Positions 1-45,051 of a DNA stretch of 45,051 bases are shown here, piece by piece. Position numbers and translations under genes: made by a program. How positions within the stretch are numbered: the stretch's first letter is position 1; every line of letters starts with the position of its first letter. The stretch is from the sequence record OZ035747.1. One strand, 5' to 3'. The notes below the pieces were generated by a model. The model was not told the origin of the DNA and ran no database searches. It was given only the letters and a program-made list of their open reading frames with translations. This DNA comes from Vectrevirus T145P2.

Positions 1-46
1 TAATAAGTTCAAGATTTGGAGGGAGAAGCGTGAGCGTACACAATAA
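1..46 (+). CDS. C-terminal fragment of class II holin (5-prime partial; in-frame continuation of the ORF at 44903..45051 if the sequence is circular)
   Basis: Window end leaves 2 nt (ta) that with nt 1 form TAT; reading on gives YNKFKIWREKRERTQ then TAA at 44-46, a basic tail typical of holins. Confidence 0.45.
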   Translation, partial: NKFKIWREKRERTQ

Positions 47-329
47 ACATGCAGCTACAGAGGACGAGGTTGGCATTCTGCATGGTGCTATTACCAAAAT
101 CTTCAATAAGAAAGCACAGGCAATACTGGACACTATAGAAGAAGACCCTGATGCAGCATTACATTTAGTGTCTGGTAAGGATATTGGTGCGATGTGTAAG
201 TGGGTTCTTGATAACGGCATTACCGCCACACCTGCTGCACAGCAGGAAGAGTCCAAGTTATCTAAGCGCCTCAAGGCTATCCGAGAGGCATCCAGTGGCA
301 AGATTATTCAGTTTACAAAAGAGGAGTGA
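30..329 (+). CDS. terminase small subunit (T7 gp18-like), GTG start
   Basis: GGAGG at 21-25 then GTG at 30; 99 aa; position directly upstream of large terminase; loose resemblance to T7 gp18 as I recall it. Confidence 0.5.
   Translation: MSVHNKHAATEDEVGILHGAITKIFNKKAQAILDTIEEDPDAALHLVSGKDIGAMCKWVLDNGITATPAAQQEESKLSKRLKAIREASSGKIIQFTKEE
122..144 (+). promoter_or_regulatory. phage RNAP promoter-like site inside the small terminase gene
   Basis: AATACTGGACACTATAGAAGAAG; matches the genome consensus except at the upstream AT-rich positions. Confidence 0.5.
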
Positions 330-330
330 T

Positions 331-774
331 ATGCATAGATGGTGTGAATCTCAAGGTTATACCATCTTACCTTCTGGTGTCATCCTTTCAAAGGGTGGCA
401 CCCCTCTCAAACCATTCAAGGCGGGTAGGGGTTATTTAGCAGTTAAAATTAAAAATAAAGAAGGTAAATGGCGTAATGTCTATGTTCATCAATTAGTGGC
501 TTATAAGTATTTACCTAAAACTAATAATGAAGTAAACCACAAAGACGGCGATAAGCACAACAATGATGTTAGCAACTTGGAGTGGGTAACAAGAAGCGAG
601 AATAACTATTTAAAATGCAATGGAAATGATAGGAGTGCCTTAAATAGCTATTTAGCAAGATTAAAAGATTGCTTCTTGCAAGGTAAGGGTGTAGCAGAAA
701 CCGCTAGACTTACTGGTAAAAGTGAACCAAGAGTTTCTTCTCTCTTTAAGGAGTGGCGAAATGGCAAAGGCTAG
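331..774 (+). CDS. HNH homing endonuclease with C-terminal HTH-like region
   Basis: ATG 331 after GAGGAG; motif EVNHKDGDKHNNDVSNLEWVTRSEN typical of HNH_3 nucleases; gene visibly AT-rich relative to neighbours; overlaps large terminase start by 14 nt. Confidence 0.8.
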   Translation: MHRWCESQGYTILPSGVILSKGGTPLKPFKAGRGYLAVKIKNKEGKWRNVYVHQLVAYKYLPKTNNEVNHKDGDKHNNDVSNLEWVTRSENNYLKCNGNDRSALNSYLARLKDCFLQGKGVAETARLTGKSEPRVSSLFKEWRNGKG

Positions 775-2659
775 AGAATCACAGGCAGAGGCATTAAAGC
801 GGTGGGAAAACCTTAAAGAACTACAAGACACTTTTAAATATACAGCGGAAGGTTTGCTTCTCTTTGCAGATACAGTTATTCATAACTTAATTGCAGGCAA
901 CCCTCATCTGATTCGTATGCAGGCGGATATCTTGAAGTTCCTATTTTACGGACACAAGTACCGCCTCATCGAAGCGCCTCGTGGTATCGCTAAGACAACA
1001 CTATCAGCAATCTATACGGTATTCCGTATTATTCATGAACCGCATAAGCGTATCATGGTTGTGTCCCAAAACGCCAAGCGAGCAGAGGAAATCGCAGGTT
1101 GGGTAGTTAAAATCTTCCGTGGCTTAGACTTTCTTGAGTTTATGCTGCCGGATATCTACGCTGGGGACCGTGCATCCGTTAAGGCGTTTGAGATTCATTA
1201 CACCCTACGTGGTAGTGATAAGTCTCCTTCTGTATCCTGTTACTCAATCGAAGCAGGTATGCAGGGTGCTCGTGCTGATATTATTCTAGCGGATGACGTA
1301 GAGTCGATGCAGAATGCTCGTACGGCAGCGGGCCGTGCCTTGCTTGAGGAACTGACTAAGGAGTTTGAATCTATCAACCAGTTTGGGGATATCATTTACC
1401 TTGGTACACCTCAGAACGTAAACTCTATCTACAACAACCTACCTGCTCGTGGTTACTCTGTTCGTATCTGGACTGCGCGTTACCCTTCAGTAGAGCAAGA
1501 GCAATGTTATGGCGACTTCCTTGCACCTATGATTGTGCAGGATATGAAGGACAACCCAGCACTGCGCTCAGGGTACGGGTTGGATGGTAATAGTGGTGCA
1601 CCTTGTGCCCCTGAAATGTATGATGATGAAGTCCTGATTGAGAAGGAAATCTCTCAGGGTGCTGCTAAGTTCCAGCTTCAGTTCATGCTTAACACTCGCA
1701 TGATGGATGCTGACAGATACCCATTACGCCTGAACAATCTAATCTTCACCTCGTTTGGTACAGAGGAAGTCCCTGTGATGCCTACGTGGAGTAATGATTC
1801 CATAAACATCATTGGTGATGCACCTAAGTATGGTAACAAGCCTACGGATTTCATGTACAGACCTGTAGCTCGCCCATACGAATGGGGTGCTGTCTCCCGC
1901 AAGATTATGTATATTGACCCTGCGGGTGGCGGTAAGAATGGGGATGAGACGGGTGTGGCTATCGTATTCCTGCACGGCACATTCATTTACGTGTATCAGT
2001 GCTTCGGTGTGCCGGGTGGATACCGCGAATCGTCCCTGAATCGCATTGTGCAGGCCGCAAAGCAGGCGGGTGTTAAAGAGGTATTCATTGAGAAGAACTT
2101 TGGTCATGGCGCGTTTGAGGCGGTAATTAAGCCGTACTTTGAACGAGAGTGGCCTGTAACGCTGGAAGAGGATTACGCCACCGGACAGAAAGAGTTGCGT
2201 ATCATTGAGACGCTGGAGCCGCTCATGGCAGCTCATAGGCTTATCTTCAATACAGAGATGGTGAAGTCAGACTTTGAGTCGGTACAGCACTACCCGCTTG
2301 AACTACGCATGTCCTACAGTCTTTTCAATCAAATGTCGAACATAACGATTGAGAAGAACAGCCTCCGGCACGATGACCGCCTAGACGCCCTGTATGGCGC
2401 TATACGGCAATTAACTTCTCAGATAGACTATGACGAGGTTACACGGATTAATCGCCTCAGAGCGCAGGAGATGCGCGATTACATCCATGCTATGAACACA
2501 CCTCATCTACGCAGGGCAATGCTATATGGAGATTACGGTACTGAGCGAAGAGTGACCAACACTTCCGTAGCGATGCAGCAGCGAGTTTACGGGCAGAACT
2601 ACCGAAATAAATCGGCAAGCAGAAATACACTTTCTGCAAGGATTTCAAGGACTTATTAA
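761..2659 (+). CDS. terminase large subunit (T7 gp19-like)
   Basis: AAGGAG then ATG 761; 632 aa; ATPase region RGIAKTTL...ILADDVESM and nuclease region DPAGGGKNGDETGVAIV. Confidence 0.93.
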   Translation: MAKARESQAEALKRWENLKELQDTFKYTAEGLLLFADTVIHNLIAGNPHLIRMQADILKFLFYGHKYRLIEAPRGIAKTTLSAIYTVFRIIHEPHKRIMVVSQNAKRAEEIAGWVVKIFRGLDFLEFMLPDIYAGDRASVKAFEIHYTLRGSDKSPSVSCYSIEAGMQGARADIILADDVESMQNARTAAGRALLEELTKEFESINQFGDIIYLGTPQNVNSIYNNLPARGYSVRIWTARYPSVEQEQCYGDFLAPMIVQDMKDNPALRSGYGLDGNSGAPCAPEMYDDEVLIEKEISQGAAKFQLQFMLNTRMMDADRYPLRLNNLIFTSFGTEEVPVMPTWSNDSINIIGDAPKYGNKPTDFMYRPVARPYEWGAVSRKIMYIDPAGGGKNGDETGVAIVFLHGTFIYVYQCFGVPGGYRESSLNRIVQAAKQAGVKEVFIEKNFGHGAFEAVIKPYFEREWPVTLEEDYATGQKELRIIETLEPLMAAHRLIFNTEMVKSDFESVQHYPLELRMSYSLFNQMSNITIEKNSLRHDDRLDALYGAIRQLTSQIDYDEVTRINRLRAQEMRDYIHAMNTPHLRRAMLYGDYGTERRVTNTSVAMQQRVYGQNYRNKSASRNTLSARISRTY

Positions 2660-2680
2660 TTACTGGACACTATAGAAGGA
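2658..2680 (+). promoter_or_regulatory. phage RNAP promoter
   Basis: ATTACTGGACACTATAGAAGG immediately after terminase stop; followed by AT-rich leader with TAGGT repeats. Confidence 0.8.
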
Positions 2681-2819
2681 AAGCCCAGATAATAAGATAA
2701 ATAATAGGTAATATATAGGTTAACCTAGGTTATATAGGTATACCTTAGTATGGGTGTACTCCTGTACACCCTATTCCTTACTACCTTACTATATTTACAT
2801 AATAGGAGAGAGAGAGACA

Positions 2820-3098
2820 ATGGCTAATGATTATAGTAGTCAACCATTAACAGGTAAGTCTAAGCGAAAGCAGGTACAACCTGTAAGTGAAGCACTAATG
2901 CTTCCGGTACTCAAAAAAGAGGAAGTTAGTAAGAAAAGCAATGTTATTAATGATGCCACCAAATCAGGTAAACAGAAAGGGGCCATGGTGTGCCTTGAAG
3001 TGGAAGGTGGTGTATTGAAGATTGCTATCGCGGTTGATGGCAAAGAAGATTCAGAGTGGAAGTTAGTAACAGTGGAACCAGCTGTTAACCCAGTTTAA
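2820..3098 (+). CDS. hypothetical protein, paralog A of a tandem pair
   Basis: ATG 2820; 92 aa; shares SGKQKGAMV.LE...IA.A...W motif with next gene. Confidence 0.6.
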   Translation: MANDYSSQPLTGKSKRKQVQPVSEALMLPVLKKEEVSKKSNVINDATKSGKQKGAMVCLEVEGGVLKIAIAVDGKEDSEWKLVTVEPAVNPV

Positions 3099-3116
3099 GA
3101 TAAGGAGGAAGATTAC

Positions 3117-3410
3117 ATGGCTAAATATGGTACTACAGGTTCTGTTACTGGTCAGGCTTTTCGAGTAAAAGCAGTACAAACTATTGCAACGGCAATCCCG
3201 ATGCCTGTTGTTAAAGAAGCAGACCTTAAGAGTAAAGATCACCCTATCAACATCAAACATTTATCAGGTAAACAGAAAGGTGCAATGGTTGCTCTTGAGA
3301 AAAGTGACACAACCTTACATATTGCTGTTGCACGTGGTAGTGAACCAACAGACCCTTGGGATGTAACTGGCATGGAATCGCTCGCTGTCACTCCAGCAGG
3401 TGGAGAATAA
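3117..3410 (+). CDS. hypothetical protein, paralog B of a tandem pair
   Basis: AAGGAGG then ATG 3117; 97 aa; clear similarity to 2820..3098. Confidence 0.65.
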   Translation: MAKYGTTGSVTGQAFRVKAVQTIATAIPMPVVKEADLKSKDHPINIKHLSGKQKGAMVALEKSDTTLHIAVARGSEPTDPWDVTGMESLAVTPAGGE

Positions 3411-3754
3411 TGCTTAACAAATACTTCAAGCGCCGTGAGTTCGCTTGCCGTTGTGGGTGCGGTACATCCACTGTTGATGCTGAATTACTACAAGTAGTCA
3501 CAGATGTGCGTGAGCACTTTGGTTCTCCTGTAGTTATCACTTCTGGGCACCGCTGTGCTAAGCACAATGCTAATGTAGGAGGAGCTAAGAACTCCATGCA
3601 TCTTACTGGTAAGGCTGCTGACATTAAAGTTACTGGTATTGGGCCAATGGAGGTTCGTGCATACCTGTGCAATAAATACCCAGATAAATATGGTATTGGT
3701 GCTTATCCTACTTTCACTCATATTGATGTGAGGGATAATAAAGCACGATGGTAA
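3410..3754 (+). CDS. peptidase M15-family zinc peptidase, probable endolysin
   Basis: ATG 3410 overlapping previous stop; 114 aa; FACRCGCG, SGHRCAKHN, MHLTGKAADI and THID motifs characteristic of LAS/M15 peptidases. Confidence 0.78.
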   Translation: MLNKYFKRREFACRCGCGTSTVDAELLQVVTDVREHFGSPVVITSGHRCAKHNANVGGAKNSMHLTGKAADIKVTGIGPMEVRAYLCNKYPDKYGIGAYPTFTHIDVRDNKARW

Positions 3755-3879
3755 GATGCATTGAATGGTGTGAGCGCATGGTTGCTCAGGCTGCCGAGGA
3801 CGGCAACTATGATGACTGGAAGAACTACTCGGACTTGTTAGCTCAATGGAAAGGGAGATGTGATGAAAAAACTGTTTAA
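3748..3879 (+). CDS. small hypothetical ORF (43 aa)
   Basis: ATG 3748 overlapping endolysin 3-prime end; weak RBS; may be non-coding. Confidence 0.25.
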   Translation: MVRCIEWCERMVAQAAEDGNYDDWKNYSDLLAQWKGRCDEKTV

Positions 3880-4012
3880 GTCTAAGAAAGTGGTAGGTGC
3901 ACTAGTTGCACTGGTAATTGCCCTTGTTTCTGTAGGTCTTGGCGTAGACCTTGGTGAAGGTACGGAAGGTTCCGTCACTGACGTGGTATGCCAAGTAATC
4001 ACCTGTGAATAA
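3863..4012 (+). CDS. small membrane protein in lysis cassette (49 aa; holin/antiholin or spanin component)
   Basis: GGGAG then ATG 3863; MKKLFKSKK then 19-residue hydrophobic segment VVGALVALVIALVSVGLGV. Confidence 0.45.
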   Translation: MKKLFKSKKVVGALVALVIALVSVGLGVDLGEGTEGSVTDVVCQVITCE

Positions 4013-4089
4013 GGTGCTTGAGGTGGTGGCAGGTCTTATCGGCCTGCTGCTTGCCGCTAAGAAGAAGAAGGAAGACAAGGAGGCACAAA

Positions 4090-4299
4090 GTGAAGCGAAT
4101 CATGTTAGTGACAATCCTGCTGATTGGTTCGCTGATCACTTCCGGGTGTCAGCAGGCGTTACCAGAGAAAGCAATGGTGAAACCTCTGAGGCCGACGCTG
4201 ACGGAAGTTTACGAGGTAGACGATAAGGTCTGCTTTAGTAAGCCTGACGCTACAAAATTAGGTTTGTATATTCTTTCGCTAGAACGCGGATATAATTAA
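4090..4299 (+). CDS. outer-membrane lipoprotein, probable o-spanin (Rz1-like)
   Basis: AAGGAGG at 4077-4083 then GTG 4090 (alternative ATG 4102); MKRIMLVTILLIGSLITSGC lipoprotein signal with Cys; short Pro-containing mature part with second Cys. Confidence 0.55.
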   Translation: MKRIMLVTILLIGSLITSGCQQALPEKAMVKPLRPTLTEVYEVDDKVCFSKPDATKLGLYILSLERGYN

Positions 4300-4328
4300 T
4301 ACATAGCTTTATGTATCAGTGTCTTACG

Positions 4329-4351
4329 ATTTACTGGACACTATAGAAGAG
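4329..4351 (+). promoter_or_regulatory. phage RNAP promoter upstream of tailspike genes
   Basis: ATTTACTGGACACTATAGAAGAGG, exact consensus. Confidence 0.85.
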
Positions 4352-4430
4352 GTAAGATAGCGCCGTTCTTTTGAACGGCCTATTACTAGCCAATCTTCAT
4401 AGGGAGGGTTGGGAAGTAATAGGAGGTTTA

Positions 4431-5870
4431 ATGGCTAATATTACCAAACCTGTCACAACTGGTATTATACATGAAGGAAGGCTGCTATCAGATTATCTAA
4501 AACAAGCATGGGATAACACCTTACACGCTGATAACTACTTTGTTAGTGTTAAAGACTTTGGCGCTAAGGGTGATGGCTCTGCTGATGATACTGCTGCATT
4601 CAAAGCTGCACTTGCTTCTGGTAAGAATGTATATATCCCTGTAGGTATTTATATAATTAGTGAGACTTTGTATTTTAAGAATCAGGTTATAAAAGGGGGC
4701 GGAATAGCACCTATTCCGAGTCTTGGTACAATCCTTGCAATCTCACACAGTGAGCCTGCATTGAAATATGATGTAAGTGCAGGTTACTCTATGGGTGGTT
4801 ATTTAGGTGGGTTCTTCATAGATTATGGAGAGAACAAACCAGATAACTATGCAGGCAGAAAAGGCATAGATCTAGGTGATGCCGACCAACAAGCATGGCC
4901 TTCTCAATTTATCATTGAGAACATCATTGTCCGTGGTGCATACTTTGGTTTGCATGATGAAACAGGAGCATTCCAATACTCAATGCGCAATGTGGTTGCT
5001 ATCAATTGCTGGGAGGGGTTCCGTAAGTTCACTGGAACTACAGTCCTTATGGATACATGCTATGCGCTTAATTGCTATCAAGCATATAGACTGGCTAATG
5101 TTTATAATATGACAATGAATAACTGCGCCATGGATGGATGTAATGATATCCAAGGTTTACAGGCATTTGATATTACAAACTGCAAAGGTCTTGTGATAAA
5201 TGGCATGTATAGTGAGAATTGTGAGATCCATCATAGCGGTAATGCTTCTATATTTATTCATGGAGATTCTACAGTAACAATCAACGGTTATACCTTACAC
5301 TCGCATAATGTCGTTGTTGATCCAGCATCTGGAAGTGAAGAAGCATACTTTCTTAGAGCGCACGACAGCTCTAGGGTCAATGTAGATGGAATCTTCTTCG
5401 GTGAGAACCTTAAATCTACTAGTATCTTCACCTACCCAATTATGGCCTCTGGTGAGTCTAGAATTAAGCTAGGAACTACAGCACTTAAGGCATGGGTCGG
5501 TGCTAAGGGTGGTGCATCTATGGCTGCTGTTGAAGATAGTCTCATTGAATATGACAATACCGTATTTAACCCATCACTTACTGTAGGTTGGTGCAGTAAT
5601 AATGGTGTTGTAGCTAAAGGGACACTAGTTGTAAACACAACATTAGAACCTAATGCAGATTTAAATGCAGGAACTATACAATTAGTTGGTGACTATAAAC
5701 CAAATAAAGGTGATGTTCTTACATATGGTTCTACTTTCGATGTTCAATCATGTGCTATTATTCTGAAGCCACAAGGTGATAATAGTTGTAATGTTTACAT
5801 TAAAAACCTAAGTGCAGGTAGTAGTGTTACACTTAACGGAATATTGCACGTACAGGCAATTCGTAGGTAA
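4431..5870 (+). CDS. tailspike 1: beta-helix polysaccharide depolymerase/lyase-like protein (possibly K5-type lyase)
   Basis: AGGAGG then ATG 4431; 479 aa; KDFGAKGDGSADDTAAFKAALASGKNVYIP start of pectate-lyase-like beta-helix; repeated N-x-C turns; lacks T7 gp17-type N-terminal domain. Confidence 0.75.
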   Translation: MANITKPVTTGIIHEGRLLSDYLKQAWDNTLHADNYFVSVKDFGAKGDGSADDTAAFKAALASGKNVYIPVGIYIISETLYFKNQVIKGGGIAPIPSLGTILAISHSEPALKYDVSAGYSMGGYLGGFFIDYGENKPDNYAGRKGIDLGDADQQAWPSQFIIENIIVRGAYFGLHDETGAFQYSMRNVVAINCWEGFRKFTGTTVLMDTCYALNCYQAYRLANVYNMTMNNCAMDGCNDIQGLQAFDITNCKGLVINGMYSENCEIHHSGNASIFIHGDSTVTINGYTLHSHNVVVDPASGSEEAYFLRAHDSSRVNVDGIFFGENLKSTSIFTYPIMASGESRIKLGTTALKAWVGAKGGASMAAVEDSLIEYDNTVFNPSLTVGWCSNNGVVAKGTLVVNTTLEPNADLNAGTIQLVGDYKPNKGDVLTYGSTFDVQSCAIILKPQGDNSCNVYIKNLSAGSSVTLNGILHVQAIRR

Positions 5871-5875
5871 TCACA

Positions 5876-5899
5876 GGCAGTGCGTAAGCACTGCTTTTC
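5876..5899 (+). terminator. intrinsic terminator-like hairpin between the two tailspike genes
   Basis: GCAGTGC-GTAA-GCACTGC perfect 7-bp stem with tetraloop followed by TTTT. Confidence 0.6.
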
Positions 5900-5953
5900 G
5901 CGCAACTTTTCTTAAAGGTTATCATGATGGTAGCCTTTCAGAAAGGAGGTTAC

Positions 5954-8389
5954 ATGATTCAAAGACTAGGTTCTTCATTAGTTAAATTCAAGAGTAAAAT
6001 AGCAGGTGCAATCTGGCGTAACTTGGATGACAAGCTCACCGAGGTTGTATCGCTTAAAGATTTTGGAGCCAAAGGTGATGGTAAGACAAACGACCAAGAT
6101 GCAGTAAATGCAGCGATGGCTTCAGGTAAGAGAATTGACGGTGCTGGTGCTACTTACAAAGTATCATCTTTACCTGATATGGAGCGATTCTATAACACCC
6201 GCTTCGTATGGGAACGTTTAGCAGGTCAACCTCTTTACTATGTGAGTAAAGGTTTTATCAATGGTGAACTATATAAAATCACGGATAACCCTTATTACAA
6301 TGCTTGGCCTCAAGACAAAGCGTTTGTATATGAGAACGTGATATATGCACCTTACATGGGTAGTGACCGTCATGGTGTTAGTCGTCTGCATGTATCATGG
6401 GTTAAGTCTGGTGACGATGGTCAAACATGGTCTACTCCAGAGTGGTTAACTGATCTGCATCCAGATTACCCTACAGTGAACTATCATTGTATGAGCATGG
6501 GTGTATGTCGCAACCGTCTGTTTGCCATGATTGAAACACGTACTTTAGCCAATAACGCACTAACCAATTGTGCATTGTGGGATCGTCCTATGTCTCGTAG
6601 TCTGCACCTTACTGGTGGTATCACTAAGGCTGCAAATCAGCAATATGCAACAATACATGTACCAGATCACGGATTATTCGTGGGCGATTTTGTTAACTTC
6701 TCTAATTCTGCGGTAACAGGTGTATCAGGTGATATGACTGTTGCAACGGTAATAGATAAGGACAACTTCACGGTTCTTACACCTAACCAGCAGACTTCAG
6801 ATTTGAATAACGCTGGAAAGAGTTGGCACATGGGTACTTCTTTCCATAAGTCTCCATGGCGTAAGACAGATCTTGGTCTAATCCCTAGTGTCACAGAGGT
6901 GCATAGCTTTGCTACTATTGATAACAATGGCTTTGTTATGGGATATCATCAAGGTGATGTAGCTCCACGAGAAGTTGGTCTTTTCTACTTCCCTGATGCT
7001 TTCAATAGCCCATCTAATTATGTTCGTCGTCAGATACCATCTGAGTATGAACCAGATGCGTCAGAGCCATGCATCAAGTACTATGACGGTGTATTATACC
7101 TTATCACTCGTGGCACTCGTGGTGACAGACTTGGAAGCTCTTTGCATCGTAGTAGAGATATAGGTCAGACTTGGGAGTCACTGAGATTTCCACATAATGT
7201 TCATCATACTACCTTACCTTTTGCTAAAGTAGGAGATGACCTTATTATGTTTGGTTCAGAACGTGCAGAAAATGAATGGGAAGCAGGTGCACCAGATGAC
7301 CGTTACAGGGCATCTTATCCTCGTACCTTCTATGCACGATTGAATGTAAACAATTGGAATGCAGATGATATTGAATGGGTTAACATCACAGACCAAATCT
7401 ATCAAGGGGACATTGTGAACTCTAGTGTAGGTGTAGGTTCTGTTGTAGTTAAAGACAGCTACATTTACTATATCTTTGGTGGTGAAAATCATTTCAACCC
7501 AATGACTTATGGTGACAACAAAAATAAAGACCCATTTAAAGGTCATGGACACCCTACTGATATATACTGCTATAAGATGCAGATTGCAAATGACAATCGT
7601 GTATCTCGTAAGTTTACATATGGTGCAACTCCTGGTCAAGCTATACCTACTTTCATGGGTACTGATGGGGTACGAAATATCCCTGCACCTTTGTATTTCT
7701 CAGATAACATTGTTACAGAGGATACTAAAGTTGGACACTTAACAATTAAAGCAAGCACAAGTTCCAATATACGATCTGAAGCGCAGATGGAAGGTGAATA
7801 TGGCTTTATTGGCAAGTCTGTTCCAAAGGATAACCCAACTGGTCAACGTTTGATTATTTGTGGTGGAGAAGAGACTTCGTCCTCTTCAGGTGCACAGATA
7901 ACTTTGCACGGCTCTAATTCAAGTAATGCTAATCGTATCACTTATAACGGAAATGAGCACCTATTCCAAGGTGCACCAATCATGCCTGCTGTAGATAACC
8001 AGTTTGCTGCTGGTGGGCCTAGTAACCGATTCACTACCATCTACCTAGGTAGTGACCCTGTTACAACTTCAGATGCTGAACACAAGTACGGCATCTCTAG
8101 TATTAATACCAAGGTGTTAAAGGCTTGGGGTAGAGTTGGTTTTAAACAGTATGGTTTGAATAGTGAAGCAGAGAGGAATCTTGATAGCATACACTTCGGT
8201 GTCTTGGCTCAGGATATTGTAGCTGCTTTTGAAGCTGAAGGATTGGATGCCATTAAGTATGGAATTGTGTCCTTCGAAGAAGGTAGGTACGGTGTGAGAT
8301 ATAGTGAAGTTCTAATCCTAGAGGCTGCCTACACTCGCCATCGTCTTGATAAATTAGAGGAGATGTACGCCGCTAATAAAATCAGTTAA
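5954..8389 (+). CDS. tailspike 2: endo-N-acetylneuraminidase (endosialidase) with C-terminal intramolecular chaperone domain
   Basis: AAAGGAGG then ATG 5954; 811 aa; C-terminal SDAEHKYGISS...LDSIHFGVLAQD region resembles the self-cleaving chaperone domain of K1-phage endosialidases (from memory). Confidence 0.85.
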   Translation: MIQRLGSSLVKFKSKIAGAIWRNLDDKLTEVVSLKDFGAKGDGKTNDQDAVNAAMASGKRIDGAGATYKVSSLPDMERFYNTRFVWERLAGQPLYYVSKGFINGELYKITDNPYYNAWPQDKAFVYENVIYAPYMGSDRHGVSRLHVSWVKSGDDGQTWSTPEWLTDLHPDYPTVNYHCMSMGVCRNRLFAMIETRTLANNALTNCALWDRPMSRSLHLTGGITKAANQQYATIHVPDHGLFVGDFVNFSNSAVTGVSGDMTVATVIDKDNFTVLTPNQQTSDLNNAGKSWHMGTSFHKSPWRKTDLGLIPSVTEVHSFATIDNNGFVMGYHQGDVAPREVGLFYFPDAFNSPSNYVRRQIPSEYEPDASEPCIKYYDGVLYLITRGTRGDRLGSSLHRSRDIGQTWESLRFPHNVHHTTLPFAKVGDDLIMFGSERAENEWEAGAPDDRYRASYPRTFYARLNVNNWNADDIEWVNITDQIYQGDIVNSSVGVGSVVVKDSYIYYIFGGENHFNPMTYGDNKNKDPFKGHGHPTDIYCYKMQIANDNRVSRKFTYGATPGQAIPTFMGTDGVRNIPAPLYFSDNIVTEDTKVGHLTIKASTSSNIRSEAQMEGEYGFIGKSVPKDNPTGQRLIICGGEETSSSSGAQITLHGSNSSNANRITYNGNEHLFQGAPIMPAVDNQFAAGGPSNRFTTIYLGSDPVTTSDAEHKYGISSINTKVLKAWGRVGFKQYGLNSEAERNLDSIHFGVLAQDIVAAFEAEGLDAIKYGIVSFEEGRYGVRYSEVLILEAAYTRHRLDKLEEMYAANKIS

Positions 8390-8589
8390 GCAAGCTGCTG
8401 TACGCCAGAACGCAGAAGAACTTATTCAATCAGGACGTGACCCTAAGCAGGCATACGCCATTGCCAAGGATGTACAACGTCGTGCCTTGAAGAAATCTTC
8501 TGCATCTTCTGCTTAAGCAGGTTAATATCTTAGTGTACACAAGGGCAGACCTAGGTTTGCTCTTAGTGCCATCAAAGGAGGGTGTAGGT

Positions 8590-8697
8590 ATGTTATCTTT
8601 GTTGTGTATACTCAGTGATGTCCTAGGTCGTAAGAGGTACATTCTTAGTGAAGACCAAATAAGGGACGAGAAGATACGGAGGTCGCTCACAAAGTAA
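8590..8697 (+). CDS. small hypothetical ORF (35 aa) at the extreme right end of the gene map
   Basis: GGAGG then ATG 8590 with 8-nt spacing; basic peptide; no homolog recognised. Confidence 0.3.
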   Translation: MLSLLCILSDVLGRKRYILSEDQIRDEKIRRSLTK

Positions 8698-9055
8698 CCA
8701 AAGTCAAAATTTTGATATAGGCGTGTGTGAGGTGTCTCGCCCTCGCCCTCGCCGGATTTCCCCCATATGGGGCCGCGCTGCGGTTGGCTTGGGAGTTGGG
8801 CTGGGCTGGTCCGTCTTCGACGGGTGGCCTAGGGCTTGCCGAGGTCTGCTCTTAGTGGCTGCACAAGGAGAACGCCTAGGAAGCGCTAGGGCACGCCTTA
8901 GTATTGGACAAGGTGATTGCCTTAGTGCAACCGCTTAGGGCTTACACAGGCCGTTTTAGGGCCATTCATGAGCGTTTGACAGGGTGGGCGTGGGTGGGCT
9001 ATCTGTTCGTTTCGCTCCACTACGTTACGCTACACTCACCGCGCTTGTGTATCCT

Positions 9056-9064
9056 TGGTATAAT
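9056..9064 (+). promoter_or_regulatory. candidate host sigma70 extended -10 element
   Basis: TGGTATAAT (TGnTATAAT) in the non-coding terminal region. Confidence 0.35.
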
Positions 9065-9406
9065 CCTGATGGATGGCTTAGGTTAGACTTAGTGGGCTAC
9101 CTTAGTTAAAGCCTTAGTGCTTAGCTTAGTATCAACTTAGTAGTGTACCTTAGTAAGTCTTAGTGTCTTCTCTTAGTGATTGCATAGCTAAAGCTATAAG
9201 ATGCAATTAGGTCGCGGTCGGTAGACCGCTAATAAGAAGTAATAGTAATAAGATGCAGTAGGAGGAACACCAGAAACCTAGCCAACCTAGTCTATCCTAG
9301 CTCTGTATCTATTGCTTTCCTTAGTCTCACATGTTAGACAACCTAGGTTTATCTTAGTAGTTGTGACATGTATCACATAAATAATCTATCTTAGTGCGAT
9401 TTAGTG

Positions 9407-9435
9407 TTGACATAGGCAGTTAACAGGTATACATT
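9407..9435 (+). promoter_or_regulatory. candidate host sigma70 early promoter
   Basis: TTGACA - 17 nt - TACATT. Confidence 0.55.
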
Positions 9436-9658
9436 AGCAATCAGTCGGGAGCGACATTAAACACTCAGGGTGAATGATAGAGAGCGTCCTTAACTATCCG
9501 GCCTAGCTACTGAAGCCGTTAAACAATGTTAGATAGTGGAAGATGGCGCAAGCATAACCTACCACGATAAACCAAGGTTAGCGCAATGCTCTTTAACAAT
9601 TTGCTTAGTGTAACCTGTGTATGCCGTGGTTAATTACTTATTGAATGAGGGATTAACT

Positions 9659-9775
9659 ATGAATTACGAAGAAATGTATGAAGTCTATTTCGACTCATTA
9701 GATGAAGGAGAAGAAGCATTAACCTTCGCTGAGTTTATGGAGGCTTTATGGAGTTTCTATCATGACTCTAAATAA
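9659..9775 (+). CDS. small acidic early protein (38 aa)
   Basis: ATG 9659; first ORF after the host promoter; not in ORF track (<60 aa). Confidence 0.4.
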   Translation: MNYEEMYEVYFDSLDEGEEALTFAEFMEALWSFYHDSK

Positions 9776-9938
9776 CCGTGAACTATCCGTCCTCTTCACT
9801 CTGTTATGCTACATGATTCGTAACAACGAATTACTTACAGATGACGAGTTGGCACTATATCACCGCTTTCTTAACGAAGGTTGGACAGATACAGTTAACC
9901 ATAAACGTGACTTGATGAAGGAGTTAGGCAATGTATAA
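9762..9938 (+). CDS. small early protein (58 aa)
   Basis: ATG 9762; overlaps neighbours by a few nt as is common in T7-like early regions. Confidence 0.4.
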   Translation: MTLNNRELSVLFTLLCYMIRNNELLTDDELALYHRFLNEGWTDTVNHKRDLMKELGNV

Positions 9939-10140
9939 GCATGAGATTTACACGGCTTGCAATAAATCGGCTAAGGTTATCATTGAGATGTACAAGGCAG
10001 AATGTCAGGCGTACAACCTCAATGATGGTACCGAGATGTTTTATCTTCAGTTTGAAAGCAAGTTATCTCACAAACGAGTGATTAGCAGTCTTAATCAACA
10101 CTCTTTAGATTGGGAAGAAGTGAACAGCAATAAACTTTAA
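9931..10140 (+). CDS. early hypothetical protein (69 aa)
   Basis: ORF track; ATG 9931. Confidence 0.55.
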   Translation: MYKHEIYTACNKSAKVIIEMYKAECQAYNLNDGTEMFYLQFESKLSHKRVISSLNQHSLDWEEVNSNKL

Positions 10141-10148
10141 ATTAACTA

Positions 10149-10177
10149 TTGACAACCACGGCATACAAGGTTACATT
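10149..10177 (+). promoter_or_regulatory. candidate host sigma70 early promoter, twin of 9407
   Basis: TTGACA - 17 nt - TACATT, identical hexamers and AGGT before the -10 as at 9407. Confidence 0.55.
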
Positions 10178-10424
10178 AAGCATCAAGACGGCGACGTCTT
10201 TAAAAATCACGCTCTTTAACAATAGAGATTAGGCCGGGAGTATCGGTGTGAGGGATAAGGAGGCTTTCCCACAATTAAACTGGTGGCAAAAGGATTGCCC
10301 AGCTTTATAGCCCAGTTATGGATAGCAATAGCGTAAGGATGGCAGCACACCCGCGAGTCTAATCTCTAGCTCTTTAACAATCTGGCTAGTGCCTTGGTAG
10401 GCTAACTACTTACTAAGGTGAACT

Positions 10425-10637
10425 ATGAACTACTGCGACATCGCTCACGAATTACGCATGGAACGTGAGAAACAAGAAAGGCGGATTATCAAGAAGATGG
10501 CTGTACTGCTTGCACACTATAAGGCAGACAAACAGCCAACACATGATGAGTTCGTTGACTTCTGTAACATGTATCTTAATGTGAGTAAGGCCACTGGTTA
10601 CAGATGGCTTAAAGCACTGAATGATGGAGAATTGTAG
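10425..10637 (+). CDS. early hypothetical protein (70 aa), possible small DNA-binding protein
   Basis: AAGGTGAACT then ATG; C-terminal SKATGYRWLKAL resembles a helix-turn-helix. Confidence 0.55.
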   Translation: MNYCDIAHELRMEREKQERRIIKKMAVLLAHYKADKQPTHDEFVDFCNMYLNVSKATGYRWLKALNDGEL

Positions 10638-10736
10638 TAATAAGCCAGCTTAATAGCTGGCCTATCAAGGCACTAACCTAGCTCTTTAACAATCTGGTTT
10701 GTGTCTTGATAGGCTTACTAACAAAGGTGAACTATC

Positions 10737-10901
10737 ATGACTAACGCACAACGTAAACGCTATGATGCATTGCAAGAGAAACTTGCTGTTGCTTATGCCG
10801 CTTGGCAAGCTAACACAGACAAGAGCAAACACGATAAACTTTATAGTAAAGTGGTTGCAATTAATGCTAAAATAGATAAACTTGTGAATAGTATCTTATA
10901 A
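10737..10901 (+). CDS. small early protein (54 aa), predicted helical
   Basis: ATG 10737 after AAAGGTGA; followed by hairpin 10909-10924. Confidence 0.45.
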   Translation: MTNAQRKRYDALQEKLAVAYAAWQANTDKSKHDKLYSKVVAINAKIDKLVNSIL

Positions 10902-11050
10902 GATAGTTGCTGGCACTAGCCAGCCTATCAAGGCACAAGCCACGCTCTTTAACAATATGGGTAGTCGCTTCTTAGTCTGGATAGGTTAAACCTAGGGTAT
11001 TCTTTTGAGTGCCCTATAATGTAAACTAACTAACTAATGAGGATTAAATC

Positions 11051-11380
11051 ATGGAACGCAACGCTAACGCTTACTACAACCTTCTGGCTGCAACTGTTGA
11101 AGCATTCAACGAGCGCATCAAGTACGATGAGATTCGTGAAGATGATGATTACTCTGATGCACTGCATGAGGTTGTAGATAGCATGGTGCCAGTTTATTAC
11201 AGCGAAATCTTTACTGTGATGGCTGCTGATGGCATTGATGTTGATTTTGAAGATGCTGGTTTGATTCCTGATACGAAGGATGTAACCAAGATTCTACAAG
11301 CTCGCATCTATGAAGCTCTTTATAATGATGTACCAAATGACAGCGATGTAGTTTGGTATGAAGGCGAAGAAGAGGAATAA
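11051..11380 (+). CDS. ocr: Ocr-like DNA-mimic anti-restriction protein (T7 gp0.3 homolog)
   Basis: 109 aa, very acidic; VPVYYSEIFTVMAADGIDVDFEDAGLIPDTKDVTKILQARIYEAL closely parallels the T7 Ocr core as I recall it. Confidence 0.88.
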   Translation: MERNANAYYNLLAATVEAFNERIKYDEIREDDDYSDALHEVVDSMVPVYYSEIFTVMAADGIDVDFEDAGLIPDTKDVTKILQARIYEALYNDVPNDSDVVWYEGEEEE

Positions 11381-11384
11381 TAAG

Positions 11385-11498
11385 ATGGAAAGGCAATATA
11401 ACTTCATATTTTCAGACGGTGTAACCCTGAAATGTTCCTTACGATTTGCGCAGATTCGTGAGGAAGTGCTAGGTACTACATACAAACTATTTAGCTGA
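11385..11498 (+). CDS. small early protein (37 aa)
   Basis: GAGGA then ATG 11385. Confidence 0.35.
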   Translation: MERQYNFIFSDGVTLKCSLRFAQIREEVLGTTYKLFS

Positions 11499-11512
11499 CA
11501 CTATAAGAGAAG
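11489..11512 (+). promoter_or_regulatory. variant phage RNAP promoter-like site
   Basis: ATTTAGCTGACACTATAAGAGAAG; SP6-like upstream half, altered initiation region. Confidence 0.4.
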
Positions 11513-11574
11513 GCTTAACAAGGCGTTGCTACGGTAGCGCCTGATTAAACTTTCACTTACTAGAGGTTAAGATT

Positions 11575-11700
11575 ATGAAACTATCGCCATCCGCTAAAGG
11601 CCTCATTGCAGAACTTAAAGATTCTTTGAGGAATCCAATCATTTGGGCACTTATCTACATACCTTATGGTATCTACCTATTTCACCTCATCACTGAGTAA
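11575..11700 (+). CDS. small hydrophobic early protein (41 aa)
   Basis: AGAGG then ATG 11575; IIWALIYIPYGIYLFHLI hydrophobic segment. Confidence 0.4.
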   Translation: MKLSPSAKGLIAELKDSLRNPIIWALIYIPYGIYLFHLITE

Positions 11701-11763
11701 CTAGCCTATAGCCTACCTGAGTGGGCTATGTGATACTTACTTACACTATATAAGGTGATTACT

Positions 11764-12648
11764 ATGACTACTGAAAACGTCCTCCTGTCTGTTCGTGAAG
11801 CTGCAACCGCTGAAATCAAGCAGCACTTAGACAATATCGGCACTTCTTACATCAAAGTTGGCGCTTGTCTGAATGAATTACGCGGTGATTTCGAAGGTCA
11901 AAAAGACTTTTTAGCTTATGTAGAATCAGAGTTCGGCATCAAGAAGGCACAATGTTACAAGCTGATGAGTGTAGCCCGTGTCTTTGAAGGAGATGATCGC
12001 TTTAAAGGCGTGGCGATGCGTGTAATGCTGGCGCTTGTTCCTTTCGCTGATGAAAATATAATCATGGAGAAGGCCGCAGAACTCGCCGCAGCTGGCAAGC
12101 TGGACACTAATGCCGTAAACGCCCTGATTGAACCTAAGAAAGAGATAAAGACTGAAACGGTACAATCTAAGGCTGAGGCGGTAAAACCGCAGGAGAACGC
12201 TACTGAGGCCGCAGAATCACAGGAAATGCAAGCGCCGCAGGTAGTGCCACCAGCGAGCGAGCAGGAGGCCGACGAATCAGCACCATGGGAAGAGGAAAGC
12301 AAGCCGGAAGCGCCAAAGGCAGCGCCGCTGGATAACACGGCTAATACAGAAAACGCCGCTATGGCTAGCCTCTTAGCACAAATTAAGGCACTGACTGAGC
12401 AATTACAGGCAGCTAATGACCGCATCGCCTCCTTAAGTAGCGCACGCGAAAGCAAGAAGGCAGCCGCACCTATGCTGCCGCAATTCAAATCTTCCTGCTT
12501 CTATGCTCGCTTAGGTTTAAGCGCTGAGGAGGCAATGAAGAAAACAGCAGTTAACAAGGCACGCCGCGAACTGGTTAAGCTAGGCTACGGTGAAGGCCAT
12601 GAAGCATGGCCCTTAATCTCTGAGGCAGTAGAAGAGTTGACTAAGTAA
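11764..12648 (+). CDS. early protein with DUF3102-like N-terminal domain, acidic Ala/Pro-rich linker and small C-terminal domain
   Basis: TAAGG then ATG 11764; 294 aa; LRGDFEGQKDFLAYVESEFGIKKAQCYKLM motif; low-complexity EAAESQEMQAPQ linker. Confidence 0.7.
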   Translation: MTTENVLLSVREAATAEIKQHLDNIGTSYIKVGACLNELRGDFEGQKDFLAYVESEFGIKKAQCYKLMSVARVFEGDDRFKGVAMRVMLALVPFADENIIMEKAAELAAAGKLDTNAVNALIEPKKEIKTETVQSKAEAVKPQENATEAAESQEMQAPQVVPPASEQEADESAPWEEESKPEAPKAAPLDNTANTENAAMASLLAQIKALTEQLQAANDRIASLSSARESKKAAAPMLPQFKSSCFYARLGLSAEEAMKKTAVNKARRELVKLGYGEGHEAWPLISEAVEELTK

Positions 12649-12711
12649 CCTTATCGGTGGCATCTTCTTAGGTGTCACCTATTAAGGTTTCTTTCACTAG
12701 GAGTAAACAAG

Positions 12712-15339
12712 ATGCAAGACCTACACGCTATTCAACTTCAACTTGAAGAAGAAATGTTTAACGGCGGTATCCGTCGCTTTGAAGCTGACCAACAACGCCA
12801 GATTGCATCCGGTAATGAATCAGACACGGCATGGAATCGACGCTTATTGTCCGAACTAATCGCACCTATGGCGGAAGGTATTCAGGCTTACAAGGAAGAA
12901 TACGAAGGCAAGAGAGGTCGTGCACCCCGTGCATTAGCTTTCATTAACTGCGTAGGAAACGAAGTGGCAGCATATATCACCATGAAAATCGTTATGGATA
13001 TGCTGAATACAGACGTTACCTTACAAGCTATCGCTATGAATGTAGCAGACCGCATCGAGGACCAAGTACGTTTTAGCAAGCTGGAAGGTCACGCAGCTAA
13101 GTATTTTGAGAAAGTGAAGAAGTCGCTTAAGGCTAGCAAGACTAAATCTTATCGTCATGCGCACAACGTAGCGGTAGTAGCTGAGAAATCTGTTGCTGAC
13201 CGTGACGCGGATTTCTCCCGTTGGGAGGCATGGCCTAAAGACACCTTGCTGCAAATCGGTATGACCTTGCTCGAAATATTGGAGAATAGTGTATTCTTCA
13301 ATGGTCAACCTGTCTTCCTTCGTACCTTGCGCACTAACGGCGGAAAGCATGGTGTTTACTATTTACAGACCAGTGAACATGTTGGCGAGTGGATAACTGC
13401 ATTTAAGGAACATGTAGCTCAGCTCAGCCCTGCCTATGCACCTTGCGTTATACCTCCCCGCCCTTGGGTATCACCTTTTAACGGTGGGTTTCATACTGAG
13501 AAAGTAGCAAGCCGTATTCGTCTGGTAAAAGGCAATCGTGAGCACGTCCGCAAGCTGACCAAAAAGCAAATGCCAGCCGTTTATAAGGCTGTTAACGCTT
13601 TGCAGGCAACTAAGTGGCAGGTTAATAAAGAGGTTTTACAGGTTGTGGAGGACGTTATACGTCTAGACCTCGGCTATGGTGTGCCTTCCTTTAAACCACT
13701 CATCGACCGTGAGAACAAGCCAGCTAATCCAGTGCCGTTAGAGTTCCAGCACCTGCGAGGCCGTGAACTTAAAGAGATGCTAACGCCGGAACAATGGCAA
13801 GCCTTCATCAACTGGAAAGGCGAATGTACCAAGCTGTATACCGCTGAAACTAAGCGCGGCAGCAAATCGGCGGCGACCGTCCGCATGGTTGGGCAGGCAC
13901 GTAAATACAGCCAGTTTGACGCCATCTACTTCGTGTATGCACTGGACAGCCGCAGCCGCGTCTACGCGCAATCTAGCACGCTCTCTCCGCAATCAAACGA
14001 CTTAGGCAAGGCATTGCTCCGTTTTACCGAAGGGCAGCGCCTCGATAGCGCTGAGGCGCTTAAATGGTTTTTGGTGAACGGGGCTAATAACTGGGGTTGG
14101 GATAAGAAGACTTTTGACGTGCGCACCGCTAACGTGCTGGATAGTGAATTTCAAGACATGTGCCGCGACATTGCAGCGGATCCGCTTACCTTCACTCAAT
14201 GGGTGAATGCCGACTCCCCTTACGGCTTCCTTGCTTGGTGCTTTGAATATGCGCGTTATCTGGATGCACTGGATGAAGGCACGCAAGACCAATTCATGAC
14301 GCACCTCCCCGTCCATCAAGATGGTAGTTGTTCTGGTATCCAGCACTACAGTGCTATGCTACGCGATGCAGTAGGTGCGAAAGCAGTAAACCTTAAGCCC
14401 TCTGATTCTCCTCAAGATATTTATGGTGCCGTTGCGCAGGTAGTAATTCAGAAGAATTATGCATACATGAATGCAGAGGATGCGGAAACCTTCACTTCTG
14501 GCAGCGTGACTTTAACAGGTGCGGAACTGCGTAGCATGGCTAGTGCGTGGGATATGATAGGAATCACTCGCGGCCTGACCAAAAAGCCCGTAATGACACT
14601 ACCTTACGGCAGCACACGTCTAACCTGCCGTGAGTCAGTGATTGATTATATCGTTGATTTGGAAGAAAAAGAGGCCCAACGGGCTATTGCGGAAGGGCGT
14701 ACCGCCAATCCTGTACATCCTTTTGATAATGACCGCAAAGACAGCCTGACACCTAGCGCAGCTTATAACTATATGACAGCTTTAATCTGGCCTTCTATTT
14801 CGGAAGTGGTTAAAGCTCCTATAGTGGCAATGAAAATGATTCGTCAGCTTGCACGTTTCGCAGCTAAAAGAAACGAAGGCTTAGAATATCCCTTACCAAC
14901 TGGCTTCATCTTGCAACAAAAGATAATGGCTACCGATATGCTCCGCGTATCCACTTGCTTGATGGGTGAAATCAAGATGAGTCTCCAGATTGAAACAGAT
15001 GTAGTTGATGAAACGGCAATGATGGGTGCGGCTGCTCCTAACTTCGTCCATGGTCACGATGCTAGCCACCTGATTCTGACTGTATGTGACCTAGTGGATA
15101 AAGGTATTACATCCATTGCAGTCATCCATGATTCTTTCGGTACTCATGCAGGACGTACCGCAGACCTGCGGGATAGCTTAAGGGAAGAAATGGTTAAGAT
15201 GTATCAAAACCATAATGCCCTGCAAAACCTGCTAGATGTGCACGAAGAGCGTTGGTTAGTAGACACCGGAATCCAAGTACCAGAGCAAGGAGAGTTTGAC
15301 CTTAACGAAATCTTAGTTTCAGACTATTGTTTCGCATAA
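12712..15339 (+). CDS. single-subunit DNA-directed RNA polymerase (T7 gp1-like)
   Basis: 875 aa; collinear with T7 RNAP including PFCFLAFCFEY-like [27 protein letters not shown] and IHDSFGTHA motifs. Confidence 0.97.
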
Positions 15340-15347
15340 TATTAATA

Positions 15348-15378
15348 GGCCATTCCTTAGGGAGTGGCCTTTTTCTTT
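15348..15378 (+). terminator. intrinsic terminator after the RNAP gene (candidate early terminator)
   Basis: GGCCATTCC-TTAG-GGAGTGGCC 9-bp stem followed by TTTTTCTTT. Confidence 0.65.
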
Positions 15379-15413
15379 ACCTACTACCTGTAACATTTCA
15401 TTAACATAAAAGT

Positions 15414-15429
15414 GTCTCACATGTGAGAC
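15414..15429. repeat. 16-bp palindrome GTCTCACATGTGAGAC, copy 1
   Basis: Perfect palindrome 3 nt upstream of promoter 15432. Confidence 0.8.
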
Positions 15430-15431
15430 TT

Positions 15432-15454
15432 ATTTACCGGACACTATAGGATAG
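15432..15454 (+). promoter_or_regulatory. phage RNAP promoter (CCGG subclass)
   Basis: ATTTACCGGACACTATAGGATAG. Confidence 0.7.
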
Positions 15455-15605
15455 CCGTCGGAGACGGGAAAGAAAGGGAAGATAAAGGATATAAAGGAAG
15501 TAATAGGTATTAAAGGTTATATAGGTTATCTAGGAATACCTAGGAATACCTATTACCTTCTGCCCTTCCTCTTATTACCACTTAGAGGAAAGGCAGACCT
15601 AGGTT

Positions 15606-15621
15606 GTCTCACATGTGAGAC
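15606..15621. repeat. 16-bp palindrome GTCTCACATGTGAGAC, copy 2
   Basis: Perfect palindrome, preceded by GGCAGACCTAGGTT also found at 8545. Confidence 0.8.
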
Positions 15622-15626
15622 TTCGT

Positions 15627-15649
15627 ATTTACCGGACAGTATAGATAAG
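15627..15649 (+). promoter_or_regulatory. phage RNAP promoter, variant core
   Basis: ATTTACCGGACAGTATAGATAAG. Confidence 0.55.
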
Positions 15650-15675
15650 ACTAACTCACTTTGGAGATTTTAACC

Positions 15676-15804
15676 ATGCGTAACTTTGAGAAGATGACCC
15701 GTAAAGCTAACCGTTTTGACATGGAAGAAGGGCAGACGAAAGGCAAGAAGCTGAATAAACCTGTCCGTGACCGTGCATCTAAACGCGCTGCGTGGGAGTT
15801 CTAA
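15676..15804 (+). CDS. small basic protein, T7 gp1.1-like (42 aa)
   Basis: GGAGA then ATG 15676; MRNFEKMTRKANR...KLNKPVRDRASKR matches my recollection of T7 gp1.1. Confidence 0.65.
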   Translation: MRNFEKMTRKANRFDMEEGQTKGKKLNKPVRDRASKRAAWEF

Positions 15805-15807
15805 GTT

Positions 15808-17796
15808 ATGGCTATTATTCAGAATGTACCGTGTCCCGCCTGTCAAAAGAATGGACATGATATTACTGGCAACCATCTTATGATATTTGAGGATGGCGCT
15901 GGTTACTGTAACCGTGGTCACTTCCATGATAACGGCAAGCCTTATTACCATAAGCCAGAGGGTGGCATCGAGATAACCGAATTACCTATTACTGGCAATA
16001 TCAAATATACACCTTCTCAGTTTAAAGAGATGGAGAAGGAAGGGAAGATTAGCGACCCTAAGCTACGCGCCATCGCACTTGGTGGTATGCGTATGAAAGA
16101 CCGTTGGGAGGTTATGAATGAGCAAGAAAGGGCAGACCAAGAAGCAGAGTGGAAACTTGATGTTGAATGGTTCCTCACGCTTAAGCGTAAGAATCTTGTT
16201 TCCCGACACATTCGCGGCGACATTTGCGCATTGTATGATGTACGTGTCGGACACGATGAAGATGGTAGAGTCTCACGGCATTACTATCCACGCTTCGAGA
16301 AAGGTGAGCTAGTAGGCGCCAAGTGTCGCACATTACCTAAAGACTTTAAGTTTGGTCATTTAGGTAAACTCTTTGGTATGCAAGATCTTTTCGGTATGAA
16401 TACTTTGTCTCACGTGTTAGACAAGGGAAGACGAAAGGATTGCTTGCTTATTGTGGGCGGCGAACTGGATGCACTAGCAGCACAGCAGATGCTCCTTGAT
16501 TCTGCCAAGGGTACTAAGTGGGAAGGCCAGCCTTACCATGTATGGTCTGTCAATAAAGGTGAGTCTTGCCTTGAAGAGATAGTGCAGAACCGTGAGCATA
16601 TCGCCCAATTCAAGAAGATTATATGGGGTTTTGATGGAGATGAGGTGGGGCAGAAGCAGAATCAGCAAGCGGCTCGCCTGTTTCCTGGCAAATCCTATAT
16701 CCTTGAATACCCTTCTGGTTGCAAAGATGCTAACAAGGCATTGATGGCTGGCAAGGCTAAAGAGTTTGTTGATGCTTGGTTTAATGCCAAGTCATCTGAT
16801 GAAGTCTTTGGTAGCCAGATTAAATCTATCGCATCTCAAAGGGATAAGCTCAAGGCTGCACGTCCAGAGCAAGGGTTATCATGGCCTTGGCCTAAGCTGA
16901 ACAAGGTAACGCTAGGTATTCGTAAGAACCAGCTTATCATTGTAGGTGCAGGCTCTGGTGTAGGTAAGACTGAGTTCCTCCGCGAAGTGGTTAAACATCT
17001 TATTGAAGAACACGGTGAATCTGTAGGCATCATTTCTACAGAAGACCCGATGGTCAAGGTGTCCCGTGCTTTTATCGGCAAGTGGATTGATAAGCGTATT
17101 GAGTTACCGCCAACCAACGACCCGAAAGAAGACGGATACCGTGAGGTGTTCGACTACACCGAGGAAGAAGCTAACGCTGCCATTGATTATGTGGCTGATA
17201 CAGGAAAGCTATTTGTGGCTGACCTAGAAGGCGACTATTCTATGGAGAAGGTAGAGCAAACTTGCCTAGAGTTTGAGGCTATGGGCATTTCTAATATCAT
17301 CATTGATAACTTAACGGGGATTAAATTAGATGAGCGTGCTTTTGGTGGGAAGGTTGGTGCACTTGATGAATGCGTCAAACGAATTGGTACTATCAAAGAC
17401 CGACATGCGGTTACGATTTTCCTTGTCTCTCACCTTACACGTCCTCCGGCAAACCGTACCCAACACGAAGAAGGTGGCGAAGTTATCCTTTCTGACTTCC
17501 GAGGCTCAGGCGCTATCGGATTCTGGGCATCTTACGCCTTGGGGATTGAGCGTAATACAAGAGCTGAAACGCTTGATGAAAGGACTACCACGTACATCTC
17601 TTGTGTCAAAGACCGCGACCAAGGTATCTACACAGGAACCAAAGTCATGCTCAAGGGTGACATTCAGACCGGGCGTTTGAGAGAACCACAAGCTAGAACA
17701 AGGTCGTTTGATACAGGCGAAGCAAGGCAACAAGAAGTACCGGATTTACCGGACACTATAGAAGAGACAACCTTTGACGATGAACAGGAGTTTTAA
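15808..17796 (+). CDS. DNA primase/helicase (T7 gp4-like)
   Basis: 662 aa; N-terminal Cys4 zinc motif CPACQKNGHD...YCNRGH; Walker A GAGSGVGKTEF; acidic C-terminus ending DDEQEF. Confidence 0.95.
   Translation: MAIIQNVPCPACQKNGHDITGNHLMIFEDGAGYCNRGHFHDNGKPYYHKPEGGIEITELPITGNIKYTPSQFKEMEKEGKISDPKLRAIALGGMRMKDRWEVMNEQERADQEAEWKLDVEWFLTLKRKNLVSRHIRGDICALYDVRVGHDEDGRVSRHYYPRFEKGELVGAKCRTLPKDFKFGHLGKLFGMQDLFGMNTLSHVLDKGRRKDCLLIVGGELDALAAQQMLLDSAKGTKWEGQPYHVWSVNKGESCLEEIVQNREHIAQFKKIIWGFDGDEVGQKQNQQAARLFPGKSYILEYPSGCKDANKALMAGKAKEFVDAWFNAKSSDEVFGSQIKSIASQRDKLKAARPEQGLSWPWPKLNKVTLGIRKNQLIIVGAGSGVGKTEFLREVVKHLIEEHGESVGIISTEDPMVKVSRAFIGKWIDKRIELPPTNDPKEDGYREVFDYTEEEANAAIDYVADTGKLFVADLEGDYSMEKVEQTCLEFEAMGISNIIIDNLTGIKLDERAFGGKVGALDECVKRIGTIKDRHAVTIFLVSHLTRPPANRTQHEEGGEVILSDFRGSGAIGFWASYALGIERNTRAETLDERTTTYISCVKDRDQGIYTGTKVMLKGDIQTGRLREPQARTRSFDTGEARQQEVPDLPDTIEETTFDDEQEF
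17744..17766 (+). promoter_or_regulatory. phage RNAP promoter inside 3-prime end of the primase-helicase gene
   Basis: ATTTACCGGACACTATAGAAGAG. Confidence 0.7.
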
Positions 17797-17957
17797 TGGA
17801 AATTATTAAACCAGTATTGAATATCGGTATTGAGATCCTATTCATGCTTGTGATCGCAGATTATGCTGCACGATATGGATTCAAGAAAGCTGTGAAACTT
17901 ATCGTTGCATCTGGTTTTATTATGTCAATGTTCTTTATTGTAACACGCCTTATCTAG
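17796..17957 (+). CDS. small membrane protein (53 aa, two hydrophobic segments)
   Basis: AGGAG then ATG 17796 overlapping helicase stop (TAATG). Confidence 0.5.
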   Translation: MEIIKPVLNIGIEILFMLVIADYAARYGFKKAVKLIVASGFIMSMFFIVTRLI

Positions 17958-17974
17958 TGTATTTATCAGGGCTT

Positions 17975-17990
17975 GTCTCACATGTGAGAC
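17975..17990. repeat. 16-bp palindrome GTCTCACATGTGAGAC, copy 3
   Basis: Embedded in GCTTGTCTCACATGTGAGACAGGC, which can form a ~12-bp stem. Confidence 0.8.
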
Positions 17991-18029
17991 AGGCTCTTAT
18001 TAAGTACATTAAATAACTGGAGGTTGATT

Positions 18030-18752
18030 ATGTATAACTTAGTGTTGAATGTAGGTGACTTTGTACGCAACATCAAGAAAGATTCAAGTCGCTATCTTTG
18101 CCGTGGTGTTGTAACCTTTGTAGGTGAGAACCTGTATCATGTAGAATATCACAGTGGTGTTAAGCAGTATTACCACAAGAGGACAGCACATAAATATCTT
18201 GAAAAGATTGTAGAGGTAAACAATCAATGTAAGTGCATACATGATGAGGTTTGCGATAAGTGCAAACGTCAGGCAATTAAAGTCTTTACCTTTGCTCAAC
18301 GCTATGGTTCTATGTATGGTGCTGGTCACAAGACCGTTGCAGAAGCAGCTTGGAAGACATTGCAGTTTGAGAGTTCAAATGGACGACGCACCACACTCAA
18401 GAAAGAGCGTCGCAATGTAATCACTGGTAAGACTCAAAGTGAGATGATTAAGCAATGTGGCACTGCATTAGGTGTTACACAGTTTAATACTCGTGCATTG
18501 GGTAAATCCACAGGACAAGCTATGGTAAAGATTGGCGAAGCCATGATGCATCCAAATGTACCTGTGCGAATCATGGATGTTGACCATGCAATCACAGAAC
18601 ATGGTACACCACGGCGTGTAGCTAATAATCATTTTGCCGACACTATAGAAGGTATTATCCGTAAGCAAGAGTTGAAAGGTCTTCACATCTTGAATGGTGA
18701 AGAGTTACTGTACCTCCCTATCGTTACTGAAGAAACCTACGTGAATATCTAA
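18030..18752 (+). CDS. hypothetical protein with Cys cluster (240 aa)
   Basis: GGAGG then ATG 18030; CKCIHDEVCDKCKRQ zinc-binding-like cluster; no family recognised. Confidence 0.7.
   Translation: MYNLVLNVGDFVRNIKKDSSRYLCRGVVTFVGENLYHVEYHSGVKQYYHKRTAHKYLEKIVEVNNQCKCIHDEVCDKCKRQAIKVFTFAQRYGSMYGAGHKTVAEAAWKTLQFESSNGRRTTLKKERRNVITGKTQSEMIKQCGTALGVTQFNTRALGKSTGQAMVKIGEAMMHPNVPVRIMDVDHAITEHGTPRRVANNHFADTIEGIIRKQELKGLHILNGEELLYLPIVTEETYVNI
18631..18653 (+). promoter_or_regulatory. variant phage RNAP promoter-like site inside the 18030..18752 gene
   Basis: ATTTTGCCGACACTATAGAAGGT. Confidence 0.45.
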
Positions 18753-18762
18753 GGAGTCAATC

Positions 18763-18981
18763 ATGACTAAGGTATTAATTTATATGCGTGGACCTCATAA
18801 ATGCTATGCAGTTGTAGCACCAGATGGTGTTAAGCCCTATGGTACTTCAAAAGGATTGGCATTAATAGGTGCTAGTCGTAGTGCAAGTTTCCAAATGGAA
18901 CTTTCTGGTCATTGGACTGAATGGCAATTCCGTGAGGATTTTAAAGTCATTGGCAGCTTCATGGTGAAATATGCAGAATAA
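18763..18981 (+). CDS. hypothetical protein (72 aa)
   Basis: ORF track; GGAG upstream. Confidence 0.55.
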   Translation: MTKVLIYMRGPHKCYAVVAPDGVKPYGTSKGLALIGASRSASFQMELSGHWTEWQFREDFKVIGSFMVKYAE

Positions 18982-19180
18982 ACATAGTCTTAGAATGTTC
19001 GATGGTCATGAAGACCTGCAAGCCAAGATTACTAACCAAGCCTTCCTGTTCGCACAGTTAACTATGGCTGAGGCCAAGAAGAATAGTCTCACTCGTGAAC
19101 AGGTTATCAAGGAGGCCACTTGGGAACCACACCAAGGTAAATATATGGGCCACAAATTAACTGTAACACGCAGTCGATAA
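18971..19180 (+). CDS. hypothetical protein (69 aa)
   Basis: ORF track; overlaps previous stop. Confidence 0.55.
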   Translation: MQNKHSLRMFDGHEDLQAKITNQAFLFAQLTMAEAKKNSLTREQVIKEATWEPHQGKYMGHKLTVTRSR

Positions 19181-19238
19181 GTCAAGGGTTGTCCAACGTG
19201 TTGGACAGCCTTTCATCATATTGATTGGGAGGTATTAA

Positions 19239-19391
19239 ATGACTAAGTTTACTATGCAAGACCTCATTAAATTACGTGATGAAATAGAATCACCGGAAGT
19301 TAATACAGAGTTTCACTACATTGATCCACGAGATAAACGAGAGATTCCTGATTATCAGATTGAGACGGAGTTAATGTATGAAGATTATTGA
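19239..19391 (+). CDS. small acidic hypothetical protein (50 aa)
   Basis: GGGAGG then ATG 19239; overlaps DNA polymerase start by 14 nt. Confidence 0.4.
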   Translation: MTKFTMQDLIKLRDEIESPEVNTEFHYIDPRDKREIPDYQIETELMYEDY

Positions 19392-21924
19392 TTGGAAGAA
19401 GGAAGCAGAAGGCCGTATCCTAGTGATGGATGCAGAGGCTAAAGGCCTGCTGAATGCTATCCGCTATGGTCATCGTGAAGATGTGCATATCATTTGCTGC
19501 ATGGACTTGCTTACTACCGAGGAGTTTCTCTTCTTTGACCCGTATGAGATGCGTGACCCTGAAGCAAGAGAACACCTGAAGGAATGGGAAGGTCATCAAG
19601 ATGGTGACTTGGTTGATGGTGTTAACTTCCTGAAGCACTGTGAAGCTATTGTGTCGCAGAACTTCCTAGGGTACGACGGCCTTCTATTTGAGAAAGCATT
19701 CCCTGATATCTGGAAAGGCTTTAACTATACCGAGAGACGCGGCAAGGGCAGACTCCGCGCTGACCTGTGTCCGGTACGCGTCATGGATACGCTGGTCATG
19801 AGTCGCCTGTTAAACCCCGATAGACGCCTCCCTCCGCAAGCATACGCCAAAGGCATGGGTAACGTCGCCCCTCACTCAATTGAGGCGCACGGCATCCGTA
19901 TAGGCCGTTATAAGCCGGAGAACGAGGATTGGTCTAAGCTAACTGACCACATGGTTCACCGTGTACGGGAGGACGTGGCGATAGGCCGTGACTTGTTCCT
20001 CTGGCTCTTTAACGGGGAATGGATGGAGCACAAACGCCGTGGCGTGAATAAACGCACTGGCCTAGGTATTGAGACAGCCTTCCACATGGAGTCCATTGTG
20101 GCGCTGGAGATGAGCCGTCAGGCCGAGCGTGGATTCCGTCTGGATATAGATAAAGCATTAGCACGATGCGAGGAATTGGACGCTAAGATTGATGAGACAG
20201 TCGCAGCGTTCCGTCCGCACATGCCTATGCGTATCAAGTCTAAACCTTTTAAACCGGAAGAAAAGAATGAAGTATGCCAACGCGCAAATGAGTATGGAGC
20301 TAGCAACAATATACCTACTGTCCTTGACCCCTCTCACTTTCTTCACGCAGAGAGACGAGGAGATCGCAAGACAGTATGGAGTGTCACTACTAAGTCTGGT
20401 GATTGGTCGGCTAGCGTCAAGAAAGACTTTCCTCACCTTAGAGGAAACCGTAATGACACGCCAAGCATCAAGTGGATTGGCGCTTACTCGCCTGTTACTT
20501 TCGAAGAGATTCCCTTGGGTAACAGGGATACAGTTAAGCAAGTGCTCTATGATTATGGATGGAAAGGTGTTGAATTTAACGATACCGAGCAAGCGCATCT
20601 CGATGAGCATGGCGTATTACCCAAGCCTTGGAGTGGGAAGATAAATGAAAAGTCCCTTACTTTATGGCAAGAGAGAGCCGCACGTGAAGGTAAAACAGTC
20701 CCTGATTGGTGCTTGGGTATCGCTGCATGGTACATACTCGTATCCCGTCGTGGTCAGATCCTCAACCGTGGTGACGTTGAAGCCTTCGACCAGAAGGGGG
20801 TGTGGCCTTCGCAAGCTGGTATACGAAAGTGTCGCGGCCTTGTACCTGTAGCATTTAACAAGGAGTTAGGAATCAATGCGCAGCAATACTACGAAAGGTA
20901 CGGATGCTGGCCTACGTCAGACAAGGATGACGGAGAATGGCGTGTGCCAGCTATTGCTATTAGTATTGGAACTTCTACGTTCCGTATGCGTCATCGTAAC
21001 GTGGTTAATATTCCTGCCCGTGGTTTGTATCCTTTACGTGATTTATTCATAGCAGGTAAAGGTAAGCTAATCCTTGGTTGTGATGGTGCTGGTCTTGAAC
21101 TACGTGTACTGTCTCACTTCATGAATGATCCTGAATATCAAGATATTGTACTGCATGGTGACATTCACACCCATAATCAAATGAAGGCTGGTCTTCCTAA
21201 GCGTGACATGGCGAAGACATTTATATATGCCTTCCTATATGGGTCTGGTATAGCTAACCTTGCAGCAGTATGTGGTGTTACTGAGGAAGAAATGGAGGAA
21301 GTTGTGGCAAGATTTGAGGTTGAACTACCATCTCTTGCACGTCTTCGTGAGAATGTTATCGCACAAGGTAACAAGTTTGGCTACCTACAAGCACCTGATG
21401 GTCATTGGGGTCGCATCCGTATGTCTGGTGGTGAACTTAAAGAGCACACTATGCTTAACGTACTACTCCAGATGACTGGTTCTCTGTGTATGAAATACGC
21501 ATTGGTCAGAGCGTTTGCAGTGATGCGCAAGGAAGGTGTGGCCTTAGATAGCATGGGAAACCCTTGCGGTATAGCTAACGTGCACGATGAAATCCAGATG
21601 GAAGTCCCTGAAGATGAGGTCTTGTATCTCAACTACGACTTGCCTTTCACCTTAGAAGGGTTCGAAACAGAGAAGGCTGCTGTGAAAGCAGTGTTCGATG
21701 CAGAGGAGAAACGTGTTCATGTGGATTCTGAAGGACGTATGTGGTCTGCTGCAAATCTCGTTAGTGTTGATGCTGATGCTGGTGTACTTCATTGCCAGCG
21801 TCGTTATCACCGTGCAGGGCATATCATTGCCGATGCAATGACTTGGGCTGGTCATTATTTGAAGATGCGTTGTCCGATGGCAGGTGAGTATAAGATTGGT
21901 GCAAGCTGGAAGGAAACACACTGA
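19378..21924 (+). CDS. DNA polymerase, family A (T7 gp5-like)
   Basis: 848 aa; GCDGAGLELRVLSHFM...GDIHTHNQ...KTFIYAFLYGSG parallels the T7 DNAP polymerase motifs; N-terminal exonuclease region. Confidence 0.96.
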   Translation: MKIIDWKKEAEGRILVMDAEAKGLLNAIRYGHREDVHIICCMDLLTTEEFLFFDPYEMRDPEAREHLKEWEGHQDGDLVDGVNFLKHCEAIVSQNFLGYDGLLFEKAFPDIWKGFNYTERRGKGRLRADLCPVRVMDTLVMSRLLNPDRRLPPQAYAKGMGNVAPHSIEAHGIRIGRYKPENEDWSKLTDHMVHRVREDVAIGRDLFLWLFNGEWMEHKRRGVNKRTGLGIETAFHMESIVALEMSRQAERGFRLDIDKALARCEELDAKIDETVAAFRPHMPMRIKSKPFKPEEKNEVCQRANEYGASNNIPTVLDPSHFLHAERRGDRKTVWSVTTKSGDWSASVKKDFPHLRGNRNDTPSIKWIGAYSPVTFEEIPLGNRDTVKQVLYDYGWKGVEFNDTEQAHLDEHGVLPKPWSGKINEKSLTLWQERAAREGKTVPDWCLGIAAWYILVSRRGQILNRGDVEAFDQKGVWPSQAGIRKCRGLVPVAFNKELGINAQQYYERYGCWPTSDKDDGEWRVPAIAISIGTSTFRMRHRNVVNIPARGLYPLRDLFIAGKGKLILGCDGAGLELRVLSHFMNDPEYQDIVLHGDIHTHNQMKAGLPKRDMAKTFIYAFLYGSGIANLAAVCGVTEEEMEEVVARFEVELPSLARLRENVIAQGNKFGYLQAPDGHWGRIRMSGGELKEHTMLNVLLQMTGSLCMKYALVRAFAVMRKEGVALDSMGNPCGIANVHDEIQMEVPEDEVLYLNYDLPFTLEGFETEKAAVKAVFDAEEKRVHVDSEGRMWSAANLVSVDADAGVLHCQRRYHRAGHIIADAMTWAGHYLKMRCPMAGEYKIGASWKETH

Positions 21925-22040
21925 TGGACAGGTTTGATGTTGTTTGCCTATTCTCTATCTTCTTTCTTATATTCCTTATGCTTGCTTGCTATGGAAGTAT
22001 GCGATTAGGTATACCTGATGAAGAGGAGGGTTACGATTGA
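21924..22040 (+). CDS. tiny hydrophobic ORF (38 aa)
   Basis: ATG overlapping DNAP stop; VVCLFSIFFLIFLMLACYG. Confidence 0.35.
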   Translation: MDRFDVVCLFSIFFLIFLMLACYGSMRLGIPDEEEGYD

Positions 22041-22138
22041 TGCAAACTGCTTTTATCATTCTTGGGATCATATTATTTATGGTAGTATTCTGGGCTTTCT
22101 CTGGCATTGACCCAGATTGTGATGGTAACTACGACTGA
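22040..22138 (+). CDS. tiny hydrophobic ORF (32 aa)
   Basis: ATG overlapping previous stop; AFIILGIILFMVVFWAF. Confidence 0.35.
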   Translation: MQTAFIILGIILFMVVFWAFSGIDPDCDGNYD

Positions 22139-22206
22139 GTTATACTCAAGGTCACTTACGAGTGGCCTTTATGAATAACTTATTCCTACTTATTTTGTCT
22201 AACATG

Positions 22207-22228
22207 ATTTACTGGACACTATAGAAGG
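22207..22228 (+). promoter_or_regulatory. phage RNAP promoter
   Basis: ATTTACTGGACACTATAGAAGG followed by AT-rich TAGGT-repeat leader. Confidence 0.85.
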
Positions 22229-22293
22229 AAATCCTAGGTAATCTAGGTTTATAAGGTAGTATAGGTAATTAAGTAAATATAGGAGATATAAAT

Positions 22294-22671
22294 ATGTCTA
22301 TGGTAACTACTCTGGTATTCGTGGCTCAATACTTTCGTGGTCTTGCTAATAAGTTCAAGTCCAAGGCTATCAAAGCTATTGAGGCTCGCATCGAAGCAGT
22401 ACAGGCAGAGCAAGTTAAAGTTGAAGAGCATCGTAGTTCTCAAATGATTGACTGTCATAACCGCTACTATGCATCTCGTGATGAACTAAATGCACGTCAA
22501 GTCAAAGAGGTAGAAGATATGCTGGCACGTCACCAGCAAGAGCGTGACAGCCTGAAAGCTGAATTTGAAGAGAACAAGGCATCAATTGCTCTTGTAAATC
22601 AAGCTGCATCTGACAGCCTGAAGAAAGAGATTGTTATGCTGGAAATAGAACTGGACAACTTGACTAAATAA
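22294..22671 (+). CDS. hypothetical coiled-coil protein (125 aa)
   Basis: TAGGAGA then ATG 22294; hydrophobic N-terminus then heptad-rich sequence. Confidence 0.6.
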   Translation: MSMVTTLVFVAQYFRGLANKFKSKAIKAIEARIEAVQAEQVKVEEHRSSQMIDCHNRYYASRDELNARQVKEVEDMLARHQQERDSLKAEFEENKASIALVNQAASDSLKKEIVMLEIELDNLTK

Positions 22672-22676
22672 GGGTT

Positions 22677-22976
22677 ATGATGGAAGAAGTGATTCAAGCT
22701 AAACATGTAGGTATCATCTTTCGTGATTTAGAGCAGCGTAAAGTTGCAGGTCACACTCGTCTGGCTAAAGAAGACGATACAGCAATCACTACTGTGGAAC
22801 AAGCAGATGCATATCGTGGTCCAGAGTTTACTCAAGGTGAAACTTGTCATCAATTGAGCCTTTCACTTTGTGACACTATGGCTAGTGTAAATGTACAAGA
22901 GGTTGAAGATGGTGAATGTGTTAGTTATGTCTACCCTCTCGATACTATTGCACGTATTAAGGTAGTTCATAAGTAA
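22677..22976 (+). CDS. hypothetical acidic protein (99 aa)
   Basis: ORF track; ATGATG start. Confidence 0.55.
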   Translation: MMEEVIQAKHVGIIFRDLEQRKVAGHTRLAKEDDTAITTVEQADAYRGPEFTQGETCHQLSLSLCDTMASVNVQEVEDGECVSYVYPLDTIARIKVVHK

Positions 22977-22997
22977 TTACTGGACACTATAGAACAA
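22975..22997 (+). promoter_or_regulatory. phage RNAP promoter
   Basis: AATTACTGGACACTATAGAACAA overlapping the preceding stop codon. Confidence 0.7.
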
Positions 22998-23053
22998 TAG
23001 GTCGGCTTAGTTCGGCCTATGATTGTGTAGTGTAACAATAGGAGACTAAATAA

Positions 23054-23860
23054 ATGGCACGTGGTGATTTTGATTTTGGTGCTCAGGTTACTAAAGCTGA
23101 AGGTAAAGTATTTAAGAACCCTGAAGTTGGTGATCATGAAGCAGTAATCTCTGGCATCATTCATGTTGGTTCCTTCCAAGATATCTTTAAGAAAGGTAAT
23201 ACCACTGAAGTTAAGAAGCCAGCAAACTTTGTTCTTGTTAAGATTATCCTGATGGGTGACGACGATAAGAATGAAGATGATTCTCGCATGGAACAATGGA
23301 TGGCTGTGCCTCTGAAGTCTGGTGATAAGGCAACACTGACTAAGTTCCTGAATGCAGTTGACCCTAAAGAGTTGCTGGGTGGCTTCGATGATTTTATCGG
23401 TGAATGTCTGACTGCAACTATGGTTGGTTCTGGCGACAAGAATGATGATGGTACTTTCAAGTATGTTAACTGGAAAGGCTTTGGCGGTATGCCTGATAAG
23501 TTGAAGAAGCTTGTACTGGCTCAGGTAGAGGAGGAAGGTCTGTCTATGACAGGTCATATCACCTTCGACAAGCTGACCAAAGAAATCCTTGATGACATCC
23601 CAGCTAACTTGGTACGTCAATACTTCCTGAACGAGACACCTCGTGGTAAGAACCTGTCTGTTGCTGGCTCTCACGTAGAAGCTATTATCAAAGCTGCTCG
23701 TGAAGAAGACCCTGAATGGAAGAAGGCTAAGAAGAAAGACGAGGAAGATGCTACCCCAGCTAATCGTAAATCTCTGGATACTGGTGAGTCTGTTCCACAG
23801 GAAGTACCTGAAGCAGAAGATACTCCTGCACCGGAGATGGATGAGGACGCGGAATATTAA
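23054..23860 (+). CDS. abundant acidic-tailed protein, candidate ssDNA-binding protein (gp2.5-like role)
   Basis: 268 aa; strong codon bias (the opposite strand is stop-free for 1.1 kb); acidic C-terminal tail ending DEDAEY; function is inference. Confidence 0.45.
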   Translation: MARGDFDFGAQVTKAEGKVFKNPEVGDHEAVISGIIHVGSFQDIFKKGNTTEVKKPANFVLVKIILMGDDDKNEDDSRMEQWMAVPLKSGDKATLTKFLNAVDPKELLGGFDDFIGECLTATMVGSGDKNDDGTFKYVNWKGFGGMPDKLKKLVLAQVEEEGLSMTGHITFDKLTKEILDDIPANLVRQYFLNETPRGKNLSVAGSHVEAIIKAAREEDPEWKKAKKKDEEDATPANRKSLDTGESVPQEVPEAEDTPAPEMDEDAEY

Positions 23861-23866
23861 GGATAA

Positions 23867-24088
23867 ATGATGAAAGTACAAATCGTAACCCTGCACTGCA
23901 AGAAAGGAATTACAACTCTTGGCGGCAACACTTTTCACTCCTTCTCTGAAGGGGATACATATGCTGACCTGCACTACATCTGGCGCGACGGACAGCACGT
24001 GGTGAACTACAGCGACCCAGCTACGGGGAAACGCCACGGCGTATCGCTTCCGGCGCATGACATTGCTCAGGTGAACACAGTTTTATAA
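23867..24088 (+). CDS. hypothetical protein (73 aa)
   Basis: ORF track. Confidence 0.55.
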   Translation: MMKVQIVTLHCKKGITTLGGNTFHSFSEGDTYADLHYIWRDGQHVVNYSDPATGKRHGVSLPAHDIAQVNTVL

Positions 24089-24089
24089 A

Positions 24090-24105
24090 GTCTCACGTGT
24101 GAGAC
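24090..24105. repeat. 16-bp near-palindrome GTCTCACGTGTGAGAC, copy 4
   Basis: One central change relative to the other copies; 15 nt upstream of promoter 24121. Confidence 0.7.
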
Positions 24106-24120
24106 AAATCGGTGTCCGGT

Positions 24121-24143
24121 ATTTACTGGACACTATAGAAGAG
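24121..24143 (+). promoter_or_regulatory. phage RNAP promoter
   Basis: ATTTACTGGACACTATAGAAGAG. Confidence 0.85.
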
Positions 24144-24193
24144 AAGAATTTTAATCGGCGATAATGCCATAACCAACAAAAGGAGAATTTAAT

Positions 24194-24565
24194 ATGTTCA
24201 AGATTGAAACTATCGTAAACCGTGTTGTTAAAGGTGCTGCTCTGGTATCCGTTGAGTCTTTCATTATCGTCGATGAAGCTGATCAACTGGTAGCTGGTAC
24301 TAAGGCTTACGATACCCGTGAAGAAGCTCAGGCTAAGATTGACAGCATGGGTAACTTCGCTGCTGGTCTGGAGTTCGCTCGTGCTTGCTTCCCTGAGCAG
24401 GCTGACAAAGCCCAGATCGGGAAGGCTAACATCGTAGCTGAATATCTGGATTGGATTGCTGCTGGTAAACCAGTGAAAGAAGTTAAAGCTACTGAAGAAG
24501 CTGAAGCTCCTGCAGTAGAAGTGTCTGCACCGGAAGCTCCGGTTAGCGAAGAGGAAGAGTTTTGA
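24194..24565 (+). CDS. small acidic protein with C-terminal acidic tail ending in Phe (123 aa), own promoter and terminator
   Basis: ORF track; tail APEAPVSEEEEF; flanked by promoter 24121 and terminator 24625. Confidence 0.7.
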   Translation: MFKIETIVNRVVKGAALVSVESFIIVDEADQLVAGTKAYDTREEAQAKIDSMGNFAAGLEFARACFPEQADKAQIGKANIVAEYLDWIAAGKPVKEVKATEEAEAPAVEVSAPEAPVSEEEEF

Positions 24566-24624
24566 TAATAGCAGGTGTAGCCTCTGTTAGTCCTAGTTGA
24601 CTATCACGCTCACCTCATCTAATG

Positions 24625-24657
24625 CCCTGTCTGCCTTAGTGTAGGCAGGGTCTTTTG
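24625..24657 (+). terminator. intrinsic terminator
   Basis: CCCTGTCTGC / GTAGGCAGGG 10-bp stem (with G-U pairs) followed by TCTTTTG; sequence-related to terminator at 33679. Confidence 0.7.
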
Positions 24658-24682
24658 CGTAATAGTTATTGGAGAATGAATT

Positions 24683-24973
24683 ATGCCGACTATTGAAGAT
24701 CGTTTCCAGATTCACGCATCTTACTCGCCTATGCTTAGAGGTCATCTTATTACCATTAGATTAGATTATGAGTTGTATCTTGTAGATTATTTATATACAG
24801 ACTATGACTGCCAACGTAACATGGTGGGACCGATGAGGTGGGCGGCTGAGTGGGTGCGCGAGCACGTGCTGAAGGAGTGGCCTACATGCGACCAAACTTC
24901 GACTTCGGAGCTACAGTATCGGAAGACAATAATCTCATCCTGTGGCCGACTGAAGGTAATCGAATCGCTTTAA
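24683..24973 (+). CDS. hypothetical protein (96 aa) overlapping the exonuclease gene start
   Basis: GGAGA then ATG 24683; 3-prime 88 nt overlap exonuclease in another frame. Confidence 0.4.
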   Translation: MPTIEDRFQIHASYSPMLRGHLITIRLDYELYLVDYLYTDYDCQRNMVGPMRWAAEWVREHVLKEWPTCDQTSTSELQYRKTIISSCGRLKVIESL

Positions 24974-25914
24974 TAGATGCCGATATGTTGCCTTACATCG
25001 TCGCGTATACAATCAGCGACATGACTTATGTACGAGCCACAACTCGTGTTAAGTCAGGACAAGTCCCATCAATCAAAGATACGCCTGAGTGTAAGCAAGC
25101 GTGTGACCGTGTGAACTCCTTGCTTAACTCTTGGGTGTATGCAGCAGAATGTGATGCAGCTAAGTTATTCATGACGAAATCAGAAGCTAACTTCCGTGTC
25201 CGCCTAGCATTCACCAAGCCTTATAAAGGTCAACGTAAGACCGAGAAGCCTCCATTCTTCTATGAATTGCGAGAGCATCTCTTAGAGGTTCACGGTGCAA
25301 TCTTGGCAGATGGAGAGGAAGCAGACGACCTCATGAGTATCGCACAATGGGACAGCCACCGCCGCTTCCAGCAAGATACAGGTAACGAGTTCCCTATCGG
25401 TAGTCCAGAGCATAAAGCATTCTCTGATACTTGCATCGTTTCCTTGGATAAGGATTTGATGATTGTTCCCGGTTGGCATCTACAGCCGGGTCAAGAGAAG
25501 AAGTGGGTAGAGCCTATGGGCTGGCTTGAGCTACGCCGTAAGGCTAATGGGCAAGTCAAAGATCTAAAAGGTGCTGGCCTCATGTTCCACTATGCACAGA
25601 TGATTATCGGTGATGATATTGATAACTATGCTGGCATACCAGGTCGTGGTGCTAAATATGCCTATGATCTTCTCAAAGGTTGTAAGACAGAGAAAGAATT
25701 GTACATGGCAGTGCTTGGTGCTTACAAAGCTAAGTTCGGTCATGGACAGGTTAAGATTAAGAATTACCGAGGTGGTTATCGGGTGGGCAAAGCCTTTGAC
25801 CTTATGCTTGAATGCGGTCGCTTAGCTCACATGGCTAGGTTCAAAGGTGATATATGGCGAGCCGATAAGAACCCAATCTTGTGGGGAGATGATGCGGAAT
25901 GGTTAGCAAATTAA
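24886..25914 (+). CDS. 5-prime to 3-prime exonuclease (T7 gp6-like, FEN family)
   Basis: AAGGAG then ATG 24886; 342 aa; ALIDADMLPY, DDLMSIAQ, SLDKDLMIVP, GDDIDNYAGIPG parallel T7 gp6 motifs. Confidence 0.9.
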   Translation: MRPNFDFGATVSEDNNLILWPTEGNRIALIDADMLPYIVAYTISDMTYVRATTRVKSGQVPSIKDTPECKQACDRVNSLLNSWVYAAECDAAKLFMTKSEANFRVRLAFTKPYKGQRKTEKPPFFYELREHLLEVHGAILADGEEADDLMSIAQWDSHRRFQQDTGNEFPIGSPEHKAFSDTCIVSLDKDLMIVPGWHLQPGQEKKWVEPMGWLELRRKANGQVKDLKGAGLMFHYAQMIIGDDIDNYAGIPGRGAKYAYDLLKGCKTEKELYMAVLGAYKAKFGHGQVKIKNYRGGYRVGKAFDLMLECGRLAHMARFKGDIWRADKNPILWGDDAEWLAN

Positions 25915-26312
25915 AAGCATCGGAGGTGGCAGCTTATAAGAAGGAATTGCTAGATAAGCAAGGATGGAAATGCCCTCTGTGTGGTGGCAGTCTCAAAGCT
26001 GTCACACCTGTAAACCGTGTACTTGACCATGACCATGAGACAGGATTCTGCCGTGCTGTTGTATGCCGAGGTTGCAATGGTGCGGAAGGGAAGATTAAGG
26101 GTGTTATCTCTGGTTATGGCAAGGCGGGTAATAACCGTTACTTCCAGCTTCAATGGTTAGAGAGATTGTACGAATACTGGAAGTTACATAGTACGCCTCA
26201 GACAGATAAGTTATATCACAAACATCAAACGGAGGCAGAGAAGCGCGAGGCTAAGAACCGTAAGGCACGCCTTGCTTATGCAAGAAAGAAGAAGGAGGTT
26301 AAAGTTGGGTAA
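25899..26312 (+). CDS. recombination endonuclease VII-like Holliday junction resolvase
   Basis: 137 aa; CPLCGG...DHDHETG...CRGCNGAEG zinc/His-Me motif. Confidence 0.8.
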   Translation: MVSKLKASEVAAYKKELLDKQGWKCPLCGGSLKAVTPVNRVLDHDHETGFCRAVVCRGCNGAEGKIKGVISGYGKAGNNRYFQLQWLERLYEYWKLHSTPQTDKLYHKHQTEAEKREAKNRKARLAYARKKKEVKVG

Positions 26313-27312
26313 GCTTCGCAGCTTGTACAAAGACTCCGAGGTACTTGATGCAATCGAGCAAGCTACCGACGAGAAAGGTAATGTTAACTACAACGAGATG
26401 GCACGGGTATTATCGTGTCACCCTGTGGGTAAGAAGATTACCCGCCAGTTGGCTCGATACTGGCATGGTCAATTCAAGAAGACCAAGAAGAATGGTGATT
26501 ACTACCAGACTCTTCTGCAAGAGGATAAGCGTATCAAAGAAGAGCGTAAGCTCAGGACTCCTGACCGCTACGAGGATTTGGCTATTGTACCACTGCCTGA
26601 CTCGCCTCATCGAAGTGTACTGGTAATCCCTGACACTCATGCACCTTACGAGCACCCAGATACCTTAGAGTTTCTGGCAGCGGTGGCAGCACGTTACCGT
26701 CCAGACACTGTAGTTCATCTGGGTGATGAGGCAGATAAACATGCCTTATCGTTCCACGATTCAGACCCCAATCTGGATAGTGCTGGCATGGAGTTAGAGA
26801 AGGCCCGTGTCTTTATGCATAAATTACACAAGATGTTTCCTGTGATGCGCCTGTGTCATTCTAATCACGGCTCTATGCACTTCCGTAAGGCAAGCGCTAA
26901 GGGTATCCCTGTGCAATACTTGCGTACCTATCGAGAAGTCTTCTTTCCGCATGGGGGTGGCGACCAGTGGGATTGGCAGCATACACACGTTCTTGAGTTG
27001 CCGAATGGTGAACAGGTTGCATTTAAGCATCAACCAGCAGGCTCAGTCTTAGCAGATGCAGCGCATGAGCGCATGAACTTAGTGTGCGGTCACTTGCATG
27101 GTAAGATGTCGGTGGAGTATGCACGTAACACACATGAACAGTATTGGGCTGTGCAGGGCGGCTGTTTGATTGATGAGTCATCTCGTGCATTTGCCTATGG
27201 TCGTGAGTCCAAATACAAGCCAGCATTAGGTTGTGTGGTTATTCTGGAGGGTGTGCCGCACATTGTCCCGATGCAGACCAATAGTGACAATCGCTGGATT
27301 GGTAAGATTTAG
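26272..27312 (+). CDS. calcineurin-like metallophosphoesterase (start uncertain: TTG 26272, ATG 26278 or TTG 26305 with strong SD)
   Basis: VIPDTHAPYEHPD ... HLGDEADKH ... GHLHGK metal-binding motifs. Confidence 0.8.
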   Translation: MLMQERRRRLKLGKLRSLYKDSEVLDAIEQATDEKGNVNYNEMARVLSCHPVGKKITRQLARYWHGQFKKTKKNGDYYQTLLQEDKRIKEERKLRTPDRYEDLAIVPLPDSPHRSVLVIPDTHAPYEHPDTLEFLAAVAARYRPDTVVHLGDEADKHALSFHDSDPNLDSAGMELEKARVFMHKLHKMFPVMRLCHSNHGSMHFRKASAKGIPVQYLRTYREVFFPHGGGDQWDWQHTHVLELPNGEQVAFKHQPAGSVLADAAHERMNLVCGHLHGKMSVEYARNTHEQYWAVQGGCLIDESSRAFAYGRESKYKPALGCVVILEGVPHIVPMQTNSDNRWIGKI

Positions 27313-27329
27313 TTGACACTATAGAACAA
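27307..27329 (+). promoter_or_regulatory. phage RNAP promoter, SP6-like subclass
   Basis: ATTTAGTTGACACTATAGAACAA, one mismatch from the SP6 promoter ATTTAGGTGACACTATAGAA. Confidence 0.75.
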
Positions 27330-27380
27330 AGGGTAGGTATTAGCTTACCCTTGATTGTATAGTGAATGGAGGAATTAATT

Positions 27381-27851
27381 ATGTCAAAGATTTATATTGG
27401 CGAATACGTCGTACGCCGTGCAGCTTACCGAGATGCCATCTGGAATAAACTGTGTGAAAGCCTAGACAAGAAACCAGATGGGGTATTCAAAGTATCCCGT
27501 GCAGAACCTAATTATAACTCTATTATGTTAGAAGGTGTTGAGAAGCGCGAATGGTATGCACCTTACTTCAAGGTTGTTGACTCATTGCAAGATGAAGATC
27601 CTAGCACGTTGGACAACAATATGGTTACTAAGCCTAAGCACTATGAGTTCTTCGATGGGGTAGAGGCAATCACTATCATTGCTCGTAGTATGACCGAGAA
27701 GCAATTTGCTGGATATTGCATGGGTAACGCTTTGAAGTATCGTCTGCGTGCAGGTAAGAAATTCAATACTGAAGAAGACCTGAAGAAAGCAGACTACTAT
27801 AAAGAGTTATTCCAGAAACATCGTCACGAATGTATTGATGAGGATATTTGA
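27381..27851 (+). CDS. DUF3310-like protein (family of T7 gp1.7 nucleotide kinase)
   Basis: AGGAGG then ATG 27381; KPKHYEFFDGVEAITII...QFAGYCMGNALKYRLRAGKK motif. Confidence 0.55.
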   Translation: MSKIYIGEYVVRRAAYRDAIWNKLCESLDKKPDGVFKVSRAEPNYNSIMLEGVEKREWYAPYFKVVDSLQDEDPSTLDNNMVTKPKHYEFFDGVEAITIIARSMTEKQFAGYCMGNALKYRLRAGKKFNTEEDLKKADYYKELFQKHRHECIDEDI

Positions 27852-27852
27852 T

Positions 27853-27969
27853 ATGACTTGTCCTAATTGTGGAAGTGAAGAAACAGAACATGTAGTTATG
27901 TCAGATACTTATCATTTCTATTTCTGTCATAACTGCGACACTACCATTGAAGAGGAAGAAGCTGTATGA
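27853..27969 (+). CDS. small zinc-ribbon protein (38 aa)
   Basis: CPNCG ... CHNCD pair of CxxC; overlaps neighbours. Confidence 0.4.
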   Translation: MTCPNCGSEETEHVVMSDTYHFYFCHNCDTTIEEEEAV

Positions 27970-28913
27970 ATATCTTTGAGTTCCTAGGTCTTCCAGAAGA
28001 TCACCGCAATCACCCATTCATGCTAGTGAAACATCGCGGTGAAGTCCCTGAGAAGAAACTTACTTTTCCATGTTATGGACAGGTGAAACGAGATGGTATC
28101 TTTTCTGCTGTTGTTGTTCGCACTGATGGTGTCGTTGGCGTTTTTGGTCGCACTGGTAAGAAACTGGCAAACACTGAAGTCCTCGAACAAACATTTGCTA
28201 CCTTTCCGGTTGGCATTTATCTTGGTGAGCTTCAGTCTATGGCCGTTGATATCTACCTTGAAGCTCTATCAGGGGTGGTAAATCCTAATCGTACAGAGCC
28301 GCTTGACTTTATAGGCCAGCAGATTAAAGACAACCTGTATATCGACTTCTTCGATATGTTAACCATTAAGGCATTCCATGATGGATTCACTGATGTTTCT
28401 TATCTCAAACGTTACGATGCTTTACATCGTCGCATCGGCGCTCATCTTAGCGGGTACAACGCTATCCTTCCTATTACTCCTTGCCATAATGAGCGAGAAG
28501 TTGAAGCGTTTGCGCAAGAGCAAATAGACGCAGGCCGAGAGGGTGCTGTGTTTAAACTGGACTGTGATTATGAAGCAGGCCACAAAGGTTATCGTCAGAC
28601 TAAAGAAGTCCGTAAGGTAACTTATGACCTTACTTGTATTGGCTTTGAAGAAGGCAAAGGTAAGTACAAAGGTAAGGTAGCTAACCTCATTTTCAAATGG
28701 AAAGGAGGCAAGACAATCAAAGCTATGTTAGGTAAAGGGTGGACTCATGCAGATGCAGAACAGATGTTCCACGATATTAAACATGGTGGACGATTGAATG
28801 TCATTGGTAAAATCTTTGAAGTAAAAGGTCTTCAGGATTCAAGCAAGGGCAACATTCGTCTGCCCAAAGCGGGAGAATTAAGACATGACAAAGATGAACC
28901 AGATTTCTTTTGA
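27966..28913 (+). CDS. ATP-dependent DNA ligase
   Basis: 315 aa; motif I KRDG; C-terminal RLPKAGELRHDKD resembles ligase motif VI. Confidence 0.85.
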   Translation: MNIFEFLGLPEDHRNHPFMLVKHRGEVPEKKLTFPCYGQVKRDGIFSAVVVRTDGVVGVFGRTGKKLANTEVLEQTFATFPVGIYLGELQSMAVDIYLEALSGVVNPNRTEPLDFIGQQIKDNLYIDFFDMLTIKAFHDGFTDVSYLKRYDALHRRIGAHLSGYNAILPITPCHNEREVEAFAQEQIDAGREGAVFKLDCDYEAGHKGYRQTKEVRKVTYDLTCIGFEEGKGKYKGKVANLIFKWKGGKTIKAMLGKGWTHADAEQMFHDIKHGGRLNVIGKIFEVKGLQDSSKGNIRLPKAGELRHDKDEPDFF

Positions 28914-29100
28914 TAGCATGAAGGCGACTCGTGCAGTTGAGGTAGCAGAAGCTATCTTTGAAACTTTATCCTGTGGCATGGAATTGCCGTATACTTTACT
29001 GGCTGATGCAGAAGAGCTTGGTCTTTCTGTAGAAGCTATCCAAGAGAAGGTTGACGAATTATATGGTACAGACGAAGAAGAAACCGACGATTTCATTTGA
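28885..29100 (+). CDS. acidic hypothetical protein (71 aa)
   Basis: GGGAGA then ATG 28885. Confidence 0.5.
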   Translation: MTKMNQISFDSMKATRAVEVAEAIFETLSCGMELPYTLLADAEELGLSVEAIQEKVDELYGTDEEETDDFI

Positions 29101-29233
29101 AGGAATGGAAATGCTTGAGATGATTCTCAAGCCCTCTTCTCCTAAGGTGACTAAGACTCATGAAGAGTTAATCGTTGATGAAGTTAAGCGTTACATCATG
29201 GATTGTGTCAGAGCACAACTGGTGGTCCAATGA
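29063..29233 (+). CDS. hypothetical protein (start uncertain)
   Basis: Track ORF 29051..29233 uses TTG; ATG candidates at 29063 and 29105. Confidence 0.35.
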   Translation: MVQTKKKPTISFEGMEMLEMILKPSSPKVTKTHEELIVDEVKRYIMDCVRAQLVVQ

Positions 29234-29691
29234 TACGTCCAGCTTCCTTCCTAGATATTCCTGAGATTATAAACCTTGGGAATAAATATGTGGAAGAGGA
29301 AGTCAAGGTTGTAGCCCACCACTCAGCCTCATGGAATGCAGAACAAAGTGCACATAACCTTTGTGCATCTCTTAGTAGAGAAGATTTATTCCTATGGGTT
29401 GCTGTAGATGAAGGGCAGATTGTAGGGTTCCTGTGGGCTGGCTATCACGAGTTGGCCCCTTGGACACCTGTAAGAGTTGCCTCTGACATTCTCTTTTATA
29501 TTATACCAGAGAGGCGAGGAACACTACTTGGTATGCGTCTCATCAAAGCCCTAAAGCAATGGGCTAGTGATAATGAATGCTCTGAGGTTCGCCTGTCTAT
29601 CGCCTCTGGTATTAATGAAGAACGTGTCGGACGTATGTATAAGCGACTTGGCTTTGAACCGTTTGGCACTGTGTATAACCTGAAGTTCTAA
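29230..29691 (+). CDS. GNAT-family N-acetyltransferase
   Basis: ATG 29230; IVGFLWAG ... RRGTLLGMRLIKAL ... RMYKRLGFEP acetyl-CoA-binding core. Confidence 0.7.
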   Translation: MIRPASFLDIPEIINLGNKYVEEEVKVVAHHSASWNAEQSAHNLCASLSREDLFLWVAVDEGQIVGFLWAGYHELAPWTPVRVASDILFYIIPERRGTLLGMRLIKALKQWASDNECSEVRLSIASGINEERVGRMYKRLGFEPFGTVYNLKF

Positions 29692-29700
29692 GGAGATAAC

Positions 29701-29910
29701 ATGAGTGTTGTAAAGAAAGCATTTAAGGCTATCGGTCTTGCTCAAGATGCACCACGTATTGAAGCCAAAGTCCCAGCACAGCAGCTTGAGCGTAAGCCTG
29801 AGACTGAAGCTGAAGATATTCAAATTGGTGCAGGTGGTGATGATGCGACTGCATCTGCAAAAGGTAAGCGCGGCCTTGTCCGTCCGGTAGCTTCTAGCTT
29901 GAAGGTGTAA
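29701..29910 (+). CDS. small virion-associated protein, possibly gp6.7-like
   Basis: 69 aa; position immediately before portal. Confidence 0.4.
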   Translation: MSVVKKAFKAIGLAQDAPRIEAKVPAQQLERKPETEAEDIQIGAGGDDATASAKGKRGLVRPVASSLKV

Positions 29911-29911
29911 T

Positions 29912-31462
29912 ATGAAACAGAGCACAGATTTGGAGTATGGAGGTAAGCGGTCTAAGATACCTAAGCTATGGGAGAAGTTCTCCACTAAACGTAGCTCTTT
30001 CCTTGATAGGGCGAAGCATTACTCCAAATTAACCTTGCCCTATCTGATGAATGACAAAGGTGATAACGAGACTTCGCAGAATGGATGGCAAGGTGTAGGT
30101 GCTCAGGCAACTAATCATCTAGCCAACAAGCTAGCGCAAGTACTATTCCCTGCACAGCGTTCCTTCTTCCGTGTAGACTTAACTGCACAAGGTGAGAAGG
30201 TTCTTAATCAGCGTGGCCTGAAGAAGACAGAGCTAGCTACCATCTTCGCTCAAGTGGAAACACGGGCAATGAAAGAGTTAGAGCAACGTCAATTCCGTCC
30301 TGCTGTAGTGGAAGCATTCAAGCATCTTATTGTTGCTGGTAGCTGTATGCTATACAAGCCGAGCAAAGGTGCAATCAGTGCTATCCCAATGCATCACTAT
30401 GTAGTTAACCGTGATACCAATGGCGACCTGTTAGACATTATCTTACTGCAAGAGAAAGCCTTACGCACCTTTGACCCAGCTACACGTGCTGTAGTAGAGG
30501 TTGGCCTGAAAGGTAAGAAGTGCAAGGAAGATGACAGCGTTAAGCTGTACACACATGCTAAGTATCTTGGTGATGGATTTTGGGAACTCAAGCAATCTGC
30601 TGATGATATCCCTGTGGGTAAGGTGAGTAAAATCAAATCAGAAAAGCTACCTTTCATCCCATTAACTTGGAAGCGAAGCTATGGTGAGGATTGGGGTCGC
30701 CCTCTTGCAGAGGATTACTCCGGTGATTTATTCGTTATCCAATTCTTATCTGAAGCGGTTGCCCGTGGTGCTGCGCTGATGGCAGATATCAAGTACCTGA
30801 TTCGTCCGGGTGCTCAAACTGATGTTGACCACTTTGTTAACTCTGGCACTGGTGAGGTTGTCACTGGTGTAGAAGAAGACATCCATATTGTACAGTTAGG
30901 TAAGTACGCAGACCTCACACCTATTAGCGCGGTTCTAGAGGTATACACTCGCCGTATCGGTGTTGTCTTCATGATGGAGACAATGACACGCCGTGACGCC
31001 GAACGTGTTACTGCTGTAGAAATCCAGCGAGATGCGTTAGAGATTGAGCAGAACATGGGTGGGGTATACTCCCTCTTTGCTACTACTATGCAATCGCCAG
31101 TAGCGATGTGGGGTCTGCTGGAGGCAGGGGAGTCCTTCACTAGTGACTTAGTGGACCCTGTGATTATCACAGGTATTGAAGCTTTAGGACGCATGGCTGA
31201 GTTGGATAAACTGGCTAACTTTGCTCAGTATATGTCACTGCCATTACAATGGCCTGAGCCTGTCCTAGCTGCTGTGAAATGGCCTGACTATATGGATTGG
31301 GTGCGTGGTCAAATCTCTGCTGAACTGCCGTTCCTTAAATCAGCGGAAGAGATGGCACAAGAACAGGAAGCACAGATGCAAGCACAGCAAGCACAGATGC
31401 TTGAAGAAGGTGTGGCTAAGGCCGTGCCGGGTGTAATTCAACAAGAACTTAAGGAGGCGTAA
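29912..31462 (+). CDS. portal (head-tail connector, gp8-like)
   Basis: 516 aa; position and size in canonical structural module. Confidence 0.92.
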   Translation: MKQSTDLEYGGKRSKIPKLWEKFSTKRSSFLDRAKHYSKLTLPYLMNDKGDNETSQNGWQGVGAQATNHLANKLAQVLFPAQRSFFRVDLTAQGEKVLNQRGLKKTELATIFAQVETRAMKELEQRQFRPAVVEAFKHLIVAGSCMLYKPSKGAISAIPMHHYVVNRDTNGDLLDIILLQEKALRTFDPATRAVVEVGLKGKKCKEDDSVKLYTHAKYLGDGFWELKQSADDIPVGKVSKIKSEKLPFIPLTWKRSYGEDWGRPLAEDYSGDLFVIQFLSEAVARGAALMADIKYLIRPGAQTDVDHFVNSGTGEVVTGVEEDIHIVQLGKYADLTPISAVLEVYTRRIGVVFMMETMTRRDAERVTAVEIQRDALEIEQNMGGVYSLFATTMQSPVAMWGLLEAGESFTSDLVDPVIITGIEALGRMAELDKLANFAQYMSLPLQWPEPVLAAVKWPDYMDWVRGQISAELPFLKSAEEMAQEQEAQMQAQQAQMLEEGVAKAVPGVIQQELKEA

Positions 31463-32382
31463 TGTCTTTCTCATTTACTGAACCGTCAACCACTCACCCT
31501 ACTGCTGAAGAGGGTACGGTAGAAACCAAGGAGGTAACAACTGATGCTGCTACTACTGATGCTCCTGCTGACGCTGGCACTGCTGTACAAGATGACAATG
31601 CTGGTGCACAACCTACTGAAGACACCGGAGGAGAAGCTTCTGGACAGCCTTCAGAAGAAGGAGACAATGGCGGAGAGAATGGTGAATCTAAGCCAGATGA
31701 TACCGCGACCGACACTGAGGAAGTGCAGTACTTCTTCGGAGAATATGAAGTAACAGTAGATATACCACAGGATGTTACTGATAGCCTTAAAGAGAAAGGT
31801 ATTGATGCTAAGCAGGTTGCCAAGGAACTCTATGCCAAAGATGGCAAGTTTGAATTGTCCGATGCAACCAAGCAGAAGCTGTATGATGCCTTTGGCAAGT
31901 TTGCAGTAGACGCCTACTTGTCTGGCCTGAAAGCGCAGAATGAAGCCTTCTTCCTGAAGGAAGCCAATGCTGCAAAGGAACTTGAAGCAGCTAACACTCA
32001 GCGCTTCTCTGATGTTTCTAAGGAAGTTGGTGGCGAAGAAGGTTGGTCCCGTCTTGAGGCGTGGGCGCTGGAAGCGCTGTCCGATGACGAACTCACGGCA
32101 TTCAATGCGGTGATGGAGTCTGGCAACCAATACCTCCAGCAATATGCTGTGCGTGAACTAGAAAGCCGCCGTAAAGCTGCACAGGGTGATGACAAGCCAA
32201 ACTTGATTGAGCCATCTGCACCTGCTGCCGCATCTGAGGATAATGGACCCCTGTCTCGCGATCAGTATCTCCGTGAGATGATGACGCTGGGTTCCCGCTT
32301 CGGTACAGACAAGAAAGCTGCTGCTGAGTATCAGGCTAAGCTGGATGCTCGCCGCCGTGCTGGCATGGCTCGCGGTATCTAA
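31462..32382 (+). CDS. capsid assembly scaffolding protein (gp9-like)
   Basis: 306 aa; acidic N-terminus; start overlaps portal stop (TAATG). Confidence 0.85.
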   Translation: MSFSFTEPSTTHPTAEEGTVETKEVTTDAATTDAPADAGTAVQDDNAGAQPTEDTGGEASGQPSEEGDNGGENGESKPDDTATDTEEVQYFFGEYEVTVDIPQDVTDSLKEKGIDAKQVAKELYAKDGKFELSDATKQKLYDAFGKFAVDAYLSGLKAQNEAFFLKEANAAKELEAANTQRFSDVSKEVGGEEGWSRLEAWALEALSDDELTAFNAVMESGNQYLQQYAVRELESRRKAAQGDDKPNLIEPSAPAAASEDNGPLSRDQYLREMMTLGSRFGTDKKAAAEYQAKLDARRRAGMARGI

Positions 32383-32388
32383 TTCAGT

Positions 32389-32411
32389 ATTTACTGGACA
32401 CTATAGAAGGG
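32389..32411 (+). promoter_or_regulatory. phage RNAP promoter upstream of the capsid gene
   Basis: ATTTACTGGACACTATAGAAGGG. Confidence 0.85.
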
Positions 32412-32461
32412 AGAAAAGCTCTCCCTAGTTATCAATTTGATTTATAAGGAGATTATAATAC

Positions 32462-33670
32462 ATGTCTACACCGAATACTCTGACTAACGTTGCTGTATCT
32501 GCATCCGGTGAGGTTGACAGCCTTCTCATTGAGAAGTTTAATGGTAAGGTCAATGAGCAGTACCTGAAAGGTGAGAACATTCTGTCCTACTTTGATGTAC
32601 AAACTGTTACTGGCACTAACACAGTGAGCAACAAATATTTGGGCGAAACTGAGTTGCAGGTGCTAGCACCGGGTCAGTCTCCTAATGCCACCCCTACTCA
32701 GGCGGATAAAAACCAGTTGGTAATTGATACCACTGTCATTGCTCGTAACACTGTGGCTCACATCCACGATGTACAAGGTGACATCGATAGCCTGAAACCA
32801 AAACTGGCTATGAACCAAGCCAAGCAACTGAAACGTCTGGAAGACCAGATGGCAATTCAGCAGATGCTGTTAGGCGGTATTGCTAACACCAAGGCCAAAC
32901 GTAACAAGCCGCGTGTTAAAGGGCATGGCTTCTCTATCAACGTTAACGTAACTGAGAGTGAAGCACTGGCTAACCCTCAGTATGTTATGGCTGCGGTAGA
33001 GTATGCTCTGGAGCAACAGCTTGAGCAGGAAGTGGACATCTCTGATGTAGCTATCATGATGCCGTGGAAGTTCTTCAATGCTCTGCGTGATGCAGACCGA
33101 ATTGTAGATAAGACTTACACTATCAGCCAGTCTGGTGCAACCATTAATGGCTTCGTTCTCTCTTCTTATAACTGCCCTGTGATCCCGTCTAACCGATTCC
33201 CTACCTTCGCTCAGAATCAGGCTCACCACCTGTTGTCTAATGAAGATAACGGCTATCGTTATGACCCTATCGCAGAGATGAATGGTGCAGTTGCTGTTCT
33301 GTTCACTGCCGACGCACTGCTGGTGGGTCGTACCATTGAAGTGACTGGTGACATCTTCTATGAGAAGAAAGAGAAGACTTATTACATTGACACCTTCATG
33401 GCTGAGGGTGCAATCCCTGACCGTTGGGAAGCAGTGTCTGTAGTTACCACTAAACGTAATGCAACTACTGGTGCTGCTGAAGGTTCTGGTGATGATCACG
33501 CAACCGTACTGGCTCGTGCACAGCGTAAGGCTGTATATGTCAAAACCGAAGGTGCTGCGGCTGCATTCTCTGCTGCCCCAGCAGGTATCCAAGCGGAAGA
33601 CCTTGTAGCGGCGGTACGTGCTGTAATGGCAAATGACATCAAGCCGACTGCAATGAAACCTACTGAGTAA
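32462..33670 (+). CDS. major capsid protein (gp10-like)
   Basis: 402 aa; strong codon bias; followed by terminator. Confidence 0.93.
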   Translation: MSTPNTLTNVAVSASGEVDSLLIEKFNGKVNEQYLKGENILSYFDVQTVTGTNTVSNKYLGETELQVLAPGQSPNATPTQADKNQLVIDTTVIARNTVAHIHDVQGDIDSLKPKLAMNQAKQLKRLEDQMAIQQMLLGGIANTKAKRNKPRVKGHGFSINVNVTESEALANPQYVMAAVEYALEQQLEQEVDISDVAIMMPWKFFNALRDADRIVDKTYTISQSGATINGFVLSSYNCPVIPSNRFPTFAQNQAHHLLSNEDNGYRYDPIAEMNGAVAVLFTADALLVGRTIEVTGDIFYEKKEKTYYIDTFMAEGAIPDRWEAVSVVTTKRNATTGAAEGSGDDHATVLARAQRKAVYVKTEGAAAAFSAAPAGIQAEDLVAAVRAVMANDIKPTAMKPTE

Positions 33671-33678
33671 TACCTATG

Positions 33679-33711
33679 CCCTATCTACCTTGCGTAGGTA
33701 GGGTTCTTTTT
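33679..33711 (+). terminator. intrinsic terminator after the capsid gene (T-phi-like position)
   Basis: CCCTATCTAC / GTAGGTAGGG 10-bp stem followed by TTCTTTTT. Confidence 0.75.
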
Positions 33712-33724
33712 GTTAGGAGGATTC

Positions 33725-34462
33725 ATGCCTGTAATTAGACAAACCAGTAAAGTAGGACATATGATGGAAGATGTGGCCTTCCAGATTATTGATAGTAAGC
33801 TGGAAGCGGTAAACTTGTGTATGCGAGCTATTGGTCGTGAGGGTGTGGATTCTCTCGACTCAGGTGACTTGGACGCAGAAGATGCAAGCAAGATGATCGA
33901 CATCGTATCCCAGCGATTCCAGTACAACAAAGGAGGTGGCTGGTGGTTCAATCGTGAACCGAACTGGCAACTTGCACCAGACACTAACGGTGAAGTTAAT
34001 TTACCTAACAACTGCCTAGCAGTATTGCAGTGTTATGCTTTAGGTGAAAAGAAAGTACCTATGACTATGCGAGCAGGTAAGCTCTACTCTACATGGAGTC
34101 ATACCTTTGATATGCGTAAGCATGTGAATGCTAATGGTATGATTCGTCTTACCTTACTTACCTTACTTCCATATGAGCATCTACCTACTAGTGTAATGCA
34201 GGCTATTGCCTATCAAGCTGCTGTAGAGTTTATTGTGTCTAAGGATGCAGATCAGACTAAGCTAGCCACTGCGCAGCAGATAGCCACTCAGCTTCTTATG
34301 GATGTACAATCTGAGCAAATGTCACAGAAGCGATTAAACATGCTGGTACATAACCCCACTCAGCGTCAGTTTGGTATCATGGCTGGTGGCTCTCAGAATG
34401 TACCTGCTTACTCTCATTCACCTTATGAGAGTTGGGCGCTCCGTCCGTGGGAGGATCGTTAA
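33725..34462 (+). CDS. tail tubular protein A (gp11-like)
   Basis: AGGAGG then ATG 33725; 245 aa. Confidence 0.9.
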   Translation: MPVIRQTSKVGHMMEDVAFQIIDSKLEAVNLCMRAIGREGVDSLDSGDLDAEDASKMIDIVSQRFQYNKGGGWWFNREPNWQLAPDTNGEVNLPNNCLAVLQCYALGEKKVPMTMRAGKLYSTWSHTFDMRKHVNANGMIRLTLLTLLPYEHLPTSVMQAIAYQAAVEFIVSKDADQTKLATAQQIATQLLMDVQSEQMSQKRLNMLVHNPTQRQFGIMAGGSQNVPAYSHSPYESWALRPWEDR

Positions 34463-36864
34463 TGGAAGTACAAGGTTCATTAGGTAGACAAATCCAAGGG
34501 ATTAGCCAGCAGCCGCCAGCGGTACGCTTGGATGGTCAGTGCACAGCTATGGTTAATATGATACCTGATGTAGTGAATGGTACTCAATCACGCATGGGTA
34601 CAACTCATATTGCAAAGATACTTGATGCGGGGACTGATGACATGGCCACTCATCATTATCGCAGAGGTGATGGTGATGAAGAGTATTTCTTCACGTTGAA
34701 GAAAGGACAAGTTCCTGAGATATTTGATAAGTATGGGCGCAAATGTAATGTGACTTCACAAGATGCACCTATGACCTACCTCTCTGAGGTTGTTAATCCA
34801 AGGGAAGATGTGCAATTCATGACGATAGCTGATGTTACTTTCATGCTTAATCGTAGGAAAGTAGTTAAAGCTAGTAACAGGAAGTCACCTAAAGTTGGAA
34901 ACAAAGCCATTGTGTTTTGTGCGTATGGTCAATATGGTACATCTTATTCCATTGTAATTAATGGGACCAACGCTGCTAGTTTTAAAACACCGGATGGTGG
35001 AAGTGCAGACCATGTTGAACAAATTCGAACTGAACGTATCACTTCTGAATTGTACGCTAAGTTGCAGCAATGGAGCGGTGTGAGTGACTATGAAATACAA
35101 AGAGACGGTACTAGTATATTTATCGAGAGACGGGATGGTGCTAGCTTTACAATAACAACCACCGATGGTGCAAAAGGTAAGGATTTAGTGGCTATCAAGA
35201 ATAAAGTTAGCTCTACTGACCTACTCCCTTCTCGTGCGCCTGCTGGTTATAAAGTGCAAGTGTGGCCTACTGGCAGCAAACCTGAGTCTCGTTACTGGCT
35301 GCAAGCTGAGCCTAAAGAGGGAAACCTTGTGTCTTGGAAAGAAACAATAGCTGCTGATGTATTACTTGGGTTTGATAAAGGCACAATGCCTTACATTATT
35401 GAACGTACAGGTATCATCGACGGCATAGCTCAATTCAAGATAAGACAAGGTGATTGGGAAGATCGTAAAGTAGGTGATGACTTGACTAACCCTATGCCTT
35501 CTTTTATTGATGAGGAAGTACCCCAGACAATAGGTGGAATGTTCATGGTGCAGAACCGCCTATGCTTTACAGCAGGTGAAGCGGTTATTGCTTCTCGTAC
35601 ATCATACTTCTTCGATTTCTTTCGTTATACGGTTATCTCTGCATTGGCAACTGACCCATTTGATATTTTCTCAGATGCTAGTGAAGTCTACCAGCTAAAA
35701 CATGCAGTGACCTTAGATGGCGCTACCGTGTTGTTCTCTGATAAGTCACAATTCATACTGCCAGGCGATAAGCCTTTAGAGAAGTCAAATGCACTGCTTA
35801 AGCCTGTTACAACATTTGAAGTGAACAATAAGGTGAAGCCAGTAGTAACTGGTGAATCGGTAATGTTTGCCACTAATGATGGTTCTTACTCTGGTGTACG
35901 AGAGTTCTATACAGACTCTTATAGTGACACTAAGAAGGCACAAGCAATCACAAGTCATGTGAATAAGCTTATCGAAGGTAACATTATCAACATGGCAGCA
36001 AGTACCAATGTCAACCGATTGCTTGTCACTACCGATAAATATCGTAACATAATTTACTGCTATGATTGGTTATGGCAAGGTACAGACCGTGTACAATCAG
36101 CATGGCATGTATGGGAGTGGCCTATGGGTACAAAGGTGCGAGGTATGTTTTATTCTGGTGAATTACTTTATCTACTCCTTGAGCGAGGCGATGGCGTCTA
36201 TCTGGAGAAGATGGACATGGGTGATGCACTAACCTATGGTTTGAATGACCGCATCAGAATGGATAGGCAAGCAGAGTTGATCTTCAAGCATTTTAAAGCA
36301 GAAGATGAATGGATATCTGAACCACTTCCTTGGACTCCTACTAACCCAGAACTTTTGGATTGCATCTTAATAGAAGGGTGGGATTCATATATTGGAGGTT
36401 CTTTCCTGTTCAAATATAACCCTAGTGATAACACCTTGTCTACAACCTTTGACATGCATGATGATAACCACGTAAAAGCGAAGGTTATTGTTGGTCAGAT
36501 TTACCCTCAAGAGTTTGAACCAACACCTGTAGTTATCAGAGATAGGCAAGACCGTGTATCCTATATTGATGTACCTGTTGTGGGGTTGGTTCACCTTAAT
36601 CTTGATATGTATCCTGATTTCTCCGTGGAAGTTAAGAATGTGAAGAGTGGTAAAGTACGCAGGGTGCTAGCGTCAAACCGTATAGGTGGTGCTCTCAACA
36701 ACACAGTAGGTTATGTTGAACCAAGGGAGGGTGTCTTCAGATTCCCACTGAGGGCTAAGAGCACGGATGCTGTTTATCGTATTATTGTAGAATCACCTCA
36801 TACATTCCAGCTTCGCGATATTGAGTGGGAAGGGAGCTACAATCCAACCAAAAGGAGGGTCTAA
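34462..36864 (+). CDS. tail tubular protein B (gp12-like)
   Basis: GGGAGGA then ATG 34462; 800 aa; N-terminal GISQQPP as in T7 gp12. Confidence 0.93.
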   Translation: MEVQGSLGRQIQGISQQPPAVRLDGQCTAMVNMIPDVVNGTQSRMGTTHIAKILDAGTDDMATHHYRRGDGDEEYFFTLKKGQVPEIFDKYGRKCNVTSQDAPMTYLSEVVNPREDVQFMTIADVTFMLNRRKVVKASNRKSPKVGNKAIVFCAYGQYGTSYSIVINGTNAASFKTPDGGSADHVEQIRTERITSELYAKLQQWSGVSDYEIQRDGTSIFIERRDGASFTITTTDGAKGKDLVAIKNKVSSTDLLPSRAPAGYKVQVWPTGSKPESRYWLQAEPKEGNLVSWKETIAADVLLGFDKGTMPYIIERTGIIDGIAQFKIRQGDWEDRKVGDDLTNPMPSFIDEEVPQTIGGMFMVQNRLCFTAGEAVIASRTSYFFDFFRYTVISALATDPFDIFSDASEVYQLKHAVTLDGATVLFSDKSQFILPGDKPLEKSNALLKPVTTFEVNNKVKPVVTGESVMFATNDGSYSGVREFYTDSYSDTKKAQAITSHVNKLIEGNIINMAASTNVNRLLVTTDKYRNIIYCYDWLWQGTDRVQSAWHVWEWPMGTKVRGMFYSGELLYLLLERGDGVYLEKMDMGDALTYGLNDRIRMDRQAELIFKHFKAEDEWISEPLPWTPTNPELLDCILIEGWDSYIGGSFLFKYNPSDNTLSTTFDMHDDNHVKAKVIVGQIYPQEFEPTPVVIRDRQDRVSYIDVPVVGLVHLNLDMYPDFSVEVKNVKSGKVRRVLASNRIGGALNNTVGYVEPREGVFRFPLRAKSTDAVYRIIVESPHTFQLRDIEWEGSYNPTKRRV

Positions 36865-37610
36865 TGGCTATAGGTTCAGCCGTTATGGCTGGTATGTCTT
36901 CTATTGGTAGTATGTTTGCAGGTAGCGGTGCAGCAGCCGCTGCTGGTGGTACTGCCGCAGCAGCAGGAGGGACAGCCGCCGCAGGTGGCGGAGGTTTGCT
37001 TGGCTCCCTTGGTAGTTTCTTAGGAGGTTCTTCTGCTGGCTTCTCTAATGCAGGACTGCTTAGTGCAGGTATGCAAGGTCTTGGTCTTCTAGGCAATCTT
37101 TTTGGTGGAAGTGATGAAGCCAAAGCTATGAAGAAAGCTCAGGAGGAGCAATGGCGGCAGCAGTTAATTGCTACACAAGAAGCATATAAGACAGTGGCAG
37201 ATGCAGAACGCTCTGCTGCTAAACAGTATCATGCGGATGCAATAAGCAATCAGGCTTCACTACTGCAGCAGAGAGCACAGGTTGCATTGCTTGCTGGTGC
37301 TACTGGTACTGGTGGTAGCTCTGTGTCTTCTATGCTGAATGACTTAGCAGCAGAAGGCGGAAGGAACCAGAGTACAATTATCGATAACTATGAGAATCAG
37401 AAGATTAACTTCACAAACCAGCTTAAGTCCATCCAACGTGGTGGTCAGATGCAGATGCGTGAGTTTAAGAAACCTTCTGCCGTGAGCACCTTGGTGCAAG
37501 GTATACCGAGTCTGGCATCTGCCTATGTAACAGGTAGTAAGTCCGGCATGGCTTTAGGTAAAGCTTTAACTGATTCTCGTACCTATTCATCTGGAACAAG
37601 AGGTATTTAA
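36864..37610 (+). CDS. internal virion protein A (Gly/Ala-rich N-terminus)
   Basis: AAAGGAGGG then ATG 36864; 248 aa. Confidence 0.75.
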   Translation: MAIGSAVMAGMSSIGSMFAGSGAAAAAGGTAAAAGGTAAAGGGGLLGSLGSFLGGSSAGFSNAGLLSAGMQGLGLLGNLFGGSDEAKAMKKAQEEQWRQQLIATQEAYKTVADAERSAAKQYHADAISNQASLLQQRAQVALLAGATGTGGSSVSSMLNDLAAEGGRNQSTIIDNYENQKINFTNQLKSIQRGGQMQMREFKKPSAVSTLVQGIPSLASAYVTGSKSGMALGKALTDSRTYSSGTRGI

Positions 37611-40558
37611 TGGCAATTGAGCGACAAGCAGTACAAGGTCTGCCACAAGTGCAGGCCACTTCTCCTAATGTCATGACCTTTGCACCTCAGCGAGTTGGAG
37701 GTGTGGAGGCTGGCGTAGCTTCTACCTCCGGTAGTCGATTTATCGAAGACCTTATTCGAGCAGCCAGTAGTGTAGCTGATGTAACCACTGGTATCCTTAA
37801 TCAAAAGATTGAGGAAGATAAGGTTGTTCAAATGGAACGGGCATATAACGGATTAATGCCTTCTGAGGATGCAACTCGTGGTGGCGCTCGTGCTAACATG
37901 CTTGTCAAAGCTCAACTGCTAGCTAATGATGAAGCAGCACGAATGAAAGACATGGCTACTCGTTTCCAAGGAACGGATGACGAGTGGACACAGCTTATGG
38001 TTGACTCTCGTAATGAGATGCAGAATAAGCTGTTCCAGCAATACCCTGAGTTGCAAGGTGACAAAGATACTATGCGTATGGTCACTAATGTCTTCCAAGA
38101 ACAGCAGCCTCAGATTTGGGCTACACGAACCCAGCATAAACTTGACCGTGAACAAGCAGACCGTGAGGATACCTTTGACGGGCGAGTGGCTTCTACTTGG
38201 GATTCTAATATTGACCCTGAAGCCTCTGGATATGCTTTACAGGAACGGATCCGCGAAGGTCTTACTCAAGGATTACTACCTGAACAGATGCACAAGAAGT
38301 TAGTCCAGCGAGCAATTTCACTTGCACAAGGCGGTGATGTTAGCATGGCTGAAGCCCTGAAGTATGTGAAGGACGATAAGGGTGTTTCTGTTTATGCTAA
38401 GAATCCACAGCTTATCACAGCCATCACTAGTGGTAATGCAGTTTGGGCTAGGAATAATGTAGCTGATGTAACTCGTATGTCTTTCGAAGTTAAAGAATCA
38501 TACCTTGCAGGCGATTTAACTGATGAAGAATTGTTGGAACGAGCACAGCACATTAATAATCTGACAGGTAACTCTGTCTTCTCTAACCCAGAACTAGAGG
38601 CACTGATGCGCCAACGAGCTAAGCAGAATGCAGAGCTAGGTGCAATGCAGGATATGCGCCGTGAGCTTTACTCCGACCGCCTGACTGGCTTCCAAGGTAA
38701 GACTGATAAAGAGAAGAAGGCTTACATTGATGTTATCAAACAAGATAGCCAACTTTATGCAGACCAGCAAATCAAACAACGTGGCTTGGACCCTTACAGT
38801 CAAGAGGCTGAAGCTATTCGTGGTGCAGTGGAAGTGCAGCGCCTACAATTCATGAACTCCAAAGGCTTAGTGGATGATACCTTTGAGTCTCGTATCAAAG
38901 CCATGGAATCTATGCTATCGCCTGAGCACTTTGCCAAGGGCGAACCACAAGAGTTGATGACTATTCGCCAGTTGTGGGAACAGTTGCCAGAAGAGAGCCG
39001 AGGTGTCTTTGGTGACACGGTGAATGGCTACATGGATAACTACAACACTGCACTACAAATGGGGGAGACACCTTTGCAGGCTGCAAGGTTTGCGCGTAAA
39101 GCACAGCAGAAATTCTCTCGTACTGAGAAGGAAACCAAGAAGTTCAACTCAGCTATTGGAGATGCACTGGATGAGGTATCTGGTGCTGGCTGGTTTGATG
39201 GTAAAACCGAAGTGTCAGACTTAGGTAAAGCTATTGCGGAAGAAGAGTTACGAGCTAAGGCCAATATGTTGTGGTCTAGTGGTATGCGTAACATGGATTC
39301 CATCAAGAAGGCTTTAATTACTTGGGGCAATAAACGCTACACTCAATCAGAGGATGCAAAGACTTCCGGTGGCTATTTCATTAAAGGTGATTACACTTCT
39401 GCATCTGATATGCTTATGTCAGTTGGGAAAGGCGTAAACCCTACCGATGTACCTCTGGCGCTTGGTAGGTATGTAGAAACACAGATGCCAGAATTGAAGA
39501 AGGAGCTTCAAGAGGGGGAAACTAAAGATGATATATACATTGATTACAATGAACAGAAAGGTACTTTCGTGATTCGTGCTGGTGCAGCAGGTCGCCCTCT
39601 TTCTGGGGTAATCCCTGTAACCTCTTTAGATACCACTTCACTACTAGATTCTGCCTACCAGAAGAAAGTAGAGGAACGAGATAAAGGCGAGTATGTTCAC
39701 CCGTATCGTACAGGTATTGGTGCACAAGAGCCTATGCCAGCTAAACCAACTGCCAAAGATATTGGTAAATTTGGACTAGCTAACTTCCTCATGTCTTCTG
39801 CTTTTGCTTCTGGTGAGAATCTGCCTTCTAACTTCGAGATTAACTATCGAGGTAATATGCAACAATTCTATGACAAGCTAGCTATGGATGAGAATAAAGA
39901 TAAAGTTGGCTTTAATAAGGCAACTGGAACCTTTACTCCATATAAAGACGCTCACGGTGAGTCTATCGGTTACGGTCATTTCTTAACGGAAGAAGAGAAG
40001 CGAAACGGGTATATTAAGATTGGCGATGAACTAGTTCCCTATCGAGGGTCTATGTCTCAGCTTACAGAGAGCAAGGCTCGCGCTCTTATGGAGCAAGATG
40101 CTAAGAAGCATGTGCCTCCTACTCGTGACTGGAAGATTCCGTTTGACCAGATGCATCCTGCACAGCAACGTGGCTTAATGGATTTAACCTACAATTTAGG
40201 TAAAGGTGGAATCCAGAACTCACCGCGTGCTCTTGCTGCATTCAAAGCTGGTAAGCTTACGGAGGGTTTTATCGAAATGCTGGGCACTGCATCAAGTGAA
40301 GGTAAGCGTATTCCTGGCCTACTGAAGCGACGCGCTGAGGCATACAATATGGCATCTGCTGGTGGTGTGCCTAAGATTACCGAAGTGGAGACTCGTGAAG
40401 ATGGCTCCATGTGGGTTAGGTTTGGTGGACCTATGCCAGCAGGTTCTGTCTCGGCATGGACTCATAAACGTATTGGCGCGGATGGCTGGTATCAGGTTTA
40501 TGAGGCTGCACCTACAAAGTTAGCTAAAGGTTCTAAGGTAGGTAAAGTTAAGTTGTAG
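37610..40558 (+). CDS. internal virion protein B with C-terminal lysozyme-like (GH24-type) domain
   Basis: 982 aa; HGESIGYGHF ... LMDLTYNLGKGG near 39900-40380 resembles phage lysozyme motifs. Confidence 0.85.
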   Translation: MAIERQAVQGLPQVQATSPNVMTFAPQRVGGVEAGVASTSGSRFIEDLIRAASSVADVTTGILNQKIEEDKVVQMERAYNGLMPSEDATRGGARANMLVKAQLLANDEAARMKDMATRFQGTDDEWTQLMVDSRNEMQNKLFQQYPELQGDKDTMRMVTNVFQEQQPQIWATRTQHKLDREQADREDTFDGRVASTWDSNIDPEASGYALQERIREGLTQGLLPEQMHKKLVQRAISLAQGGDVSMAEALKYVKDDKGVSVYAKNPQLITAITSGNAVWARNNVADVTRMSFEVKESYLAGDLTDEELLERAQHINNLTGNSVFSNPELEALMRQRAKQNAELGAMQDMRRELYSDRLTGFQGKTDKEKKAYIDVIKQDSQLYADQQIKQRGLDPYSQEAEAIRGAVEVQRLQFMNSKGLVDDTFESRIKAMESMLSPEHFAKGEPQELMTIRQLWEQLPEESRGVFGDTVNGYMDNYNTALQMGETPLQAARFARKAQQKFSRTEKETKKFNSAIGDALDEVSGAGWFDGKTEVSDLGKAIAEEELRAKANMLWSSGMRNMDSIKKALITWGNKRYTQSEDAKTSGGYFIKGDYTSASDMLMSVGKGVNPTDVPLALGRYVETQMPELKKELQEGETKDDIYIDYNEQKGTFVIRAGAAGRPLSGVIPVTSLDTTSLLDSAYQKKVEERDKGEYVHPYRTGIGAQEPMPAKPTAKDIGKFGLANFLMSSAFASGENLPSNFEINYRGNMQQFYDKLAMDENKDKVGFNKATGTFTPYKDAHGESIGYGHFLTEEEKRNGYIKIGDELVPYRGSMSQLTESKARALMEQDAKKHVPPTRDWKIPFDQMHPAQQRGLMDLTYNLGKGGIQNSPRALAAFKAGKLTEGFIEMLGTASSEGKRIPGLLKRRAEAYNMASAGGVPKITEVETREDGSMWVRFGGPMPAGSVSAWTHKRIGADGWYQVYEAAPTKLAKGSKVGKVKL

Positions 40559-40575
40559 TACCTAACTCAAGGCTT

Positions 40576-40591
40576 GTCTCACATGTGAGAC
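40576..40591. repeat. 16-bp palindrome GTCTCACATGTGAGAC, copy 5
   Basis: Same extended context GCTTGTCTCACATGTGAGACAGG as copy 3. Confidence 0.8.
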
Positions 40592-40622
40592 AGGTCTTTA
40601 TGATAGGCACTATGGAGGAATT

Positions 40623-43600
40623 ATGGAACAAGACATTAAGACGAATTGGGCTGGATATGTCCAGTCTACTCCTGAGCCGTTTTCTATTGAGGCGGCTCCG
40701 GTATCGGCTCCTACGATACGCCAGCGTAATGAGTTACAAGAGCAAGTTCTTGAAGCTAAAGCTGACGCTGATATTTTAGGTGCTGTAGGTGCTGCCTTCC
40801 AGAATGAGTGGTTGGCATTCGGAGGCAAGCGGTGGTATGACCGTGCCACTGCTGATTTCACACCTCAACCAGACTTTGAGATACAACCTGAGCAACGTGA
40901 AGCACTACGTTTCAAATATGGTACGGATATGATGCAGACAATCACTGAGGGTGTTCGTTCTGAGGATGAATTGAACTTCCGTATTCAGAATGCTGATGAA
41001 GACCTTGAGCGCAATAAGCGCATTGCTCAGGCTGGCTGGGTTGGCTCTGTGGCGACGATTGGCGCTGCTGTGCTTGACCCTGTGGGATGGGTTGCCTCTA
41101 TTCCAACCGGTGGTGCCGCTAAAGTTGGGCTCGTAGGCCGTGCTGTGCGTGGCGCTATCGCCGCTGGCGTGAGTAATGCCGCTATTGAATCCGTATTGGT
41201 CCAAGGTGACATGACTCGTGATTTGGATGACATTATGGTAGCACTAGGTTCCGGTATGGCGATGGGTGGCGTTATTGGCGCTGTAGCGCGTGGTAGGGCC
41301 ACTAAGCTCAGTGAGCAAGGGGATGACAGGGCTGCGAGCATTGTGCGCAGTGCAGACGCAGGGGACCGCTATGTGCGTGCTGTTGCTGATGATAGTATCG
41401 GTGCGATGCGTGTTAAGGGTGAAGAGGTACTCACGGAGGGTGCATTTGATGTCTCTAGCAAAGGTGAAGATTTGCTGAAAACCCTACAGCGGGAAGGTAA
41501 TGCAATTGATATGACCCCTCGCCGCTGGGCCGGAACTCTGTCTGCCCTTGGTACTGTCGTACATTCCTCTCAGGATGCAAGTGTACGCGGCCTTGGTGCT
41601 CGCCTGTTTGAGTCCCCCCAAGGCTTAGGTATGCAGAAGGCATCTGCTAGTCTCATGCAGAATACTAACTTGAACCGTCTGAAATCTGCTGATATGAACC
41701 GTTTCAATGACGGGTTTGACTTATGGCTCAAAGAAAATAATATCAATCCAGTTTCAGGCCATACTAACTCTCACTATGTGCAGCAATATAATGAGAAGGT
41801 ATGGGAAGCTGTACGCATCGGTATGGATGAGTCTACGCCTAAGTCTATCCGTATGGCAGCAGAGGGGCAGCAAGCTATGTATCGTGAAGCATTAGCATTA
41901 CGTCAACGCTCTGGTGAAGCTGGGTTTGAAAAGGTTAAAGCAGATGATAAGTACATGCCTGATATTTTTGACAGTATGAAGGCTCGTCGTCAATTCAGTA
42001 TGCACGATAAAGAGGACATCATTGAGTTATTCTCTCGTGCATACCAGAATGGTTCTCGTAAGGTTCCAAAGGAAGTGGCTGATGATATTGCACGAGCACA
42101 AGTAAACCGCGTTGCTGATGCCACCTTGACCGGACAGCTTAGCTTTGAAAAGGCTATGTCTGGTCAAACCAAAGCAGAATATGAAGCACTCATGCGCAAA
42201 GCAGGCTTTAGTGATGAAGAGATTGAAAAGATGGTAGAAGCTCTGGATAATAAAGAAACCAGAGATAATATCTCTAACCGAGCTAAGATGAGTTTAGGCT
42301 TAGATGTTACTCAAGAGTACAATGGTATTCGTATTCGTGACTTTATGAACACTAACGTGGAAGAGTTAACAGATAACTACATGAAGGAAGCGGCAGGTGG
42401 TGCTGCCTTGGCTCGTCAAGGTTTCTCTACCTATCAGGCTGCACTTAATGCAATTGATCTTGTAGAGCGAAATGCACGAAATGCAGCTAAAGATACAAAA
42501 GCACACGCACAATTTGAAGCGGAGTCGGCTAAGATCCGTCAATCAGAGCCTGATTACAAGAAGGCACAAGAGAAGATTGAAGAGTTAAAGAAGCGACTTA
42601 AATTGAAAGAGAAAGATGAAGCAGCAGGTCTGGCTATTGATGAAGAAATCCGTCAGATGCGAGAGGGGCTTCGCTTGATTATGGGTAAATCTATCGATTC
42701 AAACCCACAAGATTTGTCTACTAAAATGCTGCGTCGTGGGCGTGACATTACAGGCGTACTTCGCTTAGGTCAGATGGGCTTCGCACAGCTAGGTGAACTT
42801 GCTAACTTCATGGGTGAGTTTGGTATTGCTGCCACCACTATGGCTTTAGGTAAGCAATTCCGCTTCACCTCTAAGGCGTTGCGTAATGGCGATGGCTTCT
42901 TTCGAGATAAGAATTTAGCTGAGGTTGAGCGAATGGTAGGTTACATTGGTGAAGACAACTGGCTAACAACTAAGGGTGCGCGTCCAGATGAGTTTGGTGA
43001 TGTAACCACAGTGCGAGGTATGATGGCCCATTTTGACCAGTCCATGAACTCTATACGACGTGCTCAGACAAACCTATCCCTCTTCCGCATGGCACAGGGT
43101 TCTCTGGAGCGAATGACCAATAGGCAAATAGCTTTGTCTTTCATTGACCACCTTGAAGGCAAGAAGATTATTCCTCAGAAGAAACTGGAGGAACTTGGTC
43201 TTACTCAGGAGTTCATGACTAACCTACAGAAGCACTATGATGCTAACTCTAAAGGTTCTGGCTTGCTTGGCTTTGATACAATGCCTTATGACATGGGTGA
43301 AACTTTAGCTAATGCTATTCGTCGTAAGTCAGGTCTAATTATCCAACGTAACTTCATTGGTGATGAAGGTATCTGGATGAACAAAGCACTAGGTAAGACA
43401 TTTGCACAGCTTAAGTCGTTCTCTCTTGTATCTGGTGAGAAGCAATTTGGTCGAGGGATTCGCCACGATAAAATTGGTCTTGCTAAGAAGACAGCTTACG
43501 GTTTTGCTTTGGGTTCAATAGTGTATGCGGCAAAAGCCTATGTGAACTCTATTGGTCGAGAAGACCAAGATGAATATTTGGAAGAGAAGTTATCGCCTAA

Positions 43601-43931
43601 AGGGTTGGCCTTTGGTGCAATGGGTATGATGAGTACAACTGCTGTATTTAGTCTAGGTGGAGATTTCTTAGGTGGCCTAGGTGTTCTACCTTCTGAGTTA
43701 GTACAATCCCGTTATGAGGCTGGCTTTCAGACTAAGGGTTTGATAGACCAAATACCACTAGTAGGTGTTGGTCAAGATGCATATCGTTTAGCAGATTCTA
43801 TAACTAGATACGCAGAGGGTGATACAGAAGGTGTAGATGTGGCACGTAGGGCTTTACGCTTAGTGCCTCTAGCTAATGTAATAGGAATCCAGAACGCATT
43901 GCGTTATGGCTTAGATGAACTGGAGGATTAA
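40623..43931 (+). CDS. internal virion protein C (gp16-like, 1102 aa)
   Basis: Size and position; GGAGG upstream. Confidence 0.85.
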   Translation: MEQDIKTNWAGYVQSTPEPFSIEAAPVSAPTIRQRNELQEQVLEAKADADILGAVGAAFQNEWLAFGGKRWYDRATADFTPQPDFEIQPEQREALRFKYGTDMMQTITEGVRSEDELNFRIQNADEDLERNKRIAQAGWVGSVATIGAAVLDPVGWVASIPTGGAAKVGLVGRAVRGAIAAGVSNAAIESVLVQGDMTRDLDDIMVALGSGMAMGGVIGAVARGRATKLSEQGDDRAASIVRSADAGDRYVRAVADDSIGAMRVKGEEVLTEGAFDVSSKGEDLLKTLQREGNAIDMTPRRWAGTLSALGTVVHSSQDASVRGLGARLFESPQGLGMQKASASLMQNTNLNRLKSADMNRFNDGFDLWLKENNINPVSGHTNSHYVQQYNEKVWEAVRIGMDESTPKSIRMAAEGQQAMYREALALRQRSGEAGFEKVKADDKYMPDIFDSMKARRQFSMHDKEDIIELFSRAYQNGSRKVPKEVADDIARAQVNRVADATLTGQLSFEKAMSGQTKAEYEALMRKAGFSDEEIEKMVEALDNKETRDNISNRAKMSLGLDVTQEYNGIRIRDFMNTNVEELTDNYMKEAAGGAALARQGFSTYQAALNAIDLVERNARNAAKDTKAHAQFEAESAKIRQSEPDYKKAQEKIEELKKRLKLKEKDEAAGLAIDEEIRQMREGLRLIMGKSIDSNPQDLSTKMLRRGRDITGVLRLGQMGFAQLGELANFMGEFGIAATTMALGKQFRFTSKALRNGDGFFRDKNLAEVERMVGYIGEDNWLTTKGARPDEFGDVTTVRGMMAHFDQSMNSIRRAQTNLSLFRMAQGSLERMTNRQIALSFIDHLEGKKIIPQKKLEELGLTQEFMTNLQKHYDANSKGSGLLGFDTMPYDMGETLANAIRRKSGLIIQRNFIGDEGIWMNKALGKTFAQLKSFSLVSGEKQFGRGIRHDKIGLAKKTAYGFALGSIVYAAKAYVNSIGREDQDEYLEEKLSPKGLAFGAMGMMSTTAVFSLGGDFLGGLGVLPSELVQSRYEAGFQTKGLIDQIPLVGVGQDAYRLADSITRYAEGDTEGVDVARRALRLVPLANVIGIQNALRYGLDELED

Positions 43932-44893
43932 TGAGTTATACTTTCACAGAACATATAGCCAACGGTACGCAAGTAACCTATCCCTTTAGCTTTGCTGGTA
44001 GGGATAAAGGTTATCTTCGTGCCTCAGATGTGATAGTGGAGTCTCTTCAAGGTAACACTTGGATTGAGGTTACATCTGGCTGGCAACTAACTGGCACGCA
44101 CCAGATTACTTTTGATGTAGCACCAGTTGCAGGTTTGAAGTTCCGTATTCGAAGGGAAGTACAAAAGGAGTATCCATACGCTGAGTTTGACCGTGGTGTT
44201 ACCTTGGATATGAAGTCTTTAAATGGTTCTTTCATTCATATACTGGAGATTACACAGGAGTTACTTGACGGGTTTTATCCAGAAGGATACTTCATTAAAC
44301 AGAATGTAAGCTGGGGCGGCAATAAGATTACTGATTTGGCTGATGGCACAAATCCTGGAGATGCAGTAAATAAAGGGCAGCTTGATGCCATCGACAAGAA
44401 GCATACAGATTGGAACGCCAAACAGGACATTGAGATTGCTGGCCTTAAGGCTGGTATGACCTCTGGTATTGCGCACAGAACTGTTCCTTGGTACACGATA
44501 GCCCAAGGTGGTGAGATTTCCGTAAAACCACCTTATGAATTTCAAGATGCACTAGTTTTCCTTAATGGGGTATTGCAGCACCAAATTGTAGGCGCATACT
44601 CTATAAGCAACAACACTATCACTTTCGCAGAGCCGCTTGTGGCGGGTACAGAGGTGTATGTGCTGATTGGTAGTCGTGTGGCTACATCTGAACCTAATAT
44701 TCAGTTAGAGTTGAACTTTGACTTAGTAGAAGGACAACAAGTAGTACAGATTGGCTCTGCATTTAAGTACATTGAGGTCTACCTTGATGGATTATTACAA
44801 CCTAAACTTGCTTATCAGGTAGACGGTGACATTGTTACTTTCTCAGAAAGAGTACCAGAATGCCGGATGACTGCTAAGATTATCACAGCATAA
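43931..44893 (+). CDS. tail fibre adaptor protein (T7 gp17 N-terminal domain-like, no receptor-binding domain)
   Basis: 320 aa; resembles the N-terminal tail-attachment part of T7 gp17 only. Confidence 0.85.
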   Translation: MSYTFTEHIANGTQVTYPFSFAGRDKGYLRASDVIVESLQGNTWIEVTSGWQLTGTHQITFDVAPVAGLKFRIRREVQKEYPYAEFDRGVTLDMKSLNGSFIHILEITQELLDGFYPEGYFIKQNVSWGGNKITDLADGTNPGDAVNKGQLDAIDKKHTDWNAKQDIEIAGLKAGMTSGIAHRTVPWYTIAQGGEISVKPPYEFQDALVFLNGVLQHQIVGAYSISNNTITFAEPLVAGTEVYVLIGSRVATSEPNIQLELNFDLVEGQQVVQIGSAFKYIEVYLDGLLQPKLAYQVDGDIVTFSERVPECRMTAKIITA

Positions 44894-44902
44894 GGGGGTG
44901 GG

Positions 44903-45051
44903 ATGATTAACTCCGAACTGGTAGATAGTGGTGTGAAGCTTGCGCCACCTGCACTCGTATCAGGTGGGTACTTCCTCGGTATCAGTTGGGATAATTGGGT
45001 GTTAATAGCAACATTCATTTATACCGTGTTGCAAATTGGGGACTGGTTTTA
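44903..45051 (+). CDS. class II holin (T7 gp17.5-like), 3-prime partial at window end
   Basis: AAGGGGG then ATG 44903; GYFLGISWDNWVLIATFIYTVLQIGDWF parallels T7 gp17.5; ORF runs off the window. Confidence 0.7.
   Translation, partial: MINSELVDSGVKLAPPALVSGGYFLGISWDNWVLIATFIYTVLQIGDWF

Follow-up and report, generated by a model that had tools for sequence, protein, structure and literature searches.

Two exact copies of TTGACA-N17-TACATT lie ahead of the early genes of Vectrevirus T145P2, raising the question of whether host RNA polymerase begins transcription from them on infection, in the manner of the T7 promoters A1-A3, or whether a 45-kb genome simply holds two sigma-70-like matches by chance. 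The window analysed here (the whole stretch of 45,051 nucleotides, sequence record OZ035747.1) is a circularly permuted Vectrevirus genome, K1E/K1-5-like and within the SP6 group. Both sites, denoted P1 and P2, occupy noncoding DNA on the + strand and point rightward, at 672 bp and 1414 bp, respectively, from the physical left end:

8735..8737, + strand: approximate physical left end (position 1 of K1E and ACG-C91 falls at 8735, that of K1-5 at 8737)
9407..9435, + strand: P1, sigma-70-type promoter by sequence pattern (TTGACA 9407-9412, 17-bp spacer TAGGCAGTTAACAGGTA, TACATT 9430-9435)
10149..10177, + strand: P2, sigma-70-type promoter by sequence pattern (TTGACA 10149-10154, 17-bp spacer ACCACGGCATACAAGGT, TACATT 10172-10177)

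The pattern had been reported at both positions from the sequence alone, and this was borne out exactly: a search of both strands of the 45 kb gives two occurrences, where 100 dinucleotide-preserving shuffles give 0.01 ± 0.10. Each site joins a -35 hexamer matching TTGACA at 6/6 positions to a spacer of 17 bp, the optimum of the 16-18 bp range, and to a -10 hexamer, TACATT, that matches TATAAT at 4/6 positions, keeping T1, A2 and T6, and was counted as a -10 element. Transcription would be predicted to start at ~9440-9443 from P1, roughly 708 bp from the left end, and at ~10182-10185 from P2. The combination of a perfect TTGACA, a 17-bp spacer and a -10 scoring at least 4/6 is found at P1 and P2 only in the whole window, where TTGACA itself is rarer than chance (18 occurrences vs 29.7 ± 5.7 expected). 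The same sequence-only reading held that both sites share AGGT immediately before the -10, which is correct for P2; at P1, AGGT occupies 9425-9428 and is followed by an A. The tetranucleotide is not conserved in relatives (AGAT at site 1 and AGGC at site 2 of K1E), and we discarded it as a shared feature.

Both sites score 10/12 against the consensus, a score equalled at nine other sites in the window, and promoter-like sites in positions 1-20000 number 33 compared with 39.6 in shuffles, i.e. there is no excess; consensus score by itself therefore proves nothing. Together with a -10 of just 4/6, these figures speak for the rival reading in which P1 and P2 are functionless chance matches and early transcription begins elsewhere. 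We nevertheless regard that explanation as very improbable, given the exact pair itself, a position, orientation and downstream boxA element (see below) that are consistent in nearly all relatives, and a -10 that does not vary among phages of Escherichia, Salmonella, Klebsiella and Citrobacter while the flanks diverge. Nor does the stretch from the left end to the first phage promoter offer any better candidate. What distinguishes the two sites is the perfect -35 with its 17-bp spacer, their position, their conservation and the elements downstream of them.

Conservation was assessed in homologues selected by a TTGACA-containing pattern, so that invariance of the -35 is partly by construction; the -10 lay outside the selection. 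Across relatives infecting Escherichia, Salmonella, Klebsiella, Citrobacter and Proteus the -10 hexamers are unvarying, and the flanks and leaders diverge. For P1 the -10 is invariant in 6 distinct homologues, with a mean pairwise identity of 76% in the spacer and 54% downstream; for P2 it is invariant in 19 distinct homologues, with 92.5% identity in the spacer, 72% upstream and 49% downstream. The 70 bp upstream of P1 are 94% identical among homologues. Both this segment and the P2 spacer are over-conserved for a plain sigma-70 promoter, and additional selection may act there. In SP6, the counterpart of P2, found by homology, reads TTGACT-N18-TACATT. More widely, the early region of 25 related loci nearly always comprises two to three modules of the form TTGACA-N17-(TACATT, TACTAT or CATAAT), with an exact boxA 45-280 nt later and every module placed before the first phage promoter.

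The position of P1 and P2 relative to the early genes is also that of a T7-like phage, as set out by the features that follow them:

9659-9775, 9762-9938 and 9931-10140, + strand: three small early genes, function unassigned (PHROG families of unknown function)
11051..11380, + strand: ocr-like anti-restriction gene (Pfam PF08684, E = 2e-31; PHROG 2568)
11489..11510, + strand: first promoter for the phage-encoded RNA polymerase, ATTTAGCTGACACTATAAGAGA (SP6-type promoter scan)
12712..15339, + strand: phage single-subunit RNA polymerase gene, last of the unit predicted to be transcribed by the host enzyme (Pfam RNA_pol, RPOL_N)
15347..15376, + strand: strong intrinsic terminator 8 nt past the stop codon of the RNA polymerase gene, a 10-bp stem containing 6 G-C pairs and then TTTTTCTTT

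The arrangement agrees with the class I layout of the T7 supergroup, in which inward-facing host promoters near the leading end precede all phage-polymerase promoters of the early region, and with its content: ocr and a phage RNA polymerase gene, with an intrinsic terminator at the end. The ocr gene is an early gene that needs expression at once. The structure at 15347-15376 is a candidate early terminator for host RNA polymerase. The earlier claim that no phage-type promoter precedes 11489 holds in genome order, where TTTAGCTGACACTATA at 11490 is the earliest SP6-type promoter past the physical left end; in window coordinates it fails, as phage-type promoters also occur at 2659 and 4330; these are right-end promoters that come early only through the circular permutation.

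Other promoter-like elements in the region fared less well. The sequence-only reading had added an extended -10 at 9056, and the motif is indeed there:

9056..9064, + strand: TGGTATAAT, extended -10-like motif with no usable -35

It fits TGnTATAAT in this window, and no such motif was found at the homologous position in any of 12 aligning relatives, including K1E, K1-5 and SP6, most of which carry CCTTAGGT-TATTCC, the opening unit of an array of CCTTAG repeats. Its presence stands, its significance does not; the motif is probably fortuitous or lineage-specific. A perfect TATAAT at 11015-11020 was rejected, having neither a -35 nor a TG. We also considered P1 as a phage promoter, as its surroundings, ATTTAGTGTTGACATAGG, resemble ATTTAGCTGACACTATAAG; the spacing is wrong and no match was returned even at 3 mismatches.

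Downstream of both promoters lies the 12-mer GCTCTTTAACAA, present in five exact copies in the window, all on the + strand:

9587..9599, + strand: boxA copy 1, TGCTCTTTAACAA, ~145 nt into the predicted P1 transcript; the first early gene (ATG 9659) follows 60 nt later
10211..10222, + strand: boxA copy 2, ~26 nt into the predicted P2 transcript
10369..10380, + strand: boxA copy 3, 45 nt ahead of the gene at 10425
10681-10692, + strand: boxA copy 4, in the 17-nt loop of an intergenic stem-loop at 10662..10712
10944..10955, + strand: boxA copy 5, in the 149-nt gap ahead of the ocr gene

The 12-mer is identical to the boxA that precedes 16S by 143 nt in the rrnH leader of E. coli K-12, and T7 has a single copy, at 813, which follows the A3 start by 63 nt. 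At copy 1 the identity extends through the following TTT to 16 consecutive bases (TGCTCTTTAACAATTT) shared with the rrnH leader, and 9584-9662 is the most widely conserved noncoding piece in the region. Matches to GYTCTTTAANA, the published functional boxA consensus of gamma-proteobacteria (PMC5725501), number five in the window vs 0.32 expected, all within 9588-10955. Every copy lies 3' of P1 or P2 and 5' of the first phage promoter. The stretch from P1 to that promoter has four untranslated gaps, none of which lacks a copy, and the RNA carrying the copies would presumably be made by host polymerase. No boxA was found in the window downstream of the first phage promoter (11489), which fits the view that T7-type RNA polymerases do not interact with Nus factors (thought to be so in PMC5725501). 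Gp2 of T7 becomes dispensable when boxA is mutated or A3 carries down-mutations, a result that shows boxA-antiterminated host transcription in that phage, as given in a passage of PMC3709561 citing Savalia 2010; T7 is the only precedent for this. The sequence-only reading did not mention the boxA elements after P1 and P2.

Position, the invariant -10, the boxA copies, the placement of the first phage promoter after both sites and the terminator together uphold the suggestion that these are host-polymerase promoters of the T7 A1-A3 type, and P1 and P2 are very probably real promoters from which host RNA polymerase starts early transcription in a T7-like manner. That they 'drive the early region' was worded as demonstrated fact in the sequence-only reading, and this wording goes beyond the evidence: their use in vivo is something we infer.

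The same evidence allows an alternative in which only P1 works and the 29 bp of P2 are kept as an RNA element within P1 read-through or as a protein-binding site, e.g. for a phage or host regulator overlapping or mimicking a promoter. The 92.5% identity of the P2 spacer across 19 distinct relatives, vs 76% for that of P1, goes beyond the usual need of sigma-70. Entry of the T7 genome is transcription-dependent, and if entry here were T7-like, P2, ~1.4 kb from the left end, would become available only after transcription from P1. Yet P2 shares the perfect -35, 17-bp spacing and -10 of P1, sits in a noncoding gap right after a stop codon with an A/T-rich segment upstream, and in most relatives sampled has a boxA 21-34 nt downstream of its homologue, which is the arrangement of T7 A3. 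If P2 did not initiate transcription, the boxA right after it would be harder to explain, though copies 4 and 5 show that boxA can occur away from a promoter. We therefore judge it improbable that P1 acts alone, and retain two working promoters as the preferred reading.

RNA structure around the boxA copies was examined by folding, and bears on what these elements might do:

9444..9455, + strand: predicted small hairpin GUCG-GGAG-CGAC, 5'-terminal in the P1 transcript
10185..10200, + strand: predicted hairpin AAGACG-GCGA-CGUCUU, 5'-terminal in the P2 transcript, with boxA copy 2 following after 10 nt
10224..10368, + strand: noncoding 145-bp insert with boxA copies 2 and 3 at either side, closed in the fold by a terminal inverted repeat
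10662..10712, + strand: intergenic stem-loop with 12 + 4 base pairs in the predicted fold (-36.9 kcal/mol, z = -4.6)

As a whole, neither the P1 leader (z = -1.5) nor the P2 leader (z = -1.3) folds better than shuffles. Relatives with other leader versions differ in sequence at 9444-9455 and can apparently form a hairpin there too. In K1-5 and others with the alternative P1 version, the leader is a structured RNA whose hairpin shows compensatory changes in 5/18 pairs; this region is therefore selected at the RNA level. The hairpin at 10185-10200 was found in some relatives only. For the stem-loop at 10662-10712, identical in K1E and preceded by a separate hairpin at 10644-10661, 0/200 shuffles folded equally well, and boxA copy 5 lies between hairpins (fold z = -4.1). 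A boxA is often found with a hairpin just upstream, and in all four folds it is predicted to be single-stranded except in the nonsignificant P1 leader fold, where copy 1 is partly base-paired. An Rfam scan of 8600-12000 at E <= 1 gave as its sole match a spurious miRNA-family hit to a long hairpin past the first phage promoter. A boxC after boxA copy 1 was rejected: its CUGUGU resembles the rrn leader and reads CUAUGU in relatives.

The 145-bp insert is a variable accessory segment. Just 8 related phage records contain it, all with an identity of at least 98.6%. It is missing from the K1E type record and was unmatched in Rfam and in 5,426 E. coli genomes; with no match among the latter, a host origin was rejected. 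Its placement between two boxA copies, and the finding that all indel junctions in the region relative to K1E, K1-5, LL11 and ACG-C91 fall exactly on boxA copies, would suit a reading in which the promoters are real and GCTCTTTAACAA serves mainly as a recombination joint, or else in RNA processing or translation control (RNase III-type, as on the early mRNA of T7). The highly stable stem whose loop holds copy 4 and the hairpins on either side of copy 5 are compatible with such roles, and a boxA near the start codon of E. coli suhB represses expression rather than promoting it (PMC5725501). However, neither joints nor RNase III sites would need identity to the boxA of host rrn operons and of T7; copies occur only where host RNA polymerase is expected and on the sense strand only; and, the P1 leader fold excepted, they are predicted to be single-stranded, as binding of NusB/NusE requires. 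That GCTCTTTAACAA is chiefly something other than an antitermination element thus seems unlikely. The roles are not mutually exclusive, and recombination may be a by-product of boxA repetition.

The reading we favour, and consider probable, is that of an early operon in the style of T7, which host RNA polymerase transcribes from the sigma-70 promoters P1 and P2, with Nus factors protecting it at boxA and an end at 15347-15376. P1 lies ~700 bp from the leading end, in the same zone as T7 A1-A3; being near that end, it would be one of the earliest parts of the DNA to enter the cell, and transcription from it could drive entry of what follows. Both promoters would be used by host RNA polymerase immediately after infection. 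Transcripts from P1 would run rightward through the three small genes, and P2 would add transcripts from ~1.45 kb covering two small genes, ocr and onward to the phage RNA polymerase gene, until host transcription halted at the intrinsic terminator. The untranslated stretches of 216, 284, 99 and 149 nt along this path would normally invite Rho-dependent termination. Each carries the host rrn boxA (GCUCUUUAACAA), to which NusB/NusE would be expected to bind as it emerges and to form, with NusA, NusG and SuhB, a Rho-resistant, fast rrn-type elongation complex, as at the boxA downstream of T7 A1-A3. A repeated boxA would reload this complex after each gap or processing site, like the leader and spacer copies of rrn operons.

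Compared with T7, both systems have strong sigma-70 promoters whose -35 is perfect or nearly so and whose -10 departs from the consensus: A3 of T7 is TTGACA-N17-TACGAT, the Vectrevirus sites TTGACA-N17-TACATT. The T7 promoters start at 498, 626 and 750, rightward and near the left end, with P1 comparable at ~708, and the T7 boxA 12-mer (nt 813) is identical to the window copies. Each early unit contains ocr and the phage RNA polymerase gene and closes with an intrinsic terminator, which here, unlike in T7, is immediately 3' of the polymerase gene. In contrast to the three clustered promoters of T7 there are two, separated by ~740 bp and three genes, and in contrast to its single boxA there are five, at least one per untranslated gap. 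T7 also has phiOL at 405, whereas here, in genome order, no phage promoter lies upstream of P1. In E. coli rrn operons an identical boxA lies in untranslated RNA 3' of strong sigma-70 promoters, and a hairpin stands a few nt upstream of several window copies in rrn-like fashion. boxA is found in the rrn leader and again in the 16S-23S spacer, and is likewise repeated along the unit described here. Unlike rrn, this unit encodes proteins, and we make no claim for boxC.

Close relatives in the Molineuxvirinae (Vectrevirus and Zindervirus) share the plan. The relative order is the same in K1E (P1 715, boxA 894, P2 1601, boxA 1663 and 1975) and in K1-5 (P1 609, boxA 710, P2 1193, boxA 1255 and 1467), and SP6 has P1 at 576 with boxA at 656 and 926. 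P1 of the window is of the K1E type, not the K1-5 type (TTGACA-N17-TACTAT). The window differs from all three in its extra 145-bp insert and its five boxA copies, compared with two to three in the relatives sampled; the arrangement of promoter and boxA is ordinary for the group, and the number of boxA copies in this phage is unusually high. In the GenBank records of K1E, K1-5 and SP6 only coding genes are annotated in this region, with neither promoters nor boxA. Full-text searches turned up no open-access account of host promoters or boxA for phages of the SP6 group, and the reachable literature held no 5' ends, in vitro transcription or Nus binding for these phages, Vectrevirus T145P2 included; earlier SP6-group genome papers are likely to have noted at least the promoters.

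A more tentative idea, which we put forward as possible though somewhat doubtful, is that the early operon of the SP6 group is a chain of rrn-leader mimics, in which each gap has at least one boxA, often just 3' of a hairpin, that reloads the Nus complex on host polymerase after a gap or RNA-processing event and doubles as a recombination joint for the gain and loss of early gene cassettes and noncoding inserts. If true, this would explain both why indel junctions fall on boxA and why five copies are present here.

The accepted picture of T7-like development is unchanged by these findings. For annotation, two promoters, five boxA sites and an early terminator can be added to this genome, and the pattern transfers to the whole subfamily. 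Phages specific for the K1 capsule are used in therapy and engineering, and the early promoters and boxA would mark safe places for the insertion of foreign genes, the boxA repeats appearing to be natural cassette junctions. The same elements would set how quickly ocr and the phage polymerase are produced, and how far infection depends on the Nus factors and Rho of the host. With boxA repeated along an operon that encodes proteins, the phage offers a simple system in which to ask whether rrn-type antitermination complexes must reload.

Both sites that the sequence-only reading had proposed as host promoters of the early region read TTGACA-N17-TACATT as claimed, at 9407-9435 (P1) and 10149-10177 (P2) on the plus strand, two exact occurrences against 0.01 expected. 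Their consensus score (10/12) is by itself unimpressive, as nine other sites in the window score equally and the total of promoter-like sites lies below the shuffle mean. P1 and P2 are, however, the only window sites to combine a perfect -35, the optimal 17-bp spacing and a -10 scoring at least 4/6. TTGACA is rare in the window (18 copies against 29.7 ± 5.7 expected; at least 18 in all 100 shuffles), as would be expected if stray host -35 elements were selected against outside the early region. The AGGT said to precede both -10 elements does so directly at P2, but at P1 an A intervenes, and relatives carry AGAT or AGGC at that position. An extended -10, TGGTATAAT, is present at 9056-9064, as had been noted; none of the 12 relatives aligning across the site has TGnTATAAT at the homologous position, and in most (including K1E, K1-5 and SP6) a CCTTAG repeat array opens there with CCTTAGGT-TATTCC as its first unit.

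A megablast search with window 8900-11500 matched 107 phage records, the best being K1-capsule-specific Vectrevirus coliphages (ULINTec4, T145P2, vB_EcoP_C/D/R, K1E and K1-5), with weaker matches to Salmonella phage SP6, Klebsiella, Citrobacter and other relatives. Position 1 of both K1E and ACG-C91 aligns to window 8735 and that of K1-5 to 8737, so the window is a circularly permuted whole genome with its left end near 8735; sequence before that coordinate is the right (late) genome end. SP6-type promoters for the phage's own RNA polymerase, TTTA[CG]NNGACACTATA, occur at 2659, 4330, 11490, 15433, 15628, 17745, 18632, 22208, 22976, 24122, 27308 and 32390. The earlier statement that none precedes 11489 therefore holds in genome order from the left end, but not in window coordinates, where two lie earlier. 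Gene order is that of K1E, K1-5 and SP6, with small early genes, ocr and then the single-subunit RNA polymerase.

Elements of the early unit, in genome order (boxA copies, 12-mers matching the rrn antitermination site, numbered left to right)
9407-9435, plus strand: P1; predicted start ~9440-9443, some 708 bp in from the left end; boxA copy 1 lies in its 216-nt leader
9659-10140: three small genes
10149-10177, plus strand: P2; predicted start ~10182-10185; followed by a hairpin at the 5' end, then boxA copies 2 and 3 with a 145-bp insert between them
10425-10637: gene, after boxA copy 3; then a hairpin and a stem of 12 + 4 predicted bp whose loop holds boxA copy 4 (z = -4.6)
10737-10901: gene, after boxA copy 4; then hairpins and boxA copy 5 (z = -4.1), before ocr
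11051-11380: ocr, after boxA copy 5
11489: first phage promoter, after ocr; then two genes before the polymerase gene
12712-15339: single-subunit RNA polymerase gene (875 aa)
15347-15376: strong intrinsic terminator, after the polymerase gene

Near the left end, a conserved GTGGGCTATCTGTTCGTTTCGCT at 8994-9016 is followed by a CCTTAG(T) repeat array at 9070-9400. In relatives the conserved sequence lies at the inner edge of the direct terminal repeat (match starts: UAB_Phi78 183, with the repeat annotated at 1-180; SP6 167; K1-5 227), and it is a candidate for a concatemer-processing or packaging signal. At the first phage promoter, a long near-perfect hairpin (11498-11568) begins ~8 nt ahead of the predicted start (11506) and would thus form the 5' end of the first phage-polymerase transcript, probably serving there for RNase III cleavage or for 5' stabilisation; Rfam returned only a spurious miRNA-family match for it.

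We compared 25 related loci, comprising K1E, K1-5, SP6, 16 IMG/VR contigs, two Klebsiella phages, UAB_Phi78, SE29, Proteus PM 93 and an Edwardsiella phage. Nearly all carry two or three rightward TTGACA-N17-(TACATT, TACTAT or CATAAT) sites in the early region, invariance of the -35 being partly by construction because the homologue selection pattern included TTGACA. At P2, the -10 is invariant in 19 distinct aligned homologues and the spacer 92.5% identical, with mean pairwise identities around it of 72% (45 bp upstream), 49% (leader) and 51% (after boxA); the SP6 homologue, found by alignment, reads TTGACT-N18-TACATT. At P1, the -10 is invariant in six distinct homologues with a spacer only 76% identical, so that the hexamers form conserved islands. 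Other relatives have a different P1 version and a different leader, whose hairpin carries compensatory changes (GGUGC/GCACC, AGCAC/GUGCU and GGAAG/CUUCC; covariation in 5/18 predicted pairs), which shows that RNA transcribed from these promoters is under selection. Chance is excluded for practical purposes as the source of P1 and P2, and we consider both very likely to be host sigma-70 promoters. P2 could be conserved for a further reason as well, its spacer being far more conserved than a promoter needs.

Conservation above that of neighbouring coding sequence and above plain sigma-70 need was seen both in the P2 spacer (10155-10171) and in the 70 bp upstream of P1 (9337-9406; 94% identical across relatives), the latter enclosing an imperfect palindrome, GTGACATGTATCAC (9363-9376). 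Another palindrome, the 16-bp GTCTCACATGTGAGAC, occurs seven times at up to two mismatches (9324, 15414, 15606, 16407, 17975, 24090 and 40576; 0.17 expected), mostly between genes. A copy conserved in relatives precedes P1 by 67 bp (83 bp when counted from start to start), and three others precede the phage promoters at 15433, 15628 and 24122 by 3-16 nt; the palindrome may form an RNA hairpin or be bound by a dimeric protein.

The sequence-only reading located the promoter sites correctly, but overlooked the boxA copies. The 12-mer GCTCTTTAACAA occurs five times, always on the plus strand (9588, 10211, 10369, 10681 and 10944), against 0.36 expected at up to one mismatch. All five copies fit GYTCTTTAANA, the functional boxA consensus derived for gamma-proteobacteria (PMC5725501), with 0.32 sites expected. 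The same 12-mer lies 143 nt ahead of 16S in the rrnH leader of E. coli K-12, and copy 1 has 16 consecutive bases in common with that leader. The first 3.4 kb of T7 contain exactly one, at 813, placed 63 nt downstream of the A3 start, and that boxA is described as functional, its mutations, like A3 down-mutations, rendering the host-RNAP inhibitor Gp2 dispensable (PMC3709561, citing Savalia et al. 2010). In relatives, each promoter module has a boxA 45-280 nt downstream; five copies is the most among the genomes sampled, others having 2-3. Of the untranslated gaps within the stretch transcribable by host RNAP only, the four that measure at least 99 nt each contain one or more boxA copies, and the gaps after the first phage promoter contain none, in keeping with the view in the literature that Nus factors have no interaction with polymerases of the T7 type (PMC5725501).

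Copy 1 and the 60 nt to the first early ATG (9584-9662) form the region's most widely conserved non-coding piece (82-97% identity across Escherichia, Salmonella, Klebsiella, Raoultella and Proteus phages; at least 91% outside Klebsiella and Proteus), and may fold around the ribosome binding site into a structure that controls translation.

The boxA repeats could instead be mainly processing sites or recombination joints, and the latter has real support as an additional property. Indel breakpoints against K1E, K1-5, LL11 and ACG-C91 fall exactly on boxA copies (10108-10224, 10369, 10681 and 10909), with 10223/10369 against K1E and 10224 or 10208/10681 against the other three, and two copies flank the 145-bp insert. 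The alignments suggest recombination between identical 12-17-nt boxA repeats as the route by which early gene cassettes are exchanged, but this is better read as a consequence of identical repeats than as their purpose. A terminal inverted repeat, TAGAGATTAGGCC...GAGTCTAATCTCTA, closes the non-coding insert itself (10224-10368, between two exact copies). Of ~110 related phage records only 8 carry the insert, at 98.6% identity or more; the K1E type genome lacks it, and neither E. coli genomes nor Rfam gave a match. A small mobile or recombined element is one possible reading of it, a structured RNA another.

We conclude that early transcripts are probably protected by rrn-type, boxA-nucleated antitermination, and infer the steps of protection, entry and reloading as follows. 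Long untranslated RNA is a natural Rho target, and a boxA in each untranslated stretch is the arrangement one would choose for host RNAP to keep going through the phage polymerase gene. Because rrn-type antitermination acts mainly against Rho and spares strong intrinsic terminators, transcription of the unit can still stop at the terminator after that gene. If genome entry follows the T7 course, as reportedly worked out by Molineux and colleagues, P1 would lie within the first few hundred bp entering the cell, transcription from it may pull in the remaining genome, and P2 would become available only after P1-driven entry. Repeated boxA copies may reload the Nus complex once RNA processing cuts the tether, much as leader and spacer boxA do in rrn operons.

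The open-access literature searched, which did not extend to the original genome papers, holds no description of host promoters or boxA in the SP6 group. In three IMG/VR contigs of 52-54 kb, TTGACA-N17-TACATT is followed at 20-35 nt by CGCTCTTTAACAAT (L041:2601-2663, L042:3460-3530 and L043:5710-5780); L042 has Vibrio anguillarum phages such as VaK and Her among its distant relatives, and the pairing of a host promoter with an rrn-type boxA thus extends beyond the T7 supergroup. The early unit described here is orthologous to the left ends of K1E, K1-5 and SP6, which are unannotated; it works like the A1-A3/boxA/TE unit of T7 but, unlike that unit, has dispersed promoters and multiple boxA copies, and is a further example of the known T7-type arrangement.

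Follow-up and report, generated by a model that had tools for sequence, protein, structure and literature searches.

What do five identical copies of a short sequence do among the early genes of a virulent phage? The window analysed here, the whole 45,051-nt stretch of Vectrevirus T145P2 (OZ035747.1), carries such copies, and a preliminary description of this DNA likened their setting to RNase III processing sites. The early mRNAs of T7 are separated by RNase III hairpins, and the question is whether the repeats belong to hairpins of that kind or to a different arrangement of the early transcript.

Identity and placement of the repeated 13-mer

The 13-mer GCTCTTTAACAAT occurs five times, on the + strand only, at 9588–9600 (copy 1), 10211–10223 (copy 2), 10369–10381 (copy 3), 10681–10693 (copy 4) and 10944–10956 (copy 5, the last), where the preliminary description had placed it. 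Every copy is an exact match, and the sequence is absent from the rest of the 45 kb. Dinucleotide shuffles give 0.00 expected exact matches against the five found, which rules out a chance origin of the copies.

When the rrnB operon of E. coli K-12 is searched for the pattern directly, the 13-mer proves identical to the leader boxA at 13 of 13 positions and differs from the spacer boxA by one mismatch (12/13). All five copies match perfectly the functional boxA consensus of gamma-proteobacteria, GYTCTTTAANA (Baniulyte et al. 2017, PMC5725501). Judged by this identity, the repeated 13-mer is an rrn-type boxA, the NusB/NusE loading signal of the host rRNA operons, and is no part of an RNase III site. 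A BLAST search of E. coli genomes with the copy-4 region reports nothing but a 20-nt prophage match. Rfam covariance models run at relaxed thresholds over 8300–12000 return no relevant family, only sub-threshold chance matches (mir-5879 with 25 bits where the gathering score is 97, fstAT with 18 where it is 72).

All copies run in the direction of the early genes and lie 5′ of the phage RNA polymerase gene, which is found at 12712, ~1.7 kb 3′ of copy 5; the sigma70-like promoters nearby are predictions. The distance from the end of boxA to the ATG is 44 nt for copies 3 and 4 and 58 nt for copy 1. Placement upstream of an early gene, claimed at the outset for every copy, is confirmed for four of the five and fails for copy 2, which is followed by a 145-nt segment without + strand ORFs of at least 25 aa. 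The phage itself is a K1E/K1-5-like Vectrevirus of the SP6 group, and its boxA copies fall within the early region, which the host polymerase probably transcribes.

Local folding at the boxA copies

The hairpin described at 10661–10713, around copy 4, is present, and the MFE of 10640–10735 is −36.9 kcal/mol (z = −5.5). The short GC hairpins at 10644–10661 and 10909–10924 and the repeated CTATCAAGGCAC are all found as well. The proposal of a long imperfect hairpin at each copy does not survive folding. Local-fold z-scores for copies 1 to 5 are −0.47, −1.59, +0.20, −5.48 and −3.55, and the duplexes between local upstream and downstream arms reach −20, −15, −14, −33 and −21 kcal/mol, set against a shuffle background of −12.6 ± 3.4 kcal/mol. 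A strong local hairpin exists at copy 4 only; copies 2 and 3 are at background, and copies 1 and 5 are weak, the score of copy 5 coming mostly from two adjacent small hairpins. Among relatives, local pairing of −28 kcal/mol or lower is seen at 2 of 73 array sites and at none of 108 single sites (0/108), and the copy-4 hairpin is absent.

The preliminary description had itself named the absence of a structure conserved across the five copies as the outcome that speaks against its proposal, and no such structure is found in the local-hairpin version. A T7-type local RNase III hairpin as the conserved feature of boxA sites is rejected by these folds together with the duplex energies in relatives. 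What stands of the likeness to T7 is the idea of RNA-level punctuation of a host-transcribed early operon, with RNase III as a plausible agent; what falls is the conservation of local hairpins. RNase III is a reasonable player because the arms flanking boxA form duplexes of 19–30 bp, the substrate class that is cut in rRNA precursors.

An element that does resemble the T7 sites is present elsewhere. Just 5′ of ocr, on the + strand at 10962–11046 (upper stem 10993–11018), lies a separate irregular local hairpin that is a candidate RNase III site of the T7 R0.3 type. Its MFE is −28 kcal/mol (z = −3.6), its topology is that of the T7 826–925 fold, its sequence is similar to the T7 R0.3 region, and the upper stems covary in relatives. 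This hairpin, and not the boxA sites, would be the T7-like processing element of the region.

Long-range stems enclosing the early genes

The conserved feature of the boxA sites is instead a predicted long-range stem, in which the ~20–30 nt after one boxA pair with the ~20–30 nt before the next and thereby enclose the intervening gene or genes. All arms lie on the + strand. Stem S1 has a family I 5′ arm at 9602–9631, which begins 1 nt after boxA 1 and shows covariation in alignment A3; it pairs with a 3′ arm at 10154–10182 at −48.1 kcal/mol and appears as a 28-bp helix in the global MFE. Stem S2 (10223–10238 with 10352–10368) surrounds the 145-nt ORF-less segment of cassette 2, spanning 10223–10368, with a duplex energy of −28 kcal/mol and a helix of ~15 bp in the MFE. 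S2 is the weakest of the four stems and is without covariation because only 8 phage records, all nearly identical, contain the cassette 2 module.

Stems S3 and S4 have 19 bp each and 5′ arms of family II. In S3, 10384–10402 pairs at −37 kcal/mol with 10660–10678, which ends 2 nt before boxA 4, and covariation is seen in alignment A2. In S4, 10696–10714 pairs at −38.7 kcal/mol with 10923–10941, ending 2 nt before boxA 5. Together, the four stems of the window have energies of −48, −28, −37 and −39 kcal/mol, whereas pairwise shuffles give a background of −12.6 ± 3.4 kcal/mol; in the phage the 5′ arms begin 1–3 nt past the 13-mer. For the arm after copy 5, the best downstream partners reach −23 to −26 kcal/mol, which is the background of the scan.

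The family II arms also have other partners. The 5′ arm of S4 can form the local hairpin with 10660–10678 (−33 kcal/mol), and the 5′ arm of S3 can pair with 10923–10941; the global MFE combines 10384–10402:10923–10941 with the local copy-4 hairpin in place of S3 and S4. The family II arms are thus interchangeable in this phage, and the topology at copies 3–5 is not fixed by thermodynamics. Translation of the cargo is a possible obstacle to long-range pairing, which it could disrupt or delay.

Promoters, small hairpins and cargo genes

A consensus scan predicts a sigma70-like early promoter, P1, at 9407–9435 on the + strand (TTGACA-17-TACATT, 10/12 match), ~150 nt 5′ of copy 1. A second predicted + strand promoter, P2, has its TTGACA at 10149–10154 and its TACATT at 10172–10177, overlapping the 3′ arm of S1; relatives keep the TTGACA-17-TACATT motif even when their arm sequence is a different one. 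Between P2 and boxA 2, in a boxB-like position, the fold gives a + strand hairpin with a GNRA loop (AAGACG-GCGA-CGTCTT, 10185–10200), and other relatives carry GCC-GAGA-GGC in its place. The GC hairpin at 10644–10661 (+, GCCAGC-TTAATA-GCTGGC) adjoins the S3 3′ arm on its 5′ side and has counterparts with other stem sequences in SP6, L054 and L051 of the compared set. Its companion at 10909–10924 (+, GCTGGC-ACTA-GCCAGC) adjoins the 3′ arm of S4.

According to the ORF list, the cargo of cassette 1 (9659–10140, +) consists of three small overlapping ORFs at 9659–9775, 9762–9938 and 9931–10140, which belong to PHROG families whose function is unknown (E 4.5e-14 to 8e-40). Cassette 3 carries a 70-aa ORF (10425–10637, +) and cassette 4 a 54-aa ORF (10737–10901, +); the whole of cassette 4 has 95% identity with the T7-like phage K30.

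Conservation and covariation in relatives

Nearly all contigs with ocr, both T7-like (one copy) and SP6-like (2–3 copies), have boxA on the sense strand 5′ of that gene. Over 74 distinct contexts, boxA positions 0–12 are conserved at ~93–100% and the flanks at 35–55%, with a conserved N-TGG-N-T on the 3′ side of boxA. The exceptions are one T7-like contig that has no boxA and two that carry the variant GTTCATTAACAAT; in the K1E record, the equivalent of copy 5 has a 1-nt insertion. BoxA is not indispensable everywhere.

The arms are conserved as pairs. For each arm in the relatives, the strongest partner on the 3′ side is found 0–27 nt before the next boxA, and 37 of 46 non-identical consecutive pairs reach −28 kcal/mol or lower (range −33 to −53, median −40). 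In family II (A2), 97.8% of alignment cells are paired and 7 of 19 pairs show double changes, with slid controls at 28–40%; in family I (A3), the figures are 95.7% and 7 of 30. Across both families, 96–98% of cells are paired in register and 25–40% in slid controls, in alignments whose stems were admitted after an energy filter and whose rows are not phylogenetically independent, which makes the shuffle counts and the binomial p-value nominal. In the stems, G.U occurs 36 times and A.C 9 times, an excess that points to RNA of the plus strand and away from an inverted repeat in DNA. As far as these alignments indicate, the long-range pairing is kept by compensatory changes across SP6-like and some T7-like phages. 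For the single boxA of the T7-like phages, T7 included, no long-range partner of the adjacent arm rises above the shuffled-arm background.

The same sites also bound the DNA that is shared between phages. Distant Salmonella and Klebsiella SP6-like phages have in common with the window's early region only boxA and the next arm (9584–9662), while the DNA shared with K30 is 10681–10969. Homology blocks begin and end at boxA, and the order and content of cassettes vary between identical junctions. By this comparison of genomes, the junction modules also mark recombination boundaries.

Comparison with known systems

The closest parallel is the E. coli rrn operon. In rrnB (L003), boxA at 317–329 is followed directly by the 5′ arm of the 16S stem, in which 330–372 pairs with 2006–2048 at −56.6 kcal/mol. 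The rrn operon shares with the phage the identical 13-nt boxA, the 5′ arm of a long-range duplex directly behind it (gap 0 nt in rrnB) that encloses a “cargo”, a second boxA after the first stem, a small hairpin 5′ of boxA (boxB position) and host sigma70 promoters further 5′, which are predicted ones in the phage. The cargo differs, being rRNA in rrn and one to three small protein-coding genes in the phage, where the unit is repeated 4–5 times over 1.4 kb. The distance from the 3′ arm to the next boxA is 0–27 nt in the phage but 274 nt, with a tRNA, in rrnB; one phage 3′ arm contains a predicted promoter; and the phage has no recognisable boxC, the conserved N-TGG-N-T following boxA instead.

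T7 belongs to the same virus family, and its early genes, like probably those of the window, are transcribed by the host polymerase. Its early region has promoters A1–A3, RNase III sites R0.3 to R1.3 and a single boxA-like sequence, CGCTCTTTAACAATCTGG, which lies between A3 and gene 0.3 and with which specialists are familiar. T7 combines one boxA with only local RNase III hairpins, whereas in the window boxA is present five times and stems enclose the genes. In lambda nutL/nutR, boxA RNA in the early transcript recruits NusB/NusE to the host polymerase, as proposed here. The lambda boxA is the variant CGCTCTTA, with boxB downstream and a requirement for the N protein (PMC8632103), whereas the window copies have the full rrn consensus and their hairpins lie 5′ of boxA, not 3′. 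The suhB 5′ UTR also carries an rrn-consensus boxA tens of nucleotides before the start codon of a protein-coding gene; there it acts in Nus-factor autoregulation by repressing translation and promoting termination by Rho (Baniulyte et al. 2017, PMC5725501). Unlike the phage array, suhB has a single site, with no iteration and no flanking long-range stems. The PeSL (promoter-early stem-loop) cassettes of T4-type phages, which Arbiol et al. reportedly described in 2010, are said to be small, conserved regulatory modules between early ORFs. Like the junctions studied here, they fall on the boundaries of mosaic blocks and seem to let genes be shuffled as modules, but they consist of a promoter and a local stem-loop, with no boxA and no gene-enclosing stems.

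The deposited annotations of K1E, SP6, K1-5, ULINTec4 and T7 mark neither boxA nor RNase III sites. In the literature covered, no paper ties boxA to T7- or SP6-group phages; an earlier mention may exist elsewhere.

Proposed mechanism and rival explanations

The alternation of boxA with cassette-enclosing stems suggests that the early operon is arranged like a bacterial rRNA operon and not as five T7-style hairpins. The boxA copies would then probably be the single-stranded linkers of an iterated module, ordered as 3′ arm, boxA, 5′ arm, SD and ORF(s), 3′ arm and boxA. The preferred reading, to which we give a probability of roughly 0.6 on sequence comparison and the analogy with rrn, joins a Nus-modified host RNA polymerase, RNase III-type excision of cassettes and re-loading at the next boxA.

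In such a mechanism, nascent boxA RNA would bind NusB-NusE(S10) and, with NusA, NusG and SuhB, would switch the host polymerase to the fast form in which it transcribes rRNA operons and resists pausing and Rho. This would let early transcription, and with it transcription-driven genome entry, continue through poorly translated spacers. The 5′ arm would be held at the RNA exit, because boxA remains fastened to the polymerase, and would be “delivered” to the 3′ arm as it emerges, in line with the “delivery” and RNase III model of rrn (PMC8632103). RNase III would cut the 19–30 bp duplex as it does the 16S and 23S stems, excising each cassette mRNA with paired ends. The same cleavage would detach the old boxA, and the next one, emerging 0–27 nt later, would re-load the Nus factors. 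At the DNA level, the junction module (3′ arm, boxA and 5′ arm, sometimes with a promoter) may be the site at which recombination adds, removes and swaps cassettes.

Other explanations share part of this evidence. If each 13-mer were the conserved loop of a long local hairpin, a T7-type RNase III site separating early mRNAs, the strong fold at copy 4 (−36.9 kcal/mol, z = −5.5), its retention in the global MFE of the early transcript and the established processing of T7 early mRNAs would all be accounted for. The near-background folds at copies 2 and 3, the weak ones at 1 and 5 and the scarcity of strong local pairing in arrays (2/73) would not, and neither would sites where the same downstream arm stands beside a non-complementary upstream arm (e.g. 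L053 site 1042, L043 site 1683). The rrn boxA identity of the 13-mer is also left unexplained, and comparison of sequences already largely refutes this model, which we hold to be very improbable. Somewhat less remote, yet still unlikely, is that boxA loads Nus factors for antitermination as in rrn while the stems stay uncut, serving as insulators, as clamps against RNase E or exonucleases, or as a means of uncoupling expression from neighbouring cargo. In its favour, the stems are real and conserved, GC hairpins adjoin the 3′ arms like 3′ stabilisers, and free cargo exchange between identical arms fits an insulator. Near-perfect duplexes of 19–30 bp are, however, the canonical substrate of E. 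coli RNase III, and the identical layout in rrnB is cleaved by this enzyme. A new boxA also stands right after every stem, which is most easily explained if the previous boxA is cut off.

A repressive role, as at suhB, would have a Nus complex 44–95 nt 5′ of start codons occlude ribosomes and allow Rho termination, tuning or delaying early proteins. BoxA-dependent translational repression is documented for a boxA within ~50 nt of a start codon (Baniulyte et al. 2017), and copies 3 and 4 end 44 nt, copy 1 58 nt, before an ATG. Yet a lytic phage needs read-through to the RNA polymerase gene beyond copy 5, no ORF follows copy 2, and the tight, covarying, rrn-like coupling of boxA and arm is foreign to suhB; we give repression little credence. 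Equally small is the chance that the repeats are mainly DNA-level inverted repeats with a 13-bp core, serving cassette recombination or mobility and lacking an RNA function. The edges of homology blocks at boxA (K30 with 10681–10969 in common, the distant phages with only 9584–9662) and the differing order and content of cassettes between identical junctions suit such an element. The G.U/A.C asymmetry disfavours it, indicating selection on the + strand transcript; in addition, every copy points in the direction of transcription, the core matches the host rrn boxA exactly, no recombinase is associated with the repeats, and recombination at the junctions can be a consequence of their conservation.

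Significance

The rRNA-operon-like reading has a wider form, drawn by analogy and offered tentatively, with the odds somewhat against it. Virulent enterobacterial phages may have taken over the whole logic of the rRNA operon and applied it to early genes that encode proteins: the Nus-boxA chaperone would loop out cassettes, RNase III would excise them and the next boxA would take over. The ~60-nt junction module would be a portable “plug” for swapping unrelated early genes among SP6-like, T7-like and possibly unrelated phages (Proteus phage Stubb).

If the proposed mechanism is true, the Nus/boxA principle of “RNA polymerase as chaperone” extends from rRNA and one or two cellular genes to the iterated cassettes of lytic phages. 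The array would then be a compact natural system, with loops of 200–600 nt, for the “delivery” model of helix formation and its coupling to RNase III. It would account for the non-coding sequence that is best conserved in the early regions of SP6/K1E-like therapeutic phages, and it predicts that early expression, possibly also genome entry, depends on the host genes nusB, nusE, suhB and rnc. The analysis shows at which junctions early genes for anti-defence and host takeover are exchanged, which is useful for annotation and for choosing insertion sites in phage chassis. For the phages themselves, the arrangement would, if true, amount to self-insulating expression cassettes for host-takeover genes.

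Identity and setting of the repeated 13-mer

The 13-mer GCTCTTTAACAAT occurs in five exact copies in the 45-kb window (copies 1-5, at 9588, 10211, 10369, 10681 and 10944), all on the + strand. This bears out the five copies and positions of the preliminary description; dinucleotide-preserving shuffles yield no exact match. Judged by its sequence, the 13-mer is an rrn-type boxA: it is identical to the leader boxA of E. coli K-12 rrnB (L003, 317-329, 130 nt before 16S), differs at one position from the rrnB 16S-23S spacer boxA, and agrees perfectly, over that stretch, with the functional boxA consensus GYTCTTTAANA (Baniulyte et al. 2017, PMC5725501). In PMC4553445, CGCTCTTTAACAAT is likewise named as the "box A anti-terminator" of the rrn spacer. 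Conservation was scored over 74 distinct contexts found by a pattern that itself fixes the other 13-mer positions; outside it, A at position 11 is conserved in 100% and T at position 12 in 93%, and C accounts for 95% at the two positions that the pattern leaves degenerate. The 13-mer is followed by a short extension, N-TGG-N-T, with 76-93% conservation, and conservation stands at 35-55% immediately upstream of the 13-mer and past +18.

The early region matches that at the left end of K1E-like coliphages, e.g. ULINTec4 and K1E (Autographiviridae, Molineuxvirinae, Vectrevirus, SP6 group), with 96-98% identity. Window position 9300 aligns with K1E 608, so the genome left end lies near window 8690; the boxA array is ~0.9-2.3 kb from this end and precedes both ocr (11051-11380) and the phage RNA polymerase gene (12712-15339). 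As is established for the T7 group, this segment would be read by host RNA polymerase, and promoter-like TTGACA-17-TACATT sequences are predicted at 9407-9435 and 10149-10177 (P2). The deposited K1E, SP6, K1-5, ULINTec4 and T7 records annotate neither the 13-mer nor an RNase III site.

T7 has a single copy, CGCTCTTTAACAATCTGG, between promoter A3 and gene 0.3. Among ocr-encoding viral contigs, nearly all T7-like genomes carry one sense-strand boxA upstream of ocr, and SP6-like genomes two or three. Individual counts are two plus one 1-mismatch copy in SP6, three in K1-5, five in both ULINTec4 and the window, and three plus one copy with a 1-nt insertion in K1E. The latter, the counterpart of copy 5 (L001, AM084415, ~2237-2250), reads GCTCTTTTAACAAT; its extra T is either a sequencing error in the T-run or the mark of a naturally disabled copy. 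Two T7-like contigs (L028, L033) have GTTCATTAACAAT in place of boxA, and in a third (L034) no boxA is recognisable.

Long-range stems between consecutive boxA elements

The arm directly after each boxA (D) is complementary to the arm directly before the next (U), giving four stems in the window. S1 (9602-9631 / 10154-10182; -48 kcal/mol, ~28-30 bp) encloses three small ORFs (9659-10140), S2 (10223-10238 / 10352-10368; -28 kcal/mol) an ORF-less 145-nt segment, S3 (10384-10402 / 10660-10678; -37 kcal/mol) the ORF at 10425-10637, and S4 (10696-10714 / 10923-10941; -39 kcal/mol) the ORF at 10737-10901. Shuffled arms give best-of-scan partner energies averaging ~-20 to -26 kcal/mol, the strongest single value being -30, so S1, S3 and S4 are well clear of background; the energy of S2 is borderline, and the case for it lies in its exact position. 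Across 20 related loci, the best downstream partner of each internal D arm (-31 to -53 kcal/mol) lies 0-27 nt before the next boxA, with one exception (L045, site 2741, 105 nt before). Over all loci compared, the D:U duplex reaches -28 kcal/mol or lower in 37 of 46 non-identical consecutive boxA pairs (median -40). Downstream of the last boxA, no long-range partner is found.

The global MFE structure pairs 10384-10402 with 10923-10941 and retains a local hairpin at copy 4. Since the arms of S3 and S4 (family II) are interchangeable, the choice between this topology and S3 + S4 is ambiguous in the window phage only; transcription order and comparative data favour S3 + S4.

The earlier statement that every copy precedes an early gene fails for copy 2, which is followed by the S2 segment (10224-10368). 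This segment, with no + strand ORF of at least 25 aa, carries a strong SD-like TAAGGAGG (10255-10262); 9 nt past it, inspection by eye shows a frame of 20 codons that begins with ATT, IKLVAKGLPSFIAQLWIAIA. Candidate readings are a small RNA and a tiny peptide gene whose start is non-canonical or has decayed. It gives no comparative signal because only 8 phage records contain it, at 98.6-100% identity.

As a separate observation, the heptamer CTTAGTG has 11 + strand copies at 8529-9610 (~1.1 kb, non-coding genome-end region), the last within the S1 5' arm; its whole-window count is 21 against 7.7 +/- 3.0 expected. The cluster recalls the arrays of short repeats found close to the ends of the T7 genome.

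Covariation and strand

Pseudo-hairpin alignments were made for the two arm families, family I (the type of S1) and family II. In family II (12 distinct stems, 19 pairs), 97.8% of cells hold standard pairs and seven pairs are changed on both sides; sliding the partner by 1-3 columns leaves 28-40% paired. Its covariation score of 0.325 compares with 0.153 +/- 0.019 for shuffled alignments. In family I (14 stems, 30 pairs), 95.7% are paired, with seven double-change pairs and slid controls of 25-38%. Compensatory change is seen in TGTATGCCGTGG/CCACGGCATACA versus TGTAAGCCGTGG/CCACGGCTTACA, and further in GGATAGTGTCGTGATAGGC/GCCTATCACGACACTATCC and ATGACCGTGTATTGATAGGC/GCCTATCAATACACGGTCAT; one relative (L037) has a wholly different, still complementary pair of arms. 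Among non-Watson-Crick cells there are 36 G.U against 9 A.C, an excess expected of + strand RNA pairing and not of a DNA inverted repeat or minus-strand RNA. For both families, shuffle counts and the p-value are nominal, because stems were energy-filtered before alignment and rows are related by descent.

Local hairpins and RNase III sites

A long hairpin had been proposed around every copy and likened to the RNase III sites of T7 early mRNAs. The example at 10661-10713 is present (10640-10735, MFE -36.9 kcal/mol, z = -5.5), as are the GC hairpins at 10644-10661 and 10909-10924 and the repeated CTATCAAGGCAC. The generalisation does not hold: local-fold z values for copies 1-5 are -0.47, -1.59, +0.20, -5.48 and -3.55, and duplexes between 34 nt upstream and 34 nt downstream reach -20, -15, -14, -33 and -21 kcal/mol (shuffle background -12.6 +/- 3.4). 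Of 73 array sites, 2 show local U:D pairing of -28 kcal/mol or lower across one boxA (window copy 4 and the corresponding K1E copy); of 108 single sites, none does. The copy-4 hairpin exists only because two neighbouring cassettes (the units between consecutive boxA) here use one arm family. The local-hairpin RNase III model of the boxA sites is rejected on these comparative grounds.

The T7 analogy applies instead to three local irregular hairpins downstream, all between early genes and built, like T7 RNase III sites, as stem / internal loop / stem. The one before ocr (10962-11046, upper stem 10993-11018; -28 kcal/mol, z = -3.6) shares its shape and some of its sequence with the stretch of T7 that separates boxA from gene 0.3 and contains RNase III site R0.3, near T7 nt 890. 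Its upper stem covaries in relatives (GGGTATTC/GAGTGCCC, GGAGATTC/GAGTCTCC, GGAGGCT/AGCCTCC). The others lie at 11496-11570 (z = -5.1), where Rfam returns only a meaningless sub-threshold mir-5879 match, and 11694-11743 (z = -3.0).

In the window and relatives, the 3' arm of family II is always adjoined on its 5' side by a GC-rich hairpin of 6-7 bp. The stem of this hairpin varies by phage: GCCAGC/GCTGGC, GCTGGC/GCCAGC, GGCTGGC..GCTGGCC with G.U pairs in SP6, and GGTCGGC-GCAA-GCTGGCC in relative L054. Having no U-run, these hairpins are not intrinsic terminators; they may be 3' stabilisers or parts of a three-way junction.

Cassette exchange and wider occurrence

Clustering of the sequences between consecutive boxA elements shows family II arms flanking at least nine unrelated cargos. 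The cargo ORFs match PHROG families of unknown function. Cassettes vary among relatives in presence and order; family II precedes family I in SP6 and L054, and the reverse holds in the window. The block shared with T7-like phage K30 (95% identity) covers window 10681-10969, starting on the first base of copy 4 and running 13 nt beyond copy 5; distant Salmonella and Klebsiella SP6-like phages match the window only at ~9584-9662, copy 1 and its arm. Homology blocks terminate at boxA, and the 158-nt unit that separates copies 2 and 3 is missing from K1E, where the junction falls within boxA; the junction modules thus act as recombination points too.

Proteus phage Stubb (L171, MH830339, 104 kb), not related to the T7/SP6 group, has four tandem units of a strong promoter followed by an rrn-type boxA (401, 576, 1278 and 1366 of the reversed locus), on the minus strand at record ~4800-5800, inside the predicted terminal repeat. 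One arm-to-promoter stem reaches -33 kcal/mol, and the S1 design is shared, the 5' arm being complementary to the next TTGACA-17-TATAAT promoter. Stubb suggests wider use of the boxA module among virulent Enterobacterales phages. The 20-nt sequence TAGCTCTTTAACAATCTGGT, boxA with the CTGG extension of the phage type, recurs exactly in an E. coli CFSAN061762 prophage (L002, 2501-2520) and in 373 of 5426 E. coli genomes. In the prophage it follows a LexA-family (cI-like) repressor gene and precedes a small ORF by 40 nt, with ymfL and cro-like genes as neighbours, and may be an rrn-type nut-like site of a lambdoid or e14-like prophage.

Likeness to the rRNA operon and proposed mechanism

In rrnB, the strongest duplex between post-boxA leader and post-16S sequence (330-372 / 2006-2048, -56.6 kcal/mol) begins at the first nucleotide after the boxA 13-mer. 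A nut-like element (boxB, boxA, boxC) nucleates rrn elongation complexes, NusB-NusE on boxA hold the rrn 5' element fastened at the RNA exit, and the spacer carries a second nut-like element (PMC8632103); the rrn "delivery" and RNase III model is set out in the same review. The phage module has the same order: small hairpin (AAGACG-GCGA-CGTCTT at 10185-10200 before boxA 2; GCC-GAGA-GGC in other relatives), boxA, 5' arm, cargo, 3' arm, next boxA. It departs from the rrn operon in carrying protein-coding cargo, in being iterated, in having a 3' arm that adjoins the next boxA, and in that the family I 3' arm holds a predicted TTGACA-17-TACATT promoter, conserved in relatives at the equivalent place. 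With P2 embedded in the S1 3' arm, the 5' arm after boxA 1 is a promoter complement.

From the sequence identity, positions and RNA pairing established by the analysis itself, we infer a mechanism in which host RNA polymerase from early promoters would transcribe boxA, and NusB-NusE with NusA, NusG and SuhB would assemble as on rrn operons, giving fast, Rho-resistant elongation. In T7-group phages, early host-polymerase transcription also drives genome entry. The tethered 5' arm would pair with the 3' arm as the latter emerges, RNase III would cut the 19-30 bp duplex, and the next boxA would re-load Nus factors. P2-initiated transcripts would lack the 3' arm and start just before the hairpin and boxA 2, like the rrn P2 leader.

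The stems may instead be uncut insulators or stabilisers, a reading that shares the pairing and departs from the proposed mechanism at the RNase III step. It is possible that boxA represses, as in suhB; such a role would be hard to square with the read-through that is needed, and with boxA being coupled to stems. Recombination at the modules might suggest purely DNA-level sites, a reading disfavoured by the strand asymmetry of G.U over A.C and by the identity to rrn boxA.

The rrn-type boxA, the single boxA of T7, and RNase III processing of rRNA and T7 early mRNAs are already known. In the literature searched, a set without the SP6 genome paper and other key subscription-journal sources, boxA is not described for T7- or SP6-group phages, and neither are iterated boxA coupled to gene-enclosing stems. 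Under the proposed mechanism, the array would be a compact natural system in which Nus "delivery" can be tested on mRNAs, and boxA junction modules explain mosaic boundaries in phage early regions.

Follow-up and report, generated by a model that had tools for sequence, protein, structure and literature searches.

The gene at 11051-11380 of the window, by which is meant the whole 45,051-nt stretch of the Vectrevirus T145P2 record OZ035747.1, lies within a run of small open reading frames (ORFs) on the + strand. By megablast of positions 9400-12700, which matched 107 phage records, the closest relative is Escherichia phage ULINTec4 with 98% identity, followed in rank by K1E and further genomes of Vectrevirus (Autographiviridae, Molineuxvirinae). 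As a whole, the window represents, in permuted form, the genome of a K1E-like coliphage of the genus Vectrevirus in the SP6 supergroup. Position 1 of ULINTec4 maps to about 8702 and an SP6-like end sequence starts near 8735; with the left end of the genome at about 8735, the region around 11051 therefore belongs to the early part at the far left of the genome, and ocr sits about 2.3 kb from that end. The genes of this region are as follows.

9659..9775, + strand: 38-aa acidic ORF, SP6 gene 0.6-like, accessory (phrog_2061, E 4.5e-14)
9762..9938, + strand: gene 1, 58 aa (phrog_9275)
9931..10140, + strand: 69-aa ORF, distantly SP6 gene 2-like (phrog_6403)
10425..10637, + strand: 70-aa ORF, K1E gene 2.5, accessory cassette (phrog_26099)
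10737..10901, + strand: 54-aa basic ORF, K1E gene 2.8, accessory cassette (phrog_16783)
11051..11380, + strand: ocr homologue, 109 aa, ATG start and TAA stop, gene 3 of K1E and of K1-5
11385..11498, + strand: gene 4, 37 aa, starting 4 nt past the ocr stop (phrog_11746)
11575..11700, + strand: 41-aa ORF with a hydrophobic C-terminus in the variable gene 5 slot (no PHROG)
11764..12648, + strand: gp6, 294 aa, conserved early protein (phrog_4571)
12712..15339, + strand: SP6-type single-subunit RNA polymerase, 875 aa, a context gene

The Ocr homologue

The initial annotation had read 11051-11380 as an acidic frame of 109 residues encoding an Ocr-type protein, and both readings are borne out. The product contains 29 acidic residues (D/E) and 7 basic ones (K/R), with a pI of about 4.05. 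Its only Pfam match is the ocr family PF08684 (108.9 bits against a cutoff of 25, E 2e-31, profile positions 5-97 of 101), and a T3-type SAM hydrolase was rejected as its identity. Against the T7 Ocr structures 1s7z and 2y7c it aligns gaplessly, residues 7-104 on 7-104, at E of about 1e-27, and among the PHROG families it falls into phrog_2568, 'ocr-like anti-restriction' (E 2.8e-51). Relatives are annotated alike: gp3 of K1E, gp3 of K1-5 and 'protein Ocr' of ULINTec4 are the same gene in the same position, with protein identities of 93-100%.

Ocr is a small, very acidic protein whose dimer imitates bent B-form DNA. T7 Ocr is reportedly a homodimer held together by a hydrophobic interface that includes F53 and A57, according to papers by Zavilgelsky; as judged by sequence alignment alone, the residues aligned to T7 F54 and A58 (Met1 counted) are also F and A in the homologue. 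The whole core is homologous to T7 gp0.3 (PDB 1S7Z, PF08684), and the extreme net charge is shared. Of the 34 acidic residues in T7 Ocr, which has 6 basic ones (PMC3439906), 26 are at positions that are acidic here as well. Combined neutralisation of blocks 25-35 and 59-73 abolishes the activity of T7 Ocr (PMC3439906), and in these two blocks the homologue has D or E at 12 of the 12 T7 acidic positions. At 109 residues against 117 in T7, the protein ends 8 residues earlier and has a shorter acidic tail. This difference is unlikely to matter because T7 Ocr cut to 99 residues is still active (PMC3439906). By analogy with T7, the Vectrevirus homologue may have anti-restriction activity, and its dimeric DNA-mimic fold and its targets would be those of the T7 protein. 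No experiments on K1E-type Ocr were found in the literature searched.

Across about 40 homologues with identity of at least 74%, pN/pS ranges from 0.12 to 0.24; by this measure, the Ocr homologue is under purifying selection. The family as a whole was found in 571 phage records by tblastn. Protein identity is about 80% to gp0.3 of K1F and to the Ocr of KP32-like Klebsiella phages, all T7-like Studiervirinae, and 55-57% to SP6 gp3 and T7 Ocr (55% for SP6 gp3; 57% for T7 within the region aligned by tblastn). That the K1F and KP32-like proteins are closer than SP6 gp3 suggests exchange of alleles between T7-like and SP6-like phages. K1F gp0.3 differs in its length of 169 residues, with a C-terminal extension that is missing here. 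In other Molineuxvirinae, namely phD2B, PP1 and Era103, a T3-type SAM hydrolase takes the place of ocr ahead of gp6 and the gene for RNA polymerase; it serves the same purpose of restriction evasion as an unrelated protein with an unrelated mechanism. The occurrence of SAM hydrolase or ocr in one Molineuxvirinae slot mirrors the T7/T3 alternative.

The ocr gene is already known: K1E, K1-5, ULINTec4 and numerous further records have it annotated, and its presence in these phages is stated explicitly in a preprint on isolates of Vectrevirus. Since the homologue is genuine and already annotated, the Ocr finding itself is ordinary. The positions of restriction sites were dropped as evidence: the first sites of six classic type I enzymes are more than 8 kb from the left end, and sites for EcoprrI and StySPI fall within 2 kb of it.

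Small ORFs around ocr and gene 4

Seven small ORFs had been listed around ocr, five before it (9659, 9762, 9931, 10425 and 10737) and two after it (11385 and 11575), all without a recognisable family. All seven are present on the + strand, and the statement on families holds as well: six of them belong to PHROGs of unknown function, the exception being the 41-aa ORF at 11575, and searches of Pfam, NCBIfam and PDB sequences returned nothing above threshold. The same searches gave nothing above threshold for gp6, which occurs in 213 phage records. In all seven, a Shine-Dalgarno-like motif precedes the ATG by 6-8 nt, and relatives annotate the genes of this region, ocr included (1, 2.5, 2.8, 3, 4, 6 and 7 in K1E; coding sequences in ULINTec4). 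As judged from substitution patterns, purifying selection is clear in 9762, 9931, 10425 and 11385, and there are too few variants for pN/pS in 9659, 10737 and 11575. The small ORFs are mostly real protein-coding early genes in exchangeable cassettes. Any role for them would be by analogy with T7, and an anti-defence or host-takeover function is a reasonable guess from position.

The individual ORFs differ in how widely they are shared. The 38-aa ORF, in which 11 of 38 residues are D or E, is precisely absent from K1-5 and other relatives; its coding evidence is weak, with a pN/pS of 0.46 from a single comparison. The list of open reading frames begins this first ORF at a GTG at 9617. The ATG at 9659 is the better start because the codons upstream of it form the 5' arm of a helix described below, and it is preceded by GAGGGA. 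Gene 1 is widespread in SP6-like phages of Escherichia, Salmonella and Citrobacter, with pN/pS of 0.04-0.34 overall and 0.04-0.20 among close relatives. It occurs in 118 protein clusters, of which the named ones are all 'hypothetical' and many are on contigs of about 44 kb. Its AF2 model is a three-helix bundle (pLDDT 82) for which Foldseek found no PDB match with E<0.5. The 69-aa ORF has a pN/pS of 0.20 against one relative (L010). The 70-aa ORF, with pN/pS of 0.05-0.12 among close relatives, has just 3 clusters in 5.8 billion proteins and a weak C-terminal helix-turn-helix signal (HTH_23, E 0.009), which is under the Pfam cutoff. The 41-aa ORF is shared by just a few relatives (ULINTec4, L050 and L053), and the gene 5 slot of K1E holds a different gene of 75 aa.

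Gene 4 has the closest association with ocr. It lies behind ocr in every SP6-like locus fetched; the fetched genomes with a SAM hydrolase lack it, and so do all T7-like ocr loci that were fetched. It was found in 134 phage records with a lowest identity of 67%, its pN/pS among close relatives is 0.00-0.06, and 19 of its 37 residues are invariant; in some genomes that carry it, Ocr identity drops to 39-61%. By these sequence comparisons, gene 4 is more conserved than Ocr. An exhaustive representative search with gene 4 gave two real relatives, and four long repetitive matches were rejected as junk translations. The AF2 model is beta-beta-alpha-beta with a pLDDT of 85; Foldseek returned no PDB match with E<0.5, the best being Kazal-like inhibitors, which are not significant. 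In T7, ocr is followed by gene 0.4, whereas here it precedes this conserved and unrelated 37-aa gene; no alignment was found between its product and T7 gp0.4. Linked to ocr as it is, gene 4 makes a concrete candidate for an accessory factor of a new kind in counter-defence.

BoxA sites, complementary arms and cassette boundaries

The small genes are interspersed with a second set of features, which are listed here with the promoter candidates.

9407..9435, + strand: candidate sigma70-type promoter (TTGACA-17-TACATT, 10 of 12 matches, consensus match only)
9588..9600, + strand: BoxA1, GCTCTTTAACAAT, exact match to GYTCTTTAANA
9602..9631, + strand: helix 1, 5' arm, directly after BoxA1; pairs with 10154-10182
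10149..10177, + strand: candidate internal sigma70-type promoter (TTGACA-17-TACATT), conserved in SP6-like relatives
10154..10182, + strand: helix 1, 3' arm, overlapping the internal sigma70-type promoter candidate
10211..10223, + strand: BoxA2, GCTCTTTAACAAT, exact match to GYTCTTTAANA
10224..10368, + strand: 145-nt unit without an ORF, from BoxA2 to BoxA3, closed by a 14-bp stem
10369..10381, + strand: BoxA3, GCTCTTTAACAAT, exact match to GYTCTTTAANA
10384..10408, + strand: 70-aa ORF helix, 5' arm; pairs with 10654-10678 (dG -41.7, z -6.6)
10654..10678, + strand: 70-aa ORF helix, 3' arm; pairs with 10384-10408
10681..10693, + strand: BoxA4, GCTCTTTAACAAT, exact match to GYTCTTTAANA
10695..10714, + strand: 54-aa ORF helix, 5' arm; pairs with about 10923-10942 (dG -48.6, z -8.3)
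10923..10942, + strand: 54-aa ORF helix, 3' arm; pairs with 10695-10714
10944..10956, + strand: BoxA5, GCTCTTTAACAAT, 95 nt before the ocr start
10993..11016, + strand: conserved hairpin just before the ocr ribosome-binding site, counterpart by position of the T7 0.3 hairpin
11489..11512, + strand: first promoter-like site for the phage RNA polymerase from the left end, a variant of ATTTACTGGACACTATAGAAG

Sigma70-type consensus matches are no commoner than in shuffled sequence. The phage promoter consensus ATTTACTGGACACTATAGAAG occurs 11 times, and the first such site from the left end lies downstream of ocr, so that ocr and everything upstream precede it. With sigma70-type sites upstream and the first phage-promoter-like site downstream, ocr is probably read early, by the RNA polymerase of the host, as suggested by the consensus matches and by timing taken from T7.

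In its leader, ocr resembles T7 gene 0.3, which is likewise early, near the leading genome end, and preceded by a BoxA and a hairpin. The order of elements is the same as in T7, and so is the 12-mer CTCTTTAACAAT (at 814-825 in T7, the counterpart of BoxA5), which is followed by the hairpin and the ribosome-binding site. The ocr leader folds with a z of -3.5, and in the hairpin 5 pairs are kept despite two-sided changes in K1-5-type and SP6-type relatives. An Rfam scan of 8500-12800 (E<=1) gave a single miRNA-like match on a palindromic hairpin at 11498-11568, which was rejected as chance. The initial annotation had stressed that gene 0.3 is the first gene of T7, whereas ocr here follows small ORFs. 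The difference in rank stands, with gene 0.3 at 0.9 kb in T7 and ocr as the sixth ORF here; the contrast is smaller than stated because K1F has two genes before 0.3 and because several SP6-like ocr genes directly follow an internal sigma70-type promoter and a BoxA. T7 has the layout A3 promoter, BoxA, hairpin and gene 0.3, and in the window extra cassettes are inserted between the internal promoter and ocr.

The BoxA pattern used here is the published functional gamma-proteobacterial consensus, GYTCTTTAANA. In the window it has 5 matches where 0.32 are expected, all on the + strand and all within 9588-10954. The sites are thus confined to the early region read by the host polymerase, on the transcribed strand and downstream of a candidate host promoter. 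The same pattern occurs in at least 20 related early regions, and of 37 ocr loci from IMG/VR, 34 have a BoxA on the + strand ahead of the gene. Related phages carry 1-5 copies, always on the + strand: one in T7 and K1F; two in SP6 and Proteus PM116; and three in K1-5, K1E, Klebsiella F5M1D, Lelliottia phD2B, Pectobacterium PP1 and Vibrio VEN. From these matches, NusB and NusE, for which rrn-type BoxA is the binding site, may bind the phage sites. No paper was found that links boxA to SP6/K1E-like or T7-like phages, and an earlier description in subscription journals is possible.

The 20-30 nt behind each BoxA have their complement in a stretch of 20-30 nt shortly ahead of the following BoxA. 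One such pair forms helix 1, a predicted 29-bp pairing (dG -48.1, compared to -16.8 +/- 3.8 in shuffles) that encloses ORFs 9659, 9762 and 9931. It is present in 19 sequences from the Escherichia, Salmonella, Lelliottia, Proteus and Klebsiella phages examined, with 25-32 bp and arms 450-770 nt apart. The core UGUAUGCCG/CGGCAUACA is kept in all 19 with one variable position, at which the partner base changes too, and the outer parts differ between phage genera and are still complementary in cis. Covariation was judged by duplex energies of cognate and non-cognate arms: the range is -40 to -53 kcal/mol for cognate arms and -19 to -37 for most pairs whose arms come from different arm families. 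Pair counting on alignment A4 was left aside because the gaps set by MAFFT throw the outer helix of divergent sequences out of register, and a position-wise count of covariation is weak evidence because it is fitted to the structure. In the 70-aa ORF helix, compensatory changes are seen in three relatives (L008, L010 and L012). As an alternative, the arm at 10695-10714 could form a local hairpin around BoxA4 with 10660-10678. No long-range partner was found for the arm that follows BoxA5, in the ocr leader. From the predicted pairing, the cassette helices could be cleaved by RNase III.

Differences between genomes break exactly at BoxA. In two relatives (L007 and L013) BoxA2 is joined to BoxA5, and the 54-aa cassette is missing from L008, L010 and L012. 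The 145-nt unit is near-identical in the only 8 phage records that have it and gives no Rfam match; a 20-codon frame with an ATT start is possible at 10274. K1E (NC_007637) has a different set of upstream cassettes, without the 145-nt unit and with other genes 1.5, 2 and 5, and K1-5 lacks the 70-aa and 54-aa ORFs in addition to the 38-aa ORF. Exchange appears to reach further still: a T7-like contig (L036), with an RNA polymerase only 30% identical, shares 10681-10969 at 95% nucleotide identity, a segment that spans BoxA to BoxA and includes the 54-aa ORF (96% amino acid and 95% nucleotide identity), despite an ocr that is only 76% identical. The BoxA and arm repeats could have a role in recombination.

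Two known systems invite comparison. One is the E. coli rRNA operon, whose leader has BoxA, boxC and a leader-trailer helix, with the rrnTAC complex and processing by RNase III. In this operon, a BoxA and a leader strand are followed by a trailer strand beyond the enclosed RNA and by another BoxA before the next helix (PMC10250234). The phage region shares the consensus-identical BoxA, the 5' strand of a 25-32 bp helix directly after it, the partner strand beyond the enclosed genes, the BoxA before the next helix, and a conserved core with covarying flanks as in the leader-trailer helix. It differs in that the phage helices enclose small protein-coding cassettes and have the conserved core UGUAUGCCG where rrn has boxC. 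The nearest described analogue among phages is the PeSL cassettes of T4-type phages (PMC2839356, PMC4122927), in which short repeated regulatory motifs likewise flank uncharacterised small early ORFs and coincide with breakpoints of indels and replacements. There the motif is a promoter-terminator pair, whereas here it is a host antitermination signal with helix arms, in another phage family. The BoxA-bounded cassette layout may be new.

Explanations and significance

It is very likely that the locus comprises a member of the Ocr family, a probable early gene transcribed by the host polymerase, accompanied by exchangeable cassettes of small early genes. A further proposal is tentative and on balance somewhat doubtful: SP6-like early operons may copy the design of the host rRNA operon, and the gene 4 product may be an obligate partner of Ocr. 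Under this proposal, each small-gene cassette would open with a perfect rrn BoxA and, behind it, one of the two strands of a 20-30 bp helix, the other of which would lie past the cassette, just ahead of the following BoxA. Loading of host Nus/SuhB factors at each BoxA would take host RNA polymerase as far as ocr and the gene for the phage polymerase. The leader strand, kept tethered, would pair with the trailer strand, and RNase III would free each cassette mRNA. The repeated BoxA and arms would serve as joints for swapping candidate anti-defence cassettes, even between SP6-like and T7-like phages.

The GCTCTTTAACAAT repeats and inverted repeats might instead be recombination scars or local RNase III hairpins of the T7 style, rather than Nus sites and long helices. 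This reading is rather unlikely, and it draws on two observations: cassette breakpoints fall on BoxA, and the arms of BoxA3 to BoxA5 are one sequence family, for which local hairpins are no less possible and come out as the minimum-energy folds in the prediction. RNase III sites of T7 are local hairpins, and on this reading the phage hairpins might be equivalents of T7 R0.3; the T7 records examined have no RNase III sites annotated. Helix 1, however, is without a local alternative and its distant arms stay complementary in cis as they diverge between genera, while the compensatory changes in L008, L010 and L012 favour the long-range partner. The exact functional consensus of all five motifs, on the transcribed strand and in the host-polymerase-read region only, also argues for BoxA. 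Another reading, that several small ORFs are chance frames in a leader that really works through its RNA elements and promoters, is quite improbable. It would fit the 145-nt BoxA-bounded unit that contains no ORF, the one informative comparison for ORF 9659, the near invariance of ORFs 10737 and 11575, and the extension of ORFs into the helix arm by annotators. It is difficult to reconcile with well-spaced Shine-Dalgarno motifs at every small ORF, with PHROG families for six of the seven, with the confident compact AF2 folds of genes 1 and 4, and with the many synonymous changes and the pN/pS of 0.00-0.20 that 9762, 9931, 10425 and 11385 show between close relatives.

The function of ocr and gene 4 could also be read differently. 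The homologue may be selected mainly for another role, such as against BREX, host RNA polymerase or another DNA-binding defence, with gene 4 modifying or protecting it, for example against Ocr-sensing systems. T7 Ocr does block BREX as well (PMC7261183) and binds RNA polymerase (PDB entries), and the constant company and stronger conservation of gene 4 would suit such an arrangement. Nonetheless this account is unlikely: conservation is complete in the acidic patches that matter for inhibition of EcoKI, and gene 4 is tied to no function by family, significant fold match or similarity to gp0.4. Moreover, another role for Ocr would add to the preferred reading, a restriction-evading Ocr among exchangeable cassettes, and does not exclude it.

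Ocr is relevant to therapeutic K1-specific phages because it lets a phage pass type I restriction-modification and BREX barriers and can trigger PARIS-type Ocr-sensing systems. The leads worth following are the BoxA/leader-trailer cassette architecture and the pairing of ocr with gene 4. If true, the rRNA-operon-like phage operon would offer a compact natural system in which to study how the antitermination complex promotes long-range RNA pairing, and its layout would account for the shuffling of small early genes, candidates for anti-defence, among Autographiviridae.

BoxA motifs and the helices between them

The early gene cassettes, each comprising the small ORFs or ORF between successive copies of BoxA, the host rRNA antitermination signal, are bounded in this phage by five perfect rrn-type BoxA motifs (window 9588-10956). 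The features discussed here are as follows, in window coordinates.

Features of the early region
9588, 10211, 10369, 10681 and 10944: BoxA1 to BoxA5, all perfect rrn-type motifs
9602-9631 and 10154-10182: arms of helix 1
10384-10408 and 10654-10678: arms of the second helix
10695-10714 and 10923-10942: arms of the third helix
10224-10368: 145-nt unit with BoxA at both ends and a 14-bp closing stem
11385-11498: gene 4, 37 aa, starting 4 nt past the stop of ocr
11764-12648: gp6, 294 aa, just 5' of the RNA polymerase gene

The sequence 3' of each BoxA is complementary to the sequence 5' of the next, giving predicted helices of 20-30 bp around the ORFs. These predicted helices enclose ORFs in the manner of the leader-trailer helices of rRNA operons. 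Helix 1, which surrounds the first three small ORFs, displays covariation across the examined phages of Escherichia, Salmonella, Lelliottia, Proteus and Klebsiella. Its 3' arm overlaps a near-consensus sigma70 promoter candidate, TTGACA-17-TACATT, that is kept in most SP6-like relatives (window 10149-10182 for candidate and arm together). Transcripts from this candidate would start just 5' of BoxA2 and would not carry the helix 1 arm.

As a separate observation, the heptamer CTTAGTG occurs as 11 plus-strand copies in the non-coding left-end region (window 8529-9610), with 21 copies in the whole window against 7.7 expected. One copy lies in the 5' arm of helix 1.

The 145-nt unit contains no conventional ORF, its sole reading being a 20-codon hydrophobic frame from ATT at 10274. 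It carries a strong TAAGGAGG motif, has no match in Rfam, and is found in just eight phage records, all near-identical.

Small proteins around ocr and ahead of the polymerase

The first small ORF (9659-9775) approaches the DNA mimic Ocr in acidity, with 11 D/E in 38 residues and a pI of about 4. In K1F, the 169-aa gp0.3 (L006 1114-1623) joins an Ocr domain that shares about 80% identity with the window Ocr to roughly 60 further residues at the C-terminus; genes of this architecture are labelled 'protein kinase' in several records.

Throughout the SP6-like loci examined, gene 4 goes with ocr, and it is missing where a SAM hydrolase takes the place of ocr. Its conservation exceeds that of Ocr itself, with at least 67% identity in 134 records and a pN/pS of 0.00-0.06 among close relatives. 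Its predicted fold is beta-beta-alpha-beta, and no known relatives were found. Overlapping its end is a variant phage-polymerase promoter-like site, ATTTAGCTGACACTATAAGAG, with A, not G, at the expected start. Directly 3' of this site is a long imperfect hairpin with a fold z of -4.7, which may be a processing site (window 11489-11570 for site and hairpin).

Further downstream, gp6 is conserved in 213 phage records of the Molineuxvirinae and Colwellvirinae, including phages of Vibrio, Pseudomonas and Erwinia; no family or name is attached to it, and it has no relative in the PDB.

Gain, loss and exchange of cassettes

Within the first cassette, ORF 9659-9775 is precisely deleted in some relatives, placing the 58-aa gene 1 directly after the same leader. 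The gene 5 slot (window 11575-11700; K1E, L001 2865-3092) shows a replacement: in this phage it holds a 41-aa ORF whose C-terminus is hydrophobic, in K1E an unrelated 75-aa gene. The breakpoints here coincide with the flanking hairpins, not with BoxA. Where related phages (L001, L007, L008, L013 and L036) differ in the presence or absence of whole cassettes, the breakpoints fall exactly at BoxA (window 10224-10368 and 10681-10969). One such cassette starts at a BoxA, contains the 54-aa ORF and extends to the following BoxA; the window and the T7-like contig L036 share it at 95% nucleotide identity. The RNA polymerase of L036 is only 30% identical.

What the first reader, a model, noticed from the sequence alone, without database searches (positions are those of the whole stretch)
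11764..12648. Early 294-aa protein with DUF3102-like N-terminal domain replaces the T7 gene 0.7 position
The gene sits where T7 encodes the gp0.7 kinase/host-shutoff protein, but no kinase motifs are visible. The N-terminal domain carries a motif I associate with DUF3102/HTH-like phage and plasmid proteins, followed by an acidic Ala/Pro/Glu low-complexity linker and a small C-terminal domain (FYARLGLSAEEAMKKTAVNKARRELVKLG) that faintly resembles a J-domain without the HPD motif. A variant phage promoter at 11489 lies just upstream.
Basis: inference. Interest (0 to 1): 0.4.

Follow-up and report, generated by a model that had tools for sequence, protein, structure and literature searches.

The report
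Early phage adaptor protein, HTH plus J-like

Summary
The ORF is real: 11764-12648 (+), 294 aa, under purifying selection (dN/dS 0.13-0.18). It is the K1E/K1-5 gp6 = SP6 gp7 homologue in a Vectrevirus genome, lying between ocr and the SP6-type RNA polymerase. Databases call it "hypothetical" (PHROG 4571, unknown function).

- Residues 127-190 form a disordered acidic linker.

New findings:
- A four-heptad coiled coil at aa 193-230.
- A conserved linker motif, acidic-x-[AVP]-P-[FW]-[DE].
- The J-like domain is the most constrained part of the protein.
- The family sits upstream of the RNAP gene across several Autographiviridae lineages.
- It coexists with a true gp0.7 kinase homologue in Vibrio phage φA318, so it is not a functional stand-in for gp0.7.

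Most likely it is a self-associating, nucleic-acid-binding adaptor that docks a conserved host partner. The mechanism is inferred, not shown.

The parts
11489..11511 (+). Variant phage-RNAP promoter-like site, ATTTAGCTGACACTATAAGAGAA. Predicted +1 = A at 11506. It overlaps the last codons of gp4.
   Evidence: It keeps the -9..-1 core GACACTATA. It differs from the window consensus at -12, -10 and +1. It is identical in K1E and K1-5. No counterpart was found in the first 6.3 kb of SP6. Activity not tested.
11501..11563 (+). Stable RNA hairpin just downstream of the promoter-like site, upstream of gp5 and gp6.
   Evidence: MFE -26.6 kcal/mol, z -5.8. It appeared as a generic hairpin in the Rfam scan. 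A role as an RNase III-type processing site is inferred from memory of T7, not tested.
11750..11755 (+). Shine-Dalgarno sequence AAGGTG for the ATG at 11764.
   Evidence: Read directly from the sequence.
11764..12648 (+). CDS of the 294-aa early protein (K1E/K1-5 gp6, SP6 gp7 family, PHROG 4571).
   Evidence: (E 1.8e-130). dN/dS 0.13-0.18.
11785..12141 (+). N-terminal six-helix domain (aa 8-126). It is a remote DUF3102 homologue with a KorB/ParB-type HTH DNA-binding-domain fold.
11899..11985 (+). Putative helix-turn-helix (helices aa 46-57 and 61-74), including the conserved KKAQxYKLM second helix.
   Evidence: Helices are from the AF2 model. Family conservation: K61 97% K/R, K60 65%, K66 75%, position 69 70%, Q63 65%, Y65 80%, W/Y52 92%, F74 95%. 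Assigning these helices as the DNA-reading HTH is an inference.
12142..12333 (+). Disordered acidic Ala/Pro/Glu linker (aa 127-190).
   Evidence: pI 4.14. pLDDT 47-57. Only 26% identity to SP6.
12280..12297 (+). Conserved short linear motif in the linker: A-P-W-E-E-E (aa 173-178). Family form: (D/E)(D/E)-x-[AVP]-P-[FW]-[DE].
   Evidence: P[WF][DE] occurs in 38 of 122 family linkers, against 2.3±1.5 (maximum 8) in 1000 shuffles. Examples are listed.
12340..12453 (+). Long helix with about four leucine-zipper-like heptads (aa 193-230); probable self-association element.
   Evidence: AF2 helix 193-230, pLDDT >90 for aa 201-220. The heptad pattern M200/L203/I207/L210/L214/A217/I221/L224 was read from the sequence. 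L203, L210 and position 217 are conserved. Weak Pfam coiled-coil hits. Oligomeric state not tested.
12475..12486 (+). Conserved L-P-Q-F motif (aa 238-241) preceding the J-like domain.
   Evidence: L238 96%, P239 78%, Q240 78%, F241 91% across 125 representatives.
12493..12645 (+). C-terminal J-like domain (aa 244-294): helices I-III of the J fold, no helix IV.
12583..12600 (+). Loop G274-Y-G-E-G-H279 occupying the HPD position (Y275-G276-E277 align to H-P-D).
   Evidence: hhalign alignment. Family alignment shows GYGxGH or Y/F-T/N-x-x-x-N/C here and no HPD, except in the most distant and doubtful hit.
12647..12689 (+). Stable hairpin between the gp6 stop codon and the RNAP start codon.
   Evidence: MFE -22.5 kcal/mol, z -4.75. 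Partial copy of the repeated early-region element (D3).
12712..15339 (+). SP6-type single-subunit RNA polymerase gene. It is the conserved downstream neighbour of this family.
   Evidence: The same neighbourhood is seen in SP6, VEN, RCIP0089, Achelous, CPP1m, ECBP5 and two metagenomic podoviruses.

Best explanation
The gene encodes the SP6 gp7 / K1E gp6-family early protein, a non-enzymatic modular adaptor.

Shown:
- It is a real, selected gene of the early region, next to the RNAP gene.
- Its N-domain belongs to the DUF3102 superfamily and has the fold of KorB/ParB HTH DNA-binding domains.
- It has a disordered acidic linker carrying a conserved P-[W/F]-acidic motif.
- It has a ~4-heptad amphipathic helix.
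- Its C-terminus is a J-domain homologue that lacks HPD and helix IV.

Inferred:
- The protein self-associates through the coiled coil.
- It binds nucleic acid, most likely DNA, through the basic KKAQxYK helix of the HTH.
- It uses the highly constrained LPQF + J-like module, and possibly the linker motif, to dock a conserved host or phage protein.
- The Hsp70 (DnaK/DnaJ) system is the leading candidate partner. Without HPD the domain cannot act as a canonical ATPase-stimulating co-chaperone. It would be a tether, decoy or regulator of the Tim16 type.
- It is expressed early from host promoters as part of the polycistronic early transcript. In Vectrevirus it may also be expressed from the variant phage promoter at 11489.
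For: - Identity and conservation.
- Purifying selection, strongest on the J-like domain.
- DUF3102 homology.
- KorB/ParB-type fold from a pLDDT-94 model.
- Conserved basic residues concentrated on helix 61-74 and at R86.
- Disordered acidic linker.
- Linker motif enriched about 17-fold over shuffles.
- Coiled-coil helix.
- J-domain homology and fold without HPD.
- No enzymatic, defence or kinase family detected.
- Conserved placement 0-4 small genes upstream of the RNAP gene in divergent Autographiviridae.
Against: - No binding, expression or phenotype data exist in the searchable literature.
- The N-domain is mildly acidic overall, pI 5.2.
- No sequence-level similarity to ParB/KorB was found. 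Foldseek against the PDB was not significant, E 3.4.
- The loop at the HPD position is not conserved across the wider family, and HPD is normally needed for productive Hsp70 contact. The partner may therefore be something else.
- Some relatives upstream of RNAP genes lack the J-like domain altogether.
- The oligomeric state was not modelled.
Confidence: 0.5

Rival explanations
1. Host-transcription shut-off factor. The protein binds E. coli RNA polymerase or a sigma factor rather than DNA. It would do the job that gp0.7 (C-terminal shut-off function) and gp2 do in T7.
For: - The window has no homologue of T7 gp0.7 or gp2, so some other early product must deal with host RNAP (this need is argued from general knowledge of T7).
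- The gene occupies the gp0.7 slot.
Against: - There is no similarity to any known RNAP-binding phage protein.
- φA318 carries both this gene and a gp0.7 homologue, so it does not simply substitute for gp0.7.
- The best fold matches are DNA-binding ParB/KorB domains, not sigma or anti-sigma factors.
Confidence: 0.15
2. Phage-directed regulator or partner of the phage RNA polymerase, or of the early-to-middle switch. It would bind phage DNA or the RNAP itself, for example as an autoregulator of the gp6-RNAP unit.
For: - Tight, lineage-spanning adjacency to the RNAP gene, kept even when the C-terminal domain differs.
- In Vectrevirus a phage-type promoter-like site lies upstream of gp5-gp6-RNAP. 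One is annotated upstream of the kinase and RNAP genes in φA318.
- KorB, the best structural match, is a repressor.
Against: - The adjacency may only reflect that both are the last genes of a conserved early operon.
- No repeated operator-like palindrome was found near the gene.
- The recognition-type helix is conserved across phages whose promoters differ.
- SP6 has no phage promoter in this region.
Confidence: 0.15
3. Replication or recombination interference through the linker. The acidic ...(A/V/P)-P-(F/W)-(D/E) motif would mimic the acidic-aromatic tails of SSB (DDDIPF) or of T7-type gp2.5/gp4. It would bind host SSB-interacting enzymes or the phage DNA polymerase, while the HTH holds the protein on DNA.
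For: - The motif is the only conserved feature in an otherwise fast-evolving linker: 38 of 122 against 2.3 expected.
- Some copies read EDEDDIPFD.
- Several replication-region ORFs of this phage end in acidic-aromatic tails.
- T7 gp2.5 ends ...SWDEDDEESEEADEDGDF.
- Bona fide DUF3102 proteins sit between cro and DnaB-type helicase genes in prophages.
Against: - The motif is internal, whereas SSB-tail recognition uses the free C-terminal carboxylate (established knowledge, not tested here).
- Only about a third of the family representatives have the motif.
- The resemblance is recalled from memory, not scored.
Confidence: 0.1
4. A canonical J-domain co-chaperone that stimulates DnaK ATPase, like the T4-type phage RB43 Rki protein.
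For: J-domain homology and fold. Basic helix II retained (K265, R267, R268, K272).
Against: - The HPD tripeptide, indispensable for ATPase stimulation, is replaced by Y-G-E in this protein. It is absent in essentially all of the 125 representatives.
- Helix IV is missing.
Confidence: 0.03

Closest known systems
SP6 gp7 / K1E gp6 / K1-5 gp6 (PHROG 4571)
   Same: Direct orthologues. They have the same 294-aa length and the same position upstream of the RNAP gene. Identity is 98% (K1E), 94% (K1-5) and 64-65% (SP6).
   Different: Nothing substantive. All are annotated as hypothetical, or mis-annotated as 'endolysin', 'andolysin' or 'late transcription factor VLTF-4' in some records.
DUF3102 (Pfam PF11300) proteins of prophages and bacteria
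   Same: Homologous N-terminal helical domain (hhalign 98.7%, E 3.7e-16; reciprocal PHROG hits). They are also early-operon phage genes, lying right after cro in alphaproteobacterial prophages.
   Different: - The window protein itself falls below the Pfam threshold.
- The second HTH helix reads KKAQxYKLM here, against S..TA..FM in DUF3102 proper.
- The prophage proteins showed no J-domain (DnaJ) Pfam hit in the precomputed annotations; the linker motif was not checked in them.
- The function of DUF3102 is itself unknown; only 3 incidental literature mentions were found.
KorB / ParB / SopB / VirB HTH DNA-binding domains
   Different: - No ParB N-terminal CTPase/Srx domain.
- No ParB-type C-terminal dimerisation domain; a coiled coil is present instead.
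- No detectable sequence similarity.
- No partner ParA, and no parS- or operator-like repeats were found.
J-like proteins lacking HPD, e.g. Tim16/Pam16
   Different: - It is fused to an HTH domain, an acidic linker and a coiled coil.
- It ends after helix III.
- It is preceded by a family-specific LPQF motif.
- No evidence of pairing with a true J-domain protein.
T7 gp0.7 (protein kinase / host shut-off)
   Same: Same map position: after ocr and the small early genes, directly before the RNAP gene. It is flanked by stable hairpins reminiscent of the RNase III sites of the T7 early mRNA (the RNase III comparison is from memory).
   Different: - No sequence or family similarity.
- A genuine gp0.7 homologue coexists with a gp6 homologue in φA318.
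DNA-binding proteins fused to J-domains (E. coli CbpA, polyomavirus large T antigen)
   Different: Those proteins have N-terminal J-domains with intact HPD and act through Hsp70. Here the J-like domain is C-terminal and lacks HPD.

Membership tests
K1E gp6 / SP6 gp7 family (PHROG 4571) | Full-length match to the family profile. | tested here: met
   E 1.8e-130, residues 1-294 against profile positions 1-287 of 289. 98% (K1E) and 64-65% (SP6) identity.
K1E gp6 / SP6 gp7 family (PHROG 4571) | Early-region position upstream of the single-subunit RNAP gene. | tested here: met
DUF3102 (PF11300) | The protein itself scores above the Pfam gathering threshold (24.4 bits). | tested here: not met
   No PF11300 hit even at E<=10. 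Most homologues that do hit are below threshold, e.g. 19.9-22.3 bits.
DUF3102 (PF11300) | Profile-level homology to bona fide members over the domain. | tested here: met
   - hhalign of a phage-clade-only profile against 33 PF11300 proteins: 98.7%, E 3.7e-16, 100 columns.
- 41 of 125 representatives hit PF11300 at E<=0.01; of the ten re-scanned individually, two exceed the threshold (P0246 39.3 bits, P0239 25.0 bits).
- Reciprocal hits of DUF3102 proteins to PHROG 4571.
J-domain proteins (PF00226 / Hsp40 co-chaperones) | J-domain fold (helices I-III hairpin). | tested here: met
J-domain proteins (PF00226 / Hsp40 co-chaperones) | Sequence-profile similarity to J-domains. | tested here: met
   - Family profile against PDB: top hits are almost all J-domains, best E 6.7e-5.
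- hhalign 96.1%, E 3.6e-9.
- 13 of 125 homologues hit PF00226, all below the gathering score where inspected.
- The window protein alone gives no hit.
J-domain proteins (PF00226 / Hsp40 co-chaperones) | Invariant His-Pro-Asp tripeptide between helices II and III. | tested here: not met
   Y275-G276-E277 align to HPD. No HPD is seen across the family alignment, except in the weakest hit, P0251.
J-domain proteins (PF00226 / Hsp40 co-chaperones) | Stimulation of Hsp70/DnaK ATPase. | not testable with these tools
   Needs biochemistry.
ParB/KorB family | HTH DNA-binding domain of the ParB/KorB type. | tested here: inconclusive
ParB/KorB family | N-terminal ParB/Srx CTP-binding domain. | tested here: not met
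   No ParBc-type Pfam hit in the protein, and none among the 25 most frequent families in the 125 homologues. The protein starts directly with the DUF3102 helices.
ParB/KorB family | Specific binding to parS or operator DNA. | not testable with these tools
   No candidate repeated operator was seen nearby. Needs EMSA or ChIP.
T7 gp0.7 kinase family | Sequence similarity to the gp0.7 kinase domain. | tested here: not met
   tblastn of T7 gp0.7 against the window: best E 3.8, at an unrelated locus. As a positive control, φA318 gp04 matches gp0.7 at E 4e-33.

The most novel reading that the evidence does not exclude
The protein would be the founding example of a widespread class of podovirus early 'tethered decoy' factors. 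A DNA-bound, coiled-coil dimer uses an HPD-less J-like domain to capture or block the host DnaK/DnaJ machinery (Tim16-style). It also uses an internal SSB-tail-like P-[F/W]-acidic motif to engage genome-maintenance enzymes or the phage replisome at the entering phage genome. This would give the first function to the DUF3102 superfamily, which spans at least six PHROG families, all of unknown function.
Probability: 0.12. Interest if true: 0.7.

Novelty: new variant of a known kind. Interest (0 to 1): 0.42.

Why it matters
SP6/K1E-type phages lack detectable homologues of T7 gp0.7 and gp2 (for this genome). How they take over the host is therefore largely unknown. K1-specific Vectreviruses are also used as therapeutic and diagnostic phages.

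This gene is one of the few early genes conserved from enterobacterial to Vibrio, Pseudomonas and marine podoviruses, and it is always found near the RNAP gene.

A precise domain map turns a 'hypothetical protein' into a set of testable hypotheses. The map now includes a KorB-like HTH, a linker motif, a zipper, and an HPD-less J-like domain that is the most constrained part.

It also gives a structural handle on DUF3102. That domain is common in phages and prophages, has no assigned function, and has essentially no literature.

It is a useful lead rather than a surprise. Nothing here contradicts current understanding of T7-like phages.

Tried and rejected
- Single-sequence searches of the window protein found nothing significant: Pfam, NCBIfam, PADLOC and PDB sequences.
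- The first hhalign run (E 1.6e-22) was discarded. The query alignment contained P0246, which also headed the DUF3102 alignment. It was repeated with phage-clade sequences only.
- The N-domain profile against PDB sequences gave nothing.
- The AFDB Foldseek library was unavailable.
- Literature searches for SP6 gp7, K1E gp6, DUF3102, phage J-like proteins and Molineuxvirinae host takeover found no functional data. The SP6 genome paper is not held under the PMC id I tried from memory.
- The search for operator-like repeats around the gene found only the early-region hairpin elements.
- The Rfam scan found only a generic hairpin.
- Kinase and gp0.7-replacement ideas were rejected.
- A canonical co-chaperone role was rejected because HPD is missing.
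- The 177-aa antisense ORF at 11955-12488 is judged a by-product of the Ala/Glu-rich coding strand. This rests on inference: the annotated genes in this region of related phages are all on the + strand.

Full report
**What the window is.** The 1.35 kb around the finding is 93-99% identical to K1E, K1-5 and many other Vectrevirus genomes (Autographiviridae, Molineuxvirinae). The window is a circularly permuted complete genome of that type. K1E gp6 lies at 3156-4040 of its record, against 11764-12648 here.

**The observation.** The ORF listing gives one ORF, 11755/11764-12648 on the + strand.
- The ATG at 11764 follows an AAGGTG Shine-Dalgarno. It yields the 294 aa annotated for K1E gp6, K1-5 gp6 and SP6 gp7.
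- The protein matches PHROG 4571 (unknown function) end to end, E 1.8e-130.
- It is found in 213 phage records, 348 90%-identity clusters and 131 50%-identity representatives.
- Nei-Gojobori dN/dS against K1E, K1-5 and SP6 is 0.13-0.18.
- The gene lies after an ocr homologue (T7 gp0.3, E 8.5e-29) and two tiny ORFs, and directly before the SP6-type RNAP (T7 gp1, E 1e-119). This is the slot of gene 0.7 in T7.
- The window has no detectable homologue of T7 gp0.7, gp2 or gp2.5.

**N-terminal domain.**
- Alone, the protein gives no significant hit in Pfam, NCBIfam, PADLOC or PDB sequences.
- I aligned 125 representatives (A1) and scanned each against Pfam. 41 hit DUF3102 (best 9.1e-10) and 13 hit DnaJ (best 1e-5). 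The DUF3102 hits cover profile positions ~22-73, which correspond to query residues ~20-75.
- I collected bona fide PF11300 proteins and aligned 33 of them (A4).
- A first hhalign run shared a sequence between the two alignments, so I discarded it.
- A profile of 15 phage-clade N-domains only (A5) still aligns to DUF3102 at 98.7% probability, E 3.7e-16, over 100 columns.
- In return, prophage DUF3102 proteins hit PHROG 4571 (E 3.5e-9 and 1.4e-6).
- AF2 models the domain as six helices, pLDDT 94.4.
- Family-wide conserved basic and polar residues cluster on helix 61-74 (K60, K61 97% K/R, Q63, Y65, K66, position 69) and at R86. This fits a nucleic-acid-binding face.
- Against that, the domain's overall pI is 5.2, and there is no sequence similarity to ParB-family proteins. 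DNA binding is therefore an inference.

**Linker and coiled coil.**
- Residues 127-190 are acidic (pI 4.1), Ala/Pro/Glu-rich, and modelled with pLDDT about 47-57. They are only 26% identical between this phage and SP6.
- Within the linker, the sole aromatic residue sits in A-P-W-E-E-E (aa 173-178).
- Across the family, P-[WF]-[DE] preceded by acidic residues occurs in 38 of 122 linkers. Shuffled linkers give 2.3±1.5, maximum 8 in 1000 trials. This marks a short linear docking motif.
- The resemblance to the SSB C-terminal tip, and to the acidic-aromatic tails of T7 gp2.5/gp4, is noted from memory only.
- Residues 193-230 form one long helix with a 3-4 spacing of M/L/I/L/L/A/I/L. This is probably a short zipper.

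**C-terminal domain.**
- A conserved L-P-Q-F (aa 238-241) precedes a ~50-residue three-helix module.
- A profile of 41 such modules (A3) retrieves almost exclusively J-domains from PDB sequences (RabJ 6.7e-5, DNAJC5, DnaJ, DNAJA/B members, CbpA).
- H-P-D aligns to Y275-G276-E277. No HPD occurs in the family alignment, apart from the weakest and doubtful hit.
- The protein ends after helix III.
- This module is the most constrained part: 93% identity to SP6, dN/dS 0.03-0.05.
- It is therefore a J-like domain, not a functional J-domain in the co-chaperone sense.

**Context elsewhere.**
- Family members lie 0-4 small genes upstream of the RNAP gene in:
  - SP6;
  - Vibrio phage VEN;
  - Klebsiella phage RCIP0089;
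  - Pseudomonas phage Achelous;
  - Marinomonas phage CPP1m;
  - E. coli phage ECBP5;
  - two metagenomic podoviruses. One of these (P0248) lacks the J-like module but keeps the DUF3102 domain and a PPWEE motif.
- Many marine relatives carry an extra 70-250-residue N-terminal extension.
- In Vibrio phage φA318 the order is gp6 homologue, then a true gp0.7 kinase homologue (39% identity to T7 gp0.7, E 4e-33), then RNAP. The two genes are therefore not alternatives.
- Bona fide DUF3102 proteins in alphaproteobacterial prophages sit immediately after cro, opposite a CI-type repressor and upstream of a DnaB-type helicase. They too are early, DNA-transaction-associated genes.
- All related PHROGs are 'unknown function'. 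DUF3102 has only three incidental literature mentions. No paper in the library assigns a function to SP6 gp7 or K1E gp6.

**Expression signals.**
- The window's phage promoters fit ATTTAC(T/C)GGACACTATAGAAGAG.
- The site at 11489-11511 (ATTTAGCTGACACTATAAGAGAA) keeps the GACACTATA core. It has G at -12, T at -10 and A at +1. The site at 27307 shares the first two of these, as does the classical SP6 promoter.
- The site is identical in K1E and K1-5 but overlaps the end of the gp4 ORF. No counterpart was found in the corresponding SP6 region.
- Stable hairpins flank the gp5-gp6 unit: 11501-11563 (z -5.8) and 12647-12689 (z -4.75). They belong to a set of repeated early-region elements. These probably correspond to RNase III processing sites of a host-transcribed early mRNA, but that rests on memory of T7 and is untested.

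**Interpretation.** The domain architecture is well supported. The mechanism is inferred.
- The protein has no enzymatic signature. It looks like an adaptor made of an HTH domain of DNA-binding type, a flexible acidic tether with a docking motif, a self-association helix, and a strongly constrained protein-interaction module of J-type that cannot act as a canonical Hsp70 activator.
- I consider a DNA-associated, self-associating adaptor that recruits or blocks a conserved host partner to be the most likely reading. The Hsp70 system is the first candidate partner.
- The rivals are direct RNAP shut-off, regulation of or partnership with the phage RNAP, and SSB-tail mimicry directed at replication or repair proteins.
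- A kinase role and a canonical co-chaperone role are rejected.

**Verdict.** The gene is a known but uncharacterised family. The architecture is not described in the literature available here, so I class it as a new variant of known kinds of modules. Interest is moderate.

Noticed in passing
window 9585-10957 (copies at 9585, 10208, 10366, 10678, 10941): Five copies of the intergenic motif GCTCTTTAACAAT lie between early genes. Three are embedded in ~60-nt imperfect hairpins, e.g. 10659-10715 (MFE -29 kcal/mol, z -6.0). They probably correspond to T7-type RNase III processing sites; this is from memory and untested.
   Followed up: partly
window 11734-11756: A second, weaker phage-promoter-like sequence, TACTTACTTACACTATATAAGGT, lies immediately upstream of the gp6 start codon and overlaps its Shine-Dalgarno. 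It matches the core ACACTATA only.
   Followed up: no
window 11489-11511 and 27307-27329: These are the only two promoter-like sites with TGACACTATA (T at -10) and G at -12. They resemble the SP6 promoter more than the K1E-type consensus used elsewhere in the genome (GGACACTATA).
   Followed up: partly
window 11575-11700: The ORF between gp4 and gp6 (the gp5 position) is only 41 aa here, against 75 aa in K1E and 62 aa in K1-5. Matches to K1E and K1-5 break into two pieces at this point, whereas T145P2 and ULINTec4 are colinear with the window.
   Followed up: no
L014 (Vibrio phage phi-A318) 1021-2884: A gp6 homologue is directly followed by a genuine homologue of the T7 gp0.7 kinase domain (39% identity over 170 aa, E 4e-33). 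Neither that protein nor T7 gp0.7 itself hits any Pfam family.
   Followed up: yes
L007, L008, L009 (alphaproteobacterial prophages), gene at 7001-7981 / 7001-7954: Bona fide DUF3102 proteins are encoded immediately after cro, divergent from a CI/S24-type repressor and upstream of a DnaB-type helicase. This is the slot of cII/O in lambdoid phages.
   Followed up: partly
homologues P0129-P0235 (alignment A1): Most marine and metagenomic relatives carry an additional 70-250-residue helical N-terminal extension with a recurring '...TLK.AK....(A)RTK..F...' pattern. It is absent from the SP6/K1E clade and gave no consistent Pfam hit.
   Followed up: no
window 15808-17796, 23054-23860, 24194-24565, 27966-28913: Several ORFs on the + strand end in acidic tails with a terminal aromatic residue (…FDDEQEF, …DEDAEY, …SEEEEF, …DEPDFF). 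They recall the tails that T7 gp4 and gp2.5 use to bind the DNA polymerase.
   Followed up: no
window 11955-12488 (- strand): A 177-aa antisense ORF lies inside the gene. It is Ala/Ser/Cys-rich and is most likely a compositional by-product of the GC-richer (49.8% against 44.9%) Ala/Glu-rich coding strand.
   Followed up: no
GenBank records KY295893, KY295891/NC_047806, NC_047807, MN384978, PP179317: In some deposited genomes, homologues of this protein are labelled 'endolysin', 'andolysin' or 'late transcription factor VLTF-4'. Nothing in the sequence supports these names.
   Followed up: partly

Follow-up and report, generated by a model that had tools for sequence, protein, structure and literature searches.

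Palindrome copies in the phage genome

Sequence record OZ035747.1 (45,051 nucleotides, analysed over its full length and hereafter called the window) is the circularly permuted genome of a K1E/K1-5-like phage (Vectrevirus), with all genes on the + strand. Exact copies of the 16-bp palindrome GTCTCACATGTGAGAC occur at 15414, 15606, 17975 and 40576. With up to three mismatches allowed, seven matches were found against 0.17 expected, a number reached by none of 100 shuffled sequences, and the five-fold recurrence claimed in an earlier note is thus real. The copy with one central change at 24090 and the degenerate copy at 9324, which differs at a single position, were also upheld, and the ORF list places all six copies named in that note (9324, 15414, 15606, 17975, 24090 and 40576) between genes, as it had stated. 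Additional copies were found at 16407 (two mismatches, within a gene), 19191 (an allelic form, GTCCAACGTGTTGGAC) and 22197 (a half copy). Three copies (R1, R2 and E in Table 1) end closely upstream of a phage promoter 23-mer, again as noted earlier. No Rfam family matched the window at the gathering threshold. The likeness of the core TCTCACA to the start of the T7 genome (TCTCACAGTG) is real, and yet a coincidence, because the genomes of K1-5 and SP6 start differently (TCGCCC and TCTCTCGG, respectively).

Table 1. Palindrome copies and associated hairpins in the window
Feature	Coordinates	Strand	Sequence	Context
L copy	9324–9339	+	GTCTCACATGTTAGAC	~560 bp from the inferred left genome end, upstream of early host-type promoters; C5/T12 mismatch
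R1 copy	15414–15429	+		Follows the intrinsic terminator of the RNAP gene; 2 nt before promoter 15432–15454
R2 copy	15606–15621	+		5 nt before promoter 15627–15649
P copy	16407–16422	+	GTCTCACGTGTTAGAC	Within the primase/helicase gene (15808–17796); frame TCT CAC GTG TTA GAC
H site	17950–18018	+		Two-part RNase III-type hairpin, apex palindrome 17975–17990; upstream of gene 10
D site	19166–19234	+		Two-part RNase III-type hairpin, apex allelic form 19191–19206; upstream of gene 12
T7-type RNase III hairpin lacking the palindrome	22130–22190	+	ACUCAAGGUCACUUACGAGUGGCCUUUAUGA	Cleavage predicted after 22172; 54.3 bits from a model trained on it
Half copy	22197–22206	+	GTCTAACATG	Immediately adjoins promoter 22207–22229
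E copy	24090–24105	+	GTCTCACGTGTGAGAC	Begins one base past the gene 17 stop codon; 15 nt before promoter 24121–24143
Second hairpin at the E site	24111–24134	+	GGUGUCCGGU paired with ACUGGACACU	The second arm is part of promoter 24121–24143
V site	40551–40619	+		Two-part RNase III-type hairpin, apex palindrome 40576–40591

Three copies crown extended two-part hairpins

The copies at 17975, 19191 and 40576 share an organization in which an upper stem of 12–13 bp, closed by a CRYG tetraloop, sits on a small asymmetric internal loop followed by a lower stem of 8–11 bp. The 17975 and 40576 copies, for which the earlier note had described a common context able to form a stem, indeed share GGCTTGTCTCACATGTGAGACAGG and form 13-bp stems inside the longer hairpins, with folding z-scores of -6.35 and -3.24, respectively. 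The V site separates genes 35 and 36, which encode internal virion proteins, and its elements are arranged in the order GUAGUACCUA-ACUCAAGG-CUU(palindrome)AGG-UCUUUAUGAU-AGGCACUAU.

Pairing at these sites is supported by comparative alignments. The V alignment (18 sequences) is 99% paired with eight compensatory pairs, and 10 of the 24 pairs in the D alignment show compensatory change; the H alignment comprises 13 sequences. Tallied from the pair tables, G-U cells far outnumber A-C cells (42:0 at V, 42:0 at D and ~34:2 at H), showing that the pairing is specific to the sense strand. A covariance model scored H, D and V at 66.6, 59.1 and 65.2 bits, respectively, these three and the 22130–22190 hairpin all being among its training sequences, and the stand-alone copies at no more than 11 bits. 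Moreover, the structure outlasts the sequence: at the V position, Erwinia phage Era103 has a two-part hairpin with a different tip, UAGGCAUCU-UUCG-AGGUGCCUA.

The extended sites resemble the RNase III signals of T7

We folded T7 around its ten RNase III sites, the coordinates of which we take to be those of Dunn & Studier 1983. The resulting consensus consists of ACUCAAGG, a 9–10-bp stem-loop and CCUUUAUGAU, in addition to a lower stem. The flanks of this consensus are fully matched at 40576, where the V site carries ACUCAAGG and CUUUAUGAU, and at 22130–22190, and partially matched at 17975 (AUCAGGG and CUCUUAUUAA) and 19191 (GUCAAGGG and CCUUUCAUCAU). The 22130–22190 hairpin is almost identical to the T7 R1.1/R0.5 consensus, and weaker two-part hairpins precede early genes and the RNAP gene. 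In a joint alignment of six T7 sites with twelve sites of SP6-like phages, 97.2% of the cells are paired and 14 of the 16 pairs show compensatory change; the covariation score is 0.795, compared to at most 0.145 with slid partners, and none of 500 shuffles reached the observed values.

RNase III requires at least 11 bp between the tetraloop and the cleavage site, and an internal loop limits cleavage to one strand, leaving a protective 3' hairpin (PMC1540722). The upper stems at 17975, 19191 and 40576 are longer than this minimum, and these three hairpins are best read, from their likeness to T7, as processing signals for the host RNase III. Of the proposal that the palindrome marks an RNA processing site, the part concerning 17975 and 40576 therefore gains support from the T7-like architecture, flanks and covariation, and 19191 can be added; it does not extend to the stand-alone copies, which are not substrates on their own because their 6-bp stems fall below 11 bp. 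Proximity to promoters has a precedent in T7, where the promoters phi1.1B and phi4.7 follow closely on R1.1 and R4.7. Altogether, phages of the SP6/K1-5 type appear, judging by sequence, to share the design of their RNase III signals with the distantly related T7 group.

The earlier note had also listed a phage-RNAP terminator or pause hairpin among the candidate functions, here considered for the host RNA polymerase as well. A consensus scan weakly flags 15414 and 15606 (six pairs followed by TTATTTAC or TTCGTATTTA), and a position right before promoters would suit the insulation of transcription units. However, a proper uridine run is absent after every copy, the stand-alone copies form weak stems (-3 to -6 kcal/mol), and the RNAP gene has its real intrinsic terminator at 15347–15370. 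The 40576 copy sits in the middle of the late operon; the nearest preceding promoter that matches the consensus is 8 kb away, at 32389, essential late genes follow the copy, and no consensus-matching promoter was found between it and the window end. T7 hairpins with identical flanks are processing sites rather than terminators, and we regard termination or pausing as very improbable.

Stand-alone copies

The remaining five of the eight copies (9324, 15414, 15606, 16407 and 24090) each form 6 bp and a tetraloop, lacking conserved flanking stems. The R1 hairpin alone has 6 bp and a folding energy of -5.7 kcal/mol. Each copy is complementary to all others, and a 16-bp duplex between R1 and R2 is present in both the minimum-energy and the centroid folds of 15385–15660. 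At the E site, the arrangement with a second hairpin recurs with different sequences in seven lineages.

The P copy arose within its gene without length change. Across six genera, 13 of its 16 nucleotides are invariant, with variation confined to the three allele positions; if position 12 were G, the frame would contain a TGA stop. The corresponding stretch of the gene specifies unrelated peptides in PM85 and Era103. A long lower stem around 16407 was considered and rejected, as it is not conserved in other genera. At the left end, the arms of the copy are non-complementary (C-A, C-T or A-G) in 5 of 10 genomes, which indicates that the RNA pairing constraint is not upheld there.

Conservation and allelic forms across Molineuxvirinae

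Comparison with related phage genomes, which the earlier note had suggested as a check, showed that the element is kept at equal map positions across Molineuxvirinae, including SP6 and phages of Klebsiella, Pectobacterium, Lelliottia, Proteus and Erwinia. All 12 genomes compared keep the R1 position, and the L position is conserved in K1-5 (559), SP6 (493), PP1 (482), phD2B (596), PM85 (205) and Era103 (741). Twelve positions are held across genera: G1, T2, C3, A6, C7, G10, T11, G14, A15 and C16 are invariant, and R8 and Y9 stay purine and pyrimidine. The hairpin is conserved to the base in at least eight genera and also occurs outside the RNase III context. Among various relatives, in-gene sites are found in the RNAP, primase/helicase, ligase and kinase genes. 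The RNAP-gene copy of PP1, phD2B and Era103 probably owes much to the semi-conserved peptide V/T-S/A-N-V-L-D; the equivalent site in the window reads GCTAACGTGCTGGAT and has no palindrome.

The element exists as two interchangeable alleles that can coexist in one genome, and the copies of a genome tend toward one shared allele or one shared 17-nt form. The 17-nt version of Proteus phage PM85, GTCCAAC-ACT-GTTGGAC, has 7 bp and a 3-nt loop; this genome carries five 17-nt copies (with ACT or AGT in the loop) and one 16-nt copy.

An alternative takes the element to be mainly a selfish or structural palindrome at the boundaries of modules, a cassette for recombination or gene conversion that template switching spreads and homogenises, with no direct role in expression. 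Between close relatives the allele does change as one block of four substitutions while the flanks stay identical; this is how ACG-C91 departs from the window at V, and the D site of this pair shows the reverse exchange. The identical 1-nt loop insertion at five dispersed PM85 copies fits as well, as does the variable gene content next to the hairpins at H and D, where gene 9.5 and gene 12 are not always present. However, the position is kept from Erwinia to Escherichia phages, ordinary homologous exchange needs more than 16 bases, and no transposase-like gene is present. Selection on the RNA is indicated by covariation in the stems on either side and by the correspondence with functional T7 sites, and a pure cassette seems to us quite improbable.

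A scan of viral contigs for GTCCAACNNGTTGGAC returned mostly single matches in unrelated contigs, probably due to chance, in addition to a few SP6-like contigs and a prophage module. In this module, found in lambdoid prophages of ~12% of complete E. coli genomes, the palindrome, a K1-5-type promoter and a T7-type promoter lie upstream of a 40-residue hydrophobic ORF, with the hairpin standing between promoters for the polymerases of two virulent phages. The module could be a new kind of infection sensor.

Possible operator or sequence-specific factor

The proposal of a DNA site for a dimeric protein may still apply to the stand-alone copies, although it is weakened by the 17-nt spacing in the Proteus phage and by the distance of 2 to 18 nt between copy and promoter. 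In its full form, a dimeric phage or host protein would bind the 16-mer as a double-stranded operator to regulate adjacent promoters or replication, and the RNase III hairpins would reuse the sequence. The dyad symmetry is perfect, with two 7-bp half-sites (GTCYMAC) flanking a central RY, and the invariant positions are kept across genera even in stand-alone copies. Moreover, four site classes lie 2–18 nt upstream of phage promoters, in-gene copies are under nucleotide-level selection, and the left-end copy, upstream of every promoter on the linear map, has mixed half-site variants that do not keep complementarity. Nevertheless, neither the distance to the promoter nor the half-site spacing is fixed (five PM85 copies have 3 bp between half-sites and one has 2 bp), both alleles can occur together in a genome, the allele at a given site can differ from one close relative to the next, and only 3.5 of the 13 phage promoters in the window are accompanied by a copy. 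The extensions at H, D and V covary, with G-U pairs on the sense strand only, and Pfam and PHROGs searches revealed no DNA-binding domain in ten uncharacterised early and middle proteins, a weak negative. We therefore consider an operator unlikely.

A CRP-like or lac-like operator was rejected by inspection, the half-site order being wrong. SP6 primase is reported by Tseng, Frick & Richardson (2000) to recognise 5'-GCA-3', a trinucleotide missing from the core, and a primase recognition site was rejected. A partner protein changing together with the allele was ruled out as a criterion, as both alleles coexist in single genomes.

The twelve positions fixed across genera point to sequence-specific recognition beyond RNase III processing, because structure alone does not demand them, and the prevalence of a single allele or a single 17-nt form per genome likewise calls for an explanation added to the RNase III model. 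In one reading, which we hold to be a minority possibility, the core is the recognition element of a putative factor common to SP6-like phages, and core and phage promoters were captured by lambdoid prophages as a trap. The factor, whether an endoribonuclease or a protein that binds the hairpin or DNA, would work independently of RNase III at sites near promoters and within genes, coordinating either how early and middle transcripts turn over or how promoters are used. In such a trap, RNA polymerases from infecting T7-like and K1-5/SP6-like phages would turn on a small membrane peptide.

Proposed mechanism and significance

We propose, with reasonable though not strong confidence, that the palindrome is a hairpin cassette acting mainly in sense-strand RNA, with the extended sites serving as RNase III signals and the stand-alone copies perhaps engaging in pairing or factor binding. 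By analogy with T7, we infer that the host RNase III makes a single cut at the 3' side of the internal loop (between UUAU and GAU), predicted after 18000 at H, 19216 at D and 40601 at V. The upstream message would keep a protective 3' hairpin, whereas the downstream message would gain a 5' end ~20–40 nt before its start codon. The stand-alone copies would most likely either pair with another copy in read-through RNA or be recognised, as RNA or DNA, by a sequence-specific factor.

Public records of K1-5, K1E and SP6 annotate no RNA features at these sites, and a full-text literature search on the palindrome (also in its SP6 form), on RNase III in phages like SP6 and on the transcriptomes of these genera retrieved nothing relevant, transcript-end and cleavage data included, with Scholl et al. 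2004 and Dobbins et al. 2004 outside its reach. The present analysis provides a map of likely mRNA processing sites, unannotated in the public records inspected, for phages of the SP6/K1-5 type, which serve in therapy against K1 E. coli and as the source of SP6 RNA polymerase. An RNase III processing signal is a textbook kind of element, from which the sites here differ by their palindromic tip; the occurrence of a base-conserved hairpin where no RNase III signal is formed offers a lead, open to testing, to a sequence-specific factor.

Comparison with known systems

The closest counterparts are the RNase III sites of T7 (R0.3, R0.5, R1, R1.1, R1.3, R4.7, R18.5 and others). They are likewise two-part hairpins on the sense strand with flanks ACUCAAGG...CCUUUAUGA, an upper stem of 10–13 bp and a small asymmetric internal loop, and they lie between genes shortly before a ribosome-binding site. 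About ten occur per genome, mostly in the left half and often with phage promoters nearby, and their tips within one genome resemble one another. They differ in that the tip here is a 16-nt palindrome conserved throughout the subfamily in two interchangeable alleles, and that the 16-mer also occurs free of RNase III-type stems, beside promoters and in genes. Moreover, the T7 sites were mapped as processing sites, whereas those of the window are known from sequence and predicted fold.

Operators of the lambda, 434 and lac types, which are palindromes bound by dimeric repressors, share the 16-bp dyad, the 7-bp half-sites and the position upstream of promoters. By contrast, the half-site spacing (16 or 17 nt overall) and the promoter distance vary here, and pairing of the flanking extensions is specific to the sense strand.

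The REP elements of enterobacteria are short intergenic palindromes that are repeated and uniform within one genome, as seen here, and can protect the 3' ends of upstream mRNAs. Compared to REP, the phage elements have much smaller hairpins, few copies (8–10), no REP-associated transposase and map positions fixed across genera, and some of them lie in coding sequence. Similarly, the PeSL cassettes of T4-type phages are units of hairpin and promoter that recur at module boundaries with variable gene content; they are reported by Arbiol et al. 2010 to use early promoters of the host polymerase and are proposed to drive modular shuffling. In the window, however, it is the phage's own polymerase that the promoters serve, and the hairpin lies ahead of the promoter.

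Distribution of the palindrome and its conservation among relatives

A 10-kb stretch of the window shares 94-99% identity with K1E, K1-5 and further genomes of Vectrevirus (Autographiviridae, Molineuxvirinae). The window is circularly permuted relative to K1-5, whose base 1 corresponds to about window position 8766, and the plus strand carries all of its long ORFs. A scan of the window revealed seven matches to the palindrome GTCTCACATGTGAGAC, compared to 0.17 expected by chance; the repeat is therefore real. All six copies listed in an earlier note were recovered, and all six are intergenic according to the ORF list. The proximity to promoters described there was also borne out: among 13 phage promoters in the window that fit the K1-5/SP6-type 23-mer, three begin 2, 5 and 15 nt downstream of a palindrome. 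The list, although accurate as far as it went, lacked a copy inside the primase/helicase gene (P), a copy in a context like those of 17975 and 40576 (D), found by a GTC-N10-GAC scan requiring paired arms, and a half copy directly joined to a promoter.

Palindrome copies and associated features of the window (predicted cuts by analogy with T7)
Feature	Position	Location	Form or structure	Predicted cut after
L	9324	close to left genome end	one change; stand-alone
R1	15414	downstream of RNAP gene	exact; stand-alone
R2	15606	downstream of RNAP gene, in some genomes	exact; stand-alone
P	16407	within primase/helicase gene	two changes; stand-alone
H	17975	downstream of primase/helicase gene	exact; extended	18000
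D	19191	upstream of DNA polymerase region	GTCCAACGTGTTGGAC; extended	19216
Half copy	joined to promoter at 22207	6 nt past modelled 22130-22190 hairpin	GTCTAACATG
E	24090	upstream of promoter preceding gene 18	one change; stand-alone
V	40576	between two large internal virion protein genes	exact; extended	40601
Hairpin without palindrome	22130-22190		near-canonical T7 type, ACUCAAGGUCACUUACGAGUGGCCUUUAUGA	22172
Two-part hairpin	10977-11035	upstream of early genes	unique tip; folding z-score -3.9
Two-part hairpin	11690-11749	upstream of early genes	unique tip; folding z-score -3.4
Two-part hairpin	12638-12700	upstream of early genes	unique tip; folding z-score -2.2

The earlier note had proposed a comparison with related phages. 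Whole genomes of K1-5, ACG-C91, a Raoultella phage, SP6, two kinds of Klebsiella phage, Pectobacterium PP1, Lelliottia phD2B, Proteus PM85 and Erwinia Era103 were compared, all of which keep the palindrome at the same map positions. The most frequent form is GTCCAACRYGTTGGAC; the SP6 form is mostly GTCTAAC..GTTGGAC, giving a U-G pair in the sense RNA, and the form of Vectrevirus and Era103 is GTCTCAC..GTGAGAC. In the compared genomes, positions 1-3, 6-7, 10-11 and 14-16 are invariant, with only purines at position 8 and only pyrimidines at position 9. Both alleles are found within single genomes and are exchanged site by site among close relatives: the window has the CAAC allele at D and the TCAC allele at V, and the two alleles trade places in ACG-C91, whose V flanks are identical to those of the window. 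In PM85, five sites carry a 17-nt form, GTCCAAC-ACT-GTTGGAC, and L carries the 16-nt form.

The palindrome also occurs inside further genes of relatives, namely ligase (contigs L005, 19399; L130, 20860), the gene before ligase (L002, 17752; L006, 20123; L127, 18133) and RNAP (L006, 5622; L127, 4901; L130, 5754). These further copies are patchy among relatives, and in-gene copies share one frame (Ser-Asn/His-x-Leu-Asp) wherever the frame was worked out. Those in the RNAP gene partly reflect a semi-conserved peptide.

Extended copies resemble RNase III processing signals

Folding revealed that H, D and V have 5-7 extra pairs beyond the palindrome, below which an internal loop leads into an 8-11-bp lower stem. 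For comparison we used ten coordinates that we take to be the T7 RNase III sites (presumably those of Dunn & Studier 1983); most of these positions fold into a canonical hairpin, which supports the coordinates. The T7 folds display the well-known design of a lower stem, ACUCAAGG, a 9-10-bp stem-loop, CCUUUAUGAU and the lower stem again. In the window, the palindrome at V is flanked by the exact T7-site flanks, and the flanks of H and D are close variants of them. A joint alignment of six T7 and twelve SP6-like phage sites has 97.2% of its cells paired and compensatory changes at 14 of 16 pairs, and its covariation score, 0.795, fell to 0.145 or less when partners were slid; the single-site alignments of V, H and D are consistent with it. 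The pair tables hold 42 G-U cells each at V and D with no A-C cells at either, and about 34 G-U versus 2 A-C cells at H. This large excess of G-U over A-C indicates that the structure is selected on the sense strand, i.e. in mRNA. At the V position of Era103 the two-part hairpin is kept with a different tip, so that this position requires the structure rather than the palindrome.

E. coli RNase III requires the scissile bond to lie 11 bp or more from the loop, and an internal loop restricts the enzyme to a single cut that leaves a protective 3' hairpin (PMC1540722). The upper stems of H, D and V, at 12-13 bp, are compatible with this minimum. The extended copies show every sequence-level feature expected of T7 RNase III sites, and we conclude that H, D and V represent RNase III-type processing signals, at which we infer cleavage.

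Comparison of gene content with K1-5, ACG-C91 and the Raoultella phage placed the H and D hairpins at mosaic junctions, because gene content changes immediately beside them. In the region 17796-17975, beside H, the small gene 9.5 is present in the window and missing from K1-5, and in the region 19207-19391, beside D, gene 12 is present in the window and missing from ACG-C91 and P3a.

Further hairpins and promoter-linked structures

A motif search revealed the hairpin at 22130-22190. When the joint alignment was turned into a covariance model and run on the window, no further strong site emerged, the four high scorers being the model's own training sequences; weaker two-part hairpins also came up at 10977-11035 and 12638-12700. 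The three hairpins upstream of early genes are probably further RNase III-type sites, the last of which takes the place of T7 R1, directly ahead of the RNAP start codon.

Within 24106-24143, a segment that directly precedes the E-site promoter is complementary to promoter positions -16 to -7, including the specificity bases, and together they would form a 9-11-bp hairpin in read-through RNA. In seven lineages (homologues from SP6, PP1, phD2B, PM85, Era103 and contig L091), changes in the promoter sequence are mirrored in the complement. This arrangement resembles T7 R13 and R3.8, whose RNase III hairpins include the promoter. A long imperfect inverted repeat of AGGTA/TACCT-like units (about 15455-15600) separates the two promoters downstream of the RNAP gene and folds as a long hairpin in both the window and SP6; its position may correspond to that of the primary replication origin of T7.

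Stand-alone copies

L, R1, R2, E and P form a 6-bp stem only (-5.7 kcal/mol; -3.1 for the SP6 form), and alignments of the relatives revealed no conserved flanking stems at these sites. None of these copies could serve by itself as a substrate of RNase III. The RNA-processing role raised in the earlier note thus fits H and V, and likewise D, with their T7-like flanks and covariation, but not the stand-alone copies taken singly. The terminator or pause hairpin also raised there is unlikely, given the lack of a U-run at the palindrome copies, the weak stems and the mid-operon position of V.

Sequence comparison nevertheless argues that the stand-alone copies are under selection. In P, 13 of 16 nt are invariant over six genera, where otherwise just 14% of third codon positions are invariant, and the three nt that vary coincide with the allele positions. 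The Vectrevirus P copy follows the TCAC allele despite an Asn-to-His cost, departing from it only where G would make a TGA stop codon. The peptides of PM85 and Era103 at P are unrelated, and therefore the protein does not demand the palindrome sequence. Among promoter-proximal copies from many contigs, the arms are complementary in 34 of 40 distinct cases; three others have a sense-strand wobble (T4-G13), two a C-A and one an A-G mismatch, which gives no clear strand bias. The arms of L are often mismatched among relatives. The 45 nt upstream of L are unusually conserved, being nearly identical between SP6 and the K1-5 group, which are more diverged elsewhere (pre-fold MAFFT alignments), a pattern suggestive of a DNA-level element close to the genome end. 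Within 9280-9345 and its homologues, these 45 nt read AGCCAACCTA..CTATCCTAGCTC..TATCTATTGCTTTTCCTTA.

The invariant palindrome bases suggest a sequence-specific factor acting on either the RNA hairpin or the DNA of these copies. They leave room for the dimeric DNA-binding protein of the earlier note, but a classical dimeric operator is argued against by the 17-nt form of PM85 and the varying distance to promoters. Action through copy-copy RNA pairing remains a candidate, as any two copies are complementary. In both the minimum-energy and centroid folds of 15385-15660, R1 pairs with R2 over 16 bp, a predicted duplex of sufficient length for RNase III, but such pairing is inapplicable to the single L and E copies.

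A prophage module carrying the palindrome

The palindrome also lies in a fixed module in 16 prophage-like contigs (L008, L012, L015, L022, L029, L045, L052, L072, L080 and others; for example L103, 5985-6260). The module consists of a T7-group promoter ATACAACTCACTAATGGAGA, 21 nt identical to annotated promoters of FE44 and relatives; the palindrome GTCCAACACGTTGGAC, extended by 7 bp that covary among variants; an exact K1-5-type promoter; and a strong ribosome-binding site followed by a 40-aa hydrophobic ORF MFHSTNHQAVIMAVSVCATDLFRFTLSLIHFYLTGSPLSF. It adjoins bor and the lysis genes in lambdoid prophages, occurs in 632 of the 5426 complete E. coli genomes, and has no annotated feature in any of the hits listed. 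In Shigella phage SfIV (contig L180, 376-676), the second promoter has SP6-type specificity bases. The module has the look of a gene placed under the control of polymerases from infecting virulent phages, and may act as a trap that phage RNA polymerases set off. A literature search found no paper describing it.

Comparison with known systems

The palindrome and hairpins are unannotated in five GenBank/RefSeq records of K1-5, K1E and SP6, and the palindrome sequence is unmentioned in the searchable literature; the RNase III-like hairpins may have been described before. In sequence-level features the extended copies are like the RNase III sites of T7, for which neither a subfamily-wide palindromic tip, nor its solo and in-gene copies, nor two tip alleles have been described. 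Altogether, a known kind of element accounts for three of the eight copies (H, D and V), and the others carry a well-conserved component outside that explanation.

Follow-up and report, generated by a model that had tools for sequence, protein, structure and literature searches.

The window, that is the whole 45,051-nt stretch that was analysed, is a complete, circularly permuted genome of a Vectrevirus (K1E/K1-5-like) phage of the SP6 supergroup, with all of its large ORFs on the + strand. By alignment, the physical left end of K1-5 maps to approximately window position 8737. Over 1.2 kb around the locus under study, the sequence is 99.5% identical to the Escherichia phages ULINTec4 and T145P2 and to one K1E isolate, and 92-98% identical to dozens of further Vectrevirus genomes. 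An extra 217 bp that ULINTec4 carries here is a poly-T assembly artefact and does not constitute a third module. The locus runs from the RNA polymerase (RNAP) gene through a terminator hairpin, a palindrome, promoter P1, an untranslated block of ~155 nt, a second palindrome and promoter P2 to a homologue of T7 gene 1.1 and the primase/helicase gene, with the following features:

12712-15339, + strand: gene for the single-subunit phage RNA polymerase (875 aa), the last early gene, from the ORF list
15347-15379, + strand: intrinsic terminator-like hairpin followed by TTTTTCTTT, the end of the early unit; given as a terminator in MK373773
15380-15413, + strand: AT-rich spacer CCTACTACCTGTAACATTTCATTAACATAAAAGT, conserved in the Vectrevirus, SP6 and Klebsiella relatives
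15414-15429, no strand assigned: palindrome copy 1, GTCTCACATGTGAGAC, 2 bp upstream of position -17 of P1
15432-15449, + strand: phage promoter P1, ATTTACCGGACACTATAG, positions -17 to +1, with +1 the G at 15449; CCG subclass
15466-15510, + strand: purine-rich tract, from a purine-window scan
15482-15552, + strand: periodic array of seven (A/T)AGG(A/T) cores, spaced 9, 10, 9, 9, 9 and 10 nt
15606-15621, no strand assigned: palindrome copy 2, GTCTCACATGTGAGAC, 5 bp upstream of position -17 of P2
15627-15644, + strand: phage promoter P2, ATTTACCGGACAGTATAG, with +1 the G at 15644
15676-15804, + strand: homologue of T7 gene 1.1 encoding a 42-aa basic protein, from BLASTP
15808-17796, + strand: primase/helicase gene, from the ORF list, with an in-frame degenerate copy of the palindrome at 16407-16422

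The K1E, K1-5 and SP6 records annotate the first of these genes as RNA polymerase. The hairpin on its 3' side (15347-15370) has a 10-bp stem with six G-C pairs, is followed by a T run and is kept in all 26 related loci, strongly indicating that early transcription stops there. The 42-aa protein matches T7 gp1.1 at 24 of 41 residues (59% identity, E = 1e-13, BLASTP) and belongs to PHROG 2490, a family of unknown function. Its gene is separated from P2 by a 31-nt leader (15645-15675) that contains a GGAG ribosome site.

Both promoters that the original prediction had placed at 15432 and 15627 are present, at these positions or within 2 nt of them. They match the genome's own promoter family exactly in its 16-nt core. 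This family comprises ~13 phage promoters, and a scan of the window for the core returned 15 matches, compared with 0.49 expected by chance. Scored with a leave-one-out matrix, on which the family spans 20-36 bits, P1 reaches 28.9 bits and P2 22.3 bits. P1 is conserved in all related loci, and P2, which is off consensus in most lineages, carries a conserved change from C to G at -5. At a distance of 195 bp, the two form the closest promoter pair in the genome. The arrangement strongly indicates that the gene 1.1 homologue and the primase/helicase gene are transcribed from P1 and P2, and that transcripts from P1 carry an extra 195-nt structured untranslated leader, which ends at the P2 start site.

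To place the locus in its lineage, we compared 26 IMG/VR loci whose RNAP C-terminal segment is 71-98% identical, together with K1-5, SP6 and the Klebsiella phage K1-ULIP33. The loci that span the region share a common order of elements, consisting of the terminator hairpin, the palindrome, P1, a 5' hairpin, the AGG/TAGGT array, a CCT-rich tail, P2 and gene 1.1. Relative to K1-5, identity is 97.5% in the intergenic DNA and 79-85% at third codon positions of the flanking genes; relative to SP6, the corresponding values are 70% and 48-61%. By these identities, the non-coding DNA is under purifying selection and is conserved far better than synonymous sites. The middle (DNA-metabolism) transcription unit begins at this locus, which is conserved and selectively constrained.

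The AT-rich segment that had been predicted between the promoters is real, yet moderate. The AT content is 60% over the whole block (15450-15605) and 72% over the 71 bp of the array (15482-15552), compared with 55% for the genome, and its peak of 75% over 60 bp ranks among the top 0.2% of genome windows. The predicted purine run corresponds to GGGAAAGAAAGGGAAGATAAAGG at 15466-15488, and no 50-nt window of the genome is richer in purines than the stretch 15458-15507 (84%), which falls within the first 50-60 nt of the P1 transcript. The block's predicted RNA:DNA-versus-DNA:DNA energy is the second most favourable in the genome. Because the T7 origin is without such a purine or R-loop-favouring bias, the bias cannot be used as an origin signature.

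Within the block, the AGG array keeps the same phase in K1-5, SP6 and K1-ULIP33. Its last two units form a perfect 10-bp tandem, CTAGGAATAC x2.3 at 15530-15552, and this exact duplication is what the original prediction had described as a direct repeat, TAGGAATACC x2. It contains the newest unit of the array. The duplication is polymorphic among close relatives, being absent from K1E AM084415 and K1-5, and it adds one unit in phase with the others. Repeat analysis further revealed that a stretch of the upstream spacer, TACCTACTACCT, is complementary to part of the array.

Two other promoter leaders, predicted to be similar at 2658-2819 and 22207-22293, are indeed of the same kind as the P1 leader:

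22209-22293, + strand: second promoter plus AGG-array leader, with spacings of 10, 9, 9, 9 and 18 and 74-77% AT
2660-2819, + strand: third promoter plus AGG/TAGGT leader that also has a hairpin and a CCU-rich tail; K1-5 and K1-ULIP33 have counterparts

Such leaders also occur at homologous places in relatives, and no non-coding DNA elsewhere in the genome is as AT-rich as these two (77% in 60 bp). By the T7 rule, both would be as eligible for an origin as the P1 block, in line with the original prediction. Since the array recurs in these leaders, the TAGGT/AGG repeats do not qualify as a hallmark of an origin. In the leader at 22209, the array runs directly into a genuine ribosome site (22280-22293), and this contact indicates a role in RNA. 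PHROGs assigned no informative function to the genes downstream of these other leaders and gave no link to a single-strand-binding protein.

Position and homology identify the locus as the expected T7-type tandem-promoter region and make it a plausible origin, with close to an even chance of being one. AT-rich DNA follows the T7 origin promoters. T7 replication starts at phi1.1A/phi1.1B, with the phiOR and phi6.5 promoters acting as secondary origins, and no T7 origin can do without a T7 RNAP promoter (PMC8373140). At the locus described here, rightward phage-RNAP promoters are present and their position after gene 1 and before gene 1.1 matches that in T7; AT-rich DNA is found downstream of P1 and not downstream of P2. 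The primase/helicase gene immediately downstream of the locus counts in favour of an origin. The locus is the SP6/K1E-group counterpart of phi1.1A/phi1.1B, and by analogy it may also serve as the primary, transcription-primed origin, a reading that we hold tentatively and put a little below even. The working parts of this candidate origin would be P1 and the AT-rich array downstream of it. Following the T7 model, P1 transcripts that enter the easily opened purine-rich block (15466-15552) would prime rightward DNA synthesis, and displacement of a strand would enable the adjacent primase/helicase to load. The AGG-array leaders at 22209 and 2660 might then act as secondary origins.

We also examined nucleotide skew. 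All 1-kb bins of the genome have a positive GC skew. After detrending, the skew minimum and the best two-segment breakpoint fall at 6.0-7.3 kb in four SP6-like genomes. Once the non-coding ends are trimmed, the window and K1-5 both place the breakpoint no more than 15 bp from P1, with nominal significance only (block-permutation p = 0.02-0.03). The SP6 breakpoint lacks significance (p = 0.39), as does that of K1-ULIP33, which is located elsewhere. Applied to T7 as a positive control, the method places the breakpoint at 9.5 kb (p = 0.87) and misses the known origin. The breakpoint also coincides with the early/middle boundary, at which transcription by host RNAP gives way to transcription by phage RNAP. 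Because the T7 control fails and this transcription boundary coincides, the skew is compatible with an origin but not diagnostic of one.

The GTC...GAC ends of the palindrome were considered as T7-type primase sites and ruled out, since the SP6-type primase recognises 5'-GCA-3' (PMC5737085). By eye, we found one top-strand GCA in the locus (15591-15593), a trinucleotide without statistical weight, which is present in the Vectrevirus and SP6 groups and not in the Klebsiella group. The annotated related records that we compared carry no origin annotation here, and we found no report of experimental replication-origin mapping in SP6/K1E-like phages.

The strongest competing explanation is that the region acts in transcription and RNA only. 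P1 and P2 would start the middle operon, and the block would be a regulatory or stabilising 5' leader. In this arrangement, the 5' hairpin would protect the transcript, RNase III would cut a fold-back between AGG- and CCU-rich arms as it does at T7 R1.1, the AGG repeats, which resemble Shine-Dalgarno sequences, might be bound by 30S subunits or a protein, and replication would begin elsewhere or at many promoters. We give this explanation a substantial chance, albeit one that stays below even. Folded as RNA, the block is predicted to form four hairpins (-54.1 kcal/mol, z = -3.0), the fourth of which is the palindrome and the first three of which are:

15455-15467, + strand: 5'-proximal hairpin of the P1 transcript, CCGUC-GGA-GACGG, with compensatory changes
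15495-15561, + strand: long imperfect fold-back, in which the AGG-array arm (15495-15511) pairs with a CCU-rich arm (15545-15561)
15559-15597, + strand: third hairpin, TCTGCCCTTCCTCT / AGAGGAAAGGCAGA, 93% complementary

Several of these observations favour a function in RNA. The 5' hairpin shows compensatory G-C/A-U/U-A changes at one pair among 26 sequences. Because 5'-proximal hairpins likewise follow most other promoters of this genome, the P1 leader resembles an mRNA leader. All 26 lineage sequences fold into an equivalent architecture of three or four hairpins that includes the fold-back (z of -1 to -5), and the sense strand is more stable than the antisense strand in 19 of them, although the mean difference of 2.4 kcal/mol is small enough to count against the explanation. 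The AGG cores are better conserved than their pairing partners, and the same array meets a real ribosome site in the 22209 leader, both of which are in keeping with an RNA role. The fold-back itself is a single-sequence prediction, with 17-nt arms that are 88% complementary and pair at 15 of 17 positions, plus apical pairs. Consensus folding of the alignment recovered the 5' hairpin and the palindrome only, with no covariation for the long fold-back; this near absence of covariation past the 5' hairpin speaks against an RNA-only role, and it comes from an alignment whose register the repeats make unreliable outside the 5' hairpin and the palindrome. Likewise on the opposing side, no Rfam 15 family matched (best score of 20 bits compared with gathering thresholds of 38-85).

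Two further points on the RNA side come from related phages. In T7, the segment between phi1.1A and phi1.1B is not AT-rich (52% AT) and holds the RNase III site R1.1. For SP6, a different origin has been suggested: a passage in PMC4837284 credits Dobbins et al. 2004 with placing it at gene 14 (DNA polymerase), where we saw no skew feature in SP6. Our literature search found no transcript-end data for SP6-like phages. An RNA-only role is nevertheless compatible with origin function, and the two are not mutually exclusive because in T7 the same DNA serves both.

The 16-bp palindrome that had been predicted before each promoter is exact at both places. Allowing at most two mismatches, it matches seven times in the window, compared with 0.03 expected. 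A relaxed scan of four genomes places it at ~9 syntenic sites per genome, namely near the left end, before P1, before P2, within and after the primase gene, before the DNA polymerase gene, before another promoter, after the large internal-virion-protein gene, and sometimes elsewhere. Even the most distant lineages have a palindrome directly before P1; copy 2 is found in the Vectrevirus, SP6 and Klebsiella groups and is absent only from the most distant loci (L024-L029). Because the palindrome recurs at so many syntenic sites, including the primase gene and terminator-like hairpins, it loses its proposed standing as a hallmark of the origin. Rather, the palindromes are copies of a genome-wide hairpin element and not origin determinants.

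The copies differ in their structural setting. Those at 17975, 19191 and 40576 form the apex of 24-25-bp two-segment hairpins that include an internal loop and G-U pairs and have a U-rich tail. In shape, these modelled hairpins resemble terminators or T7-type RNase III sites. The copies at 15414 and 15606 (6-bp stem, three G-C pairs, five T in eight) register as class I terminators in a permissive scan only, and the characterised SP6 terminator t5 has a stronger hairpin, unlike these palindromes. A passage in PMC11347151, where t5 is used, counts 'seven SP6 RNAP terminators', not processing sites, and cites the SP6 genome papers for them. t5 is the capsid-gene terminator and is not a palindrome. 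Most likely, the palindromes at P1 and P2 act on transcripts coming from upstream, as weak stops, insulators or processing sites. A literature search with the palindrome sequence gave no relevant paper, and a scan of IMG/VR for the ancestral palindrome yielded mostly single chance matches in unrelated contigs. Among the matches listed, the contigs with at least three copies (L037/L096 and L114) are known RNAP relatives, and L038, L092 and L094 carry two copies each.

Upon comparing lineages, we noticed that each has a single palindrome sequence: GTCTCACATGTGAGAC in Vectrevirus versus GTCCAACRYGTTGGAC (GTCCAAC-RY-GTTGGAC) in the SP6 and Klebsiella groups. The Vectrevirus copy at 19191 retains the SP6-type sequence, and the copy within the primase coding sequence shows the switch in part, with a change from Asn to His (read by eye). 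This concerted evolution of the hairpin element and the 9-10-nt periodicity of the AGG cores could both belong to an undescribed control system specific to SP6-like phages, made up of the AGG-array leaders and the co-evolving 16-nt hairpin element, which we consider unlikely. In such a system, the purine-rich arrays would form R-loops or primers, or else serve as platforms to which a phage protein or 30S subunits bind cooperatively, and would couple the start of middle transcription to the initiation of replication. A sequence-specific factor would read the hairpin element, and its specificity would have changed between Zindervirus and Vectrevirus.

The same observations bear on a switch at the level of DNA, in which the palindromes would be operators and the AGG array an iteron-like platform, together timing middle transcription, replication or both. 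Because the palindromes lie 2-5 bp from position -17, a dimeric operator protein of phage or host would occlude P1 and P2. The shared sequence of all palindrome copies within a lineage and their joint switch, partly followed by the coding copy, favour this proposal, as do the three copies placed just upstream of promoters in this genome and the strict array periodicity retained across genera. The details of the elements argue in the other direction. The spacing between palindrome and promoter varies from 2 to 15 bp across sites and lineages, the central 2 bp of the palindrome require no symmetry, and many SP6 copies have a T:G asymmetry that would form a wobble pair in the sense RNA only. In addition, three copies cap long RNA-type hairpins with G-U pairs, the array period of 9.3-9.5 bp does not fit the DNA helical repeat, and no candidate binding protein was found. 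We therefore regard a DNA-level switch as very unlikely.

Last, the view that the block is a non-functional, slippage-prone, low-complexity spacer between duplicated palindrome-plus-promoter units has hardly any probability: the unit is indeed directly repeated 192-195 bp apart and the 10-bp slippage duplication is polymorphic among close relatives, but the block is far more conserved than synonymous sites and occurs, with unchanged element order and array phase, in all lineages that we examined.

SP6/K1E-like phages are used in K1-capsule phage therapy and are the source of SP6 RNA polymerase. Knowing the counterpart of T7 phi1.1A/B tells engineers which non-coding DNA to spare, and the interval ~15400-15680 provides a short, defined fragment that is testable for origin function. 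The AGG arrays and the palindrome family may reveal transcript processing or replication priming in this subfamily that is unlike that of T7, and are cheap to test.

T7 has gene 1, phi1.1A (5848), phi1.1B (5923) and gene 1.1 (6007) in the order in which this phage has the RNAP gene, P1, P2 and the gene 1.1 homologue. The +1 position of P1 lies at 14.9% of the genome, and the T7 origin region at 14.6-15.0%. Because the gene 1.1 homology, the gene order and the genome position agree, the T7 analogy rests on true positional and genetic homology. The original proposal that the locus mirrors the T7 primary origin is thus borne out for position, tandem promoters and gene 1.1 homology, and departs from what we observed in the AT-rich part. 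In T7, the AT-rich segment (5931-5991; 61 bp, 78.7% AT) follows both promoters and holds one gene 4 primase site, whereas here the AT-rich DNA (72-75%) lies between the promoters and only 31 nt separate P2 from the gene start. Three additional features set this locus apart from the T7 primary origin: a strongly purine-rich AGG array with a core every 9-10 nt, a 16-bp palindrome before each promoter, and a primase/helicase gene that follows the gene 1.1 homologue at once. The early terminator precedes the promoters here, whereas the T7 terminator TE is placed after gene 1.3.

A second likeness concerns the RNase III sites of T7. As with R1.1, a structured hairpin is predicted between the tandem promoters, and similar hairpins are scattered through intergenic regions beside promoters. 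The palindromes share no sequence similarity with the T7 sites, and the copies at P1 and P2 have stems of only 6-7 bp. The leaders at 22209 and 2660 resemble the T7 secondary origins phiOR and phi6.5 in consisting of a promoter and downstream AT-rich DNA; unlike these, they carry a periodic AGG array, which in one of them runs into a ribosome-binding site. R-loop-primed origins include that of ColE1, primed by RNA II, and the mitochondrial light-strand promoter, with its conserved sequence blocks and T7-like RNAP. Unlike these origins, the block contains no G-run/C-run or quadruplex motif. What it has in common with them, as an analogy only, is a promoter followed by a purine-rich transcript with a favoured predicted RNA:DNA hybrid.

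Each genome carries a 16-bp inverted-repeat element, hereafter the palindrome, at some nine syntenic positions, and three of its copies form the tips of long hairpins:

Window 9324, 15414, 15606, 16407, 17975, 19191, 24090 and 40576: copies of the 16-bp palindrome, with homologous sites in three further genomes (L004, L005 and L006)
Window 17943-18022, 19159-19238 and 40544-40623: conserved two-segment hairpins with the palindrome as tip

The sequence of the palindrome changes in concert between lineages: Vectrevirus has GTCTCACATGTGAGAC, whereas the SP6 and Klebsiella groups have GTCCAAC-RY-GTTGGAC. At 19191, Vectrevirus retains the SP6-type form. A degenerate, in-frame copy lies inside the primase/helicase gene (16407-16422) and is kept in all four genomes scanned. 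In Vectrevirus, the left half of this copy has followed the lineage switch (TCC AAC to TCT CAC), which replaces an asparagine with a histidine, and the right half has not.

At the three hairpin sites, the palindrome caps a stem of 24-25 bp that contains an internal loop and is followed by a U-rich tail; the folding energies are -28 to -32 kcal/mol. Terminators and T7-type RNase III sites have a similar form, and these hairpins may belong to the 'seven SP6 RNAP terminators' spoken of in PMC11347151.

The periodic (A/T)AGG(A/T) array in the leader of P1, the first of the two tandem promoters after the RNAP gene, is found again, with a spacing of 9-10 nt, behind two more phage promoters (22225-22293 and 2676-2760). 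Both leaders have the highest AT content among the genome's non-coding stretches, and the genes downstream of them gave no informative family. Part of the array is complementary to TACCTACTACCT, which lies in the spacer between the RNAP terminator and the first palindrome (15380-15413), a segment strongly conserved across genera. Because of this complementarity, transcripts that read through the terminator could fold differently from those initiated at P1. In the ULINTec4 record (MZ997839.1), the terminator is directly followed by about 217 nt that are almost all T (1869-2090) and have a 'hypothetical protein' annotated across them; this stretch appears to be an assembly artefact.

Around the primase gene, the three promoters (15434, 15629 and 17746) share ACCGGACA, most others carrying ACTGGACA, and judging by this motif the three may constitute a subclass that serves replication genes. 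Upstream of the gene preceding the RNAP gene there is a weak promoter-like site (11491-11506) whose last bases are TATAA rather than TATAG; it is conserved in K1-5 (2022), SP6 (2112) and K1-ULIP33 (2587).

The physical end of the K1-5 genome aligns at window ~8737-9320, identifying the window as a circularly permuted assembly. This same region contains many CTTAGT(G) repeats, which recall the short-repeat arrays that adjoin the terminal repeats of T7.
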